A DNA stretch of 64,000 nucleotides from Gammaproteobacteria bacterium (GTDB lineage: Bacteria; Pseudomonadota; Gammaproteobacteria; Eutrophobiales; Eutrophobiaceae). Positions 1-64,000 of the stretch are shown here, in pieces. Made by a program: the position numbers and the translations under genes. The notes below the pieces were generated by a model. It was not told the DNA's origin. It searched no databases and saw only the letters and a list, made by a program, of their open reading frames with translations. The stretch spans positions 1,024,001 to 1,088,000 of the forward strand of contig OZ244905.1 in the NCBI GenBank assembly GCA_965221695.1. Reading direction: 5' to 3'. Every line of letters starts with the position of its first letter. Position 1 is the first letter of the stretch.

Positions 1-69
1 CCGCGCAGATCATCGCGGCCTGGCAGGAGACTGAACGCTGACCAGGACACATTTTGAGAAAAACGGGCC

Positions 70-3000
70 ATGATACGCATCCTTCCCGGCCCTGCTGCCC
101 TGTCGCAATTCCGGCTTGACAAGAAGCTGGCGGAACTGTCCCGCATAGTGCCGCAGATCAATGCGCTACAAGCCCGGTTTGTGCATTTTCTGGAGCTAGA
201 CGCGCCGCTGGACCCGGCAGAAGAGGCGCGCCTCACCGAACTGTTGGCTTACGGCCTGCCGCCGGACACCGATGACGGCAACATCCCTGCTTTTATCGTC
301 ATTCCCAGACCGGGACTGATCTCGCCCTGGTCCAGCAAGGCCACGGACATCCTGCATCATTGCGGCCTGGCATCTGTCAAACGGGTCGAGCGCGGGATCT
401 GCTGGTTCGCGCACTACGCGCAAGGTTTCTCACCGGTACCGGAACAACTGCAACAGGTCACGCATTGCCTGCACGACCGGATGACCCAGGCGGTCATCAC
501 CAATATCAACGACGCCGCGTCCCTGTTTGCCGCACGCAAACCCGGCCTGCTGGCCACCGTCCCGATCAGCACGGACGGCAAAGCGTCATTGCTGGAAGCC
601 AACTCGGCAATGGGGCTGGCCTTGTCAGCAGCGGAGATCGATTACCTCCATGACGCGTTCCGCGGGTTGGCGCGCGACCCCACGGACGTGGAGCTGATGA
701 CCTTCGCCCAGGCAAACTCGGAGCATTGCCGCCACAAGATCTTCAATGCCCGCTGGGAGATAGACGGGAAGGCCAAGCAGAAGAGCCTGTTCGGGTTAAT
801 CAAGGACACCCATGCCGCGCACCCTGGCCGGGTACTCTCCGCGTATTCGGACAATGCCGCAGTCATGCGCGGCTCGCGCGCGGCGCGCTTCTACGCCGCG
901 CCCGCAGACCACAGGTACCGTTATGTTCAGGAAGATGTCCACATTCTGATGAAGGTGGAAACCCACAACCACCCCACCGCTATCGCGCCGTTTCCTGGCG
1001 CCGCCACCGGTTCCGGCGGCGAGATACGCGACGAAGCCGCGACCGGTAGCGGGGCGAAACCCCGGGCCGGTCTCACCGGCTTCACTGTCTCTAACCTGAA
1101 CATCCCTGACTTGCCACAACCCTGGGAACAGGGTGCGCACAAGCCGGATCACATTGCCTCGGCCCTGGACATCATGCTGGAAGGGCCTATTGGCGCGGCC
1201 TCGTACAACAACGAGTTCGGCCGCCCTGCCCTGACAGGCTATTTTCGGACGTTTGAACAACCCGGCGCCGACCCCGGCAGCACCAGGGGCTATCACAAAC
1301 CCATCATGCTGGCCGGCGGCTACGGTGTAATTCGGCCCGCACATGTAAACAAAAAACCGTTGCCGGACGGCTGCAAAATCGCGGTACTGGGCGGCCCGGC
1401 CATGCTCATAGGACTTGGCGGCGGCGCCGCGTCCTCGATGACCGCAGGGACCAGCAGCCAGGAGCTGGATTTTGCATCGGTACAACGTGACAACGCGGAA
1501 ATCCAGCGCCGTTGCCAGGAGGTCATCGATCAGTGCTGGGCATTGGGCGAGGATAACCCGATATTGTCCATCCACGATGTGGGCGCCGGCGGCCTGTCCA
1601 ACGCATTGCCGGAGCTGGTGCACCAGGGCGGCGCCGGCGCCGTGTTCGACCTGCGTGCGATCCACAGCGCCGACCAGGGCATGTCACCGATGGAGCTGTG
1701 GTGTAATGAAGCCCAGGAACGCTATGTGCTCGCCATCAGCGCGGCGGATACGCAATGCTTCGGCGTCATCTGCGAACGGGAACGGGCGCCCTATGCCGTC
1801 ATCGGCGAGACCAACAACAGCGGGCGGCTGGTTGTCACCGACAAGCTCAACGACGGCAAGCCCGTCGATGTGCCGCTCGACGTGATCCTCGGTAAAACGC
1901 CGGGGCTGTCTTTCAAGACACAAGCTTACGAGAGCGACGAACAACGCCGGAACAAGGCAGGTAAGCATTCTATCCCTGCGCCGACTCCCGACCCGGAGGG
2001 CACAGGTTTGCATTCAGCCTCCGTGCCAGCTCTCGACCCGGAGGGCACAGATTCGCATTCCGCCCCCGTACCGGCTCCCGACCCACAGAGCACAGGTTCG
2101 CATTCCATCCCCGTGCCGACTCCCGACCCGGAGGACATAGGTTCGCATTCCATCCCCGTGCTAACTTCCGACCCGGAGGGCACGGCTTTGCAACATGCCA
2201 CTGGAGCCGGCAACCTGATGATTACCCTGGACGAAGCCATAGCCCGGGTGCTGCAACTGCCGGCGGTGGCCGACAAACGCTTCCTGGTAACCATCGGCGA
2301 CCGCAGTGTCTCCGGCCTGGTGGTACGCGACCAGATGGTCGGCCCCTGGCAGACACCGGTGGCCGATTGCGCGATCACTGCCGCCACATTCGGCGCCCGT
2401 ACCGGCGAGGCCATGGCCTTGGGTGAACGCCCGTCAGTAGCCGTGGATAACGCGCCGGCATCCGGGCGGCTGGCCGTATCCGAGGCCCTGACCAACCTCT
2501 GCGCCAGCCGCATCCTGCGGTTGGAGGATGTGGCCTTGTCGGCAAATTGGATGGCGGACGCCGTTACTGCGGCAGAGCGGTCAGCGTTGTATGCGACCGT
2601 GGAAGCAGTCTCGGCGCTGGCGCAGCAGTTGCGCATCCCGATACCGGTAGGCAAGGATTCCATGTCCATGAGCGTGGCCTGGCAGGACCGCGGCCGGGAG
2701 AAACGGGTCAGCGCGCCGGTGTCGCTGAATATCACCGCGTTTGCCCCCGTAGCGGACACTGGCAAGACCCTCACGCCGCAGTTACGGCAGATGGAGGACT
2801 CCGTATTGCTGCTCATCGACCTGGGCATCGGAAAAAACCGCCTGGGTGGCTCGGCGCTGGCACAGGTGATGCAGCAAACCGGCCATGCCACACCGGACCT
2901 GGACGATCCGGCCTTGTTGGCAGCCTGTTTCAGCGGCGTGCAGTTACTGAATGAAACCGGTTATCTGCTCGCGTACCACGACCGTTCAGACGGCGGCGTG

Positions 3001-4218
3001 TTCGTGACCCTGTGTGAAATGGCGTTTGCCGGCCGTTGCGGCCTGGACATTGACGTGGAAGATGATGACCTGGCGGCCTTCCTGCTCAATGAAGAACCCG
3101 GAGTCGCACTGCAGGTGCGCGCGGAACACTTGCAGACAGTGCGGGAAACGCTGTTGCGGTCAGGTCTGCCCGAAGCCTGTCTAATCACGGTTGCGCACCC
3201 GAACGGGGAGAAAAAAATACGCATCAGCCAGAGGGGCGCACCGGTATACGCGGCCGGTCTCGACCAACTGCACCGGCTCTGGTCACTCACCAGTTACCAC
3301 ATGCAGACATTACGCGATAACCCAACCTGTGCCGCCGAAGAATTTGCCGCACTACAGGACATGACCGATCCGGGCCTGTCAATCATGTATCGCCACCCCG
3401 GACTCCAGGTTGAACCTGCCCCGGGGTCCAGCAAGCCGGGGTCAGGAATGCCGGCAGACAAGCCCGCCATCGGAATTCTGCGGGAACAGGGTGTCAACGG
3501 CCATGTGGAGATGGCGGCCGCTTTCGACCGGGCAGGTTTCGAGTGCATCGATATCAATATGAATGACCTGCTGAGCCGCTCTGCGTCACTGGCCAACCTG
3601 TCCGGCCTGGTGGCCTGTGGCGGTTTTTCCTACGGCGATGTCCTGGGCGCCGGCGGCGGCTGGGCCAAATCCATCCTTTACAACGATTATCTGAGGAACG
3701 AGTTCGAACGCTTCTTCAACCGTCCCGACAGCTTCGCCCTAGGCGTCTGCAACGGCTGCCAGATGCTATCCCGGCTGCGCGCCATCATCCCCGGCGCCGA
3801 CGGCTGGCCGGATTTCGGACGCAACCGCTCAGAACAGTTCGAATCCAGGGTGGTGATGGTCGAGATTACCGAGTCGCCCTCACTGTTTTTTCGCGGCATG
3901 GCCGGCTCAAGACTGCCCATCGTCGTGGCCCATGGAGAAGGCCAGGCACTGTTCAACAGCGCCGGGCAACCGCCCCTGGGCGCCATGCGCTTCGTGGACA
4001 ACCGGGGAACGGTGACGGAAACCTATCCGTACAACCCCAACGGCTCGGCACAGGGACTGACCGGGTTCACCAGCACGGACGGACGCTTTACCATCATGAT
4101 GCCGCACCCGGAACGGGTATTCCTGGCGCAACAAGTATCCTGGATCGAGCACGATCATCCCGGCGCAGATAGCCCCTGGATGCAAATGTTCCATAATGCC
4201 CGGCAATGGCTCGGCTAA
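70..4218 (+). CDS. purL: Phosphoribosylformylglycinamidine synthase (large single-chain PurL)
   Basis: 1382-aa ORF with PurL motifs QANSEHCRHKIFNA, KVETHNHPTAIAPFPGAATGSGGEIRDE, IHDVGAGGLSNA, HDRSDGG, and glutaminase motifs GGFSYGD, LGVCNGCQ, MMPHPER. Confidence 0.98.
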   Translation: MIRILPGPAALSQFRLDKKLAELSRIVPQINALQARFVHFLELDAPLDPAEEARLTELLAYGLPPDTDDGNIPAFIVIPRPGLISPWSSKATDILHHCGLASVKRVERGICWFAHYAQGFSPVPEQLQQVTHCLHDRMTQAVITNINDAASLFAARKPGLLATVPISTDGKASLLEANSAMGLALSAAEIDYLHDAFRGLARDPTDVELMTFAQANSEHCRHKIFNARWEIDGKAKQKSLFGLIKDTHAAHPGRVLSAYSDNAAVMRGSRAARFYAAPADHRYRYVQEDVHILMKVETHNHPTAIAPFPGAATGSGGEIRDEAATGSGAKPRAGLTGFTVSNLNIPDLPQPWEQGAHKPDHIASALDIMLEGPIGAASYNNEFGRPALTGYFRTFEQPGADPGSTRGYHKPIMLAGGYGVIRPAHVNKKPLPDGCKIAVLGGPAMLIGLGGGAASSMTAGTSSQELDFASVQRDNAEIQRRCQEVIDQCWALGEDNPILSIHDVGAGGLSNALPELVHQGGAGAVFDLRAIHSADQGMSPMELWCNEAQERYVLAISAADTQCFGVICERERAPYAVIGETNNSGRLVVTDKLNDGKPVDVPLDVILGKTPGLSFKTQAYESDEQRRNKAGKHSIPAPTPDPEGTGLHSASVPALDPEGTDSHSAPVPAPDPQSTGSHSIPVPTPDPEDIGSHSIPVLTSDPEGTALQHATGAGNLMITLDEAIARVLQLPAVADKRFLVTIGDRSVSGLVVRDQMVGPWQTPVADCAITAATFGARTGEAMALGERPSVAVDNAPASGRLAVSEALTNLCASRILRLEDVALSANWMADAVTAAERSALYATVEAVSALAQQLRIPIPVGKDSMSMSVAWQDRGREKRVSAPVSLNITAFAPVADTGKTLTPQLRQMEDSVLLLIDLGIGKNRLGGSALAQVMQQTGHATPDLDDPALLAACFSGVQLLNETGYLLAYHDRSDGGVFVTLCEMAFAGRCGLDIDVEDDDLAAFLLNEEPGVALQVRAEHLQTVRETLLRSGLPEACLITVAHPNGEKKIRISQRGAPVYAAGLDQLHRLWSLTSYHMQTLRDNPTCAAEEFAALQDMTDPGLSIMYRHPGLQVEPAPGSSKPGSGMPADKPAIGILREQGVNGHVEMAAAFDRAGFECIDINMNDLLSRSASLANLSGLVACGGFSYGDVLGAGGGWAKSILYNDYLRNEFERFFNRPDSFALGVCNGCQMLSRLRAIIPGADGWPDFGRNRSEQFESRVVMVEITESPSLFFRGMAGSRLPIVVAHGEGQALFNSAGQPPLGAMRFVDNRGTVTETYPYNPNGSAQGLTGFTSTDGRFTIMMPHPERVFLAQQVSWIEHDHPGADSPWMQMFHNARQWLG
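1966..2190 (+). repeat. Five degenerate 45-bp in-frame tandem repeats inside purL (15-aa unit, approx. HSIPVPTPDPEGTGS)
   Basis: CATTC unit starts at 1966, 2011, 2056, 2101 and 2146; translated units HSIPAPTPDPEGTGL / HSASVPALDPEGTDS / HSAPVPAPDPQSTGS / HSIPVPTPDPEDIGS / HSIPVLTSDPEGTAL. Confidence 0.95.
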
Positions 4219-4292
4219 CCCGTGTATACTCACACATGAACTCTAATTCGTATCCGTTGTCCATACATTGAATACTGCACGAGATAACACCT

Positions 4293-5240
<948 letters not shown>

Positions 5241-5258
5241 CGCGGATTCCTTACCGGA

Positions 5259-5858
5259 ATGAACTCTCCCTGGTCAAAGCCGGCGCTGTTCCTGCTCTGC
5301 ATGCTGCCGTTCTGCGCGCTGGTGTATAACGGTTTTACCGATAACCTGACCGCGAACCCGATCAAGGAGATCACCCATTTCACCGGGGAATGGGCGCTGC
5401 GCTTCCTGCTCATTACATTGTCGATCACCCCGCTGCGAAAAATCACCCGCAAGAACGCGCTGATCCGATTCCGCAGGATGCTCGGCCTGTTCGCGTTTTT
5501 CTACGCCTGCCTGCACTTCTCCACCTACCTGGTACTGGACCAGTTCTTCGACTGGAACGAGATCATCCTGGACGTGGCGAAACGGCCTTATATCACCGTC
5601 GGTTTCAGCGCTTTTGTGCTGCTCATCCCGCTGGCGCTGACGTCCACGAACAAAATGGCGCAACGGCTGGGAAACAACTGGCGGCGGCTGCATTCCCTAA
5701 TCTATCCGATTGCGATCCTGGTCATCCTCCATTACCTGTGGCTGGTCAAGGCGGATATCCTGCCGCCACTCATCTACGGCCTCATCCTGTGCCTGCTGCT
5801 GGTCCTGCGGTGGCCGGGTCTCAAACTGGGGAATAAGCCGGCGTTGCGGCACACATAA
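5259..5858 (+). CDS. msrQ: Heme-binding membrane subunit MsrQ (YedZ)
   Basis: Hydrophobic 199-aa protein with HFTGEWAL, RRMLGLFAFFYACLH, KRPYITVG, WRRLH; lies directly downstream of msrP. Confidence 0.96.
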   Translation: MNSPWSKPALFLLCMLPFCALVYNGFTDNLTANPIKEITHFTGEWALRFLLITLSITPLRKITRKNALIRFRRMLGLFAFFYACLHFSTYLVLDQFFDWNEIILDVAKRPYITVGFSAFVLLIPLALTSTNKMAQRLGNNWRRLHSLIYPIAILVILHYLWLVKADILPPLIYGLILCLLLVLRWPGLKLGNKPALRHT

Positions 5859-5868
5859 TGGGATTGGG

Positions 5869-6423
5869 ATGATGAGGGGGAAAAAACCGGTATACGAACG
5901 CGATGAAACCGACCTGTTCCGGCGCTCGGTCGGCGAGGTCACGCCGGTCAGACAGGACAAAGTTCATCCACAAGCAAAAAAACCGGCGCCGATCGCGACC
6001 CAAAGGCTCGCCGATGAGGCCGCAGTCATCAAGGAAATGGCCGAAGGCTTTTTCGACACCGAAGCGATGGAAACCGGGGATGAACTGTTGTACAAAAAGC
6101 AAGGTATCCAGGACAAGGTGTTCAGGAAGCTGCGCCGGGGCCAATTTGCCATCAGCGCGGAACTGGACCTGCATGGATACACCGTACAACATGCGAAGGA
6201 CTGCCTGTCAGAGTTTCTCAAGCAATGCATTATCCGCAACCAACGCTGCGTGCGCATCATCCACGGCAAAGGCCTGCGCTCAAGACAAGGCAGACCGACC
6301 ATCAAGAGCCGCATCGGCAAATGGCTGCAACAGCGACAGGAAGTGCTTGCCTACTGCTCCGCCCGCCAGGTAGACGGCGGAACCGGCGCCATCTACGTGC
6401 TGCTGAAGAATTCCCAAAGATAG
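5869..6423 (+). CDS. Smr/MutS2-family endonuclease (SmrA-like)
   Basis: LFRRSVGEVTPV N-terminus, LRRGQFAISAELDLHG, IIHGKG, DGGTGA. Start placed at ATG 5869 (or 5872), just after the msrQ stop, rather than at 5710. Confidence 0.9.
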   Translation: MMRGKKPVYERDETDLFRRSVGEVTPVRQDKVHPQAKKPAPIATQRLADEAAVIKEMAEGFFDTEAMETGDELLYKKQGIQDKVFRKLRRGQFAISAELDLHGYTVQHAKDCLSEFLKQCIIRNQRCVRIIHGKGLRSRQGRPTIKSRIGKWLQQRQEVLAYCSARQVDGGTGAIYVLLKNSQR

Positions 6424-6604
6424 TCAAATCATCCGGTGCACCTTGAGCCAATCACGCAAGGCATAATTAAAATAAATTATCAAGGTTTTTATCTCCATTT
6501 TTATCTCCTTTATTCCAAACGTGATAAACTGGCAGCAACAGTCGCGGACAATTGATTTTCAGCAGCCTGTTCCGTGGGAAGTTTCACCGTATTGAGAAAG
6601 CGTT

Positions 6605-8722
6605 ATGGGCAAACAGAACGAAACCGGTAACACAGTACGCACTATTTGCCGTTCCTGCGGTCACGGTGGTTGCGGTGTCTATGCCGTTGTCGATGAAGGC
6701 AGGGTCACAAAGTTCCTGCCGGACAAGGAGCATCCGGTCAGCAAGGGCTATACCTGCAAGAAAGCCCATGGTTTCCTGGACCTGCAATACCATCCTGATC
6801 GCCTGTTATACCCGAAGAAGCGGGTCGGCGCCCGCGGCGAGGGCAAGTGGGAGCGTATCTCCTGGGACGAGGCGCTGACCATGCTGGCCGACAGGATGAA
6901 CCGGTTCAAGGCGGAATCCGGCGCCGAATCCGTGGTTCTAGGGCATGGCACGGGTCGGGACTTTCACCGCTTTGTCTACCGCGTCGCCAATCTCTTCGGC
7001 ACCCCGAATGTGCTCACGCCCGGACACATGTGCTACCTGCCGCGCATCGCAATCTCCAAGCTCATGGGCATGGAGATACCGATGGTGGATTACGACAACC
7101 GGCCCAAGTGCGTGATTTCCTGGGGGGCGAACCACCTCGTTTCCAATGCCGATGAAAACAAGGGCATCAACCTGGCACATACGCTGACAGGTGGCGCCAG
7201 ACATATCATCATCGATCCGCGCCGGACAAAACTCGTGGATCGTGCGGATCTCTGGCTGCAACTGCGTCCGGCAACGGACTCTGCGCTGGCCATGGGCATG
7301 ATGAAAGTCATCATCGACGAGGACCTCTACGATAAGGAGTTCGTGGAAAAATACACCACCGGCTTCGACAAGCTCGTTGAACGCTTGCAGCAATTCCCGC
7401 TGGACCGGGTGGAAAAGATCACCTGGGTGCCAAAGGAAAAGATCGCCGAAGCTGCGCGCATCTACGCCACCACCAAGCCCGCGGCGCTGCAATGGGGCGT
7501 GGGTGTGGAACAGAACATCAATTGCGTGGATGCGGATCGAGCGCTCATCTACCTGGTAGCGCTGACCGGCAACCTGGATGTGCCGGGGGGCAACGTGATT
7601 TTCGGATTACCTCCGGGGTTGACGCGGGCCGAGTTCTCCCTGTTTCACAAGCTGCCGCCCGAACAGAAGGCCAAGCTGCTGGGTGGGGACAAATACAAGC
7701 TTGGCGCCAGTATCAACCGCATTACCCCGCATGTAGTCTGGGACGCGATTGAACATGCGGATCCCTACCAGGTCAGGGCGCTGGTGGTGTTTGCCAGTAA
7801 CCAGCTTAATGCCCGTGAAAATTCCCGGCGTGTCTACGATATTCTGAAGAACAAGCTCGAATTCTTTGCCGCCTGCGATGTGTTTCCTACCCCAACGACG
7901 GAACTCGCCGACCTGGTGTTGCCGGCGGCAACCTGGCTTGAAAATGACAATATCGCCGATTACTGGAAGGTGCACGGCTATGTTTTCCCGCGCAACATGG
8001 CGGTGGAACCGGAAGGGGAAGCCCGCTCCGACCATATGATCCTCAATGAGCTGGGAAAGAAACTCGGCTTCCAAGAGTACTTCTGGGAGGACTACTACGG
8101 TTCCCTGGACCATATCCTTGAACCCATCGGACTGGACTGGGAGCGATTCAAGGACATGCCGTACCTGCAAACAGAACCGAAATTCCGCAAGTATGAGACA
8201 GAGGGATTCAAGTCAAAATCGGGCAAGCTCGACTTTTACCTGGAACAATACGAACAGTGGGGATACGACCCGCTGCCCGGTTATATCGAGCCGCCCGAAA
8301 GTCCCGAACGGGAACCGGAGTTTGTCGAGAAATATCCGCTGGTGCTGATTACCGGCGCCCGCATCTTCAATTTCTTTGGTTCGGAACACCGGCAATCTGA
8401 ATACCTGAGAAAATCGCATCCGGACCCGCTGGTGGAGATACACCCCGACACAGCCAGGGAACGCGGCATTGAAGACGGCGACTGGGTAACCATCGAGTCA
8501 CCCCGGGGCAAGGTACGCTTTCGCGCCAGGCTCACCGAAGGCATCGATCCGCGCGTGGTAAGCGCAGAATTCGGTTGGTGGTTTCCGGAAAAAGACAGGA
8601 CGAACGGCGAAGAACAACTCAGCGCCAATATCAATGTCCTCACCAACGACGCCGGCCCCCTGGACCCGGGCATGGGCGCCACCAACCTGAAAGGCCTGAT
8701 GTGCAACATAACTGCCCACTGA
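6605..8722 (+). CDS. Molybdopterin (bis-MGD) oxidoreductase, acetylene-hydratase-like subfamily, cytoplasmic
   Basis: N-terminal 4Fe-4S motif CRSCGHGGC...TCKK, HPDRLLYP, RGEGKWERISWDEAL, candidate metal-ligand Cys in GHMCY, IDPRRT, ADLVLPAATWLE, C-terminal YPLVLITG and VEIHPDTA. No Tat signal visible. Confidence 0.85.
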   Translation: MGKQNETGNTVRTICRSCGHGGCGVYAVVDEGRVTKFLPDKEHPVSKGYTCKKAHGFLDLQYHPDRLLYPKKRVGARGEGKWERISWDEALTMLADRMNRFKAESGAESVVLGHGTGRDFHRFVYRVANLFGTPNVLTPGHMCYLPRIAISKLMGMEIPMVDYDNRPKCVISWGANHLVSNADENKGINLAHTLTGGARHIIIDPRRTKLVDRADLWLQLRPATDSALAMGMMKVIIDEDLYDKEFVEKYTTGFDKLVERLQQFPLDRVEKITWVPKEKIAEAARIYATTKPAALQWGVGVEQNINCVDADRALIYLVALTGNLDVPGGNVIFGLPPGLTRAEFSLFHKLPPEQKAKLLGGDKYKLGASINRITPHVVWDAIEHADPYQVRALVVFASNQLNARENSRRVYDILKNKLEFFAACDVFPTPTTELADLVLPAATWLENDNIADYWKVHGYVFPRNMAVEPEGEARSDHMILNELGKKLGFQEYFWEDYYGSLDHILEPIGLDWERFKDMPYLQTEPKFRKYETEGFKSKSGKLDFYLEQYEQWGYDPLPGYIEPPESPEREPEFVEKYPLVLITGARIFNFFGSEHRQSEYLRKSHPDPLVEIHPDTARERGIEDGDWVTIESPRGKVRFRARLTEGIDPRVVSAEFGWWFPEKDRTNGEEQLSANINVLTNDAGPLDPGMGATNLKGLMCNITAH

Positions 8723-8743
8723 CTTTTACTTTAGCCGTGTGAA

Positions 8744-10000
8744 ATGAAAGTCCTGATCACCGGTGGCGGTGTGGGTGGCCTGACAGCAGCGCTCAGCCTG
8801 CAACGGGTGGGCATGGACGTGAAGGTATTTGAGAGTGTCAGGGAAATCGCGCCGCTGGGTGTGGGCATCAATATTCTGCCCCACGCGAGCCGGGAATTGC
8901 TCGCACTGGGCCTGCAGGACGAACTCGACCATTTTGCTATACGCACCCGCGCGATGAGTTATTTCACCCGACGCGGCAAGGCAGTTATCAGCTATCCCTG
9001 CGGCGAATATGCCGGTTATCACTGGCCGCAGTACTCATTACACCGCGGTGAATTCCAGATGATGTTGCTGCGCGTGCTGAGATCCCGCGCAGGAGACGGC
9101 AGTGTGATGACCGGCCATCGCCTGGTCGATTTCGATCAGGATGGCGCAGGTGTTGTCGCACGCTTTGCCGGCCCCGGCTCCGATGATGTGATTCACGAGG
9201 AAAAAGGCGACATGCTGATCGGCGCTGACGGGCTGCATTCTACGGTGCGCAAGCAGCTTTACCCAGGAGAGGGTTCGCCGGTATTCTGCGGAATGATCTG
9301 CTTTCGGGGCGCGCTGGAAGGCGCGCCGTACCTCGATGGTCAAACCATGGTCGTCTGCGGTGATCAGCGTCAGACACTCGTCTCCTACCCGCTTTCAGCG
9401 CAATTACGCAAACAGGGCAAAAGCCTGAACAACTGGATCGCCGCGATTGCATTTGAGACCGACGAACCGCAGGAAGAAGACTGGAACAAGCAAACCACTG
9501 CGGACAACCTGCTGCAACTATACCGGGAGTGGGACTTCGACTGGCTGAATATCCCCGAACTCATCGCATCAACGGAGCAGATTTTTGAATTTCCGGTTTA
9601 CGACCGTGATCCCCTCGAACAGTGGACATTCGGCCGAGTCACCTTGCTGGGTGACGCCGCGCATCCGCTGATCCCGGTGAGCTCCAGTGGCGCGGTGCAT
9701 GCCATCATCGACGGGCGGGCGCTGGCCTATGCGATTGCCGGACACGACGATGCTGAGCAAGGACTGAAAGCCTACGAAGCCGACCGCCTGCCAAAAGCAA
9801 ACAGGGTGGTTCTGGCCAGCCGGCAGAACGGTCCCGACGAGGTCCTGGAAATCGTCCGACGAGAGTGCCCCGAGGATGCAGAGAATGTCCATGACTATGT
9901 AGAAAAAGCGCGTTTACAAGCAGTAATCGACGCATTCAAGCAGCGAACCGGTTTTGCAGTCGACACGCTCAACAACCAGCCGTCTTATAATCCCAGATAG
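8744..10000 (+). CDS. FAD-dependent monooxygenase (class A flavoprotein hydroxylase)
   Basis: GGGVGG Rossmann motif, LIGADGLHS (DG motif), LLGDAAHP (GD motif); starts 21 bp after the Mo-enzyme stop. Confidence 0.9.
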   Translation: MKVLITGGGVGGLTAALSLQRVGMDVKVFESVREIAPLGVGINILPHASRELLALGLQDELDHFAIRTRAMSYFTRRGKAVISYPCGEYAGYHWPQYSLHRGEFQMMLLRVLRSRAGDGSVMTGHRLVDFDQDGAGVVARFAGPGSDDVIHEEKGDMLIGADGLHSTVRKQLYPGEGSPVFCGMICFRGALEGAPYLDGQTMVVCGDQRQTLVSYPLSAQLRKQGKSLNNWIAAIAFETDEPQEEDWNKQTTADNLLQLYREWDFDWLNIPELIASTEQIFEFPVYDRDPLEQWTFGRVTLLGDAAHPLIPVSSSGAVHAIIDGRALAYAIAGHDDAEQGLKAYEADRLPKANRVVLASRQNGPDEVLEIVRRECPEDAENVHDYVEKARLQAVIDAFKQRTGFAVDTLNNQPSYNPR

Positions 10001-10075
10001 CTGTCTACTAGGTGAAATGAAAACTTCTATTGAAGATTATCTTGGCGCTCGATACAGATTGTGTCTTTGTTCTGT

Positions 10076-10348
10076 TCACTCATCGAACAGGTCGGTGTGT
10101 CTGCCCGTTCGTTCAAAACGTACTTCGTTGCCGTCAATCTTGTATATCAGCAACCAATCCGACTCGATGTGAGCATCCCGGAAGCTGCGCCACGGCCCCT
10201 TAAGCGGATGGTCTTTGTAATGCGGGGGCAAGAGCTTTTCATCGATCAACAGACGCATTAACTCTTTGATCTTCTCAGTGTCCTTGCCACGTTTTCAGAC
10301 TACTTTCAGGTCGCGTTTAAACTGGCCAGAATAGACCGGGGTGCGCAT
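10076..10348 (-). pseudogene. yafQ: YafQ-family mRNA interferase toxin interrupted by an in-frame TGA at codon 18
   Basis: From ATG 10348 (TGATG overlap with the dinJ stop) the frame reads MRTPVYSGQFKRDLKVV*KRGKDTEKIKELMRLLID...KDHPLKG...DAHIESDWLLIY...RTGRHTDLF; the stop is at 10297-10295. Confidence 0.88.
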
Positions 10349-10608
10349 CAAATACCCAAGTCTTGAAACAGGGCTTCGGCGTCTTCAGCACGATGTAGTT
10401 CCTCGCCGCGCTCGCTCTTGGCAAGGGTTTCGGCGGTTAGATGGTTGGGCGCTCGCATTTCAAACGGCAAGCCTTGTTCGCTCACTACCTTGGTCAATCC
10501 AATACGAACGAAATCGGACACGGTAAGACCCATAGTCGCCAATATCGCGACGGCCTCCTTTTTCAAGCGCTCATCAACTCGAGCGCGTACAACCTCAGTT
10601 GCTGCCAT
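10348..10608 (-). CDS. dinJ: RelB/DinJ-family antitoxin
   Basis: VVRARVDERLKKEA..LATMGLTVSD...GLPFE..PN..T pattern; AGGAG SD upstream; translationally coupled to yafQ. Confidence 0.92.
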   Translation of the reverse strand: MAATEVVRARVDERLKKEAVAILATMGLTVSDFVRIGLTKVVSEQGLPFEMRAPNHLTAETLAKSERGEELHRAEDAEALFQDLGI

Positions 10609-10638
10609 GTATCATTCTCCTGTTTAGTTGCTTTATTC

Positions 10639-10670
10639 TGATAATGTAGCCCAAATGAGCTATATTATCA
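10639..10670. promoter_or_regulatory. Imperfect palindrome upstream of dinJ, probable autorepression operator
   Basis: TGATAATGTAGCCCA-AA-TGAGCTATATTATCA, 13 of 15 arm positions complementary, 30 bp upstream of the dinJ start. Confidence 0.65.
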
Positions 10671-10685
10671 AGCTGCTTCCCTTCT

Positions 10686-11663
10686 TCAGGGAATTAACAA
10701 TATCTTGCCGATGTGCGCGCTGCTCTCCATGATCGCGTGCGCGTCGGCTGCCTGCGCCAGCGGCAGTTTTTTGTAGATTATCGGTTTAATCTGTCCACTG
10801 CTGATAAATGGCCAGATATGTTGCTCCAGGTTGCGGGCAATAGCCGCCTTGTAGGGCGCCGGCATGGGTCTTAAGGTGGACCCCGTGAGCGTGAGCCGCT
10901 TGACCATGACGGCGCGGCAATCGATTTCCGCCTGCCAGCCTTTTAATCCTGAGATGATGGCAATACGCCCGTCCGGCGCGGCAAGTTTTATGTCCTTGCG
11001 AACATAATCCCCCGCGACCATATCGAGTATCACATCAACTCCTGCGCCGTCCTGCGCTTCGGTAATCTTTTCCACGAAGTCCTGTTCATTGTAGTTGATG
11101 GCCAGCCTGGCCCCGAGCTGTTCGCAGATGCGGCATTTTTCCGCGCTGCCCGCGGTGACAAACACGGTTGCGCCCATAGCCCGGCCCATTTGTATCCCTA
11201 TCGTGCCGATACCGCTGGACCCGCCATGGATGAGCAAGGACTCGCCTTTCTTCAAACCACACCGATCAAACACATTATTCCAGACGGTAAACACCGTTTC
11301 CGGCAGCGCGGCCGCATCGTCCACCGCCAGACCATCCGGCACGGGCAGGCACAGTGACGCGTCAGCAACAGCATAATCCGCATAGCCGCCGCTATGGACC
11401 AGCGCGCAAACCTTATCACCCGCTTGCGGAAACGCAAAGTCACCGTTGGTTTCTATAACCTCGCCGGAGAGTTCAAGACCGGGAATGTCCGATGCCCCGG
11501 GCGGCTGCGGATACTTGCCCAGGCGCTGCATCACATCTGGACGGTTGACCCCCGCGGCGCTGACTTTAATCAGGACCTGCCCCGGACCAGGCGCCGGCAT
11601 CCCGGCTTCAACAAGGGTCAGAACTTCAGGTCCGCCCGGTTCTTTTATGATTATGTTTTTCAT
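10686..11663 (-). CDS. NAD(P)H-quinone oxidoreductase, PIG3/zeta-crystallin (MDR) family
   Basis: GGPEVL, AAGVNRPD.MQR.G.YP, IPGLE, LPETVFTVWNN, HGGSSGIG, GSTLR, HIGKILL. Confidence 0.93.
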   Translation of the reverse strand: MKNIIIKEPGGPEVLTLVEAGMPAPGPGQVLIKVSAAGVNRPDVMQRLGKYPQPPGASDIPGLELSGEVIETNGDFAFPQAGDKVCALVHSGGYADYAVADASLCLPVPDGLAVDDAAALPETVFTVWNNVFDRCGLKKGESLLIHGGSSGIGTIGIQMGRAMGATVFVTAGSAEKCRICEQLGARLAINYNEQDFVEKITEAQDGAGVDVILDMVAGDYVRKDIKLAAPDGRIAIISGLKGWQAEIDCRAVMVKRLTLTGSTLRPMPAPYKAAIARNLEQHIWPFISSGQIKPIIYKKLPLAQAADAHAIMESSAHIGKILLIP

Positions 11664-11842
11664 TGCAAACAGATAAGTTTTTAGATGATACGGCCTGAAA
11701 CGCAGTGGGATTGATCATTACAGCCTGTATCATTGCATGACCTCAAAAGCGATGTAACGATGACCGCGCCGGAGTACGCATCTACCATGCGCAGCATCAG
11801 TGCGGTCGAACAACGCTATCAAAGGCCCGGTATCGGCCAGGA

Positions 11843-12463
11843 TCATCGTTTGTATTTCCTCCTGATTATTTCCACTATCTGATCTTTCGCACGGGGAGCG
11901 GGACCAACGGTGTCGTCACGGATTGTCTTTGCCCAGCTATTGCGTAACGTATCAATGCTGATGAACATTCGTAATGAGCGCGTTGGCAGTGGTTGAAATC
12001 CCATAGCCTGATAAAATGCCTGGCGTTTTTCTGTCATATCGGGGCCGCCGTCCTCGATCACATCGAGCACCACGGCCTTAAGTCCGATTTGATTGGCGGC
12101 ATCTTGTGCACGCTTCAATACATTTCCGAGCAGGATACTTCCAATACCGCATCCCTGATAGCGGCGGTCTACGGCGATCATTGAGAGGTAGACTGCCGGG
12201 ATACTACCGGATCGGGGAGCGTGTTTCGTCAGGCTGGACGGGAAATCCTCTCCTTCCAACGAGTGCGCGTTTAGCGCATAATAACCCAGAATCTTATCTC
12301 TCCCGTCTTCAGTAGCGACCCAGACCCGTGTAAAATCCGCCGCCTGGTGTTTCCTTGCGCTCCTTTTAAGAAAGTTGTCGAGCCGGGCAATCCCACATGA
12401 AAAGGACGCTCTATCGTGTTTCTCAGGGTTAAGCGGTAAGATGGATATCTGCTGTGGATTCAC
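11843..12463 (-). CDS. GNAT-family toxin (AtaT/TacT/KacT-like acetyltransferase)
   Basis: HDRASFSCG..LD.FLK, GYYAL, AVDRRYQGCGIG acetyl-CoA motif, FYQAMGF. Likely GTG start at 12463, just after the antitoxin stop; the start is uncertain. Confidence 0.85.
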   Translation of the reverse strand: MNPQQISILPLNPEKHDRASFSCGIARLDNFLKRSARKHQAADFTRVWVATEDGRDKILGYYALNAHSLEGEDFPSSLTKHAPRSGSIPAVYLSMIAVDRRYQGCGIGSILLGNVLKRAQDAANQIGLKAVVLDVIEDGGPDMTEKRQAFYQAMGFQPLPTRSLRMFISIDTLRNSWAKTIRDDTVGPAPRAKDQIVEIIRRKYKR

Positions 12464-12470
12464 CGGGGCT

Positions 12471-12782
12471 TCAGTCGCCCCGTACCACTCGGGCGTCGTG
12501 CATTGCCATGACATGTTGCAGTGCGTCGGTCGGTGGCTCCGGCTTTTCCAGGGCGGACAGCACAGCATCACGGTCTGTTGCTGACAGGAGCGTGCGTTCG
12601 TGGTCGGCAATAGTTGCCTGGGCACGTTCAAGCGCTACGCTTGTCACGAAAGTTGTCTCATCAATACCGAGCAGGGCCGCCGCTCGCTGAATTTGTGCCT
12701 TGATGTGTGGTTTAGTGCGCTGTTCCATCCGCGCCGTTTTCGGTTCATCAATAGCAGTGGCGGTATCATTGAAATTCAACAT
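12471..12782 (-). CDS. DUF1778 ribbon-helix-helix antitoxin (AtaR/TacA/KacA-like)
   Basis: KTARMEQRT...K..IQRAAALLG..ETTFV...ALERA...L..P.PPT.AL pattern; immediately upstream of the GNAT toxin. Confidence 0.9.
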   Translation of the reverse strand: MLNFNDTATAIDEPKTARMEQRTKPHIKAQIQRAAALLGIDETTFVTSVALERAQATIADHERTLLSATDRDAVLSALEKPEPPTDALQHVMAMHDARVVRGD

Positions 12783-12809
12783 GATCGTAGCTTCATTGTT
12801 TTTTGTTAT

Positions 12810-12830
12810 TGTACGGTATTTTGCCGGACA
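12810..12830. promoter_or_regulatory. Operator palindrome of the DUF1778-GNAT operon
   Basis: TGTACGGTA-TTT-TGCCGGACA (7 of 9 complementary); resembles the TGTACGG-N7-CCGTACA operator I recall for KacAT-type systems; 27 bp upstream of the antitoxin ATG. Confidence 0.65.
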
Positions 12831-12859
12831 TTGAAACCTCCTCCTCGGTAACTCGGCAT

Positions 12860-12912
12860 CTCGGATCGCAGGCGTCTCGCCTGCCTGCGGGCGGGACGCC
12901 CGCGCTCCCAGG
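12860..12912. repeat. REP doublet (REPIN-like), family A
   Basis: GGATCGCAGGCGTCTCGCCTGC-CT-GCGGGCGGGACGCCCGCGCTCCCA; homologous copies at 57619-57672 and 58917-58968, half copy at 55119-55136. Confidence 0.85.
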
Positions 12913-12942
12913 GATATCTTCGCGGCCCTCCCAAGGGCACCG

Positions 12943-13135
12943 TACCACTCCCACGAAAGTGAGAGTCCAGGACAATGCTGTGTCGCCCGAAGGGCGACCC
13001 CTTAGTTTACCTGGATTCCCGTTTCCACGGGAATGGGATGGGGGTGCTCCCGTGCGCCACACCACCTTACCACTCCCACGAAAGTGGGAGTCCAGGACAA
13101 TACTGTGTCGCCCGAAGGGCGACCCCTTTTACCTG
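12943..13135. repeat. Nested palindromic element, family B: full copy 12943-13036 and a truncated tandem copy 13068-13135
   Basis: TACCACTCCCACGAAAGTG(A/G)GAGTCCAG-GACAAT-GCTGTGTCGCCCGAAGGGCGAC-CCCTTAGTTTAC-CTGGATTCCCGTTTCCACGGGAATGG; period 125 bp; the second copy runs into the stop codon of the giant gene. Confidence 0.85.
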
Positions 13136-16100
13136 TAGCCCCACTCCAGGTTCAGCCAGAAGCTGTGCTCCGGTGATATGTTCCAGGATTCTTCGCGTAC
13201 GCCTTCAAAGCCTACCCGCAGTACGCTGCCACCCATTAGTACGTCACTCATCTCCGTGCCCAGTATGAAGCGGCGGGAACGTTCGCCCAGTCCCGAGGTA
13301 CGGCTGTATACGGTCCATAGCCTGCCCCGGATAAACAAGCCGTAACCTACCTCTGTTTCCATACCGAACCGGTACTCATCCGAAGTCGGACTGCGCTGGC
13401 CGCGCACCATGTCTTCAATATTACGCTCCCACAACTGCTGGGCGCCGCCCTCAATGCTGCCCAGACTGCGGGTCGGTCTGTAATGCGGGGTCAATTTCAT
13501 CATCAAGCCGGTGCCGTCCGCCTGGTATGCCTTCTCCAACAGACCACTTACCTGCCACTCACGGTAATTCGAGTTCGCCAGCAACCCGGCGCCGCGCAAC
13601 TGAGCCGCCCAGCCTGTCTCCGTCGCATAGCGCAGACCACCGGCAAGGTCCACCCCGGCCCCGCTTTGCGCATCGCCGCCGTCAGCACGCACGCCCAACT
13701 CAGCAAACTGCTCAAACTGCCCCCCTTCCGTCGCCGCCATATGCCTGCCTTCCAATACTGCCCGTACACGCTGCACATCCACATCCGGCGCATCCTCGAC
13801 CGACATTGCCGCATACATCGCCTCACCCTTGTAACCCAACTGCCAACCACCACTCCGGAAGAAACGACCCGTCACGCCCAATGCCGCCGAGTACAGGTCG
13901 AGATCGGACTCCTGACGGAAGTCATCATCGTCCACGGTCAGGTCCAACTCGCCCAAACCATACCCCAGTGAACCCCAGACGCTCAAGTCTTGCGAGACCG
14001 CCCAGTCCGCATACGGATGCAAACTCGTCAGGCTGATGTCGTAATCCCCTGTAAATGTGCGCCGGGCATCGCTGCGGTCGGTATAGTCAAACCGGGCCTC
14101 GGTGCGGGACAGGGCTGCACCCAACAGTAACTGCTCGGTCGCCTCGATATCTGCGCCAAGGTGGAAACTCGCCAGACCGCCGTCCCAATTCACCGCATTA
14201 TTGCCCTTGCTGCGCAGGTCGGTGTAACTGCCCTCGCCCCACAGGGTCACTACTTTGCCGGCCTCACCGGATTCGCTGCCGTCGTCAGCGCCGAAATTCA
14301 GCGGCAGTACAAACGACGCCCGGTTCAGCAACTGGCGCATATCAAGCCGCCGCCGATATTCCCAACCGCCCGGTGTGTCGAAGACATCGAACGCATCCGC
14401 TCTCATCTGTGTCCGTCCGCCGGACCGTGCCCCATTTGCAAACGGATCCACCCGACTTTCCATACCCGGCAATGCCTGGGTGTTGTTCCCGAACGCCTGA
14501 GCAAACGCCGACTGCGCCATTGCGATCTCATTACCCAGCAATACTGGCCCGGACTCGGTCTCTGTCTTGGCTCCGCCAGTTTGAGGCCCGAGTGCAACCG
14601 GATCTACCCGACTCTCCACACTCGGCATTGCGTGGGTCTTGCTCCCGAACGCCTGTGCCAGCGCCGACTGTGCTAATGCAATCTCATTACCCAGCAATAC
14701 AGCCCCGGACCGGGTCCCTGTATTGGCTTCGAGATCAGACGATATCACTCCGCCCGGAGGCAGCGCATCGATACCCAGCAGCGGCAATCCAGGCTCTACT
14801 CCATACTCAACTGGCTTCACGCTACGCGTCGTACTCGGTGTCGTACTCGGCGCCGGCCTCGGAGACTGACCAAAAATCCTGGTTGCTTGAACTGTCCCGG
14901 AGCGCGCCGCGCTGATCCGACTACCTATCACCTGTGTGGTGCGTCCAACCACCGACAATGTGAACTGCGGCAACAGATCCTCGTGCAGGTCTGTCACCAG
15001 CGGCGCATCGATCGGCACTTCGCTCACCGTTACTGCAAACGTATCGCTCGCCTCAGCGCCCGTTGCATCAGAGGCCGTTACCGTGATGTCCGCCGCGCCC
15101 ACCGACACGCCGGTCAGGGTCAGATCGCTGCCTGACAGGGTAACCGTTACGATGGATTCATCATCCGAGACTGCCGAGTAGGTCAGCGCATCGCCATCCG
15201 CATCGGTGAACACAGCGCTCACGTCAACCTGTAGCGTCTGGTCCACTTCAAGCTCACGGTCAAACAGCGGCATCGCTACTGTCGGCCCCCGGTTCGGCAT
15301 CACTACCGTGACAGCAAACCTGTCGCTGGCCGTGCCGCCGCGCCCGTCGTCCGCGGTCACCGTGATAGTCGCGTCGCCGGCGGATATGCCTGTCAGCGTC
15401 AGGGTATTACCGGTTAACGCTACCGTCACCACGGACTCATCCTCAGACACCGCCGTATACGTCAAGGCATCGCCGTCCGCATCGGTGAATACGCCACCCA
15501 ATTCAACCTGCTGCGCCTGATCTACGTCAAGCGACTGGTCAGACAACGGCGTCGCAACTTCCGGCGCCTCATTCGACAGCGTGACCGTCACCGTGAATTG
15601 GTCGCTCGCGGCGCCGCCGTAACCATCATCCGCGGTCACCGTGACGCCCGCTGCGCCGGCGGATACGCCGGTTAATGTCAGGGTATTGCCGGCCACCGCC
15701 ACTGTGACCACCGTCTCATCGGCAGACACCGCCGTATATGTCAGCGCATCGCCGTTCGCATCCGTGAAGGCGCCGCTCACATCAACCTGCCGGGTCTGAT
15801 CTACTGTAATCGTCTGGTCAGTCAATGGCGTCCTCACTACCGGCGACTCATTCTGCTGCACTACCGTGACTGTGAAGGTGTCGCTCGCCTCGCCGCCGCG
15901 CCCGTCAGACGCCGTTATCGTCACATTCGCTTCGCCAAGCGCCACGCCGGTCAGGGTCAAACGCTCTGTCGAATCAATATCCACCGTCACTACCGAGGAG
16001 TCATCAGCCGTCGCCGTGTAGCTCAGCACATCGCGATCCGGATCGTTAAACAAGTCTGCGATAGTCAGCGTCCGCCTCTCATCCACCAACAATGTCTGAT

Positions 16101-19100
16101 CGCCGGCCGATGCCAACAGAACCGGCGCATTGTTTGGCGGCGGAGGCGGTGGCGGTGGCGGTTCAACAGTGCCGTCCGCAGTAATAGTGATGTTGAACGT
16201 CAGAGTCGCCGTATCGCCGTCTTCATCGCGCGCCGTGTACGTATATTCGGTAGCCGTCTGCGTCCCCGTCGGCGTGCCGCTTAACGTGCGCGCACTGGCG
16301 CTGAACATCAATCCCGCCGGCGGCGCCGGACTCAGACTGTAGGTCAATGTCCCATCACCGCCGGTTGCCCGCGGCAGCGCCAACATTGTAATCGCGGTGT
16401 TCTGCACGTAGTTCTGGTCGTCGATCGTCGTGGAGCCGAAGCTCGGCATGCCATCCGCGATAATCGTAATATTGAATGTCAGGGTCGCCACATCACCGTC
16501 ATCATCGGTCACGGTGTACGTGTACTCAGTCGCCGTCTGCGTCTCCGTCGGGGTGCCGGTCAGTGTGCGGGCGGTATCGCTGAACGTCAGGCCCGTCGGC
16601 GCATCCGGACTTAAGGTGTACGTCAGCGGGGTGTCGCCGCCGTCTGCCTCTGGCAGGTTCAGGGTGGTGATGGCCGTACCCTGGGTGTAGGTCTGGTCGG
16701 TTATCGTCTTGCCGTCAAAGTTCGGCAGAGCGTTCGATGTTACCGATACTGTGGCCGTGAGACCGGCGTAGTTGCCGGCGGCGGCGGTTAAGGTGACAGT
16801 CGCCGCGCCATCGGTTGGGTTGGCCGCCATGTTTACCGTCACCGTCTGGGCGGTACTGTAGCTCGTCGTGGTGAACGTCAGTGGTGTCGGGCTGACCGTG
16901 ACATCGCCGTCGTCGCTGGTGAGAGTGACGGTGACCGTGGCAGTCGGGACCGCGACCAGGGTCACATCAAAGGTGTTGCTGCCGCCCTCGTCGACTTCCA
17001 GTGTGGTCGGTGTGACTTGTATAGCCGGGGTTACCGTTGCTGTCGGCGTGGCCGTGACCGTGTCCGAGCCCGGGCCGTTGGCGGTACCGACCACCGCGCG
17101 TATCTGGAACGCATAGGTCGTGCCGTTGGTCAGGTTGTCAACAGTGTGGGTCGTGGTCGTGGCCGTGCTGTTGGCAATGTCGGTCCAGGCGGTGGTGGCC
17201 GGTATGGTGGCGCCCTGGGCCTGGCGCACCTGGTACCTGGTGATGGTACTGTCATTCGGGTTGGTCCAGGTCAGCGTGACCTCGGTGTCGCCGGGCGCCG
17301 CGGTCAGGTTGGCCGGTTTGGCCGGGGCCTCGTCCACATTGGTAATGGTGATGGCCACGTTCACCGTGTCGCTGTTGCCGTCATCGTCCGTCGCCGTTAA
17401 CGTGTACACATAAATGTTATTGGTGTCGTTATCCGTCGGGACCTCAAAGTCCTTGGCCCCCAGGGTTACGGTGGCGCCGGTGTTGCTCTGGTTCGACAGG
17501 GTAAAGCCGTTGGCGTTGGCGTCGTCGCCGGTCAACGCCCAGGTGATGTTGCCCACCGGCGTGCCGGTCAAGGTCGCATTGCCGGTGTAGGCCGTATTCT
17601 CGGCCAAGTTGGCATCGGCCACACCGCCGAGGGTTAGCGTGGGCGTAATACGGATGTCGAACGTCAGCTCGGCCGTATCCCCGTCCGCATCGGTGGCGGT
17701 GTAGGTGTATTCGGTGGCCGCCTGCGGCGCGGTCGGCGTGCCGGTTAAGGTGCGGGCGGTCGCATTGAAGGTCAGACCCGCCGGCGGGGTCGGTGTTAAC
17801 GTGTACGCCAGTGTGCCGTCACCGCCGGTCGCTTGCGGCAGGTTCAGCGTGGTAATCGCCGTACCCTGCGGGTAGGTCTGGTCGGCAATGGTCTGCGTGC
17901 CGAAGCTCGGCAGCGCATTCGCGGTGACCGCGACCGTGGCCGTGCGACCGGCGTAGTCGCCGCCGGCGGCGGTTAAGGTGACAGTCGCAGAGCCATCGGT
18001 CGGGTTGGCCGCCATATTCACGGTAACCGTTTGTGCGGTACTGTAGTTCGTGGTGGTGAAGGTCAGCGACGTCGGGTTGACCGTCACGTCAGTATCATCA
18101 CTGGTGAGTCTGACCGTCACCGTGGCGGTCGGTTCGGTGGCCAGGCTCACATCAAACGTGCCGCTGCCGCCTTCGTTGACCGTCAGACTGCTCGGCGTTA
18201 CCCGCAACCCAGCAAGCCCAATGCTCGTCTCAGCAGCCGGCCCGTTGCCGCTGCCGTTCACCGCACGCACGGCAAACGTGTAACTCGCGCCGTCCGGTAA
18301 ACCCGTCACCGTGTGACCGGTCGTGGTCGCATCGCTGTCAGTGATGGGTAGCCAGTTGCCATAGCTGCCGTTATCCTGCTTGTAACGCACCTCCCACCTG
18401 CTCGCAACCGCTATCGCATCCCAGGTCAGGTCAACCTCGCCCGCATTCGCCCCCAGCTCCGCCTTAAGGTTCGTCGGCGCCGTCAAGGGCACTTCAGAGT
18501 CCACCACCTCAATGTCAAACGTCCTCGTGTCCTCGTCCGCCGCGCCCGTCTGGTTGTCCGAGTCGGACACGGTCAAGGTGTAGGTCTGGGCCGCGGTCAC
18601 TCGCACCGGCGTGCCGGTAAAGCGAGGCGCGCTGTTCTGGCCCGGATCGACACCGGCGTCGTCCGGACCGTCGCCGTCATAGGCCAGGCCCGCGGGCAGC
18701 GCCGACGGCGACAACGTGTACGTCAACTTGCCGTCGCCCGTGTTCGACCACAGGAACTCCCGGTCCTCCGTCTCGCCCACCCTAAACGTCTGGGGCGCCA
18801 CGGTGATGGAGCTGAACACCGGCTTGCTGTTCACCACCGACCCCTCGAACGTCAGCGTCGCCGTGTAGGTCTCCGCCGACTCCATACGGCTCGAACTCGT
18901 GCCTATCACGTCAATCACCTTGAACGTGAAACTCGTCGTGAAACCGTCGTCGCCTTCAGGCGGGAAGAACGCCAGCACCTTTTGTGACCGTGAGGACTGG
19001 ATGTTCCACACCGATACCTCCTGGTTAATGCTCACATCTCTCACGGGCGCAGTCGACCTCGAGCCGTACGGCACCGTCTTCAATGCGCCCGTAGCCGGCA

Positions 19101-22100
19101 GCGACAGCACCTTCACACCATAGAAGAGCGCCTCACTGCGTGTGTCCGCCACCTTGAACGGGAACACGTTGTCGCTGTCGCGCGACGCCGGCAGCTTGGT
19201 GTGCGGCTTGGTCACAATCACAGCTATATTGTCGCTCGACGGGGTGGTGGTCTGCGCCAGCGTAATCGTGATGTTGAACGTGAGGCTCGCTGTGTCGCCG
19301 TCCGCGTCGGTGACGGTGTAGGTGTAGGCCGTCTCGCTCTGGACCGCGGTGGGCGTGCCCGTCAGCGTGCGAGCGGCCGCGTCGAAGGTCAGGCCCGCGG
19401 GGGCGGCCGGGCTCAGGCTGTAGGTCAGCGGAGCGTTGCCGCCGGTGGCTGCGGGCAGGTTCAGCGTGGCGATGGCCGTGTTCCGGGTATAGTTCTGGTC
19501 GGCGATGGTCTCGGTGCCGAAGCTGGGCGTGGTGTCGGCCCGCGGCGTCGCGGTGACGGTGTCGGAGTCATCGCTGTTGCCGCCGTTGTTCACCGCCCGG
19601 ATCTGGAAGCTGTACTCAGTGCCGTTGGTCAGGCCGGTCACCGTGTAGCTGGTGGTGCTGGCGCCGCTGCCCGGAATGTCCTCCCACAGACCGATCCCCA
19701 GGCCTTCCCGGTAGACATACTGGTACTTGGTGATGCTGGCGTCGTTGGGGTCATTCCAGTTCAGGGTGACTTCGGTGTCGCCGGCTGTGGCGCTGAGGTT
19801 TGCTGGCTTGGCGGGCGGCGCCTGCGGGTCGGTGATGGTGATGTTGAAACTGAGGCTCGCCGTGTCGCCGTCGGCGTCGGTGACGGTGTAGGTGTAGGCC
19901 GTCGCGGGCCGGGACGCGGTGGGCGTGCCGGTCAGCGTGCGGGCGTCGGCGTCAAAGGTCAGGCCCGCAGGGGCTACCGGGCTCAGGCTGTAGGTCAGCG
20001 GGGCGTTGCCGCCGGTGGCTACGGGGAAGTTCAGCGTTGCGATGGCCGTGTTCAGGGTGTAGCGCTGGTGGGCGATGGTCTCAGTACCGAAGCTGGGCAA
20101 CTCGTTCGCCACCACCGTCACGACGAACACATCGTTGACCTTGCCGCCTTTGTTGTCGTCCGCGGTCACCGTCAGCGTCGGCGCGCCGGCCGACACCGCC
20201 GTAAACGTGAGCGTGGAATCCACTACCGCCACCGTCACCTGGGCCGTGTCGCTCGACACCGCGCCGAAATTCAGCGGGTCATTCTCCGGGTCGCTGAACA
20301 CCGTAGACAGGTCCACGGTGCCGGACTTGCCCTCACTCAGCGTCTGGTCCGGGATCGGATTGTCCACCACCGGCGGTTGGTTCACCGGCGCCACCACTTC
20401 AATGGTGAATGTCAAGGTCGCCGCGTCGCCATCCGCATCCGTCGCCGAGTAGCTGTAGGTCGCCTCCGGCGTCACTGCCGTCGGCGTTCCGGTGATCTCC
20501 CGTTTGCCGGCACTGAATGCCAGGCCGTTCGGCAGCGCCGGCGCTATCGCGTAGGTCAGCGCGCCGTTGCCGCCGGTCGCCGCGGGCAACTGCAGGGCGG
20601 TGATCGCCTCGCCCCGCGTGTAGGTCTGCGCCGGCACCGTCGCCGTGCCGAAGCTCGGCGCAGTGTTCGCTTTGACTTCGATCGTGAACTTCAGGGTTGC
20701 CGAGTCGCCGTCCGCGTCCGTTGCCCTGTAGTCGTAGGAAGCCGCCGTGCTCACCGCCGTGGGCGTTCCCGTAATCTCCCGGCTGTCCGCATCGAATGCC
20801 AAGCCCGCCGGCAGCGCCGGCTCGAGCGTGTAGCTCAAGGCGCCATTGCCGCCGCTCGCTTCGGGCAGGGTCAGTTTCGCGATGGCCACGCCCTGCGTGT
20901 ACAGTTTGTCGTCGATGGTCGCCGTGCCGAAGCTCGGCGCATCGTCCGCCTCCACCGTGACCACGAACTCATCGTCCACCTTGCCGTCTTTGCCGTCGTC
21001 CGCCGTCACCGTCACCGTCGAAGTGCCCGCCGCAACACCTTCAACCGTCACTATCGCGTCCTTCACCGACACCGTCGCCTTCGACGGGTCGGCCGAAGTT
21101 GCCAGGTAGGTCAACGGGTCGTTGTCCGGATCTTTGAACACCTGCGAAACATTCACATCCCGCGTCTCGCCCGCCGTCAAAGTCAGGTCGGCGATCGGCT
21201 TGTCCACCGTCGGCGGATCGTTCGGCGGCTCAAGAGTGGTCACCTCGAATACATCGTCCACCGTGCCGCCTTTGCCATCGTCCGCCGTCACCGTCACCGT
21301 GGCCGCGCCGCCGGGCAACTGCGCCTTGTAGGTGAGCGTGTTTCCATCCACAGACGCCGTCACCAGGTCGGTGTCGCTCGACACCGCGCTGAAAGTCAGC
21401 GGGTCGTTGTCCGGATCGCTGAACACCGTCGACAGGTCCACGGTTTCGGAAACGCCCTGGTTCAGATCCACGTCCGGGATTTCGCTGACCACCACCGGCG
21501 GGTTGTTCGGCGTTTGGTAGGTTGCGGTGACCGTTGTCGCGGCCGTGTTGCCGTTACCGGCGGCGTCCTGTGCTTCATTCGCCTCCACGCCAACACTGAA
21601 CTCGCCGACGGCCTTTGGCGTGATCCTGGCGGTGTAGGTGGTCCCGTCCGCGCTGCCCGCTTCGGCGAAATCCGACGAGTTGGCATTGGTCAGCGTGATG
21701 TCGCTGATCTCAAAGCCGGTGACCGGCTCGCTGAAGGTGAAGGTGGCGTCCACCGCCGCGGTGACGGTGCCTGAAACGCCGGTGATGGTCACCGTGGGCG
21801 CGATATTGTCCAGCGTGAACGCCTCAACTGGTCCCGTCGGCGTCCGATCTCCAATCGAGACGCCAGTGCAGCTTCGGATTCTCGCATCCGATTTCAACGT
21901 CAGCGTGACCGTGCCGTTGTAGTCGTCCAGAGTGGTGCTTGCGTCGAAGTCACCAATGGTTACGTCGTAGGTGCGGCTGCCTTCGCAACCCGGCAGGAGA
22001 GCACCGGGAGACACCACGGGCGCGGGCGGGTTTGTCAAATCCGGACTGAACGCAGTCACGTAGGACGACGACTTGAACGCGTCGTTGAAGTGTACGCGTT

Positions 22101-25100
22101 CACTGAAGGAGACTCTCCACCGCACTCTATCCGAGTTGGTGACCGACTCGGTCGGCTTGCTCCGCTCGATCGATTTCAAGACGGGCACGGACGCGACCTC
22201 TACCGACGCGGCGATGCCGTTGTAGCCACCGCCGCTGGCGCTCAGGGCCACTGTGCCATTGCCGCCAAACGGCCGACGTAACTCAGCCATGTTCACGGTC
22301 ACGGTTTGGGGCGTGGCGTAGTTCGTGGTGGAGAAGCTCAGGATGACCGGGCTCACGGTCACGTCCGACTCGTTGCTGGCCACCGCCACCGTAACCGGGC
22401 CGCTGGGCGCGGTCGCCAACTTCACGGTGAAGGTATCGCTGCCGCCTCCGGGCACCCGGAGGCTGGTCTCCGACACATCAAGACCCGCGCCCGCCACGGC
22501 GATGGTGATCTTGAACGTGAGGCTCGCCGTGTCGCCGTCCGCGTCGGTGACGGTGTAGGTGTACTCCGTCGCCGTCTGCGGGGTGGTCGGGGTGCCGGTT
22601 AAGGTACGGGCAGTGGCATCAAACGCCAGACCCGCCGGCGGTGTTGGCGTTAAGGTATACGTCAGTGGGGCGTTGCCACCGTCCGCCTCCGGCAGGTTAA
22701 GCGTCGGTATCGCGGTGTTCTGCGTGTAGGTCTGGTCGGTAATCGTCTTGCCGTCAAAGCTCGGCAGCGCGTTCAATATCACCAATACAGTAGCCGTGCG
22801 GTTGGAGTAGTCGCCACCGCCGGCGGTCAGGGTGATGGTGGCATTGCCGTCAGTCGGGTTGGCCGCCATATTCACGGTAACCGTCTGTGCGGTACTGTAG
22901 TTCGTGGTGGTGAAGGTCAGCGACGTCGGGTTGACCGTCACGTCAGTATCATCACTGGTGAGTCTGACCGTCACCGTAGCGGTCGGTTCGGTGGCCAGGC
23001 TGACATCAAACGTGCCGCTACTGCCCTCGTTGACCGTCAGACTGCTCGGCGTTACCCGCAACCCAGCAAGCCCAATGCTTGTCTCAGCAGCCGGCCCGTT
23101 GCCGCTGCCGTTCACCGCACGCACGGCAAACGTGTAACTCGCGCCGTCCGGTAAACCCGTCACCGTGTGACCGGTCGTGGTCGCATCGCTGTCAGTGATG
23201 GGTAGCCAGTTGCCATAGCTGCCGTTATCCTGCTTGTAACGTACCTCCCACCTGCTCGCAACCGCTATCGCATCCCAGGTCAGGTCTACCTCGCCCGCAT
23301 TCGCCCCCAGCTCCGCGTTAAGGTTCGTCGGCGCCGTCAAGGGCACTTCAGAGTCCACCACCTCAATGTCAAACGTCCTCGTGTCCTCGTCCGCCGCGCC
23401 CGTCTCGCCGTCCGAGTCGGACACGGTCAAGGTGTAGGTCTGGGCCGCGGTCACCCGCACCGGCGTGCCGGTGAAGCGCGGCGCGCTGTTCTGGCCCGGA
23501 TCGACGCCGGCGTCGTCCGGACCGTCGCCGTCATAGGCCAGGCCCGCGGGCAGCGCCGACGGCGACAACGTGTACGTCAACTTGTCGTCGCCCGTGTTCG
23601 ACCACAGGAACTCCCGGTCCTCCGTCTCGCCCACCCTAAACGTCTGGGGCGCCACGGTGATGGAGCTGAACACCGGCTTGCTGTTCACCACCGACCCCTC
23701 GAACGTCAGCGTCGCTGTGTAGGTCTCCGCCGACTCCATACGGCTCGAACTCGTGCCTATCACGTCAATCACCTTGAACGTGAAACTCGTCGTGAAACCA
23801 TCGTCGCCCTCAGGCGGGAAGAACGCCAGCACCTTTTGTGACCGCGAGGACTGGATGTTCCACACCGACACCTCCTGGTTAATGCTCACATCTCTCACGG
23901 GCGCAGTCGACCTCGAGCCGTACGGCACCGTCTTCAATGCGCCCGTATCCGGCAACGACAGCACCTTCACACCGTAGAAGAGCGCCTCACTACGTGTGTC
24001 CGCCACCTTGAACGGGAACACGTTGTCGCTGTCGCGCGACGCCGGCAGCTTGGTGTGCGGCTTGGTCACAATCACAGCTATATTGTCGCTCGACGGGGTG
24101 GTGGTCTGCGGTGGCGGCGCCGGCGTGGCCGCGGCGGTGGCCGCCTCGCCGTTGCCGGCGGTGTTGGTGGCGCGCACTTCGAAGGTGTAGCCGGTACCGT
24201 TGGTCAGGCCCGTCGCCGTGTAGGTGGTGGCCGTGCCGTCGTTGAGGTTGGTCCAGGTGTCGGTACTGTCGTAGAACGGCAGGTCGGCCGTGGCCTTCCA
24301 GCGCACCTGCACGTCGCCAATCACGCTGGCATTGGTCGGCAGCGTCCAGTTGAGCGTGACCTGGGCGTTGCCGGCGGTGGCCGTCAGGTTGGTCGGTGCG
24401 TTCGGTACCGCCAGCTTCGGCTGGGCGCCCACGGCCACCGAGTCGCTGCTGCCGGCGGCGTTGGTGGCGCGCACCTCAAACTCGTAGCTCACGCCGTTGT
24501 CAAGACCGGTCACGGTGCGGGTCGTGGCATCCTTGGCCAGCAGGGTCCATTGGCTCCAGCTCGTGTCCGTCTTCTTCTTGTGGCGCACGTCGATGGTATC
24601 GACCGTGCCCTTGTCCGGCAGGTCCCAGGTCAGGGTCACTTGGGTGTCGCCGGCGCTGGCCTGCAGGTTGCTCGGCGCAGACGGCTTCGCCAACTCCGGC
24701 GTGCCCTCGACGCTGGCCGACGGACCCGTGCCCACGGCGTTCACCGCGCGCACCTCGAATACGTAGTCGGTGCCGTTCACCAGACCCGTCACCCGCTCCC
24801 GCTCCGCCGTGCCCGCCAGTGAGCGCCACTCGCTCCATCCAGTGTCGGGGGCGGTCTTCACCTTGTAACGCAGCTCCACGCGGTCAATCTGGTTGGTGTT
24901 CGTCGGCAAGGTCCACAGCACCACCACCTCGGTGTCGCCGGATACTGTGCTCAGCTTGGTCGGCGCACCCGGCGCCGTGGTCGGGGTCGCCGATATGGCC
25001 GCGGACGCACCGGCGCCGGACGCATTCTCCGCCCGTACCTCAAAGTTATACAGCTCGCCGTTGGTCAGGCCGGTCACCGTGTAGGTCGTGGCGTTCGCGG

Positions 25101-28100
25101 CCAGGTCCACCCAGGCCTGCCAGTCTTTCGCCGTGTCCGCCTTGTGGCGCACCTGCACCTTGGTCAGCGCGCCGGAGTCGGTCGGCAGGGTCCAGGTCAG
25201 GACAACCTGGGTGTCGCCGGGGGCCGCCGCCAGGCCGGTCGGCGCAGTCGGCACCGCCACCGGCGTCGCATCCACCTCCGCCACCGCGCCGCGGCCCGCG
25301 CCGTTCAGCGCGCGCACGATGAACGTGTACTCGGCGCCGTTGGTCAGGCCGGTCACTTCGTGGCTGGTCGCGTCCTTGGCCAGGTCAACCCAGGGCTGGA
25401 AGTTCGTTGCGCTCTTGACCTTGTACGCCACCTGCATCCTGTCAATCTCGCTGGTGTTGGTGGGCAGGTCCCAGGTCAGACCGACCTTGCCGTCGCCCGG
25501 CGCCGCGGTCAGGTTGCCGGGGGCGTCGGGTACCGCCAGCTTCGGCGTCGCCGTCACCGCCGAGGCCGCGCCGGCGCCGTCGGCGTTCACCGCGCGAATC
25601 TCAAAGGCGTGCAGGGTGTCGTTGGCCAGGCCGGTCACCGTGTGACCGGTGGTGCCGGCGTTGCTGCCGGCGATGTCGGTCCAAGGCTCGCTGTCAGGCA
25701 CGCTGGCGCCTTCAATGTAGCGGACCTGGTACTTGGTGATGCTGTTGTCCCGCGCATGGGTCCACGTCAACGTCACCTTGGTGTCGCCGGCCGTCGCCGC
25801 CAGGTCAGCGGGCGCGGACGGTACCTTGCCCGGCCCCGCCTCGGGCGTCGCGTCCACCTTCGCCTCGGCGCCGCGGCCGGCGCCGTTCAGCGCACGCACG
25901 ATGAACGTGTACTCGGTGCCGTTGGTCAGGCCGGTGACGTCGTAACTGGTCGCATCCTTGGCCAGGTCAACCCAGGGCTGGAAGTTCGCAGCGCTCTTGA
26001 CCTTGTACGCCACCTGCATCTTGTCAATCTCGCTGGTGTTGGTCGGCAGGTCCCAGGTCAGGGCCACCGAGCCGTCGCCCGCGGCGGCGGTCAGGTTGCC
26101 GGGGGCGTCGGGCGCCGCCAGCTTCGGCTGGGCGGCCACCGATACCGAGTCACTGCTGCCGGCGGCGTTGGTGGCGCGGACCTCAAACTCGTAGGTCACG
26201 CCGTTGTCGAGACCGGTCTCGGTGTGGGTCGTGGCGTCCTTGGCCAGCAGGGTCCAGACGCTCCAGGCCGAGTCCGCCCTCTTCTTGTGGCGCACGTCGA
26301 TGGTGTCCACCGTGCCCTTGTCCGGCAGGTCCCAGGTCAGGGTCACCGTTGTGTCGCCGCCAGCGGCCTGCAGGTTGCTCGGCGCAGACGGCTTCACCAA
26401 TTCCGGCGTGCCCTCGACACTGGCCGACGGGCCCGTGCCCGCGGTGTTCTTGGCGCGGACTTCGAATACGTAGTCGGTGCCGTTCACCAGACCCGTCACC
26501 CGGTAACGCTCGGCCGTGCCGGCCAGGGAGCTCCATTCGCTCCAGCCGGTGTCGGGGGCCGTCTTCACCTTGTAGCGCAGCTCGACGCTGTCAATCCGAC
26601 TGGTGTTCGTCGGCAAGGTCCACAGCACCACCACCTCGGTATTGCCCGGCACCGTGCTCAGCTTGGTTGGCGCGCCCGGCGTCACCAGCGGCGGCGCCCG
26701 CGGCGTCGCCGCACCGGAGGCTGGCTCGCCGTTGCCGGCCTTGTTGGTGGCGCGCACTTCGAAGGTGTAACCGGTGCCGTTGGTCAGGCCGGTGGCGGTG
26801 TAGGCGGTGGCGTCGGAGGACGGCAGGTCGGTCCATTTGTCGCGGGCGTCGTCGAACGGCAGGTCCGCCGTGGCCTTCCAGCGCACCTGCACGGTGACAA
26901 TCTCGCTGGTGTTGGTGGGCAGCTTCCAACTCAGCGCCACTTCGGTGTCGCCCGCCGTGGCGCTGAACTCGGTCGGCTTACCGGGAACCGCCAGCTCCGG
27001 CCTTGCGGCCGTCCGCGCCGCCGGGCCGGCGCCGGACGCGCTCTCCGCGCGCACTTCAAAGAGGTAGTCCTGACCGTTGTTCAGGTTGGTCACGGTGTGC
27101 GTGGTCACGTCCGCCGCCAGGTCGGTCCAGGGCTCCCAGGTCGTCTCGCCCCGGGCCTGGTGGCGCACCTGCACCTTGTCCAGCACGCTGGCGTTCGTCG
27201 GCAGGTCCCAACTCAGGCTCACCGAGCGGTCGCCCGCAGTGGCCGTCAGGTTGTCCGGGGCGTCGGGAATCACCAGCTTCGGCGTTCCGACCACCCTCGC
27301 CGCCGGGCCGGCGCCGGCCTTGTTCTCCGCGCGCACTTCAAAGAGGTAGTCCTGGCCGTTCTTCAGGTTTGTTACTGTGTGTTCCGTCGCATCCGCGGCT
27401 AGGTCGGTCCAGGTCTCCCAGGTCGTTTCGCCCCTGGCCTGGTGGCGCACCTGCACCTTGTCAATCTCGCTGGCGTTCGTCGGCAGGTCCCAACTCAGAC
27501 TCACCGAGCGGTCGCCCGCAGTGGCCGTCAGGTTGCCCGGCGCGTCCGGAACCGCCAGTTGGGGGGTTGCCTTGACCGTGTCCGAGGGCTCGCCCTGAAG
27601 CGCCTGCTTCGGCGTTCCGGCCACCGCGCGGATCTGGAAGGTGTACTCCGTGCCGTTGACCAGGTTCTCCACCGTGTGGCTGGTGGTCGTGGCGCCGCTG
27701 CCGGGAATGTCCTCCCAGGGATCAAAACCGTATTGGTAGAGAACCTGGTACTTGAAGATGCTGTCGTCCCTGGGGTCTTCCCAAATCAGGGTGACCTTGG
27801 TGTCGCCGGCTATGGCGACCAGGTTCCTGGGCTTGGCCGGCGGCCCGGCCGCTTCCGTGACGGTGATGTTGAACTTGAAGCTCGCCGTGTCGCCGTCGGC
27901 GTCGGTGACGGTGTAGGTGTAGGCCGTCGCATCCTGGACCGCGCTCGGGGTGCCGGTGAGGGTGCGGTTGGTGGCGTCGAAATTCAGGCCCGCGGGGGCG
28001 GCCGGAGTCAAGCTGTAGGTCAGCGTGCCGTTGCCGCCGGTGGCTTCAGGCAGGGTCAGCGTGGCGATAGCCGTGTTCCGGATGTAGTTCTGGTCGTCGA

Positions 28101-31100
28101 TGGTCTCGGTGCCGAAGCTGGGCGTCGTGTCGACCCGCGGCGTCGCCGTCACTGTGGCGGAGGCGTCGCTGTTGCCGCGGGCATTTACAGCCCGAATCTC
28201 GAACGCGTATTCGGTGGCGTTGGTGAGGCCGGTGACCGTGTGTGTGGTGGTGCCGGCGCCGCTGTCGCTGATGTCCGCCCAGGTGGCGGTGGCGGGCACG
28301 GTGGAACCCGCGCCGTAGCGCACCTGGTACTTGGTGATGTTGCTGTCGTTCGGGTTGGTCCAAGCCAAGTCAACCTGGGTACTGCCAGGGGTCGCCGTCA
28401 GTCCGATTGGCGCAACCGGCACTGTGGCTGGGGTCGCGGTTTTGAAAATAACCTTTTGATTGCCGATAGCGTTCTCAATGTGGAAGTCATTGTCGTTCAG
28501 CGTGGTTAGCAGGGTACCCGAGAACGTCGCCTTGTCTCCTGTTGGGTCGTAGATGTTACCGGTGAGATTGGCCTTGTCTATGAATAGCAACTTATAGTAA
28601 CTATTAAGCCGGATGTTAAATTCGGTGCTGTAGTTATTCAGGAATTCGAGTGCTGAATAACCGGAGTAAGAGCTCAATCCAGTTGTCACGAAGGCCGGGA
28701 GCGAACGGTACTCGCGAAGCGGTGTGGGATCCTCGAACGGAACAGAAACTTGCCACTTCTCAAATTCATCATTTATTAGGATAAGTGTTCCTGCTCCCCC
28801 AATCCTCTGCCTTGTTGTATCCCCTCTATCACTGAAGCCCGACACGTCCAAGCTGCCCGAGGCCGCAACGGTCACGGTGCTGCCGTCATCCGAGAAAGTG
28901 AGGGTCAGTGTGCGCGCCGGGGTCGGCGCCATCGGCGTGGCCGCGGCGGTGGCCGCCTCGCCGTTGCCGGCGGTGTTGGTGGCGCGCACGGCAAACGTGT
29001 AGCCGGTGCCGTTGGTCAGGCTGGTGGCGGTGTAAGTGGTGGCAGTGCCGGCGAGGTCGGTCCAGGCGTCGGTGGCGTCGTTGAACGGCAGGTCGGCGGT
29101 GGCCTTCCAGCGCACCTGCACGGCGCCGATCACGCTGGCGTTGGTCGGCAGGGTCCAGTTGAGCGTGACCTGGGCGTTGCCGGCGGTGGCCGTCAGGTTC
29201 GTCGGCGTGTCCGGGACCGCCAGCTTCGGCTGTGCCGTCGTATCCACGGAGTCGCTGCTGCCAGCGGCGTTGGTGGCGCGGACCTCAAACTCGTAGCTCA
29301 CGCCGTTGTCGAGGCCGGTCACGGTGCGGGTGGTGGCGTCCTTGGCCAGCAGGGTCCATTGGCTCCAGGCCGTGTCCGTCTTCTTCTTGTGGCGCACGTC
29401 GATGCTGTCGACCGTGCCCTTGTCCGGCAGGTCCCAGGTCAGGGTCACTTGGGTGTCGCCGGCGCTGGCCTGCAGGTTGCTCGGGGACGACGGCTTCGCC
29501 AGCTCCGGCGTGCCCTCGACGCTGGCCGACGGACCCGTGCCCACGGTGTTCACTGCGCGCACCTCGAACAGGTAGTCGGTGCCGTTGGTCAGACCCGTCA
29601 CCCGCTCCCGCTCCGCGGTGCCCGCCAACGAGCGCCACTCGCTCCAGCCGGTGTCGGGGGCCGTCTTCACCTTGTAACGCAGCTCCACGCGGTCAATCTG
29701 GTTGGTGTTCGTCGGCAAGGTCCACAGCACCACCACCTCGGTGTCGCCGGATACTGTGCTCAGCTTGGTCGGCGCACCCGGCGCCGTGGTCGGGGTCGCT
29801 GATATGGCCGCGGACGCACCGGCGCCAGACGCGTTCTCCGCCCGTACCTCAAAGTTGTACAGATCGCCGTTGGTCAGGCCGGTCACCGTGTAGGTCGTGG
29901 CGTTCGCGGCCAGGTCCACCCAGGCCTGCCAGTCTTTCGCCGTGTCCGCCTTGTAGCGCACCTGCACCTTGGTCAGCGCGCCGGCGTTTGCCGGCAGGGT
30001 CCAGGTCAGGACAACCTGCGTGTCGCCGGGGGCCGCCGCCAGGCCGGTCGGCGCCGACGGCACCGCCACCGGCGTCGCATCCACCTCCGCCACCGCGCCG
30101 CGGCCGGCGCCGTTCAGCGCACGCACGATAAACGTGTACTCGGCGCCGTTGGTCAGGCCGGTGACTTCGTGGCTGGTCGCGTCCTTCGCCAGGTCAACCC
30201 AGGGCTGGAAGTTCGCCGCGCTCTTGACCTTGTACGCCACCTGCATCCTGTCAATCTCGCTGGTGTTGGTCGGCAGGTCCCAGGTCAGGCCGACCTTGCC
30301 GTCGCCCGGCGCCGCGGTCAGGTTGCCGGGGGCGTCGGGCACCGCCAGCTTCGGCGTCGCCGTCACCGCAGAGGCCGCGCCGGCGCCGTCGGCGTTCACC
30401 GCGCGAATCTCAAAGGCGTGCAGGGTGTCGTTGGCCAGGCCGGTCACCGTGTGACCGGTGGTGCCGGCGTTGCTGCCGGCGATGTCGGTCCAGCTCTCGG
30501 TGCCGGGCACGGACGCGCCTTCGGCGTAGCGGAACTGGTACCTGGTGATGCTGTTGTCCCGGGACTGGGTCCACGCCAGCGTCACCTTGGTGTCGCCGGC
30601 CGTCGCCGCCAGGTCAGCGGGCGCGGACGGTACCTTGCCCGGCCCCGCCTCGGGCGTCGCGTCCACCTTCGCCTCGGCGCCGCGGCCGGCGCCGTTCAGC
30701 GCACGCACGATGAAGTTGTACTCGGTGCCGTTGGTCAGGCCGGTGACGTCGTAACTGGTCGCATCCTTCGCCAGGTCAACCCAGGGCAGGTAGTTGGCCG
30801 CGCCCGACTCCCTGTAGGCGACCTGCATCTTGTCAATCTCGCTGGTGTTGGTCGGCAGGTCCCAGGTCAGGGCCACCGAGCCGTCGCCCGCAGCGGCGGT
30901 CAGGTTGCCGGGGGCGTCCGGGACCGCCAGCTTCGGCTGGGCGTCCACCGCCACCGAGTCGCTGCTGCCGGCGGTGTTGGTGGCGCGGACCTCAAACTCG
31001 TAGGTCACGCCGTTGTCAAGACCGGTCTCAGTGTGGGTCGTGGCGTCCGCGGCCAGGTCGGTCCAGGGCGCCCAGGTCGTCTCGCCCCGGGCCTGGTGGC

Positions 31101-34100
31101 GCACCTGCACCTTGTCCAGCACGCTGGCGTTCGTCGGCAGATCCCAACTCAGGCTCACCGAGCGGTCGCCCGCAGTGGCCGTCAGGTTGTCCGGGGCATC
31201 CGGAACCGCCACTTGGGGCGTCGCCTTGATCGCGTCCGAGGCGTAGCCCGGAAGGCTGCCGGCCACGGCGCGGATCTGGAAGGTGTACTCGGTGCCGTTG
31301 GTCAGGCCGGTCACCGTATGGGTGATGGTGGTGGCGCCGCTGCCGGGTATGTCATCCCACAGGTCAAAGCCCACGTTTTCAAAGTCGAATATCTGGTACT
31401 TGGTGATGCTATCGTCCCTGGGATCTTCCCAGATCAGGGTGACTTCCGTGTCGCCGGCTATGGCGGTAAAGTTTCTGGGCTTGGCAGGCCGCTCCGGCGG
31501 TTCCGTGATGGTGATATTGAACGTGAGGCTCGCCGTGTCGCCGTCGGCGTCGGTGGCGGTGTAGGTGTACTGCGTCGCATCCTGGACCGCGCTCGGCGTA
31601 CCGGTGAGGGTGCGGTTGGTGGCGTCGAAATTCAGGCCCGCGGGGGCGGCCGGGGTCAAGCTGTAGGTCAAGGTGCCGTTGCCGCCGGTGGCTTCGGGCA
31701 GGGTCAGCGTAGCGATGGCCGTGTTCCGGATGTAGTTCTGGTCGTCGATAGTCTCGGTGCCGAAGCTGGGCGTGGTGTCGACCCGCGGCGTCGCGGTGAC
31801 GGTGTCCGAGGCGTCGCTGTTGCCGCCGTTGTTCACCGCCCGGATCTGGAACGCGTATTGCTGGCCGTTGATGAGGTCCGTCACCTTGTGGCTGGTGGTG
31901 CCGGCGCCGCTGCCGGTGATGTCGGCCCAGGCGGTGCTGCCGGGCACGCTTGCGCCTTGCGCCTGGCGGAGCTGGTACTTGGTGATGCTGGAATCGTTCG
32001 GGTTGTTCCAGCTCAGGGTGACTTCGGTGTCGCCGGGCGCGGCGGCCAGGTTGGCGGGCGCGGCGGGTACCGGCGGCGGTGTTGCCGTGTAAACGATCTT
32101 CTGATTGCCAAACGCAAGCTCGATGTGGAAATCGTTGTCGCCCAAGCTATCGAGCACGGTGCCGGAGTACGTTACCGTCTTGCCCGTCGGGTTATAGATG
32201 TCCCCGTTGAGGCTGGCCTTGTCCACGATCATGTACTTGCGGTAGGTGTTGAACAGGATGGTGAAATCGTTGCTGTAGTTGGCCAGGTTTAATATTTCGT
32301 TGTAACCCGTGAAGGAACTCCTACCGGTCTTGGTGAAGTCCGGCAGATCCTCGTAGCGCCTCGATGGGGCGCCGTTGGCGAGCGACGCCGGATGAAAAGC
32401 CCAGAGTTCATCGGTATCGTCTATTTTGATGTAAATGACGTGTTCCGGCACGGTATCCCCGACATCTGTGAAGCCAGACATATCCAGGCTTCCGGAGGCG
32501 GCAATGGTGGTGGTGGCGCCATCGTCGGAGAAGGTGAAGGTCAGCGTGCGCGCCGGCGTCGAGGGCGCCATCGGTGTGGCCGCGGCAGTGGCCGCGGGGC
32601 CGTCGCCGGCGGTGTTGGTGGCGCGCACTGCGAAGGTGTAGCCGGTGCCGTTGGTCAGGCCGGTGGCGGTGTAAGTGGTGGCCGTGCCGTCGTTGAGGTT
32701 GGTCCAGGTGTCGGTACTGTCGTTGAACGGCAGGTCGGCCGTGGCCTTCCAGCGCACCTGCACGTCGCCAATCACGCTGGCATTGGTCGGCAGCGTCCAG
32801 TTGAGCGTGACCTGGGCGTTGCCGGCGGTGGCCGTCAGGTTCGTCGGCGCGTTCGGTACCGCCAGCTTCGGCTGTGCCGTCGTATCCACCGACGCACTGC
32901 TGCCCGCGGTGTTCGTCGCGCGTACCTGGAACTCATACACCACACCATTGTCCAGACCCGTGACCGTGTACGTGGTCGCATCCGCAGCCAGCGCCGTCCA
33001 GTCATCCGCCCAGTTGTCGGTCTTCTTCTTGTAACGCACATCAATACTGTCTATCACCGCACCCTTGTCCGGCAGGTCCCAGGTCAGGATCACTTGGGTG
33101 TCGCCGCCATCGGCCTGCAGGTTGCTCGGCGCAGACGGCTTCGCCAGCTCCGGCGTGCCCTCGACGCTGGCCGACGGACCCGTGCCCACGGTGTTCACCG
33201 CGCGCACCTCGAATACGTAGTCGGTGCCGTTGGTCAGGCCCGTCACCCGCTCCCGTTCCGCCGTGCCCGCCAACGAGCGCCATTCGCTCCAGCCGGTGTC
33301 AGGGGCGGTCTTCACCTTGTAACGCAGCTCGACGCGGTCAATCTGGTTGGTGTTCGTCGGCAAGGTCCACAGCACCACCACCTCGGTGTCGCCCGGCACC
33401 GTGCTCAGCTTGGTCGGCGCGCCCGGCGCCGTGGTCGGGGTCGCCGATATGGCCGCGGACGCACCGGCGCCAGACGCGTTCTCCGCCCGTACCTCGAAGT
33501 TATACAGCTCGCCGTTGGTCAGACCCGTCACCGTGTAGGTCGTGGCGTTCGCCGCCAGGTCCACCCAGGCCTGCCAGTCTTTCGCCGTGTCCGCCTTGTG
33601 GCGCACCTGCACCTTGGTCAGCGCGCCGGCGTTTGCCGGCAGCGTCCAGCTCAGGACGACCTGGGTGTCGCCGGGGGCCGCCGTTAAGCCGGTCGGCGCC
33701 AACGGTACCGCCACCGGCGTCGCATCCACCTCCGCCACCGCGCCGCGGCCCGCGCCGTTCAGCGCACGCACGATGAACGTGTACTCGGTGCCGTTGGTCA
33801 GGCCGGTGACGTCGTGGCTGGTCGCATCCTTCGCCAGGTCCACCCAGGGCTGGAAGTTCGTTGCGCTCTTGACCTTGTACGCCACCTGCATCCTGTCAAT
33901 CTCGCTGGTGTTGGTCGGCAGGTCCCAGGTCAGGCCGACCTTGCCGTCGCCCGGCGCCGCGGTCAGGTTGCCGGGGGCGTCGGGCACCGCCAGCTTCGGC
34001 TGGGCGTCCACCGCCACCGAGTCGCTGCTGCCCGCCGTGTTCGTGGCGCGGACCTCAAACTCGTAGGTCACGCCGTTGTCAAGGCCGGTCTCGGTGTGGG

Positions 34101-37100
34101 TCGTGGCGTCCTTGACCAGCAGGGTCCATTGGCTCCAGGCCGTGCCCGTCTTCTTCTTGTGGCGCACGTCGATGGTGTCCACCGTGCCCTTGTCCGGCAG
34201 GTCCCAGGTCAGGGTCACTTGGGTGTCGCCGGCGCTGGCCTGCAGGTTGCTCGGTGCCGACGGCTTCGCCAACTCCGGCGTGCCCTCGACGCTGGCCGAC
34301 GGACCCGTGCCGGCGGTGTTCACCGCACGCACCTCGAACACGTAGTCGGTGCCGTTGACAAGGTTCGTCACCCGGTAACGCTCGGCCGTGCCCGCCAGGG
34401 AGTTCCACTTGCTCCAGCCGGTGTCGGGGGCCGTCTTCACCTTGTAGCGCAGCTCGACGCTGTCAATCCGGCTGGTGTTCGTCGGCAGCGTCCACAGCAC
34501 CACCACCTCGGTGTCGCCCGGCACCGTGCTCAGATTGGTTGGCGCGCCCGGCGTCACCAGCGGCGCCGCCGGGGTGGCCGAGATCGACGCCGCCGCACCG
34601 GCGCCGGAGGCATTCTCCGCCCGTACCTCGAAGTTGTACAACTGCCCGTTGGTCAGGCCGGTCACGGTGTGAGTCGTGGCGTCCGCGGCCAGGTCAACCC
34701 AGGCCTGCCACTGCTTCGCCGTGTCCGCCTTGTGGCGCGCTTGCATCTTGGTCAGAACGCCCGAATCGGTCGGCAGGGTCCAGCTCAGGCCGACTTGCGT
34801 GTCGCCGGGGGCCGCCGCCAAGCCGGTCGGCGCCGACGGCGCCGCCAGCGGTGTCGCATCCACGCTCGCCACCTCGCCACGGCCCGCATCGTTGCGCGCG
34901 CGCACGATGAACGTGTACTCGGTGCCGTTGGTCAGGCCCGTGACCGTGTACGTGGTCGCATCCTCGTCTTTCAGGGTCACCCACGGCCGGTAGTTCGTCG
35001 CACTCTTTTCCTTGTACGCCACATCCACCCAGTCAATCTCGCTGGTGTTGGTCGGCAATACCCAGGTCAGGGTCACCTGCTGGTCGCCAGGCGCCGCGGT
35101 CAGGTCCGTCGGCTCACCCGGTATCGCCAGCACCGGGCGCGCCGTTATCCGCGCCTCGCCCTCGCCCGCGGTGTTCACCGCACGCACCGCAAACTGGTAG
35201 GTCTGACCGTTCTTCAGGTTCGTTACCGTGTGCTCCGTCGCATCAGCAGCCAGGTCCACCCACGCCGACCAGGTCGTCTCAGTGAGCCGCCGGTAGCGCA
35301 CCTGTACCTTGTCAAGCTCGCTGGCGTTGGTCGGCAATACCCAATTCAAGGTGACCCGGGTGTCGCCCGGGGTCGCCTTCAGGTCGGTCGGGGCGTCCGG
35401 CACCGCCAACTCAGGAATGGCCTTGCGCTCATCCGAGGGCGGGCCGGCGGCCGTGCCCACCACTGCCCGTACCTGGAACGTGTACTCGGTGCCGTTGGTC
35501 AGGTTCTCCACCGTGTGGCTGGTGGTCGTCGCGCCGCTGTTGGGAATGTCCACCCACGAGTCATACCCCACGCCCCTGTGGTCCGTCACCTGGTACTTGG
35601 TAATGCTGCGGTCGCGCGGGTCGTTCCAGGTCAACGTGACCCGGGTGTCACCCGCCCTGGCATTGAAGTTACTGGGCTTGGCCGGAGGCTCGTCAACATC
35701 TGTAATGGTGATGGCCACTTCCACCATGGCGCTGTTGCCGTCCTCGTCCGTGGCCGTGAGCGCATACTCGTAGATGTTGTTGGCGTCATCGTCTGTCGGG
35801 GACTCGTGGTCCTTGGCCGCCAGCGTCACGGTGGCGCCGGTGTTGGTCTCGTTCGACAGCGTGAACCCGCCCTGTCTGCGGGTGTCAGCGCCCCGGAGCG
35901 CCCAGGTGATGTCGCCCACCGGGGCGCCGGTTAAGGTCGCATTGCCGGTATAGGTCGCATTCTCCGGCTGGTCGGCATCAGCCACACCGCCGATGGTTAA
36001 GGTCGCGGCGATGCGAATGTCAAACGTCAGCTCTGCCGTGTCGCCGTTGGCGTCGGTCGCGGTGTAGGTGTACTCAGTGGCCGCCTGGGTTCCCGTCGGG
36101 GCGCCGGTTAAGGTGCGGGCGGTCGCATCAAACGTCAGACCCGCCGGCGGGGTCGGCGTTAAGGTATAGGTCAGTGGCGTATCGCCGCCGCTCGCCTCGG
36201 GCAGGTTCAGCGTCGGTATCGCAGTGTTCTGTGTGTAGTCCTGGTCGGCTATCGTCTTGTCGCCAAAACTCGGCAGCGCATTCGCAGTGACCGCTACGGT
36301 AGCCGTGAGACCGGCGTAGTTGCCGCCGGCGGCGGTTAAGGTGACCGTCGCAGCGCCGTCAGTCGGGTTGGCTGCCATGTTCACCGTGACCTTCTGCGCC
36401 GTGCTGTAGTTCGTGGCGGTGAATGTCAGCGGCGTCGGGCTGACCGTCACGTCCGTGTCATCACTGGTGAGTGTGACCGTGACCGGGGCGGTCGGGGCCG
36501 CCGCCAAGGCCACCGTGAACGTCTCGCTTGCGCCCGGTTGCACGTCAAGGGTCGTGGTTGAGACCACCAGGGCCGGCGGCGCCCTCGGTATGGCCGTGGT
36601 TGTCGCCGCCTCGCCATCACCGGCAGTGTTGGTGGCGCGCACCGCAAACGTGTAGTTCGTGCCGTTGGTCAGACCCGTCACCGTGGTCGTCGTTGCCGTG
36701 GCGTCGTTGAGGTTGGTCCAGGTGTCGGTACTGTCGTTGAACGGCAGGTCGGCAGTGGGCTTGTAGCGCATCTCCACCTTGGCAATCACACTGGCATTCG
36801 TCGGCAGCGTCCAGTTGAGCCTGGCCTGCTTGTCACCGGCCGTCGCGCTCAGGTCCGTCGGTGCGCCCGGTATCGCCAGCGTGGGTGTGGCCGTTACCGC
36901 CGCCGAGGCAGGACCCTCGCCGGTCGCATTCACCGCCCGTAGCCGGAACGCATAGGCCGTGCCGTTGGTCAGTCCTGTGACCGTGTGGGTCGTGGTCGTA
37001 TCATCGCTGTTGAGAATGTCCTCCCAGGTCGCGCTGTTCGAGCCGGCATCCAACGACTCGTAGCTCACCTGGTACTTGGTGATGCTGATATCTGACGGAT

Positions 37101-40100
37101 TGGTCCAATTCAGCGTGACCTCGGTGTCGCCCGCGGTCGCGGTCAGGCCGGTTGGCGCAACGGGTATCGGGGGCGCGGGTGTTGCCGTCACCGTTGCCGA
37201 TGCGGCGCTGTTGCCGCGGGCGTTTACGGCGCGGATTTCGAAGGCGTATTGGGTGCCATTGGCGAGGCCGCTGACGGTATGGGTGGTGGTGCCGGCGCCG
37301 CTGTTGCCGATGTCTTCCCAGGTCGCGGTGGCGGGCACGGTGGAACCCGCGCCGTAGCGCACCTGGTACCTGGTGATGTTGCTGTCGTTCGGGTTGGTCC
37401 AAGCCAGGTCAACCTGGGCATTGCCCGCGGTCGCCGCCAGGCCGGTTGGCGCGGCGGGGACTGTGGCTGGGGATGCTGTCTTGAAGACGATCTTCTGATT
37501 GCCGAACGCGTGTTCGATGTCGAAGTCGTTGTCGCCCAAGGTGCTTTGCAGGGTGCCCGTGAACGTGACCTGGTCTCCAGTCGGGTCGTAGATTGTCCCT
37601 GTGAGATTGTCCTGGTCTACCAGCATCCGGTTATAGAAGGTGGTGAATCGGAGGTAGAATTCGGCACTATAGTTAGACAAGTTTTCGGCTGAAGAGGGAC
37701 CTGAGAAAGGCTCATTAACCGTGGTCGTCAAGGCAGAGAGTTGATACGAACTCACCGGGCTGTTGATGCCGGACGAGTCCGCCCCGATGACCCAGATGTC
37801 AGTGTCATCGAAAGAAATTGCGTTTGAGAATCCGATCGTTGTATTAGGCCGGGAACCGGATGCTGAGAAATCCAAACTGCCAGCGGCGTCGATGGTCACG
37901 GTGCTGCCGTCGTCGGAGAAGGTCAAGGTCAGCGTGCGCGCCTGGGTCGGGGGCATCGGCGTGGCCGAGGCGGTGGCCGCGGGGCCGTCGCCGGCGGTGT
38001 TGGTGGCGCGTACTTCGAAGGTATAGCCAGTGCCGTTGGTCAGGCCGGTGGCGGTGTAGGCGGTGGCCGTGCCGACGAGGTCGGTCCAGGCATCGCTGGC
38101 GGTGAACGGCAGGTTCGCCGTCGCCTTCCAGCGCACTTGCACGGCGCCGATCAAGCTGGCGTTGGTCGGCAGGGTCCAGCTCAATTCGACCTGGGTGTCG
38201 CCGGCGGTGGCTGTCAGGTTCGTCGGTGCGTCCGGGACCGCCAGCTTCGGCTGGGCGCCCACGGCCACCGAGTCGCTGCTGCCGGCGGCGTTGGTGGCGC
38301 GTACCTCAAACTCGTAGCTCACGCCGTTGTCAAGACCGGTCTCGGTGTGGGTCGTGGCGTCCTTGGCCAGCAGGGTCCATTGGCTCCAGCTCGTGTCCGT
38401 CTTCTTCTTGTGGCGCACGTCGATGGTGTCGACCGCACCCTTGTCCGGCAGGTCCCAGGTCAGGGTTACTTGGGTGTCGCCGGCGCTGGCCTGCAAGTTG
38501 CTCGGCGCAGACGGCTTCGCCAGCTCCGGGGTACCCTCGACGCTGGCCGACGGACCCGTGCCCACGGTGTTCACTGCGCGCACCTCAAACACGTAGTCGG
38601 TGCCGTTGACCAGACCCGTCACCCGCTCCCGCTCGGCCGTGCCCGCCAATGAGCGCCATTCGCTCCAGCCGGTGTCAGGGGCCGTCTTCACCTTGTAGCG
38701 CAGCTCGACGCGGTCAATCTGGTTGGTGTTCGTCGGCAAGGTCCACAGTACCACCACCTCGGTATCGCCCGGCACCGTGCTCAGCTTGGTCGGGGCGCCC
38801 GGCGCCGTGGTCGGGGTCGCCGACACGGCCGCAGACGCACCGGCGCCAGACGCGTTCTCCGCCCGTACCTCAAAGTTGTACAGCTCGCCGTTGGTCAGAC
38901 CCGTCACCGTGTAGGTCGTGGCGTTCGCCGCCAGGTCCACCCAGGCCTGCCAGTCTTTCGCCGTGTCCGCCTTGTGGCGCACCTGCACCTTGGTCAGCGC
39001 GCCGGCGTTTGCCGGCAGCGTCCAGCTCAGGACGACCTGGGTGTCGCCGGGGGCCGCCGTTAAGCCGGTCGGCGCCAACGGTACCGCCACCGGCGTCGCA
39101 TCCACCTCCGCCACCGCGCCGCGGCCGGCGCCGTTCAGCGCACGCACGATGAACGTGTACTCGGTGCCGTTGGTCAGGCCGGTCACTTCGTGGCTGGTCG
39201 CATCCTTGGCCAGGTCCACCCAGGGCTGGAAGTTCGCCGCACTCTTCACCTTGTACGCCACCTGCATCCTGTCAATCTCGCTGGTGTTGGTCGGCAGGTC
39301 CCAGGTCAGGCCGACCTTGCCGTCGCCCGCGGTGGCCGTCAGGTTGGTCGGGGCGTCCGGGACCGCCAGCTTCGGCTGGGCGTCCACGGCCACCGAGTCG
39401 CTGCTGCCGGCGGTGTTGGTGGCGCGGACCTCAAACTCGTAGGTCACGCCGTTGTCAAGACCGGTCTCAGTGTGGGTCGTGGCGTCCTTGGCCAGCAGGG
39501 TCCATTGGCTCCAGGCCGTGTCCGTCTTCTTCTTGTGGCGCACGTCGATGGTGTCGACCGTGCCCTTGTCCGGCAGGTCCCAGGTCAGGGTCACTTGGGT
39601 GTCGCCGGCAGCGGCTTGCAAGTTGCTCGGCGCCGACGGCTTCGCCAGCTCCGGCGTGCCCTCGACGCTGGCCGACGGACCCGTGCCCACGGTGTTCACC
39701 GCGCGCACCTCGAACAGGTAGTCGGTGCCGTTCACCAGACCCGTCACCCGGGAACGCTCCGCCGTGCCGGCCAGGGAGCTCCATGCGCTCCAGCCGGTGT
39801 CGGGAGCCGTCTTCACCTTGTAGCGCAGCTCGACGCTGTCAATCCGGCTGGTGTTGGTGGGCAGGGTCCACAGCACCACCACCTCGGTGTCGCCGGGCAC
39901 CGTGCTCAAGTTGGTCGGCGCGCCCGGCGTAACCAGTGGCGGCGCCCGCGGCGTCGCCGCGCCGGTGGCGGGGTCGCCGTTGCCGGCGCTGTTGGTGGCG
40001 CGCACCTGGAAGGTGTAGCCGGTGCCATTGGTCAGGCCGGTGACCTTGTGGCTGGTGGCGTCGGCGGACGGCAGGTCGGTCCACTTGTCGCGGGCGTCGT

Positions 40101-43100
40101 CGAACGGCAGGTCCGCCGTGGCCTTCCAGCGCACCTGCACGGTGTCGATCTCGCTGGTGTTGGTGGGCAGCTTCCAGCCCAAGGCCACTTCGGTGTTGCC
40201 CCCCGTGGCGCTGAACTCGGTCGGCTTGCCGGGAACCGCCAGCTCCGGCGTTGCGGCCGTCCGCGCCGCCGGGCCGGCGCCGGACGCGCTCTCCGCGCGC
40301 ACTTCAAACAGGTAGTCCTGGCCGTTCTTCAGGTTGGTCACGGTGTGCGTGGTGGCGTCCGCCGCCAGGTCGGTCCAGGGTTCCCAAGTGGTTTCGCCCC
40401 GGGCCTGGTGGCGCACCTGCACCTTGTCCAGCACGCTGGCGTTCGTCGGCAGGTCCCAAGTCAGGCTCACGGAGCGGTCGCCCGCGGTGGCCGTCAGGTT
40501 CTCCGGGGCGTCCGGAACCGCCACTTGCGGCGTCGCCTTGACCGCGTCGGAGGCGTCGCCCAGCAGGCTGTCGGCCACGGCGCGGATCTGGAAGGTGTAC
40601 TCGGTGCCGTTGGTCAGGCCGGTCACCGTGTGGGTGACGGTGTCGGCGCCGCTGCCGGGAATGTCATCCCACAGGTTGATCCCCACGGTTTCAGAGTTGA
40701 AAATCTGGTACTTGGTGATGCTGTCGTCACCGGGGTTGGCCCAGATCAGGGTGACTTCCGCGTCGCCGGCTATGGCGACCAGGCTCCTCGGCTTGGCGGG
40801 CGGCTCCAGTTCGTCGTAGATCGCGGTGACCGTGGTCGCGGCGGCGTTGTCGTTGCCGGCGGCGTCCTGGGCCACGGCCGCCGCCACGGCGACGCTGAAC
40901 TCGCCCTCGGCCTTCGGCGTGATCTTCGCCGTGTAGACCGGCGCTGCCGGATCCGGTTGGGCGAAGGCCGAAGCGTCGGCGTTGGTCAATGTGATGTCGC
41001 CGGCCTCGAAGCCGGTGACGGACTCGCTGAAGGTGAAGGTGGCATCCACCGCTGCGTTGACCGTTCCGGAAACGCCCGTGATGGCCACCGTCGGCGCCGT
41101 GTTGTCCAGCTCGTACGTAATCTGATTGCCGCGGGGCGGGGTCCGGTCACGGAGCGTATTGCCAACGCAGTCCGTGACCTCCGCATGATTCAGCGTCAAG
41201 GTGGCCGTGCCGTTGTAGCCAGCCAATGCGCCGCCGGAAATGTTTACGACGTAGGGAGTGAGATCTCCGCAGGTATTCGGATCATCGGCCCCCGGGGTCA
41301 CGGTCAGCGTCGGCTCCTGCGTGATCGCCGGCACGAAGGTAACCGTATAGGCAGCCGCACTACCGGCCCCCGAATTGCGCATGCTTTCGTTGTATTGAAC
41401 CGACCACTGCACCGAATCCCGGTTGGTCGGCGACTTCGCGTCGGTGTTCCCGGTTTCGCTGTCGTAACGGAAAATTGAAGTTACGTGTGGAGGGGTCCTG
41501 TCCAGCAGGTAGGTGTCGTCGTTGGTCCCCGTCGGCGTGGTGTCGGTCAGCGCGTTGCCGGCGGTATCCTCGATGTCCTGGCCCTGCACGAACTCCAGGT
41601 TCACCGTGCCGGCCAGCACCACCAAATTGCCACCGGCCACGTTCACGTCCCAGGTGGTGCCGTCCGTGCCGACTGCCGTCGCCGTCTCCGTCCCGTCCGT
41701 ACCCGCAACGTGGAAGTCATCGTCGGACACATTCACCACCGCCTCGCTGAATGTCACCCGCCAGGTCAAGGACACCGCGTTGGTGGGCGAAGTTGGCGGA
41801 TCATGTCGCACAATGCTCGCCACCCGCGGCGCTTGGGTGTCCGCAGTGACGGTGATGTTGAACGTGAGGCTGGCCGTGTCGCCGTCGGCGTCAGTGGCGG
41901 TGTAAGTGTAGGCTGTCGCGCTCTGGGCCGTGGTCGGAGCGCCCGTCAGGGTGCGGGCGGTGTCGCTGAACGTCAGACCCGCCGGCGGGGTCGGTGTTAG
42001 GGTATACGTCAGTGTGCCGTCACCGCCGCTGGCCTGCGGCAGGTTCAGCGTGGTAATCGCCGAGTTCTGCATGTAGGTCTGGTCGGCAATGGTCTGGGTG
42101 CCGAAGGTCGGCAGCGCATTCGATGTGGCCGAGACCGTGGCCGCCTCGCCGTTGCCGGCGGTGTTGGTGGCGCGCACCGCAAACGTGTAGCCGGTGCCGT
42201 TGGTCAGGCCCGTCGCCGTGTAGGTGGTGGCCGTGCCGTCGTTGAGGTCGGTCCAGGTGTCGGTGGTGTCGTTGAACGGCAGGTCGGCGGTGGCCTTCCA
42301 GCGCACCTGCACGTCGCCGATTACGCTGGCATTGGTCGGCAGCGTCCAGTTGAGCGTGACCTGGGCGTTGCCGGCGGTGGCCGTCAGGTTGGTCGGCGCG
42401 TTCGGTACCGCCAGCTTCGGCTGGGCGGCCACGGCCACCGAGTCGCTGCTGCCGGCGGCGTTAGTGGCGCGTACCTCAAACTCGTAGCTCACGCCGTTGT
42501 CGAGACCGGTCTCAGTGTGGGTGGTGGCGTCCTTTGCCAGCAGGGTCCATTGGCTCCAGGCCGTGTCCGTCTTCTTCTTGTGGCGCACGTCGATGGTGTC
42601 GACCGTGCCCTTGTCCGGCAGGTCCCAGGTCAGGGTCACTTGGGTGTCGCCGCCAGCGGCTTGCAGGTTGCTCGGGGACGACGGCTTCGCCAGCTCCGGC
42701 GTGCCCTCGACGCTGGCCGACGGACCCGTGCCCACGGCGTTCACCGCGCGGACCTCGAACAGGTAGTCGGTGCCGTTCACCAGGCCCGTCACCCGCTCCC
42801 GTTCCGCCGTGCCCGCCAACGAGCGCCATTCGCTCCAGCCGGTGTCAGGGGCGGTCTTCACCTTGTAACGCAGCTCGACGCGGTCAATCTGGTTGGTGTT
42901 CGTCGGCAAGGTCCACAGCACCACCACCTCGGTGTCGCCCGGCACCGTGCTCAGCTTGGTCGGCGCGCCCGGCGCCGTGGTCGGGGTCGCCGATATGGCC
43001 GCGGACGCACCGGCGCCAGACGCGTTCTCCGCCCGTACCTCGAAGTTATACAACTCGCCGTTGGTCAGACCCGTCACGGTGTAGGTCGTGGCGTTCGCCG

Positions 43101-46100
43101 CCAGGTCCACCCAGGCCTGCCAGTCCTTCGCCGTGTCCGCCTTGTGGCGCACCTGTACCTTGGTCAGCGCGCCGGCGTTTGCCGGCAGGGTCCAGCTCAG
43201 GACGACTTGCGTGTCGCCGGGGGCCGCCGTTAAGCCGGTCGGCGCCGACGGAACCGCCACCGGCGTCGCATCCACCTCCGCCACCGCGCCGCGGCCCGCG
43301 CCGTTCAGCGCACGCACGATGAACGTGTACTCGGTGCCGTTGGTCAGGCCGGTGACGTCGTAACTGGTCGCATCCTTGGCCAGGTCAACCCAGGGCTGGA
43401 AGTTCGCAGCGCTCTTGACCTTGTACGCCACCTGCATCTTGTCTATCTCGCTGGTGTTGGTCGGCAGGTCCCAGGTCAGGCTCACCGCGCCGTCGCCTGC
43501 GGCGGCGGTCAGGTTGCCGGGGGCGTTCGGTACCGCCAGCTTCGGCTGGGCGTCCACCGCCACCGAGTCGCTGCTGCCCGCCGTGTTCGTGGCACGTACC
43601 TCAAACTCGTAGGTCACGCCGTTATCGAGACCGGTCTCAGTGTGGGTGGTGGCGTCCTTGGCCAGCAGGGTCCATTGGCTCCAGGCCGTGTCCGTCTTCT
43701 TCTTGTGGCGCACGTCGATGGTGTCGACCGTGCCCTTGTCCGGCAGGTCCCAGGTCAGGGTCACTTGGGTGTCGCCGGCAGCGGCCTGCAGGTTACTCGG
43801 GGCCGACGGCTTCACCAGCTCCGGCGTGCCCTCGACGCTGGCCGACGGACCCGTGCCCGCGGTGTTCACCGCGCGCACCTCGAACAGGTAGTCGGTGCCG
43901 TTGACCAGACCCGTCACCCGGTAACGTTCTGCCGTGCCGGCCAGGGAGCTCCATGCGCTCCAGCCGGTGTCGGGGGCCGTCTTCACCTTGTAGCGCAGCT
44001 CGACACTGTCAATCCGGCTGGTGTTCGTCGGCAAGGTCCACAGCACCACCACCTCGGTGTCGCCCGGCACCGTGCTCAGATTGGTCGGCGCGCCCGGCGT
44101 CACCAGCGGCGGCGCCCGCGGCGTCGCCGCGCCGGTGGCCGGCTCGCCGTTGCCGGCCTTGTTGGTGGCGCGCACTTCGAAGGTGTAACCGGTGCCGTTG
44201 GTCAGGCCGGTGGCGGTGTAGGCGGTGGCGTCAGAGGACGGCAGGTCGGTCCATTTGTCGCGGGCGTCGTCGAACGGCAGGTCCGCCGTCGCCTTCCAGC
44301 GCACCTGCACGGTGTCGATCTCGCTGGTGTTGGTGGGCAGCTTCCAGCCCAAGGCCACTTCGGTGTTGCCCCCCGTGGCGCTGAACTCGGTCGGCTTGCC
44401 GGGAACCGCCAACTCCGGCGTTCCGGCCGTCCGCGCCGCCGGGCCGGCGCCGGACCCGCTCTCCGCGCGCACTTCAAACAGGTAGTCCTGGCCGTTCTTC
44501 AGGTTGGTCACGGTGTGCGTGGTCGCGTCCGCGGCCAGGTCGGTCCAGGGTTCCCAAGTGGTTTCGCCCCGGGCCTGGTGGCGCACCTGCACCTTGTCCA
44601 GCACGCTGGCGTTGGTGGGCAGGTCCCAACTCAGGCTCACCGAGCGGTCGCCCGCAGTGGCCGTCAGGTTGTCCGGGGCGTCCGGAACCGCCACTTGGGG
44701 CGTCGCCTTGACCGCGATCGAAGGATCGCCCGGGACGTTGCCGGCCACGGCGCGGATCTGGAAGGTGTACTCCGTGCCGTTGACCAGGTTCTCCACGGTG
44801 TGGCGGGTGGTCGTGGCGTCACTGCCCTCGATGGGCTCCCAGGGATCGGAGCCGTATTGGTAGAGAACCTCGTACCCGGTGATGGTGGGGTCGTTCGGGT
44901 CGATCCAGGCCAGGGTGACCCTGGTGTCGCCGGCTATGGCGATCAGGTTCCTGGGGCTGGCGGGCGGCTCGACCGCCTTGGCGATGGTGATATTGAACGT
45001 CAGGCTCGCCGTGTCGCCGTCGGCGTCGGTGACGGTGTAGGTGTAGGCTGTTGCGCTCTGGACCGTGGTCGGGGTGCCCGTCAGCGTGCGGTTGGCAGCG
45101 TCAAAGGCCAGGCCCGCCGGTGCGGCCGGGGTCAGGCTGTAAGTCAGCGTGCCATTGCCGCCGGTGGCTTCGGGCAGGGTCAGCGTGGCGATGGCCGTGT
45201 TCCGGGTGTAGGTCTGGTCGTCGATAGTCTCGGTGCCGAAGCTGGGCGTCGTGTCGACCCGCGGCGTCGCGGTGGCGGTGTCGGAGGCGTCGCTGTTGCC
45301 GCCGTTGTTCACCGCCCGGATCTGGAAGGCGTATTGCTGGCCGTTGGTGAGGCCGGTCACCGTGTGGCTGGTGGTGTTGGCGCCGCTACCGGTGATGTCG
45401 GCCCAGGCTGTGCTGTCAGGAACGGTTGCGCCCTGGGCCTGGCGGAACTGGTACTTGGTGATGCTGGAATCGTTCGGGTTGGCCCAGTTCAAGGTGGCTT
45501 CGGTGTCACCGGCGGTGGCAGACAGGTTGGTCGGCGCGGCGGGCACCGGCGGCGGTGTTGCCGTGAAAATAATCTTCTGATTGCCAAACGTATGTTCGAT
45601 GTGGAAGTCATTGTCCCCAAGAGTCCCGGACAGGGTGCCGGTGAACGTTACATTCTTGCCCGTCAGGTCGTAAATGTTTCCGCTGAGATTGGTTTTATCT
45701 ATGTATAGCCTCGGAAGATAAGTGCTGAACCGGATGGCAAAATCGTGGCTGTAGTTGCTCAGGGTTTCGACTTTCGCATTACCCGTGTAGGTGCTCGTGC
45801 CGGTGGTCACAAAGTTCGGGAGCGAGTTGTACCAGCTAAGTGGTGTGGTATCCGACTGAGGCATAATTTGCCATATCTCCGTATCGTCTATAAGCAGACC
45901 TGAGAATCCCTCACCTTGCGGCGTCGTATCCTGGAGATAATTGAAGCCCGAGACATCCAAACTGCCCGAAGCGGCAATGGTGACGGTAGTTCCATCATCG
46001 GAGAACGTGAACGTCAGCGTGCGTGCCGGGGTTGGCGCGGTGGGCGTCGCCGTCACCGTGGCCGAGGCGTCGCTGTTGCCGGTCGCATTGACTGCGCGAA

Positions 46101-49100
46101 TCTCGAATGCGTATTGCGTGCCGTTGGTCAGGCCGGTCACGTCGTGGCTGATGGTGGTCTCGCCGCTGCCGGTGATGTCCCCCCAGGTGGCGGTGGCCGG
46201 CACGGTTGACCCGGCGCCGTAGCGGACCTGGTACTTGGTGATGGTGTCGTCGTTCGGGTCGGTCCAATTGAGCGTTACCTGCGTGTCGCCCGCAGTCGCG
46301 GCCAGGCCGGTGGGGGCGTCAGGCACAGGCGGCGTTGCCGTGAATATGATCTTCTGATTGCCGATGGCGTGCTCGATGTGGAAGTCGTCATCGCCCAGAG
46401 TGGTGAGCAGGGTGCCTGTGAAGGTGATGTCTTGATCCAGACTGTAAATGCCTCCGCTAATGTGGCTAGCGCTTAGTTCCAGGTCCGCAAGTAGAGGATC
46501 TGTTCCATGGCCGAAGTGAAATCCCGAGTTATAACTGCCTAAATTCTCCACTTCCCTATTTCCCGTATAGGAACTCTCACCGGTAGTGGAGATATCGGGA
46601 AGCTGGTTGTAATAATTTACCGATAACCTGCTGGAAGGAAAGAGCACCCACTGAGACAGATCACCCATCTTGATCACGGGCCGGGCGTTCTGGTTAGTAG
46701 TGCTACTAAGATTGAAACCCGAGACATCCAGACTACCCGAAGCGGCAATGGTCACGGTGCTACCGTCATCGGAGAACGTGAACGTCAGCGTGCGTGCCGG
46801 GGTTGGCGCGGTGGGTGTGGCCGTCACCGTGGCCGAGGCATCGCTGTTGCCGGTGGTGTTCACCGCGCGGATTTCAAACGCATATTGCGTGCCGTTCGTC
46901 AGGCCGGTCACGTCGTGGCTGATGGTGGTCGCGCCGCTGCCGGTAATGTCCTCCCAGGTGGCGGTGGCCGGCACGGTGGACCCGGCGCCGTAGCGCACCT
47001 GATACTTGGTAATGGTGTCGTCGTTCGGGTCGGTCCAGTTCAGAGTCGCCTGCGTATCACCGGCTGTCGCAGTCAGACCCGTCGGCGCAGCCGGTACCGT
47101 GGCGGTGGTGGTCGTGAATATGATCTTCTGATTGCCAATGGCGTGCTCAATGTGGAAGTCGTTGTCGCCCACGGTGTTGAGCACGGTGCCAGTGAACGTC
47201 ACTTCGTCACCTGTCGGGTCGTAGATGTCCCCGGTGAGATTGGCTTTGTCTACGAACAGTAACTTTCTGTAAGTGTTGAACCGGAGACTGAATTCGTAGT
47301 TGTAGTTGCTCAGGTTGATAATTTCTTGGTTACCCGAGTACGAATTCAAACCAGTAGTTACGATATTTGGGAGCGAGTTATAACGGCTTATCGGTGTGGT
47401 ATTGTCAGATGGCGTTGCAAAAATCTGCCATTTCTCAAATTCCTGATTAAATAGGACATATCCCACAGACGTCACTAGCGTCGGCACCGTATCTCCCGCA
47501 GGACTGAAACCCGAAACATCCAAACTACCCGAGGCGGCAATAGTCACAGTGCTGCCATCATCGGAGAACGTGAACGTCAGCGTACGTGCCGGGGTCGGCG
47601 CGGTGGGCATCGCCGTCACCGTGGCCGAGGCATCGCTGTTGCCGGTCGCGTTCACCGCGCGGATTTCAAACGCATATTGCGTGCCGTTGGTCAGGCCCGT
47701 TACGGTGTGGGTCTTGGTCTCGTCGTCGCTGCCGGTAATGTCCTCCCAGCTAGCAGTGGCGGGTACGGTAGACCCGGCGCCATAGCGCACCTGGTACTTG
47801 GTGATGCTGGTGTTTTGCGGGTCGGTCCAATTGAGCGTCACCTGCGTGTCGCCTGCTGCCGCAGACAGGCCCGTGGGCGCGGCCGGGGCCGGCAGCGTTG
47901 GCGTGGCCGTGGCCGTCGCCGCAGTACTGTTGCCGGCGGTGTTGGTGGCGCGTACGGCAAACGTGTAACCCGTGCCGTTGGTCAGGCCCATGGCCGTGTA
48001 GGTCGTGGCTGTTGCGGCCAGGTCAGTCCACGTATCGGTGTTGTCATTAAACGGCAGGTCGGCGGTGGCCTTGTAGCGGACCTGGATGTTGGTAATCGTG
48101 CTGGCGTTGGTCGGGTTGGTCCAGGTCAGGGTGACCTGGGCGTTGCCCGCCGTTGCCGTCAGGCCAGTCGGGGCGTCGGGTATCGCCAGCGCAGGGGTGG
48201 CCGTGACCGTGGCCGACGCATCACTGTTGCCGGTCACATTGACTGCGCGAATCTCGAATGCGTATTGGGTGCCGTTGGTCAGGCCCGTTACTATGTGGCT
48301 GGTGGTCGTGGCACCACTGCCGGTAATGTCGTCCCAGGTGGCGGTGGCGGGCACGGTGGACCCGGCGCCGTAGCGTACCTGGTACTTGGTGATGGTGTCG
48401 TCGTTCGGGTCGGTCCAGTTCAGAGTCACCTGCGTATCACCGGCTGTCGCAGTCAGACCCGTCGGCGCTGCCGGTACTGTAGCGGTGGTGGTCGTGAATA
48501 TGATCTTCTGCGTGCCAATCGCGTGCTCAATGTGGAAGTCATTGTCCCCAAGAGTTCCGGACAGTGTGCCGGTGAACGTCACATTCTTGCCCGTCAGGTC
48601 ATAAATGTTTCCGGTGAGATTGGCCTTGTCTATGTACAACCACTTAAAATTGGTGTCGAAATAGATAGCAAAATCGTGGCTGTAGTTGCTCAGGGTTTCG
48701 ATTTGCGCATTACCCGTGTAGGTGCTCGTGCCTGTGGTCACAAAGTTCGGGAGCGAGTCGTACCAGCTAAGTGGTGTGGTATCCAACTGAGGCATAATTT
48801 GCCATATCTCCGTATCGTCTATAAGCAGACCTCTGTATCCCTCAGCTTGCGGCGTGCTATCCAGGACATAATTGAAGCCCGAGACATCCAAACTGCCCGA
48901 AGCGGCAATGGTGACGGTAGTTCCATCATCGGAGAACGTGAACGTCAGCGTGCGTGCAGGGGCCGGCGCTCTCGGTGTGGCCGTGGCCGTCGCCCGAGTA
49001 CTGCTGCCGGCGGTGTTGGTGGCACGTACTTCGAAGGTGTAGCCGGTACCGTTGGTCAGGCTCGTGGCCGTGTAGGTCGTGGCCGTGCCGTCGTTGAGGT

Positions 49101-52100
49101 TGGTCCAGGTGTCGGTGGTGTCGTTGAAAGGCAGGTCAGCGGTGGCCTTCCAGCGGACCTGTATATCGCCAATCACGCTGGTATTGGTCGGCAGCGTCCA
49201 GGTCAGGGTGACCTGGGCGTTGCCCGCTGTTGCCGTCAGGCCGGTCGGGGCGTCGGGTATCGCCAGCGCGGGGGTGGCCGTCACCGTGGCTGACGCATCG
49301 CTGTTGCCGGTCACATTGACTGCGCGAATCTCAAATGCGTATTGGGTGCCGTTGGTCAGGTTGTCAACGGTGTGGGTCGTGGTCGTGGCGCCGCTGCCGG
49401 TGATGTCCTCCCAGGTGGCGGTGGCGGGCACGGTTGACCCGGCGCCGTAGCGCACCTGGTACTTGGTAATGGTGTCGTCGTTCGGGTCGGTCCAGTTCAG
49501 AGTCGCCTGCGTATCACCGGCTGTCGCAGTCAGACCCGTCGGCGCCGCCGGTACTGTGGCGGTGGTGGTCGTGAAGATGATCTTCTGCGTGCCAATCGCG
49601 TGCTCAATGTGGAAGTCATTGTCCCCAAGAGTTCCGGACAGTGTGCCGGTGAACGTCACATTCTTGCCCGTCAGGTCATAAATGTTTCCGGTGAGATTGG
49701 CCTGGTCCAATTCCAAGGTCTGATCCAAACTGTCGTTTCGAAAATAGATGCTGAAGTCGTGGCTGTAGTTGCTCAGGGTTGCGATTTCCCCATTACCCGT
49801 ATAGGTATTCAACCCGGTGGTTGTGATATTCGTGAACGAGTCATATTTGCTAATTGGTGTGGCGTCCAGGAGCTGCGGATGAATCTGCCATCTCTTCAGA
49901 TCGCCCAAAAATAGACCTGGGTACCCATCACTATTATTCAACGTCGTATTAAATGGATTACCGAAGTCGGAAACATCCAAACTGCCCGAAGCAGCAATGG
50001 TGATGGTAGTTCCATCATCAGAGAACGTGAACGTCAGCGTGCGTGCAGGGGCCGGCGCCCTCGGTGTGGCCGTGGCGGTGGCCGCCGTACTGTTGCCGGC
50101 GGTGTTGGTGGCGCGCACCGCAAACGTGTAATCGGTGCCGTTGGTCAGGCTTATCGCCGTGTAGGTGGTGGCGGTGGCAGCCAGGTTGGTCCAGGTGTCG
50201 GTATTGACAAACGGCAGGTCAGCCGTGGCCTTGTAGCGGACTTGCAGGTTGTCAAGCGTGCTGGCGTTGGTCGGGTTGGTCCAGTTTAAGATAACCTGGG
50301 TGTCACCGGCGGTGGCTGTCAGGTTCGTCGGTGCGTCGGGGGCAGACAAGGTCGGGGTGGCCGTGACCGTGTCCGAGTCCGGGCCGTTGGCGGCGCCGAC
50401 CACCGCGCGTATCTGGAACGCATACACCTGGCCGTTGGTCAGGTTGTCAACGGTGTGGGTCGTGGTCGTCGCGGTGGCGCCGGCGATGTCGGTCCAGGGG
50501 GTGGTGGCCGGTATGGTGTTGCCCTGGGCATAGCGCACCTGGTACCTGGTGATGGTACTGTCGTTCGGGTTGGTCCAGGTCAGCGTGACCTCGGTGTCGC
50601 CGGCAGCGGCAGTCAGATTAGTGGGCTTGGCCGGGGCCTCGTCCACATCGGTGACCGTCACCGTGTAGACGGCTGAGGTCACCGTGTTGGTGTTCGCATC
50701 CGTCGCCGTTAACGTGTACTCGTAAGTGTTGCCGGTGTCACTGTCGGTCGGGGTCTCAAAGTCCCGCGCCGCCAGGCTCACCCGCGCCCCGGTCTGACTC
50801 TGGTTCGCCGCCGGCAGCGTAAACTCGGCCGCATCCGCCCCGCCCAGTGTCCACGTGACCGCGCCCAGGGCGCCGGTCAAGGATGCATCCACCGTGTAAG
50901 CCTGGTTCTCGCTCACGCTGGCATCGGCCAGGCCCGTCAGCGTCAGTGTGGCGGGCTCATCGATATTGGTAATGGTGATGGCCACGTTCACCGTGTCGCT
51001 GTTGCCGTCATCGTCCGTCGCCGTTAACGTGTACACATAAATGTTATTGGCGTCGTTGTCCGTCGGGACCTCGAAGTCCTTGGCGCCCAGGGTTACGGTG
51101 GCGCCGGTGTTGCTCTGGTTCGACAGGGTAAAGCCGCTCGCATTGGCGTCGTCGCCGGTCAACGCCCAGGTGATGTTGCCCACCGGCGTGCCGGTCAAGG
51201 TCGCATTGCCGGTGTAGGCCGTATTCTCGGCCAAGTTGGCATCGGCCACACCGCCGAGGGTTAGCGTGGGCGTAATACGGATGTCGAACGTCAGCGTGGC
51301 CGTATCCCCGTCCGCATCGGTGGCGGTGTAGGTGTATTCGGTGGCCGCCTGCGGCGCGGTCGGCGTGCCGGTTAAGGTACGGGCGGTGGCGTCAAACGTC
51401 AGACCCGCCGGCGGGGTCGGCGTTAACGTGTACGCCAGTGTGCCGTCACCGCCGGTCGCTTGCGGCAGGTTCAGCGTGGTAATCGCCGTACCCTGCGGGT
51501 AGGTCTGGTCGGCAATGGTCTGCGTGCCGAAGCCCGGCAGCGCATTCGCGGTGACCGCGACCGTGGCCGTGAGGCCGGCGTAGTTGCCGCCGGTAGCGGC
51601 TAAGGTGAGGGTGGCGTTGCCGTTAGGTGACGGGTTGGCCGCCATGGTCACCGTGACCGTCTGTGCGGTGTTGTAGTTGGTGGCGCTGAACGTCAGCGAC
51701 GTCGGGTTGACCGTCACATTGGTGTTGTTGCTGGCCACGGTGATGGCGACCGCGGCGGTCGGGGCCGCGACCAGGGTCACATCAAAGGTGTTGCTGCCGC
51801 CCTCATCGACCACCAGGGTGGCCGGTGCGACGGTAATGGCCGGGTCCGGTCTGGGGGTGGCGGTGACCGTGTCCGAGTCCGGGCCGTTGACGGCGCCGAC
51901 CACCGCGCGTATCTGGAACGCATACACCTGGCCGTTGGTCAGGTTGTCAACGGTGTGGGTCGTGGTCGTCGCGGTGGCGCCGGCGATGTCGGTCCAGGGG
52001 GTGGTGGCCGGTATGGTGTTGCCCTGGGCATAGCGCACCTGGTACCTGGTGATGGTACTGTCGTTCGGGTTGGTCCAGGTCAGCGTGACCTCGGTGTCGC

Positions 52101-54867: not shown

Positions 54868-55118
54868 TTATTTTTTGACCCTCATTCCCGCAGAAACAGC
54901 AGTGCTATATCAAACCAAACCCGACACAACTTTTCAAGCGTTTTCGGGATATTGCATTCTGCATTTCAAGTCATACGCTGAATTCTATATCTTATGAAAT
55001 AACTTTAATATTCTAGCATATCGATTTTAGATGTATGACATTTTCTCGTGATACTGCGTCAGTAAGTGTAACAGCAGCAGAAAATTATGCAAATGTTATT
55101 GATACAGGGGGCGCCAGA

Positions 55119-55228
55119 CTGGGATCGCAGGCATCCGGTCCAATGTTGTGTCGCCCGGGGGCGACTCCTTGTTTTACTGAATTCCCGCTTTCGCGTGAAT
55201 GGGATGGGGGGCTTAGCGCTGGCTTGGG
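55119..55228. repeat. Chimeric repeat cluster: half family-A REP fused to the inner and right part of a family-B element
   Basis: CTGGGATCGCAGGCATCC joined to CAATGTTGTGTCGCCCGGGGGCGAC...CTGAATTCCCGCTTTCGCGTGAATGGGATGGGGGGCTTAGCGCTG. Confidence 0.75.
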
Positions 55229-55242
55229 TGCCCAGTTCGGCT

Positions 55243-56451
55243 TCACAACAACTGCGACAAAAACGTTTGCGCCGGTACGATGAGCGGGTGATTCGGTTTG
55301 GCAAAGCAATCGGCATTGATATAGTCGGCATTGATGACTATCTGAAATGCATGCGGCGCGGCCAGATGGCGCTGGTAATATTTCAGGCTCGGGCCGAGCG
55401 TTGTGGCGGTGTATTTGACTTCTGCCAGGAACCAGGGGTCGCCGTCGCGCGCCACCAGAAAATCGACTTCCCGTTTTTCCTTGTCGCGCAGGTAGCCAAG
55501 TTCAAACCTGCCCAGGCCCATATCGTTCCAACCATCCACCGCCTTGAGCAAGTGACAGGCCACAAATGTCTCTGCCCTGCTCCCGGTATCTTCAATATTG
55601 GCCCAATCAGTCAGAAACCACTTGGGCTCTTTACGCAGCGAACGGGATACATTCTTGTGCCATGGTTTGAGCAGGAAGCCCTGATGGAGGTCGCACAGTG
55701 TGTTGACCCAGCGGCGCACCGTATCGATGGATACCCGTAACTGTTTTGCAAGGTTGGCGTAAACCAGTTGGCTTCCGGAACGGGCAGATAACAACTTGAC
55801 CAGAAGTCCCAGTTGGTCTGTTTGTTGGATTTGTGTCAGGTCGCGCAGATCTTCCCGGACCAGTTGATCATAACGCAGCGATTGCCAGCGGCGACTGAAG
55901 CGCGGGTCGCGTCTCAGGAACGGTTCGGGATAACCGCCATGATTCCATAACGCGGTAAAATCCGTCGCGCTGATTGGTTGCGGGTCACGCACGATACGGT
56001 TGGCTGCCGGGGGTTGTCGGGTGATTATCTCCGCAACGGAGAATGGATGCATGCGGTACGGGAAATACCGTCCCATCAGGCTGTCACCGCCGCGCCGATA
56101 GACAGCCAGACGACTGCTGCCGGTGGCAGTAATGCGGACCTGGTCGGCATACGTATCAAACAGACCTTTCAAAAACTGCTTCCAGCGGGCGTACTTGTGC
56201 AATTCATCAAACAGCACGACCGGTGGCTGTTCGGTAAGCCGGTGCAGCGGCAAGCGCTCGGCAACACGCGCGGGACCGGTCAGGATAAGTTCCCGATCAT
56301 CAATATTGTCCCAGTTAAGGTACAGGTCCGCATGGGCGCGGCAAGCAGTTGTTTTACCTACTTGTCGCGGACCGCTGATGAAGGCCATCTGGCGGTAATG
56401 CGCCAGGTGATATGACAACAGGGATTCATATAGTCGAGGGAATCTTTCCAT
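55243..56451 (-). CDS. AAA_14 ATPase with C-terminal DUF4143 / PD-(D/E)xK-like domain
   Basis: Walker A GPRQVGKTT, Walker B VLFDELH, TGSS, SLMGR, GGYPE, C-terminal EVDFL...AEVK. Confidence 0.9.
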   Translation of the reverse strand: MERFPRLYESLLSYHLAHYRQMAFISGPRQVGKTTACRAHADLYLNWDNIDDRELILTGPARVAERLPLHRLTEQPPVVLFDELHKYARWKQFLKGLFDTYADQVRITATGSSRLAVYRRGGDSLMGRYFPYRMHPFSVAEIITRQPPAANRIVRDPQPISATDFTALWNHGGYPEPFLRRDPRFSRRWQSLRYDQLVREDLRDLTQIQQTDQLGLLVKLLSARSGSQLVYANLAKQLRVSIDTVRRWVNTLCDLHQGFLLKPWHKNVSRSLRKEPKWFLTDWANIEDTGSRAETFVACHLLKAVDGWNDMGLGRFELGYLRDKEKREVDFLVARDGDPWFLAEVKYTATTLGPSLKYYQRHLAAPHAFQIVINADYINADCFAKPNHPLIVPAQTFLSQLL

Positions 56452-56471
56452 GCCTGACTATTATCAATAGT

Positions 56472-56501
56472 ATCGTATAATAGTCAAGACCATTTTACGA
56501 T
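56472..56501. promoter_or_regulatory. Imperfect palindrome directly upstream of the AAA_14/DUF4143 gene, putative operator
   Basis: ATCGTATAATAGTC-AA-GACCATTTTACGAT, 12 of 14 complementary, 20 bp from ATG 56451. Confidence 0.6.
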
Positions 56502-56616
56502 GGCGCTTATTTTGGTCAGAATATGAACAGCGGTTACAGATTAGAACATAACAGTCCGACTTTAGCGCTGGTTCTCAATTAGACAAGTGTCCGTTTGCAC
56601 CTCTATAGAGCCACAG

Positions 56617-56674
56617 TACCACTCCTGCGGAAGCGGGAGTCCAGTCAGATGCTGTGCCGCCCGCAGGGCGACTC
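56617..56674. repeat. Left half plus inner hairpin of a family-B palindromic element
   Basis: TACCACTCCTGCGGAAGCGGGAGTCCAG-TCAGATGCTGTGCCGCCCGCAGGGCGAC. Confidence 0.8.
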
Positions 56675-56727
56675 GTTAAATCCTGCTCTGCCGTTTTCGT
56701 CAGAACATAGCGTTTGCGCTAGCTCAC
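56675..56727 (-). pseudogene. ParE/RelE-family toxin remnant (nonsense at codon 3, truncated at the repeat element)
   Basis: GTG at 56727, 5 bp after the parD stop, reads MS*RKRYVLTKTAEQDL, matching the ParE N-terminal pattern Y.LT..A..DL, then runs into the family-B hairpin. Confidence 0.7.
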
Positions 56728-56732
56728 GAAAC

Positions 56733-56960
56733 TCAGGATTCATGCGCTATGTCAAGGATGGATTTTTCTGACATCTGTCCTTGTTTGATATCTTCAAGGC
56801 CGGCCAAGACGTGTTTGAGTGTCATGTCGGCTTCCATATCATGGCGGATCAGGTCGCGTATATATTCGCTTGGTGTTGCATAAACGCTGGAGTCACCCGT
56901 TCGACTATCGATGAATTGCCGCAGTTCATTTGTCAAAGATAAATTCAAGCTGCTTGCCAT
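56733..56960 (-). CDS. ParD/CopG-like ribbon-helix-helix antitoxin (now orphan)
   Basis: SLNLSLT.ELR.FID....G...YATPSEYIRDLIR.......AGLEDI..G pattern. Confidence 0.82.
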   Translation of the reverse strand: MASSLNLSLTNELRQFIDSRTGDSSVYATPSEYIRDLIRHDMEADMTLKHVLAGLEDIKQGQMSEKSILDIAHES

Positions 56961-57078
56961 GGTTCTTTATAAAATCTGTTTTCCGCACGTGTAGTAAGTT
57001 TAAAACCAATGTCATATTTCGTCAATATTCAGTCGAATACTGACTTCAGACTTATTCCTGTATTGGAAAATACTGGAG

Positions 57079-57474
57079 TTACAAGGCAAACTTGAGCATT
57101 ACAAATGTGATTCCACAGATGGCAATCGTCTGGCCCAGCATCAATTTGAGTATCTCCGACCTGAGGTTATCAACGGCGTTATCAATCTCCTTCTTAACGT
57201 ACTCCTTGGTGGCCATCTCACTGCGAATCTCTTTGATCTCTTGTTCAACCTTGTCAAAACGCCGCTCAATTTTTTCGATGTCCGCTCTTGTGGCAAGGTT
57301 GTTCAACAGATCACCCTGCTCTGCCGCCAGCGCTTCCGCCTGCTGCTCGTTAAAACCGCATGCTGTCATCCGTTTTACGTAGGCATGTTCGTTGAACATG
57401 AGTATGTCTTGCTCCGGCGTAAAATAATGTGATTCTACCGCTGGTTTTGCTTGTGCTACCGTTGTTTCATTCAT
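57079..57474 (-). CDS. DUF1640/CCDC90-like membrane-anchored coiled-coil protein (copy a)
   Basis: Head F..HAYVKRM..CGF..QQAEAL, LATRADI and MATKE beta-layer-like motifs, heptad coiled coil, C-terminal TM segment LMLGQTIAICGITFVMLKF. Confidence 0.8.
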   Translation of the reverse strand: MNETTVAQAKPAVESHYFTPEQDILMFNEHAYVKRMTACGFNEQQAEALAAEQGDLLNNLATRADIEKIERRFDKVEQEIKEIRSEMATKEYVKKEIDNAVDNLRSEILKLMLGQTIAICGITFVMLKFAL

Positions 57475-57569
57475 GGTTTAACTCCCGTTTTTCCGTTCTT
57501 AAGATGAGTGTAAACATTTCTGTTTACTGTTAGATCTGATGTTAGTAGCCTGTTATGGGGTTGTCAAGA

Positions 57570-57672
57570 TGGGATGGGGGGCGCTTGCGCGGGAATAGGA
57601 TGGGGCGCTTAGCGCTGACCTGGGATCGCAGGTGTTTCACCTGCCTGCGGGCGGGACGCCTGCGTTCCCGGG
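57570..57672. repeat. Repeat cluster: family-B right-end fragments plus a family-A REP doublet (57619-57672) overlapping the 3' end of the second AAA gene
   Basis: GGGATGGGGGGCGCTTGCGCGGGAATAGGATGGGGCGCTTAGCGCTG followed by CTGGGATCGCAGGTGTTTCACCTGCCTGCGGGCGGGACGCCTGCGTTCCCG. Confidence 0.8.
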
Positions 57673-58838
57673 GTGAAGGATGCCATCATTGTCGATACGT
57701 CGTTTGCCGGCCAGATCGTTACGTCACTGCGATTTTGTTGCTCGGTACCACCGTATATCAGAACACTGGTTTCAGGCTGTGCGGGTAATTTGCTGGTGAA
57801 TATTCGCAGTCCTTTGAAATAGTCGTTATTGATCGTGGCGCCGGCTTTGATTTCGACCGGCACGATGTTGGGACCATTCTCAACAAGCAGGTCCACTTCA
57901 TTGCCTTTACCATCGCGCCAAAAGTAAAGGTTGTTGCGTTTTCCTCTATGGTAACGATATTTCAATGCCTCGGCGATTACCAGGTTCTCAAACAGATTAC
58001 CTCTAAGCGGATGTGTTTTGACATGCAGTTCGCTCTCTATGCCCAGCAACCAGGCTGCCAGACCCACATCATAAAAGTAGAGCTTGGGAGATTTGATTTG
58101 TCGCTTGGAGATATTAACGTGCCAGGGCTGTAGCAGAAATACGATATAACTGGCTTGCAGCAATGTGAGCCAACTGCGCGCAGTGGTATGGGATATCCCG
58201 ACATCATTGCCAAGACTTTGCAGATTCAGCAATTGACCGGTCCGCCCGGCGCAGATACGCACAAATTTCTCAAACAGCGCCAGGTCTTTAATGGTGATGA
58301 GCTGCCGGAGGTCCCGCTCTACGTAAGTTTCAATGTAATCACCCAACGCCTGGGTAGGATTAAGACCGGTATGATGTATGCGGGGATAAAATCCTGTGAG
58401 CAAAAGCCTATCAATGTTGAACTGGCTATCGGTGGCGCGCAGCTCTTCCATACTCAGAGGCAATAACTTGAACAACGCGGTGCGGCCGGCAAGCGATTGC
58501 CCGATACGGGTCATCACCTCAAATTGTTGGCTGCCGGTCAGGATAAACTGCCCTGGCTTGTTGCGTTCATCAATGAGGGGTTGCAGGTAGGAAGGGAGCG
58601 TCGGAACCCGCTGAATTTCATCCAAGATAACGCCATCCGGATACATGTCAAGCAAACCGCGCGGATCGCTTTGGGCAAACTCACGATGATCAGGGCTTTC
58701 CAGGTTAACATAGGGTTTGTCAGGAAATGTCGCGCGGCAAAGCGTTGTTTTACCGCTCTGGCGCGGCCCGGTGACCGTGATTGCCGGGTATTGAGAAGCC
58801 GAGTTCTTGAGCGCTGTTTCTAATGTGCGCGGGATCAT
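57609..58838 (-). CDS. AAA_14 ATPase with C-terminal DUF4143 / PD-(D/E)xK-like domain (second, divergent paralog)
   Basis: MIPRTLE start (ATG 58838), GPRQSGKTT, ILDEIQ, LTGSQ, SLAGR, YIETYVERD, KSPKLYFYDVGL, GNLFEN, EVDLL...VEIK. Confidence 0.92.
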   Translation of the reverse strand: MIPRTLETALKNSASQYPAITVTGPRQSGKTTLCRATFPDKPYVNLESPDHREFAQSDPRGLLDMYPDGVILDEIQRVPTLPSYLQPLIDERNKPGQFILTGSQQFEVMTRIGQSLAGRTALFKLLPLSMEELRATDSQFNIDRLLLTGFYPRIHHTGLNPTQALGDYIETYVERDLRQLITIKDLALFEKFVRICAGRTGQLLNLQSLGNDVGISHTTARSWLTLLQASYIVFLLQPWHVNISKRQIKSPKLYFYDVGLAAWLLGIESELHVKTHPLRGNLFENLVIAEALKYRYHRGKRNNLYFWRDGKGNEVDLLVENGPNIVPVEIKAGATINNDYFKGLRIFTSKLPAQPETSVLIYGGTEQQNRSDVTIWPANDVSTMMASFTPGTQASRPQAGETPAIPGQR

Positions 58839-58862
58839 AGTGGTCAATGTAATCAGGATGGG

Positions 58863-58893
58863 TGCAATATGCAAGTACAACTTTCATTTTGCA
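58863..58893. promoter_or_regulatory. Imperfect palindrome upstream of the second AAA_14/DUF4143 gene, putative operator
   Basis: TGCAATATGCAAGT-ACA-ACTTTCATTTTGCA, 12 of 14 complementary, 24 bp from ATG 58838. Confidence 0.6.
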
Positions 58894-58916
58894 CACACTG
58901 GGAGGTCAACACTGGT

Positions 58917-58968
58917 CTGATATCGCAGGTGTCTCGCCTGTCTGCTTGCGGGATGCCCGCGCTCCAAG
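58917..58968. repeat. REP doublet, family A (degenerate)
   Basis: CTGATATCGCAGGTGTCTCGCCTGTCTGCTTGCGGGATGCCCGCGCTCCAAG aligns with 12860-12912. Confidence 0.8.
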
Positions 58969-58973
58969 GGGGT

Positions 58974-59384
58974 TTACTGCACAAACTTAATTATTACGAA
59001 TGTGCTTCCACAGATGGCAATCGTCTGGCCCAGCATCAATTTGAGTATCTCCGACCTGAGGTTACCAACGGCGTTATCAATTTCCTTCTTAACGTACTCG
59101 TTGGTGGCCATGTGTTGCATGTTTTGGTGAATCACTTTGAGATCTTCTTTGGTCGCCATGTTTTGGCGAATATCTTTGATCTCATGTTCGACCTTCTCGA
59201 AACGCTTATCGACCTCATCAAAACGCAGATAGACCTTCTCGAAACTTGCGTTGATGTTGTCGACATCGACCCTCGTCGCCAGGTTGTTCAACAGATCACC
59301 CTGCTCAGCAGCCAGCGCTTCCGCCTGCTGCTCGTTAAAACCGCATGCTGTCATCCGTTTTACGTAGGCATGTTCGTTGAACAT
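58974..59384 (-). CDS. DUF1640/CCDC90-like coiled-coil protein (copy b; longer stalk, lacks the 26-aa N-terminal extension of copy a)
   Basis: Head and TM regions near-identical to 57079-57474 at nucleotide level; extra heptads and an extra MAT.E unit in the middle. Confidence 0.75.
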   Translation of the reverse strand: MFNEHAYVKRMTACGFNEQQAEALAAEQGDLLNNLATRVDVDNINASFEKVYLRFDEVDKRFEKVEHEIKDIRQNMATKEDLKVIHQNMQHMATNEYVKKEIDNAVGNLRSEILKLMLGQTIAICGSTFVIIKFVQ

Positions 59385-59387
59385 GAG

Positions 59388-59420
59388 GCTGTGTCGCCCG
59401 CAGGGCGACCCCTTATTACC
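59388..59420. repeat. Isolated inner hairpin of the family-B element between the autotransporter-2 stop and DUF1640 copy b
   Basis: GCTGTGTCGCCCGCAGGGCGACCCCTTATTACC; 7-bp stem GTCGCCC/GGGCGAC with a 3-nt loop. Confidence 0.8.
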
Positions 59421-62400
59421 TGTAGCCCCACTCCAGGTTCAGCCAGAAGCTGTGCTCCGGTGATATGTTCCAGGATTCTTCGCGTACGCCTTCAAACCCA
59501 ACCCGCAGTACGCTGCCGCCCAGTAACACGTCGCTCATCTCCGTGCCCAGCATGAACCGGCGGGAACGTTCGCCCAAGCCCGTAGTGCGGCTGTATACGG
59601 TCCATAACCGGTCTCGGATGAACAGGCCATAGCCCACCTCCGTCTCCATGCCGAACCGGTACTCATCCGAAGTCGGACTGCGCTGGCCGCGTACCATGTC
59701 GTCAATATTACGCTCCCACAACTGCCGGGCGCCGCCCTCAATGCTGCCCAGACTGCGGACCGGACTGTAATGCGGCGTCAACCGCAGCATCCAGCCGGTG
59801 CCGTCCGCCTGGTACGCCTTCTCCAATAACCCGCTCACCTGCCACTCACGGTAATTCGAGTTCGCCAGCAACCCGGCGCCGCGCAACTGTAACGCCCAGC
59901 CCGTGTCCGTCGCATAGCGCACACCACCGGCCAGGTCCAATCCGGCGCCGCTTTGCGCATCACCGCCGTCAATACGCACGCCCAACTCGGCAAACTGCTC
60001 AAACTGCCCCGCCTCCGTCGCCGACATATGCCTGCCCTCCAATACTGCCCGTACACGCTGCACATCGATATCCGGCGCATCCTCGACCGACATTGCCGCA
60101 TACATCGCCTCGCCCTGGTAACCCAACTGCCAACCGCCACGCCGGAAGAAACGACCCGTCACGCCCAATGCCGCCGAGTACATATCCACATCAGACTCCT
60201 GCCGGTACCCCTCATCGTCCACCGTCAGGTCCAACTCGCCCAAACCATACCCCAAAGCGCCCCAGATACTCAGGTCCGGCGAGACCATCCAGTCCGCATA
60301 CGGATACAGACTCGTCAGACTGATGTCGTAATCCCCCGTGAAGGTGCGCCGGGCATCACTGCGGTCGGTATAGTCAAACCGGCCCTCGGTGCGGGACAGG
60401 GCCGCGCCCAGCAGCAACTGCTCGGTTGCCTCAATATCTGCGCCCAAGTGGAAATTCGCCACGCCGCCGTCCCAAGTCACCGCATTATTGCCCTTGCTGC
60501 GCAGGTCGGTGTAACTGCCCTCGCCCCACAATGTGACCACTTTACCCGGCTCGCCGGATTCGCTGCCGTCGTCAGCCCCGAAATTCAGCGGCAGCACAAA
60601 CGACGCCCGGTTCAGCAACTGGCGCAGGTCAAACCGCCGCCGGTATTCCCATCCGCCCGGCGTGTCGAAGACATCAAAGACATCCGGTGTTGGCTGTGTC
60701 CGTCCGCCGGTCCGGGACCCGCCCAGGGTCGGATCCACCCGGCTCTCCGTGCCCGGCAATGCCTGTGTGCTGTGCCCGAATGTCTGTGTTATGCCAGACA
60801 GCGCCAGTCGTTCTTCATCATCTGATAATGGCTGCCCGGTACCGCCCGCAGACGGGTCAACACGACTCGTTGTGCCAGACAATAGTGACCCGGACTCGAT
60901 CCCGATCTGCGTCTCTGCCCCGGCGCCAACGTCAGGTGATGCTTGCTCTTCCTCAGGCAACGCCTCAATACCCAGCAGCGGTAACCCGGACTCTGCTCCA
61001 TACGCAGTAGGCTGACCTGGTTGCGTGCTTGGCGACGGCTTCACAGAACGGCCCAATATCGTGCTTGTTTGACCTGCCCCGGAACGCACCGAGCTGATCC
61101 GATCACTGAGCGCCTGCGTGGTGCGTCCGATTACCGACAGGGTCAAATGCGGCAACAGGTCTTCATGTACATCCGTCACCTGTACGGCATCAATCGGCGC
61201 CTCGCTCACCGTTACCGCAAACGTATCACTCACGGCTTCGCCTGTCTCATCTGCGGCCGTGACCGTAACGTTTGCGGCGCCCACCGACACACCGGTCAGG
61301 GTCAGGTCGCTGCCTGACAGGGTAACCGTTACGATCGTCTCATCATCCGACACCGCCGTATACGTCAGCGTATCGCCGTCCGCATCGGTGAAGGCAGCGC
61401 TGACATCAACCTGTTGGACCTGGTCTACGTCAATCCCCTGGTCAGACAGCGGCATGTCTACGGCCGGCGCCCGGTTCGGCATCACGACCGTGACGGCAAA
61501 CCGGTCGCTCGCCGTGCCGCCGCGTCCGTCATCGGCCGTTATTGTGATGGCGGTATCACCGGCGGATGCGCCGGTCAGGGTCAGGGTAGCGCCGGTTATC
61601 GCTACCGTGACGACGGAGGTATCAGCAGACACCGCCGTATACGTCAGCGCATCACCGTCTGCATCGGTAAAGGTAGCGCTGACATCAACCTGCTGCGTCT
61701 GGTCTACGTCAAGCGTTTGGTCAGACAACGGCGTCGCCACTTCCGGCGCCTCATTAGACAACGCCACCGTCACCGTGAACAGGTCGCTCGCCCTGCCGCG
61801 TCCGTCATCCGCGGTCACCGTGATGGTCGCCGCACCGACGGCTACGCCGGTTAAAGTCAGGGCGCTGCCGGTTACTGCCAAGGTGACCACCGTCTCGTCG
61901 GCAGACACTGCTGTATACGTCAGCGCATCGCCGTCCGCATCACTGAACGCGCCGCTCACATCAACCTGCTGCGTCTGGCCTACTACCAGTGTCAGGTCAG
62001 ACAACGGCGTTGCCACCACCGGCGCCTCATTCGGCGGCGCCACCGTTACCTTGAAGGTGTCGCTCGCCGTGCCGCCGCGCCCGTCAGAGGCCGTTATCGT
62101 CACATTCGTCTCGCCCAGCGCCACGCCGGTCAAGGTCAGACGCTCTGCCGAATCCACATCCACCGCCACGATCGATGAGGCATCGGTCGTCGCCGTGTAG
62201 ATCAGCACATCGCCGTCGCTGTCGTTAAACAAGCCCATGATATCCAACGTCCGGTTCTCATCCACCAACAATATCTGATCACCGGCCGACATCAGCAGAA
62301 CCGGCGCATTGTTTGGCGGCGGTGGCGGCGGCGGCGGCGGTGTTGTCTCGTCCACATCTCTCACCGTCACCGTGATGTTGCCGCTGGTCGCCGTGTTGCC

Positions 62401-64000
62401 GTTTGAATCCCGCGCCGTGAGCGTGTACACGTAGGTATTGTTCGTGTCGCTGTCGGTCGGGTTCTCATAGTCCCGCGCGCTCAGGTTCACTGTCACGCCC
62501 GTGCTGCTCTGGCTCGACAACGTGAAGTCGTCCGTCCCGTCTGCTCCGCCGAGTGTCCAGCTCACCGCGCCCTGCGCGTTCGCCAGGCTTGCCGTGACGG
62601 TGTACGGCGTGTTCTCGTTCACAGTGGCGTTCGCCAGGCCGCTTAAGGTCAATGTCGAGGGAGTGGTGTCCGCATCAATCGTGATGCTGAACGTCAGCGT
62701 GGCCTCATCGCCATCGCTGTCGGTCGCCCTGTACGTGTAGGTGGTGGCGGCCTGCGTCCCCGTCGGCGTGCCGGTCAAGGTGCGGGCGCTGGCGTCAAAC
62801 GTCAGACCGTCCGGCGCATCCGGCGCCAGCGTGTACGTCAGCGTGCCGTCGCCGCCGCTCGCCTGCGGCAGGTCAAGCCGGGTAATCGCCGAGTTCTGCA
62901 TGTAGGTCTGGTTGGCAATGGTGGCGCTGCCGAAGCTCGGCGCATTGTCCGCAGTAATCGTGATGGTGAACGTCAGCTCGGCCGGGTCGCCATCGCTGTC
63001 GGTCGCCCTGTACGTGTAGGTGGTGGCGGCCTGCGTCCCCGTCGGCGTGCCGGTCAAGGTGCGGGCGCTGGCGTCAAACGTCAGACCGTCCGGCGCATCC
63101 GGCGCCAGCGTGTACGTCAGCGTGCCGTCGCCGCCGCTCGCCTGCGGCAGGTCAAGCCGGGTAATCGCCGAGTTCTGCATGTAGGTCTGGTTGGCAATGG
63201 TGGCGCTGCCGAAGCTCGGCGCATTGTCCGCAGTAATCGTGATGGTGAACGTCAGCTCGGCCGGGTCGCCATCGCTGTCGGTCGCCCTGTACGTGTAGGT
63301 GGTGGCGGCCTGCGTCCCCGTCGGCGTGCCGGTCAAGGTGCGGGCGCTGGCGTCAAACGTCAGACCGTCCGGCGCATCCGGCGCCAGCGTGTACGTCAGC
63401 GTGCCGTCGCCGCCGCTCGCCTGCGGCAGGTCAAGCCGGGTAATCGCCGAGTTCTGCATGTAGGTCTGGTTGGCAATGGTGGCGCTGCCGAAGCTCGGCG
63501 CATTGTCCGCAGTAATCGTGATGGTGAACGTCAGCTCGGCCGGGTCGCCATCGCTGTCGGTCGCCCTGTACGTGTAGGTGGTGGCGGCCTGCGTCCCCGT
63601 CGGCGTGCCGGTCAAGGTGCGGGCGCTGGCGTCAAACGTCAGACCGTCCGGCGCATCCGGCGCCAGCGTGTACGTCAGCGTGCCGTCGCCGCCGCTCGCC
63701 TGCGGCAGGTCAAGCCGGGTAATCGCCGAGTTCTGCATGTAGGTCTGGTTGGCAATGGTGGCGCTGCCGAAGCTCGGCGCATTGTCCGCAGTAATCGTGA
63801 TGGTGAACGTCAGCTCGGCCGGGTCGCCATCGCTGTCGGTCGCCCTGTACGTGTAGGTGGTGGCGGCCTGCGTCCCCGTCGGCGTGCCGGTCAAGGTGCG
63901 GGCGCTGGCGTCAAACGTCAGACCGTCCGGCGCATCCGGCGCCAGCGTGTACGTCAGCGTGCCGTCGCCGCCGCTCGCCTGCGGCAGGTCAAGCCGGGTA
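59416..64000 (-). CDS. Second large autotransporter adhesin (5'-truncated by the window edge), paralog of 13129-54867
   Basis: The reading frame continues through the repeats to the window end; putative-Ig repeats, cadherin-like unit, Pro9 hinge, Ig stalk, and a beta-barrel highly similar to the first gene with the identical last residues EESWNISPEHSFWLNLEWGYR. Confidence 0.92.
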   Translation of the reverse strand, partial: TRLDLPQASGGDGTLTYTLAPDAPDGLTFDASARTLTGTPTGTQAATTYTYRATDSDGDPAELTFTITITADNAPSFGSATIANQTYMQNSAITRLDLPQASGGDGTLTYTLAPDAPDGLTFDASARTLTGTPTGTQAATTYTYRATDSDGDPAELTFTITITADNAPSFGSATIANQTYMQNSAITRLDLPQASGGDGTLTYTLAPDAPDGLTFDASARTLTGTPTGTQAATTYTYRATDSDGDPAELTFTITITADNAPSFGSATIANQTYMQNSAITRLDLPQASGGDGTLTYTLAPDAPDGLTFDASARTLTGTPTGTQAATTYTYRATDSDGDPAELTFTITITADNAPSFGSATIANQTYMQNSAITRLDLPQASGGDGTLTYTLAPDAPDGLTFDASARTLTGTPTGTQAATTYTYRATDSDGDEATLTFSITIDADTTPSTLTLSGLANATVNENTPYTVTASLANAQGAVSWTLGGADGTDDFTLSSQSSTGVTVNLSARDYENPTDSDTNNTYVYTLTARDSNGNTATSGNITVTVRDVDETTPPPPPPPPPNNAPVLLMSAGDQILLVDENRTLDIMGLFNDSDGDVLIYTATTDASSIVAVDVDSAERLTLTGVALGETNVTITASDGRGGTASDTFKVTVAPPNEAPVVATPLSDLTLVVGQTQQVDVSGAFSDADGDALTYTAVSADETVVTLAVTGSALTLTGVAVGAATITVTADDGRGRASDLFTVTVALSNEAPEVATPLSDQTLDVDQTQQVDVSATFTDADGDALTYTAVSADTSVVTVAITGATLTLTGASAGDTAITITADDGRGGTASDRFAVTVVMPNRAPAVDMPLSDQGIDVDQVQQVDVSAAFTDADGDTLTYTAVSDDETIVTVTLSGSDLTLTGVSVGAANVTVTAADETGEAVSDTFAVTVSEAPIDAVQVTDVHEDLLPHLTLSVIGRTTQALSDRISSVRSGAGQTSTILGRSVKPSPSTQPGQPTAYGAESGLPLLGIEALPEEEQASPDVGAGAETQIGIESGSLLSGTTSRVDPSAGGTGQPLSDDEERLALSGITQTFGHSTQALPGTESRVDPTLGGSRTGGRTQPTPDVFDVFDTPGGWEYRRRFDLRQLLNRASFVLPLNFGADDGSESGEPGKVVTLWGEGSYTDLRSKGNNAVTWDGGVANFHLGADIEATEQLLLGAALSRTEGRFDYTDRSDARRTFTGDYDISLTSLYPYADWMVSPDLSIWGALGYGLGELDLTVDDEGYRQESDVDMYSAALGVTGRFFRRGGWQLGYQGEAMYAAMSVEDAPDIDVQRVRAVLEGRHMSATEAGQFEQFAELGVRIDGGDAQSGAGLDLAGGVRYATDTGWALQLRGAGLLANSNYREWQVSGLLEKAYQADGTGWMLRLTPHYSPVRSLGSIEGGARQLWERNIDDMVRGQRSPTSDEYRFGMETEVGYGLFIRDRLWTVYSRTTGLGERSRRFMLGTEMSDVLLGGSVLRVGFEGVREESWNISPEHSFWLNLEWGYR
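62708..64000 (-). repeat. Perfect 279-bp tandem repeats (93-aa putative-Ig units), at least 4.6 copies
   Basis: CCATCGCTGTCGGTCGCCCTG at 62711, 62990, 63269, 63548 and 63827; no differences seen between units. Confidence 0.95.

Follow-up and report, generated by a model that had tools for sequence, protein, structure and literature searches.

Introduction

In gene-conversion antigenic variation of the pilE/pilS and vlsE type a variable middle lies between conserved ends and is exchanged by homologous recombination. A constant framework with a variable part is also found in diversity-generating retroelements and in antibodies. The passenger of type Va autotransporters (PF03797) is typically a beta-helix. 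Fibrillar adhesins, according to the available part of PMC8286594, combine a long stalk of Ig-like or FN3 repeats with an anchor, and their adhesive domains are located distal to the anchor or, in Gram-negative phyla, also within the chain. PEP-CTERM proteins carry a C-terminal sorting tail. Their sorting system has been tied to exopolysaccharide producers (available part of PMC1569441), and ZepA, a characterised PEP-CTERM protein, is reported to combine an Ig-like sandwich with a second domain (available part of PMC10957091).

Here, we analyzed a stretch of 64,000 nucleotides from a gammaproteobacterium (the window), which contains a very large gene for a presumed surface protein, gene A, and the end of its paralogue, gene B. 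Gene A shares the repeat stalk and a probable anchor with the fibrillar adhesins. It differs from those covered by the available part of PMC8286594 in that its putative head has no Pfam family, its chain carries eight different types of this head, and these types are swapped as cassettes across phyla. A preliminary description of this DNA had seen in the eight domains a possible antibody-like repertoire. The observation was partly confirmed and its interpretation partly supported by the present analysis.

Results and Discussion

Architecture and Probable Anchoring of Gene A

The coordinates of all features are given in Table 1. About 70 FN3 units (70 were counted by motif), He_PIG, cadherin-like and Big_9 stalk units, the eight domain copies and a putative C-terminal barrel make up gene A. 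In the two stretches scanned, fn3, He_PIG, Big_9 and Big_2 were above the Pfam cut-off. The probable leader, recognized by eye only, consists of a basic part and a hydrophobic part before the LLA/Q end, and a leader of the same type precedes the domain in homologues. The barrel of gene A showed no Pfam match at E 0.1. The closely related end of gene B reached 29 bits against a PF03797 cut-off of 26, which was also passed by the homologues P0022, P0024 and P0029. A PEP-CTERM-type sorting tail is absent from gene A, whose C-terminus is the barrel-like region. Judged from its sequence, the gene product would be an outer-membrane-anchored fibrillar adhesin that is presumably displayed on the surface. 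The probable N-terminal leader, the long passenger and the putative C-terminal barrel with a final aromatic motif resemble those of type Va autotransporters. In contrast to these, the passenger is a chain of FN3/Ig beads of 13,900 residues, and the protein's own barrel lies below detection.

Table 1: Features of gene A and gene B in the window.
Feature	Position	Strand	Remarks
Gene A, presumed surface protein	13129..54867	minus	ORF 54867-13129, 13,912 codons; start codon uncertain
Probable long signal peptide	54670..54867	minus	ends LLA/Q; read by eye
Domain copy 1, 161 aa	49564..50046	minus	core fully conserved (100%) in sister genome G008
Domain copy 2, 157 aa	48487..48957	minus	core 97% in G008, 81% to copy 5
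Domain copy 3, 161 aa, modelled copy	47107..47589	minus	core identical to single copy of gene B
Domain copy 4, 155 aa	46333..46797	minus	absent from G008 orthologue along with one FN3 unit
Domain copy 5, 157 aa	45556..46026	minus	core 96% in G008, 99% in L030
Domain copy 6, 156 aa	37474..37941	minus	core 99% in G008, 92% in L065 (Acidobacteriota)
Domain copy 7, 158 aa	32080..32553	minus	core type shared by 7 genomes (9 copies), one of them L050 (Acidobacteriota, 97%)
Domain copy 8, 161 aa	28435..28917	minus	absent from G008 orthologue; most similar core in the set of 90 copies 55%
Probable C-terminal outer-membrane barrel, autotransporter-like	13129..14244	minus	89% identity to end of gene B
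Gene B, 3' end	59416..64000	minus	paralogue, 7,764 codons, extends beyond window; one domain copy, outside window

The Eight Domain Copies

All eight copies proposed earlier are real. They are in frame in gene A, have 155–161 residues, lie within a few bases of the positions first reported and were recovered by a profile search with E-values from 1e-62 to 1e-78. This search found no ninth copy in the ORF of gene A. Over all 28 pairs the mean amino acid identity was 90% (79–100) for the first 24 residues, 39% (21–81) for the core and 71% (56–100) for the last 44 residues. Thus, the description of the ends as nearly constant holds for the N-terminal end but not for the C-terminal end. The cores differ strongly as had been stated, with the exception of copies 2 and 5, and they retain more anchor positions than the few originally listed. 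Copies 1 and 2 are identical in the last 44 residues and share 55% of their core residues.

The cores are indeed rich in aromatic residues (F/W/Y 10–17% versus 7% in the whole protein) and have a lower GC content than the FN3 units (0.48 versus 0.68). This contrast is largely due to the FN3 units, in which 92% of the four-fold sites are G+C compared to 61% in the cores; the genome reference is 72% in 1,069 long ORFs (5th–95th percentile 54–84%). The FN3 units had been regarded as homogenised. This is correct for nearest neighbours (median identity 94%), but the 70 units average only 50% pairwise identity, less than the eight domains over their full length (56%). At 80% the units fall into 21 clusters. 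Cysteine is absent from all eight copies, and with it the conserved cysteine pair of Ig V domains.

Fold and Probable Remote Relatives

The domain could not be assigned to a family, in agreement with the preliminary description. No Pfam family scored above cut-off for any of the eight copies or of 33 family members, NCBIfam contained no match to the domain, and searches of the PDB by sequence (best E 0.16) and by Foldseek with the predicted model (nothing at E 0.001) gave no match. The model, calculated for copy 3, is confident and all-beta, with a pLDDT of 91 and low values only around residues 35–45. VIA-align yielded a best Z of 2.7 among 48,161 chains for the domain model (rmsd 3.9, 66 aligned) and of 3.5 for the model of a PEP-type relative; the best ESM Atlas values of 0.76 and 0.82 serve as leads only. 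The absence of a database match is no proof of a new fold.

Word-based protein searches retrieved only 6 and 5 short relatives. Among 400 genomes of the phylum there was one weak match (G286, E 9.4e-4), and of 277 pattern matches in JGI metagenomes none was confirmed. A description of the domain was not found by a literature search that matched words and covered main texts and few subscription papers; an entry in a table may have escaped it.

The preliminary description had noted a weak resemblance to PEP-CTERM proteins. This resemblance was supported. An hhalign comparison with an unnamed PEP-CTERM-type passenger domain gave a probability of 90.7% (P 1.3e-6) over 118 colinear columns at about 20% identity. 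After the selected motif had been cut out the probability was 92%, while the core alone reached just 2.7% (P 0.017, still colinear) and each of ten controls stayed below 0.5%. In the two confident models, of the domain and of the PEP-type relative, the strands follow one another in the same order, and both have a single helix late in the chain. From these profiles, the domain is probably a remote relative of this common passenger domain. The remote relatives end in PEP-CTERM, VPDSG-CTERM or IPTL-CTERM tails and are likewise without a match in Pfam, NCBIfam or the PDB. They are small and consist of a single domain and the sorting tail, whereas in gene A the domain rides on an autotransporter-like fibre.

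Distant members of the family (45/19/38%) also have conserved ends and a variable middle, as do the PEP-CTERM-type relatives (54/35/59%). Consequently, this pattern is a trait of the fold, and it is not by itself a sign of an antibody-like system.

Stability of the Cores and Lack of Signs of a Diversifying System

The term hypervariable is justified between the copies of gene A but not between genomes. Six orthologous cores are 96–100% identical in the sister genome, in which three flanking stretches are 98.4–99.1% identical. Exact pieces of 207–521 nt were present in the sequencing runs X1 and X2, where copy 4 also occurs unchanged, and run X3 differed at one position in 405 nt. The runs with exact pieces come from three studies, one of which may be the source. 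Joints in the runs were set aside, as at 85% likeness in metagenomes they mostly stem from repeats and other organisms.

Codon models gave a core omega of 0.41 without a significant class above 1 (M2a versus M1a, p=0.14–0.97), and about half of the core sites fit an omega of 1. Two core loops had a pN/pS of 0.94, near neutrality, which plain drift explains equally well. Some values are in favour of a dedicated mechanism that actively diversifies the cores under positive selection, as in antibodies or antigenic variation. With only the own and the sister genomes the core omega was 0.82, and the model placed 18% of the sites at 2.6 (p=0.14); between copies 2 and 5, each of the first eight changed codons alters the residue; and two cores of paralogue C are only 81% and 68% identical between the sister genomes. 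On the other side, the overall pN/pS of copies 2 and 5 is 0.83 (p=0.65). Neither p value is significant. The preliminary description had named identical cores across strains with a dN/dS well below 1 as evidence against its own interpretation, and this is largely what was found.

The components of such a system were also not detected. A reverse transcriptase (PF00078) had no match in the genome carrying gene A (G000, 96.85% complete), and the control was positive in 3 of 14 genomes. All 13 strong nhmmer copies of this genome are coding and in frame; they are distributed over four ORFs of 3,431–13,912 codons, and no silent or non-coding copy was found. The core changes were not adenine-specific (C/T 161, A/G 132, A/T 74, A/C 70, C/G 67, G/T 51). 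An invariant crossover sequence is absent, since silent sites vary throughout both ends in 34 type representatives, and no recombinase was encountered among the neighbouring ORFs scanned. With these results and the stability of the cores across genomes and runs, an antibody-like or antigenic-variation system is already largely refuted and very improbable.

Three specific candidates were examined accordingly. The domain shows no sign of being a target of a diversity-generating retroelement (no reverse transcriptase, no template repeat, no adenine bias) or part of a shufflon or other site-specific switch (no invariant crossover sequence, and no recombinase in those neighbouring ORFs that were scanned). 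For silent-cassette antigenic variation conversion is present, but silent donors and fast turnover under positive selection are absent. The likeness to the pilE/pilS and vlsE type is thus confined to a variable middle between conserved ends that is swapped by homologous recombination; here, there are no silent cassettes, the types are stable and several would be displayed together. With retroelements and antibodies the domain shares the framework and the variable part, without cysteines and without significant positive selection.

Exchange of Whole Core Types

Exchange through the conserved ends, as originally proposed, is supported by gene conversion between copy 3 and the copy of gene B and by junctions at the domain start. 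The first 450 nt of these two copies are 98–100% identical, compared to 44–62% upstream and 72–80% just after. Sixteen sites group by genome and none by locus, and the conversion tract corresponds to the domain. The same pattern was seen separately in two genomes with different variants. A PHI-type test gave p=0.002. In 17 of 33 non-sister pairs the shared tract ended at most 12 nt upstream of the domain, whereas 6 of 35 FN3 control pairs had a tract end within 30 nt (Fisher p=0.004); these pairs are spanning-tree edges and not independent events. A break at the domain start is also expected if the domain of one partner follows a signal peptide. Instead of a recombination hot spot, selection for intact folds can account for junctions at domain edges.

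At 90% identity, 55 core types can be distinguished among the 90 copies. Nine types reach genomes beyond the sister pair, and five of these cross phyla; one core type is 97% identical in an Acidobacteriota genome (Table 1). No match was found in 21 of 22 congeners. Between genomes, cores of the same type are 95–99% identical at the nucleotide level, compared to 86–93% for the surrounding tract of 1.6–3.2 kb. The core types are old, stable and swapped whole between genes and even phyla. Therefore, the copies represent no antibody-like, fast-mutating repertoire but a common set of probable binding heads.

Could this sharing be an artefact that arose when a metagenome with many similar repeats was assembled or binned? 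All named domain-bearing records carry neighbouring accession numbers, and the sharing of FN3 linkers in the runs is very deep. However, the shared copies differ from each other (92–99% nt) and stand in different gene contexts on single-contig chromosomes, the conversion pattern is seen separately in two genomes with different variants, and exact pieces were recovered from runs that belong to three studies, one possibly being the source. We regard an artefact as extremely unlikely.

Role of the Domain

The head-like role assumed in the preliminary description is supported by position and by variability. In 27 of 31 homologue representatives the first copy of the domain starts at most 140 residues from the start, and in homologues the domain is mostly single. 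The entropy was 1.67 at outward-classed core strand positions, 1.09 at inward-classed core positions and 0.41 in the framework, with classes derived from hydrophobicity and not from coordinates. The domains are probably binding heads, and the middle probably forms the binding face, as far as hydrophobicity classes indicate which residues make up one face.

The domain may instead be a structural, passive module, i.e., a spacer or kink of the stalk whose middle drifts under weak constraint and which is carried along by shuffling of FN3 repeats. The many core sites that fit omega 1, with none significantly above, agree with this, as do the equal diversity of FN3 units between subtypes (mean 50%) and the same conservation pattern in distant relatives. 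The mostly single, tip-located domain of the homologues, the related domain that forms the whole passenger of PEP-CTERM-type proteins, the aromatic-rich cores and the higher identity of same-type cores than of their surroundings all argue against it, and we consider a passive module unlikely.

Heads could also face other microbes instead of a host, in kin or neighbour recognition, matrix binding or as phage decoys; a common type would then hold several species together in an aggregate. The presence of near-identical types in different phyla is in line with this, and so are the sorting tails of the relatives, given the tie to exopolysaccharide producers reported in the available part of PMC1569441. 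For phage decoys escape predicts fast turnover, yet the cores are stable. Overall, we judge heads directed at microbes to be improbable.

Conclusions

With a probability of roughly 0.6, gene A encodes an autotransporter-like fibre with exchangeable, weakly constrained domain types as probable binding heads. The domain of 160 residues would be an unnamed beta fold of which such proteins normally have a single copy, at their N-terminal tip; in the lineage of gene A it would have been copied into the stalk, which would place several types on one fibre. Its first 24 and last 44 residues may serve as a folding framework held by purifying selection, while the middle would tolerate change and probably make up the binding face. 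The core types may have arisen by ordinary divergence under weak constraint and would move as whole cassettes, which usually comprise the domain and the FN3 unit that follows it, through gene conversion and homologous recombination. Such moves would take place within the gene, where copies are gained or lost, from one paralogous gene to another and among unrelated bacteria of one habitat. This habitat is probably an animal-associated marine community, possibly a sponge symbiosis to judge from the lineage names. A different ligand for each type and the route by which DNA passes between phyla are inferred.

A more far-reaching proposal is considerably more tentative. Unrelated bacteria of one host community might share a library of recognition heads on an undescribed fold, in which each core type has its own ligand and types pass between phyla as domain plus FN3 cassettes, so that a giant fibre would present a selected set of heads in the manner of a passport. 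The fold is abundant on PEP-CTERM-type proteins of free-living bacteria and might then represent a large overlooked family of surface binders.

The link to the PEP-CTERM-type domain offers easier relatives for solving the fold. The domain is small and confidently modelled, and its dozens of natural types, which can be expressed and screened singly, are distributed according to the community and not to the family tree. They bear on the question of how symbionts of different kinds recognise a common host or one another.

Architecture of Gene A and Identity of the Repeated Domain

From its leader, the translation of gene A runs through a long series of FN3, He_PIG, cadherin-like and Big_9 units to a barrel-like end. 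The eight copies of a 155–161 aa domain were located at the positions assigned to them in the preliminary description. Over all 28 copy pairs the identity was 90% for the first 24 residues, 39% (21–81%) for the core and 71% (56–100%) for the last 44 residues. The cores, which had been called aromatic-rich, indeed contain 10–17% aromatic residues compared with 7% in the whole protein. They had also been described as AT-richer than their homogenised FN3 neighbours. A GC contrast is present; it comes mainly from the FN3 units: four-fold sites have a G+C content of 92% in FN3 units, 61% in cores and 72% across 1,069 long ORFs genome-wide. Homogenisation holds for nearest FN3 neighbours, which are near-identical (median 94%), and not for all 70 units, which average 50% pairwise identity. 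Between positions 20000 and 54000 of the window, the 92% of the FN3 units lies above the 95th percentile (84%) for long ORFs in this genome, which may reflect either GC-biased conversion or a donor of high GC.

The domain matched no Pfam or NCBIfam family at its cut-off and no PDB relative by sequence, and literature searches, which matched words only, gave no description of it. An AlphaFold2 model based on a 37-row alignment (pLDDT 91) is all-beta with one late helix and has low confidence only near residues 35–45. Foldseek gave no match to it at E 0.001, and structural alignment against 48,161 chains reached a best Z of 2.7. On these results, the domain may represent a new fold.

When 1.84 billion representatives were searched with a profile of the domain, 41 proteins matched. 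After 10 fragments or partial matches were left out, the first copy began at most 140 residues from the start in 27 of 31 homologues, mostly directly behind a leader. The autotransporter cut-off was passed by three of eight scanned proteins with a tip domain. The C-terminal end of gene A had no Pfam match itself; it is 89% identical to the end of the adjoining paralogue gene B, which passes the PF03797 cut-off. By these tip positions and this barrel evidence, the domain normally occurs once per autotransporter-like fibre, at the tip. Gene A resembles a fibrillar adhesin on a putative autotransporter-type anchor. According to PMC8286594, adhesive domains mostly sit far from the anchor, and their placement varies more in Gram-negative phyla. 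At L072:5499-6413, a locus of another genome, two near-identical domain copies follow each other head to tail, without an intervening stalk unit.

Features of the window (- and + denote the strand)
Feature	Position	Strand	Remarks
PurL	70-4218	+	1,382 aa
Palindromic repeat	12938-13128		two 66-nt copies, 125 nt apart, directly after gene A stop
Gene A ORF	54867-13129	-	13,912 codons
~140-aa domain	about 18840-19257	-	
~140-aa domain	23671-24108	-	no Pfam match
Ig-like units	about 21800-22190	-	
Ig-like units	41101-41850	-	no Pfam match
Domain copy 8	28435-28917	-	
Domain copy 7	32080-32553	-	
Domain copy 6	37474-37941	-	
Domain copy 5	45556-46026	-	
Domain copy 4	46333-46797	-	
Domain copy 3	47107-47589	-	
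Domain copy 2	48487-48957	-	
Domain copy 1	49564-50046	-	
Two-cysteine tip domain of gene A	53902-54300	-	no Pfam match
AAA_14 + DUF4143 gene	55243-56451	-	
Coiled-coil ORF	57079-57474		
AAA_14 + DUF4143 gene	57609-58880	-	
Coiled-coil ORF	58974-59384		
Gene B repeat run	62660-64000	-	93-aa repeats, 279-nt period at 99%

The different, unnamed two-cysteine domain at the tip of gene A follows the first FN3-like unit, has a close copy in gene B and is a candidate second head. Another unnamed domain of ~140 aa occurs twice in nearly identical form, and its motif was not detected in the orthologue of gene A in the sister genome G008. Some of the unassigned Ig-like units carry a cysteine pair. The palindromic repeat 3' of gene A is REP-like; a 740-nt query around it gave 166 BLAST pieces across the genome, some beside the giant paralogue C. 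The DNA separating genes A and B contains two AAA_14 + DUF4143 genes with a small coiled-coil ORF ahead of each, and these ORFs have 85–94% identical DNA stretches in common. Gene B ends in a run of nearly exact He_PIG-like tandem repeats, in contrast to gene A with its mixed stalk. PurL is about 80–90 residues longer than its models and its match is split in two stretches; an insertion is possible.

Exchange of Domain Copies

Copy 3 and the gene B copy are 98–100% identical over the first 450 nt, compared with 44–62% upstream and 72–80% just after, and this pattern is repeated in G008. In the two genomes 16 sites group these copies by genome and none by locus. This is gene conversion, and the converted unit is the domain. 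The last 44 residues are identical in copies 1 and 2 at a core identity of only 55%, and a PHI-type test for recombination gave p 0.002. The exchange is like gene-conversion variation, except that the genome holds no silent donors.

Scanning one genome for each species yielded 55 loci; five of them repeated DNA already in the set and were dropped, which left 50 loci in 19 genomes. These span several Gammaproteobacteria orders, Alphaproteobacteria, Acidobacteriota, Nitrospirales, Longimicrobiales and Thermodesulfobacteriota. Together with the own and sister copies, and with one partial copy dropped, 90 copies formed 55 core types at 90% identity. Fourteen types occur in more than one genome, nine beyond the sister pair and five across phyla, a count for which we assumed the phylum of the Nitrospirales loci. 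The type of copy 7 occurs nine times in seven genomes and is 97% identical in L050, an Acidobacteriota locus; 21 of 22 congeners gave no match. The postulated cassette repertoire is real and wider than one polypeptide.

For non-sister pairs with at least 90% identity, the shared tract stops at most 12 nt upstream of the domain in 17 of 33, compared with 6 of 35 FN3 control pairs ending within 30 nt (p 0.004, the pairs not being independent events). Downstream it usually runs on for at least 250 nt and takes in the following FN3 unit. These junctions at the domain start and a conversion tract that coincides with the domain agree with the suggested exchange through conserved ends. Silent sites vary in both domain ends, so a fixed crossover sequence, which defines a shufflon, is lacking. 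The simplest mechanism is that homologous recombination would move domain cassettes, while the need for a whole fold would filter the recombinants.

Variability of the Cores

The cores had also been considered hypervariable, in the manner of an antibody repertoire with possible silent copies. All 13 domain copies of the genome are in frame, in four giant genes, and nhmmer found no further strong copy in the genome. Of 60 relatives, G008 alone carries the domain. Its gene A orthologue lacks copies 4 and 8; the cores of the remaining six are 96–100% identical, about equal to the flanking DNA (98.4–99.1%); two paralogue C cores differ between the genomes (81% and 68%). Four public runs were compared over window positions 45500–47650. 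Contigs of 450 and 521 nt (copy 4), 357 and 207 nt (copy 3) and 372 nt (copy 5) showed zero differences, and a third run one difference in 405 nt; the three matching runs are from three studies, one possibly the source, and contigs drop rare variants.

Over 46 close pairs pN/pS was 0.52 for the core, 0.20 and 0.22 for the ends and 0.94 for two loops. Codon models, which ignore recombination, gave an omega of 0.41 for the core and 0.15 for the ends, and a site class above 1 was non-significant in all four core runs (p 0.14–0.97). The own and sister copies taken together came closest to significance (omega 0.82, 18% of sites at 2.6, p 0.14). When copies 2 and 5 are compared, each of the first eight altered codons replaces the residue; over the entire core 22 differences are replacements and 8 are silent (pN/pS 0.83, p 0.65). 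Relaxed constraint fits the cores and active hypervariation does not, and the antibody-like reading proved mostly wrong. A retroelement target was rejected, as the genome has no reverse transcriptase and core changes lack adenine specificity. The cysteine pair that defines an antibody domain is absent from the domain of gene A.

Putative Binding Function and Habitat

From the tip position, the aromatic cores and the variability at polar core strand positions we infer that the domain may be a binding head. In seven of the eight copies, core strand positions occupied by polar residues in distant members had an entropy of 1.67, compared with 1.09 for hydrophobic core positions and 0.41 for polar strand positions in the ends, these classes being derived from sequence, not coordinates. 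The near-neutral core loops are also compatible with drift. The habitat may be sponge-associated; several of the lineage names denote sponge symbionts. According to PMC9531527, FN3 and cadherin domains are overrepresented in the microbiomes of sponges.

Probable Relationship to PEP-CTERM-Type Proteins

The resemblance noted earlier to the start of PEP-CTERM proteins was probed by a pattern scan with a short motif. It gave at least 120 stretches, 80 of them taken as loci; the motif was in frame in 71, the full domain was present in 47, and 41 were kept after removal of near-duplicates. All four scanned proteins carried PEP-, VPDSG- or IPTL-CTERM tails. Profile-profile comparison with the domain bore the resemblance out (probability 90.7%, P 1.3e-6, 118 colinear columns). 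The probability was 92% after the selected motif was cut off and 2.7% for the core alone, which means that a large part of the score comes from the N-terminal strands. Ten controls with stalk units all remained below 0.5%. In the model of the PEP-CTERM-type family (pLDDT 96) the elements follow one another as in the gene A domain; this model had no solved-structure match either (best Z 3.5), and the passenger domain of that family had no Pfam, NCBIfam or PDB match. By these profiles both domains are probably remote homologues.

Identities of the first end, the core and the last end are 54/35/59% in the PEP-CTERM-type family and 45/19/38% among distant members of gene A's own domain family. Consequently, constant ends with a variable middle are a property of the fold. 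The PEP-CTERM-type passenger domain (L084-L163) is small, secreted and very common among PEP-, VPDSG- and IPTL-CTERM proteins; it has a confident model and merits definition as a family.

Follow-up and report, generated by a model that had tools for sequence, protein, structure and literature searches.

Within the 64,000-nucleotide window analyzed from the genome of a Gammaproteobacteria bacterium, two neighboring copies (c2 and c5) of an unnamed domain, both within one giant open reading frame (ORF), differ in almost nothing but amino-acid changes, since one of them evolved rapidly right after it had arisen by partial duplication. The pattern reflects ordinary divergence between paralogs and not the work of a hypermutation system. 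In the full account that we favor, to which we assign a probability of roughly 55%, the shared tract is a young piece of a mosaic, the burst of change in c5 was an adaptive shift of specificity, and purifying selection followed.

The giant ORF contains FN3 arrays as well as the Ig-like families He_PIG, Big_2, Big_9, and Big_12 (Pfam matches), and in the 1,400 aa surrounding c2 and c5, the fn3 family (PF00041) is matched at E=2.2e-98 with 8 stretches above the curated cut-off. A by-eye reading of the translation gives a putative N-terminal signal peptide. The same ORF holds eight copies (c1-c8) of the unnamed domain, which is ~154 aa long. In protein-language-model features, the C-terminal region is close to clusters carrying the PF03797 Autotransporter family (0.96, 28/30 matches), and the C-terminal 400 aa are probably an outer-membrane anchor like an autotransporter beta-domain. 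The last 500 aa have no Pfam match at E<=5, PF03797 included, and the C-terminal region has neither an NCBIfam match nor a PDB sequence match. The layout is given in the table below, in which the A of ARTLTF is codon k=0.

Table. Positions in the window of the giant ORF, its domain copies, the parts of c2 and c5, and the ten replacement codons (c2/c5)
Feature	Position	Strand	Remark
Giant ORF, 13,912 aa, FN3-rich	13129..54867	(-)	ORF list and translation
Domain copy 1 (c1)	49573..50046	(-)	
Domain copy 2 (c2), aa 1971-2124	48496..48957	(-)	ancestral state at 9/10 differing codons
Domain copy 3 (c3)	47116..47589	(-)	protein equals that of the sole copy in the neighboring 7,764-aa paralog
Domain copy 4 (c4)	46342..46797	(-)	counterpart not found in sister genome G008
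Domain copy 5 (c5), aa 2948-3101	45565..46026	(-)	derived state at 9/10 differing codons
Domain copy 6 (c6)	37483..37941	(-)	
Domain copy 7 (c7)	32089..32553	(-)	
Domain copy 8 (c8)	28444..28917	(-)	counterpart not found in sister genome G008
Low-dS tract, c2 side (k0-97)	48664..48957	(-)	sister of c5 tract
Low-dS tract, c5 side (k0-97)	45733..46026	(-)	
c2 C-terminal third (k98-153)	48496..48663	(-)	other ancestry; holds decapeptide and recombination boundary
c5 C-terminal third (k98-153)	45565..45732	(-)	many silent differences from c2 (dS 0.47)
C-terminal 400 aa of giant ORF, putative anchor	13132..14331	(-)	language-model features
k30 V/L (GTC/CTC)	codon start c2 48865, c5 45934	(-)	
k31 L/Q (CTG/CAG)	codon start c2 48862, c5 45931	(-)	
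k33 S/T (AGC/ACG)	codon start c2 48856, c5 45925	(-)	
k37 A/G (GCT/GGT)	codon start c2 48844, c5 45913	(-)	
k40 Y/F (TAC/TTC)	codon start c2 48835, c5 45904	(-)	
k41 R/S (AGA/TCA)	codon start c2 48832, c5 45901	(-)	
k57 L/S (TTG/TCG)	codon start c2 48784, c5 45853	(-)	
k66 D/N (GAC/AAC)	codon start c2 48757, c5 45826	(-)	
k84 Q/K (CAA/AAA)	codon start c2 48703, c5 45772	(-)	
k85 I/V (ATC/GTC)	codon start c2 48700, c5 45769	(-)	

When c2 and c5 are compared codon for codon, they align without gaps, as the initial annotation had stated, and its count of ten replacement codons against one purely silent codon is confirmed within 56 codons (k30-85). The base changes that it listed (C>G, G>C, T>C, and G>A) are all present, and the adjacent decapeptide that it described as replaced (IYFDTNFKWL versus IRFSTYLPRL) differs at 6/10 residues. 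The DNA of the two copies is identical over k0-29, and the 98-codon low-dS tract contains 2 silent codons (k74, ACA/ACC, and k96). The pattern shifts at k98, beyond which silent differences are frequent: in the C-flank (k110-153), 10.5 changes are silent and 5.5 are replacements, with a dS of 0.47 versus ~0.03 in the tract. The changes, almost all of them replacements, occupy a core of ~60 codons at first and second codon positions. The ten replacements are clustered (4/9 gaps are <=4 nt, simulation p=0.011-0.034) and therefore possibly represent fewer than ten independent events. They sit on the most variable columns of the family, with a mean column entropy of 2.43 bits at the ten sites versus 1.60 across the remaining 68 sites of the tract (MWU p=0.003). 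As targets, high-entropy columns fit relaxed constraint as well as specificity.

The domain copies are recombination mosaics, of which the low-dS tract is one piece. In a sliding nearest-neighbor scan of 22 extended domain copies, the nearest neighbor of c2 is c5 over k2..98 (0.89-1.00 nt identity, with the runner-up at 0.61-0.81), while the flanks of c2 are nearest to c1, with 100% identical DNA over k114-154. The flanks of c5 are instead nearest to the copies m2, c4, n1, and c7, and further downstream to n1, m2, and c7. The nearest relative thus changes along the sequence, with sharp shifts in silent divergence (2/98 codons versus a dS of 0.47). Conversion elsewhere in the family is also evident: the c5 copy of the sister genome G008 has a private conversion tract in k6-19 (8 silent changes and 1 replacement), and m2 of the source genome is near c7 and far from its own orthologue. 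We therefore trace k0-97 of c2 and c5 to a recent common ancestor via a partial duplication or gene-conversion tract, while their C-terminal thirds and FN3 flanks derive from other copies.

The relatives of these copies in other genomes allow the changes to be polarized. In G008, whose flanking genes are 98-99% identical to those of the source genome over 9.9 kb, the copies share all of the c2/c5 differences except S2004, such that 9/10 replacement differences and both silent ones follow the pattern c2=c2' versus c5=c5'. A c5-type copy in a third genome (L019) keeps 9/10 c5 states, and the core tree is (L020,((c2,c2'),(c5',(c5,L019)))). The outgroup copy L020 carries the c2 residue at 9/10 sites, with an identical codon at 6. 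With this polarity, the c5 stem receives 9 replacement codons (10 nt) without any silent change, and the c2 stem receives 2 silent changes without any replacement; the asymmetry (10N:0S versus 0N:2S) gives p=0.002, and Fisher's test gives p=0.015. The c5 lineage hence fixed nine replacement codons and no silent change after the tract event, while the c2 lineage stayed ancestral. Since then, the c5 type has been inherited almost unchanged in three genomes, with 8/10 derived states shared by each of its three carriers (G008 departs by S41T, and L019 by N66G). In 8/10 pairs of orthologous cores, only 0-4 replacement changes separate the two members. The sequence types of the domain recur at 92-99% nt identity across metagenome-assembled genomes with distant titles.

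The dN/dS of the c2/c5 pair in the region considered by the initial annotation is high (ML omega 2.29; LRT against omega=1, p=0.34), falling to 1.23 in the low-dS tract (p=0.77), a value biased upward because the tract was picked by its few silent sites, and to 0.81 (NG86) or 0.91 (ML, p=0.84) in the predefined core (k28-110). These values are far above those of the FN3 spacers, which are 0.08 for the same pair and 0.16-0.20 between orthologues, and also exceed the 0.12 of the C-flank. The finding therefore survives the comparison with the spacers that the initial annotation had named as a possible refutation. In an ML branch model (6 taxa, 98 codons), the c5-stem omega reaches the upper bound over a background of 0.24 (LRT 7.42, p=0.006), with both the foreground branch and the tract picked post hoc, from data already seen. 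Against omega=1, the same stem gives an LRT of 2.02 (p=0.155 two-sided, 0.078 one-sided), and an exact test yields p=0.081 for 10N:0S and p=0.104 when 9 codons are counted instead. With the predefined core, the c5-stem omega of 1.41 does not differ from the background of 0.48 (p=0.18), and the stems of the sequence types show no excess over neutrality (binomial p 0.83-1). The c2/c5 excess is thus beyond chance relative to the normal constraint of the family, but not relative to neutrality. The interpretation given in the initial annotation is only partly supported: the strong diversifying selection that it proposed is not established, as omega=1 is rejected by no test (pair p=0.34-0.84; stem p=0.155; exact p=0.081). 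Purifying selection has acted on the cores since c2 and c5 separated: over 8 orthologue pairs, the concatenated cores have an omega of 0.29, below 1 at p=0.004, and among the 22 cross-genome within-type pairs listed, the 19 with a nucleotide identity of 91% or more have omegas of 0.05-0.86 (17/19 <=0.39).

The absence of any test rejecting neutrality leaves room for a reading in which c5, briefly redundant, drifted at an omega of ~1, partly through a few multi-nucleotide events at tolerant positions, and was then re-constrained, with no adaptive shift. We consider this quite possible, although we lean against it. It is consistent with the predefined-core pair omega of 0.81-0.91, with the clustering of the changes, and with their location in the least conserved columns. 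Family-wide, moreover, the core omega of 0.45 is three times that of the flank (0.15), and therefore the core is tolerant in general. Multi-nucleotide mutations are reported to mimic lineage-specific positive selection (bioRxiv 10.1101/165969), and the c2/c5 pattern resembles this artefact in having clustered, almost purely replacement changes on one branch. The artefact is a caveat and not a biological system in its own right, and because of it we place less weight on the 10N:0S count. What drift accounts for less readily is that 10/10 replacement changes fell on one of two sister lineages with zero silent changes alongside them, that 8/10 derived states were then kept in the three c5-type carriers, and that within-type omega is low. 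A functional shift would lead one to expect such renewed constraint, yet it is also compatible with drift followed by constraint. A different history would make c2 and c5 old paralogs in which repeated gene conversion erased silent differences, while selection kept the amino-acid differences as islands of divergence. Conversion is indeed active in the family, as seen in the k6-19 run of G008, the identical C-terminal third of c2 and c1, and m2, and such islands are reported from other systems (PMC3728101, PMC7042247). However, L020 carries the c2 residue at 9/10 sites, and therefore the c5 states are young and derived, not old. Differing codons are also only 1-4 apart in places (k30/31/33 and k37/40/41), between which conversion tracts would need many ends, and the pattern c2=c5 versus c2'=c5', expected if conversion were still going on inside each genome, is almost absent from the four-copy table, with only k17 and k164 approaching it. 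We thus regard concerted evolution as improbable.

The compact core, with its nearly pure replacements at first and second codon positions, is also what a diversity-generating retroelement (DGR) or another dedicated system writing changes into the core might leave. We find this highly implausible. The source genome (3,539,060 bases, 1 contig, 96.85% complete) has 0 matches to the reverse transcriptase family PF00078 (RVT_1), a search that produced matches in 3/14 control genomes, and a blastn search of this genome (word size 7), with the c2 core of 270 nt as query, returns the known coding copies (c5 90%, c1 72%, others <=71% identity) and short chance matches, with no template repeat. Neither of the two elements whose presence elsewhere would, by the initial annotation, have refuted its reading is found in this 3.54-Mb genome, and for that reason the system is not a DGR. 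With the ancestral c2/L020 state as the would-be template, the changed bases are G,T,C,A,A,G,T,G,C,A, or 3/10 adenines. The initial annotation had excluded a DGR on the grounds that the changes are not adenine-restricted; its conclusion stands on other grounds, but its argument was weak, as two variable repeats need not differ only at adenines. The non-DGR targeted process that it offered instead is unsupported, as three genomes share the differences as stable, inherited states. The variable region is stable between close strains (9/10 sites the same in G008, 9/10 c5 states in L019), orthologous cores differ little, and the contigs of three sequencing runs show no core hypervariability beyond the alleles of relatives, a weak point since contigs drop rare variants. 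An assembly or collapse error would be conceivable in so repetitive a gene, over which the short-read unitigs are fragmented, and is nevertheless scarcely credible here: the genome is a single 3.54-Mb contig, the c2 and c5 sequences recur in the independent G008 assembly and the c5 states in L019, a 372-nt unitig (run X2) over the c5 core (45707-46078) agrees with the window at every base, and run X1 gives depth over 30/30 bins.

The domain itself matches nothing in Pfam, NCBIfam, PDB, or BFVD fold searches. Its AF2 model is confident (pLDDT 92.9, pTM 0.89), with the least confident blocks at residues 31-60, which is the variable stretch. Among homologous proteins with a domain-level match, the first copy starts within the first 135 residues in 37/42, and in the full-length homologues that were read, the domain directly follows a signal-peptide-like stretch and FN3 repeats occur in the same protein. 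From this, we infer that the domain is a putative ligand-binding (adhesive) unit, with core positions that would set its specificity.

Several known systems offer comparisons. The c2/c5 pair is like DGR variable regions in that a surface or binding protein has its changes gathered in a short stretch, with replacements at codon positions 1 and 2 making up nearly all of them, but it lacks a reverse transcriptase, a template repeat, and an adenine direction, and its variable stretch is not C-terminal, has no recognized C-type-lectin-like fold, and is stable across genomes. Repeated binding modules that differ in function occur in large autotransporter or RTX-type adhesins, with the repeated binding domains of Haemophilus Hsf/Hia and the ligand-binding region of giant repeat adhesins as examples. 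The protein studied here is likewise very large, with Ig/FN3-like spacers and several head-like modules that differ in sequence; unlike in those adhesins, the module is without a database match, the anchor is without a PF03797 HMM match, and binding is putative. A further comparison is asymmetric duplicate divergence, or escape from concerted evolution, as reported for a ruminant CEACAM1 paralog (PMC7042247), with islands of divergence amid gene conversion reported in another study (PMC3728101). Such cases share with c2/c5 a conversion or duplication tract of very low silent divergence, amino-acid differences concentrated in a binding region (putative in c2/c5), and one conservative and one accelerated copy. 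Unlike these separate genes, c2 and c5 are domains inside one bacterial gene, and their excess over neutrality is non-significant.

In the adaptive account that we favor, c2 and c5 are paralogs among the eight copies of an all-beta module not previously described, and the giant protein that carries them is an FN3-spaced surface protein that is probably anchored in the outer membrane. After the partial duplication or conversion tract that gave c2 and c5 their shared N-terminal two-thirds, the burst in c5 would be an adaptive shift of specificity in the newly made copy. It would have been reached by selection on ordinary mutations, either point changes or short multi-nucleotide ones, without dedicated mutagenic machinery. 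Purifying selection would then have acted on the new c5 type. More broadly, and only tentatively, the module may be a specificity cassette of giant adhesins that exists in discrete types. Purifying selection would maintain each type, and horizontal transfer, at times of the cassette by itself, would carry it between distantly related bacteria. New types would arise when a copy made by partial duplication goes through a very brief adaptive burst at hypervariable core positions, and the c2-to-c5 split would be the youngest such birth.

Eight copies (c1–c8) of an undescribed ~154-aa module lie between the FN3 domains of the giant protein, each beginning ARTLTFTFSDDG and finishing GDNDFHIEHAIGNQKIIF. 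Around c2 and c5, the pair under study, PF00041 (fn3) is the sole Pfam domain (E = 2.2e-98, 8 stretches within 1,400 aa), and elsewhere in the protein Pfam matches the Ig-like domains He_PIG, Big_2, Big_9 and Big_12. The genome, a single contig of 3,539,060 bases, holds five further copies: one in the neighbouring 7,764-aa paralog (n1), three in a 3,984-aa protein (m1–m3) and a distant one (31% identity) in a protein of 3,431 aa. Language-model features liken the C-terminal 400 aa of the giant protein to autotransporter beta-domains (score 0.96, 28/30 matches); its C-terminal anchor region has no sequence match in Pfam, NCBIfam or the PDB, and the protein may be autotransporter-like.

The 7,764-aa paralog adjoins the giant gene, shares the N-terminus and C-terminal anchor of its product, carries one module that is identical to c3 in protein sequence, and contains a lengthy tandem array of He_PIG-type repeats, each ~111 aa long and perfectly identical to the others. 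The c1–c5 cluster is compositionally distinct, with a G+C content of 0.58–0.60 versus 0.64–0.69 over most of the remaining giant gene and 0.63–0.71 in related MAG loci. By eye, large near-identical internal duplications (aa ~10230–10800 and ~11880–12300) can be seen outside c2/c5, among them two occurrences of a block beginning TTPSSDNIAVIVTKPHTKLPASRDSDNVFPFKV, as can long FN3 super-units repeated between aa ~3300 and ~10200.

Coordinates of the giant ORF, module copies and associated features
Feature	Coordinates	Strand	Description
Giant ORF, 13,912 aa	window 13129-54867	minus	ORF list and translation
c2	window 48496-48957		gap-free alignment with c5
c5	window 45565-46026		gap-free alignment with c2
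c4	window 46342-46797		module copy
c6	window 37483-37941		module copy
c7	window 32089-32553		module copy
c8	window 28444-28917		module copy
m1	genome 2325473-2325931		in L016; module 1 of 3 in the 3,984-aa protein
m2	genome 2326847-2327308		in L016
7,764-aa paralog	window 59419-64000, continuing past the window to genome 1106710	minus	
Low-G+C region	window 46001-50000		c1-c5 cluster
Internal duplications	window ~17000-24200		
Private run in the sister genome's c5 counterpart	L013:5549-5590		k6-19

Numbering codons from the A of ARTLTF (k0), c2 and c5 are identical in DNA over k0–29. Between k30 and k85 they differ by 10 replacement codons (V/L, L/Q, S/T, A/G, Y/F, R/S, L/S, D/N, Q/K and I/V) and one silent codon (k74), and the second silent codon of the pair is k96. 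In the decapeptide that follows (IYFDTNFKWL/IRFSTYLPRL), 6/10 residues differ, silent differences are common from k98 on, and the C-flank (k110–153) has 10.5 silent and 5.5 replacement differences with a dS of 0.47. The initial annotation had described a gap-free pair with 10 replacement codons, one silent change and a replaced decapeptide, and our codon recount finds that description accurate.

Pairwise omega was estimated with our own GY94 likelihood code and a likelihood ratio test (LRT) against omega = 1. For c2/c5, we obtain 2.29 (p = 0.34) in the 56 codons where the pattern was originally noticed. The ratio is 1.23 (p = 0.77) in the 98-codon low-dS tract (k0–97) and 0.91 (p = 0.84; Nei–Gojobori 0.81) in the core, k28–110, which was defined beforehand from the family alignment. 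Picking a stretch for its few silent changes shifts omega upward. The spacers of the same pair give 0.12 (C-flank) and 0.08 (downstream FN3), so that by comparison with spacers, the yardstick proposed in the initial annotation, the c2/c5 stretch is far less constrained. The strong diversifying selection proposed there is borne out only to the extent that omega lies well above that of the spacers, whereas the stretch does not depart significantly from neutrality (p = 0.34–0.84). Other sister pairs within the genome give omega values of 1.39 (c6/m1) and 0.40 (c7/m2), and c3/n1 differ by no replacement and three silent changes.

A sliding nearest-neighbour scan of 22 extended copies, taken both from this genome and from a sister genome, resolves the pair as a mosaic. 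Upstream of the domain and into its start, c2 is nearest to c1; over k2–98 its nearest copy is c5 (0.89–1.00 nt identity, runner-up 0.61–0.81); and over k114–154 it is again c1, at 100%. For the c5 flanks, the nearest copies are m2, c4, n1 and c7. Because the nearest copy to c2 changes along the sequence, the low-dS tract is one recombination or gene-conversion piece, and the segment once described as replaced wholesale is its boundary.

Among 40 relatives searched, only the sister genome (G008) carries the module, and it does so alone among 22 genomes of the same genus. The two genomes are 98–99% identical across 9.9 kb of neighbouring genes, and counterparts exist for c1, c2, c3, c5, c6, c7, n1 and m1–m3. 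At 9/10 replacement sites, as well as at the two silent ones, c2 and c5 each match their own counterpart, with S2004 being the only replacement difference private to the c2 studied here. As these states are common to both genomes, the differences are old, fixed and stable. Across eight orthologue pairs, the concatenated cores have an omega of 0.29 (p = 0.004 below 1), and the orthologous N-flanks, C-flanks and downstream FN3 domains have values of 0.04, 0.13 and 0.16, respectively.

Several copies depart from this pattern. In the 13,077-aa orthologue of the sister genome, c4 and c8 have no counterpart, and module copy number thus varies between genomes that are 98–99% identical in neighbouring genes. 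The m1 module lies directly behind a signal-peptide-like stretch, and 21 replacement and 4 silent changes separate its core from that of the G008 orthologue in L014 (omega 1.6, not significant), compared with 0–4 replacement changes in each of eight other orthologous cores. The m2 copy is near c7 (11 replacement, 10 silent) and far from its G008 orthologue (38 and 14 in the core); from these counts, a c7-type copy looks to have converted it once the two genomes had split. Finally, the c5 counterpart in G008 carries a cluster of private changes, 8 silent and 1 replacement, within 14 codons of an otherwise invariant N-flank; this marks a short tract of gene conversion, with another copy as the donor.

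Two loci from other genomes bear on the polarity of the c2/c5 differences: L019, a c5-type copy with 95.5% nt identity to c5, and L020, which resembles c2 (77.5% nt identity) but branches outside c2 and c5 in the core tree. Since L020 has the c2 residue at 9/10 sites, the replacements are assigned to the c5 stem, which has 9 replacement codons (10 nt changes) and no silent change; the c2 stem has no replacement and 2 silent changes (asymmetry p = 0.002; Fisher p = 0.015). Under neutrality (pN = 0.778), the exact probability of 10/10 replacements is 0.081, or 0.104 if 9 codons are counted. Branch models were fitted with a foreground branch picked after the data had been seen. In a six-taxon model of the tract, background omega is 0.24 and that of the c5 stem is at the upper bound (LRT 7.42, p = 0.006); against omega = 1, the c5 stem gives an LRT of 2.02 (p = 0.155, two-sided). 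The c5-stem and background values are 1.41 and 0.48 in the core (p = 0.18) and 0.82 and 0.23 over the whole domain (p = 0.038).

The ten changed sites fall on the most variable columns of the family (mean entropy of 2.43 bits versus 1.60 across the remaining 68 sites of the tract; MWU p = 0.003). They are also clustered, with 4/9 gaps of ≤4 nt (simulation p = 0.011–0.034), as in TAC AGA to TTC TCA and CAA ATC to AAA GTC. Neighbouring positions may be free to vary, or be selected, together; alternatively, some changes may be single multi-nucleotide events. Such events are described as mimicking lineage-specific positive selection (bioRxiv 10.1101/165969), and the clustering, with the multi-nucleotide events it may reflect, therefore weakens the 10:0 count further.

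Family-wide rates were drawn from 56 copies, after L058, L060 and L061 were dropped for mismatching the end-motif pattern and L059, L062 and the distant copy in the 3,431-aa protein for excessive divergence. Under GY+F3X4 with one omega throughout, the estimate is 0.45 in the core and 0.15 in the flanks. By parsimony, replacement-rich branches include the c6-clade stem (13:1 replacement to silent), G000 m1 (11:1), the m1'-clade stem (7:1) and the c5 stem (13:2 when the whole core is counted), none of which individually exceeds the neutral expectation of 78%. In a rule-based comparison of the core, type stems have higher omega than within-type branches (0.58–0.85 versus 0.29–0.33; Fisher p from 0.004 to 0.00002), a contrast that we discount because setting types by amino-acid distance makes it circular and because the flanks show the same odds ratio (1.75–2.06).

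The module is rare: profile searching across 1.84 billion representative proteins yields only 43 at E ≤ 0.001. Domain-level matches exist for 42 of them, and in 37 of these 42 the first copy begins inside the opening 135 residues, several proteins being fragments; in the full-length examples inspected, a signal-peptide-like stretch is followed by the module and then by FN3 repeats. AlphaFold2, given a 32-row alignment, yields a confident all-beta model (pLDDT 92.9, pTM 0.89), whose lowest-confidence blocks are residues 31–60 (76–86), the variable stretch. The sequence has no match in Pfam or NCBIfam and a best PDB profile E-value of 0.25. Foldseek finds no fold at E ≤ 0.001 in the PDB with models of pLDDT 68 and 92.9 (best E 0.023, TM 0.13, for the latter) or in BFVD (best 0.084), and ESM-Atlas features reach 0.80 to unnamed viral clusters, which is under the meaningful level.

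A scan of species-representative genomes found 45 module loci, in MAGs titled Gammaproteobacteria, Pseudohongiella, Ca. Foliamicus, Alphaproteobacteria, Ca. Azophilus, Nitrospirales, Arenicellales, Ca. Rariloculaceae, Ca. Multivoraceae, Ca. Porisulfidus, Paracoccaceae and Rhodobacterales. The copies form discrete sequence types, and among the 22 cross-genome pairs listed, 19 reach 91.6–99.1% nt identity between very differently titled MAGs, crossing titles of order, class and even phylum (99.1% for L034, Gammaproteobacteria, and L040, Nitrospirales; 98.5% for c7 and a Ca. Azophilus MAG). Omega is ≤0.39 in 17/19 of these pairs. High identity spans kilobases in L038/L031 (96.4% over 5.4 kb), while c6 is 94.8% identical to L052 over 2990–3762, from the first codon of the module to ~300 nt past it, with flanks at ~65–68%. 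This suggests that adhesin modules may have been exchanged horizontally in recent times, in places as the cassette alone.

What produced the c2/c5 pattern can be weighed against these results. Targeted hypermutation, one of the initial proposals, is highly improbable: reverse transcriptase matches (PF00078) number zero in the genome, the c2 core has no template-like copy there, the ancestral base is adenine at only 3/10 changed positions, and the states are stable over three genomes. The accompanying remark that the changes are neither adenine-restricted nor the work of a DGR therefore holds. The chance of an assembly artefact is slighter still, given that the c2/c5 states recur across the three genomes and that, among Logan contigs of three runs containing the region, a 372-nt X2 unitig over the c5 core equals the window sequence. 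Variant letters in these contigs, in which rare variants are invisible, are alleles of relatives (e.g., L019 GGC/TAT at 45827–45829) or c2 cross-mapping onto c5. The initial reading thus stands in part: the pattern is real and less constrained than the spacers, but omega does not significantly exceed 1, and targeted diversification is not supported.

We consider the most likely mechanism (probability of about 0.55) to be a chimeric origin of c5 followed by an adaptive specificity shift in the new copy and then conservation. The first two-thirds of c5 derive from a c2-type copy; ten replacement changes and no silent change were then fixed on a very short branch, and c5 has been conserved since. 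The module may be the binding unit of a giant surface adhesin in which core positions set specificity, and the burst would then be an adaptive shift. Neutral or relaxed drift with multi-nucleotide events is a real possibility, if one we would bet against, as the replacement excess is statistically inseparable from neutral change. It is improbable that c2 and c5 are an old pair kept alike by gene conversion except in islands maintained by selection, because the c5 states are derived by comparison with the outgroup and the differing sites are just 1–4 codons apart.

The c2/c5 copies are a young, asymmetrically diverged paralog pair within a recombining repeat protein. The evolutionary pattern is of a familiar kind, here in a domain family that is undescribed, and the replacement excess is mostly ordinary, being expected of such a paralog. 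The value of the pair lies in c5 as a cleanly polarised, dated case of how a repeated surface module gains a new variant inside one gene; if core positions set ligand specificity, the pair would offer a ready ten-residue swap experiment. The module itself is noteworthy as a rare, family-less domain that folds confidently as all-beta, and the 92–99% DNA identity of its types across differently titled MAGs would point, at the level of sequence, to the exchange of adhesin modules.
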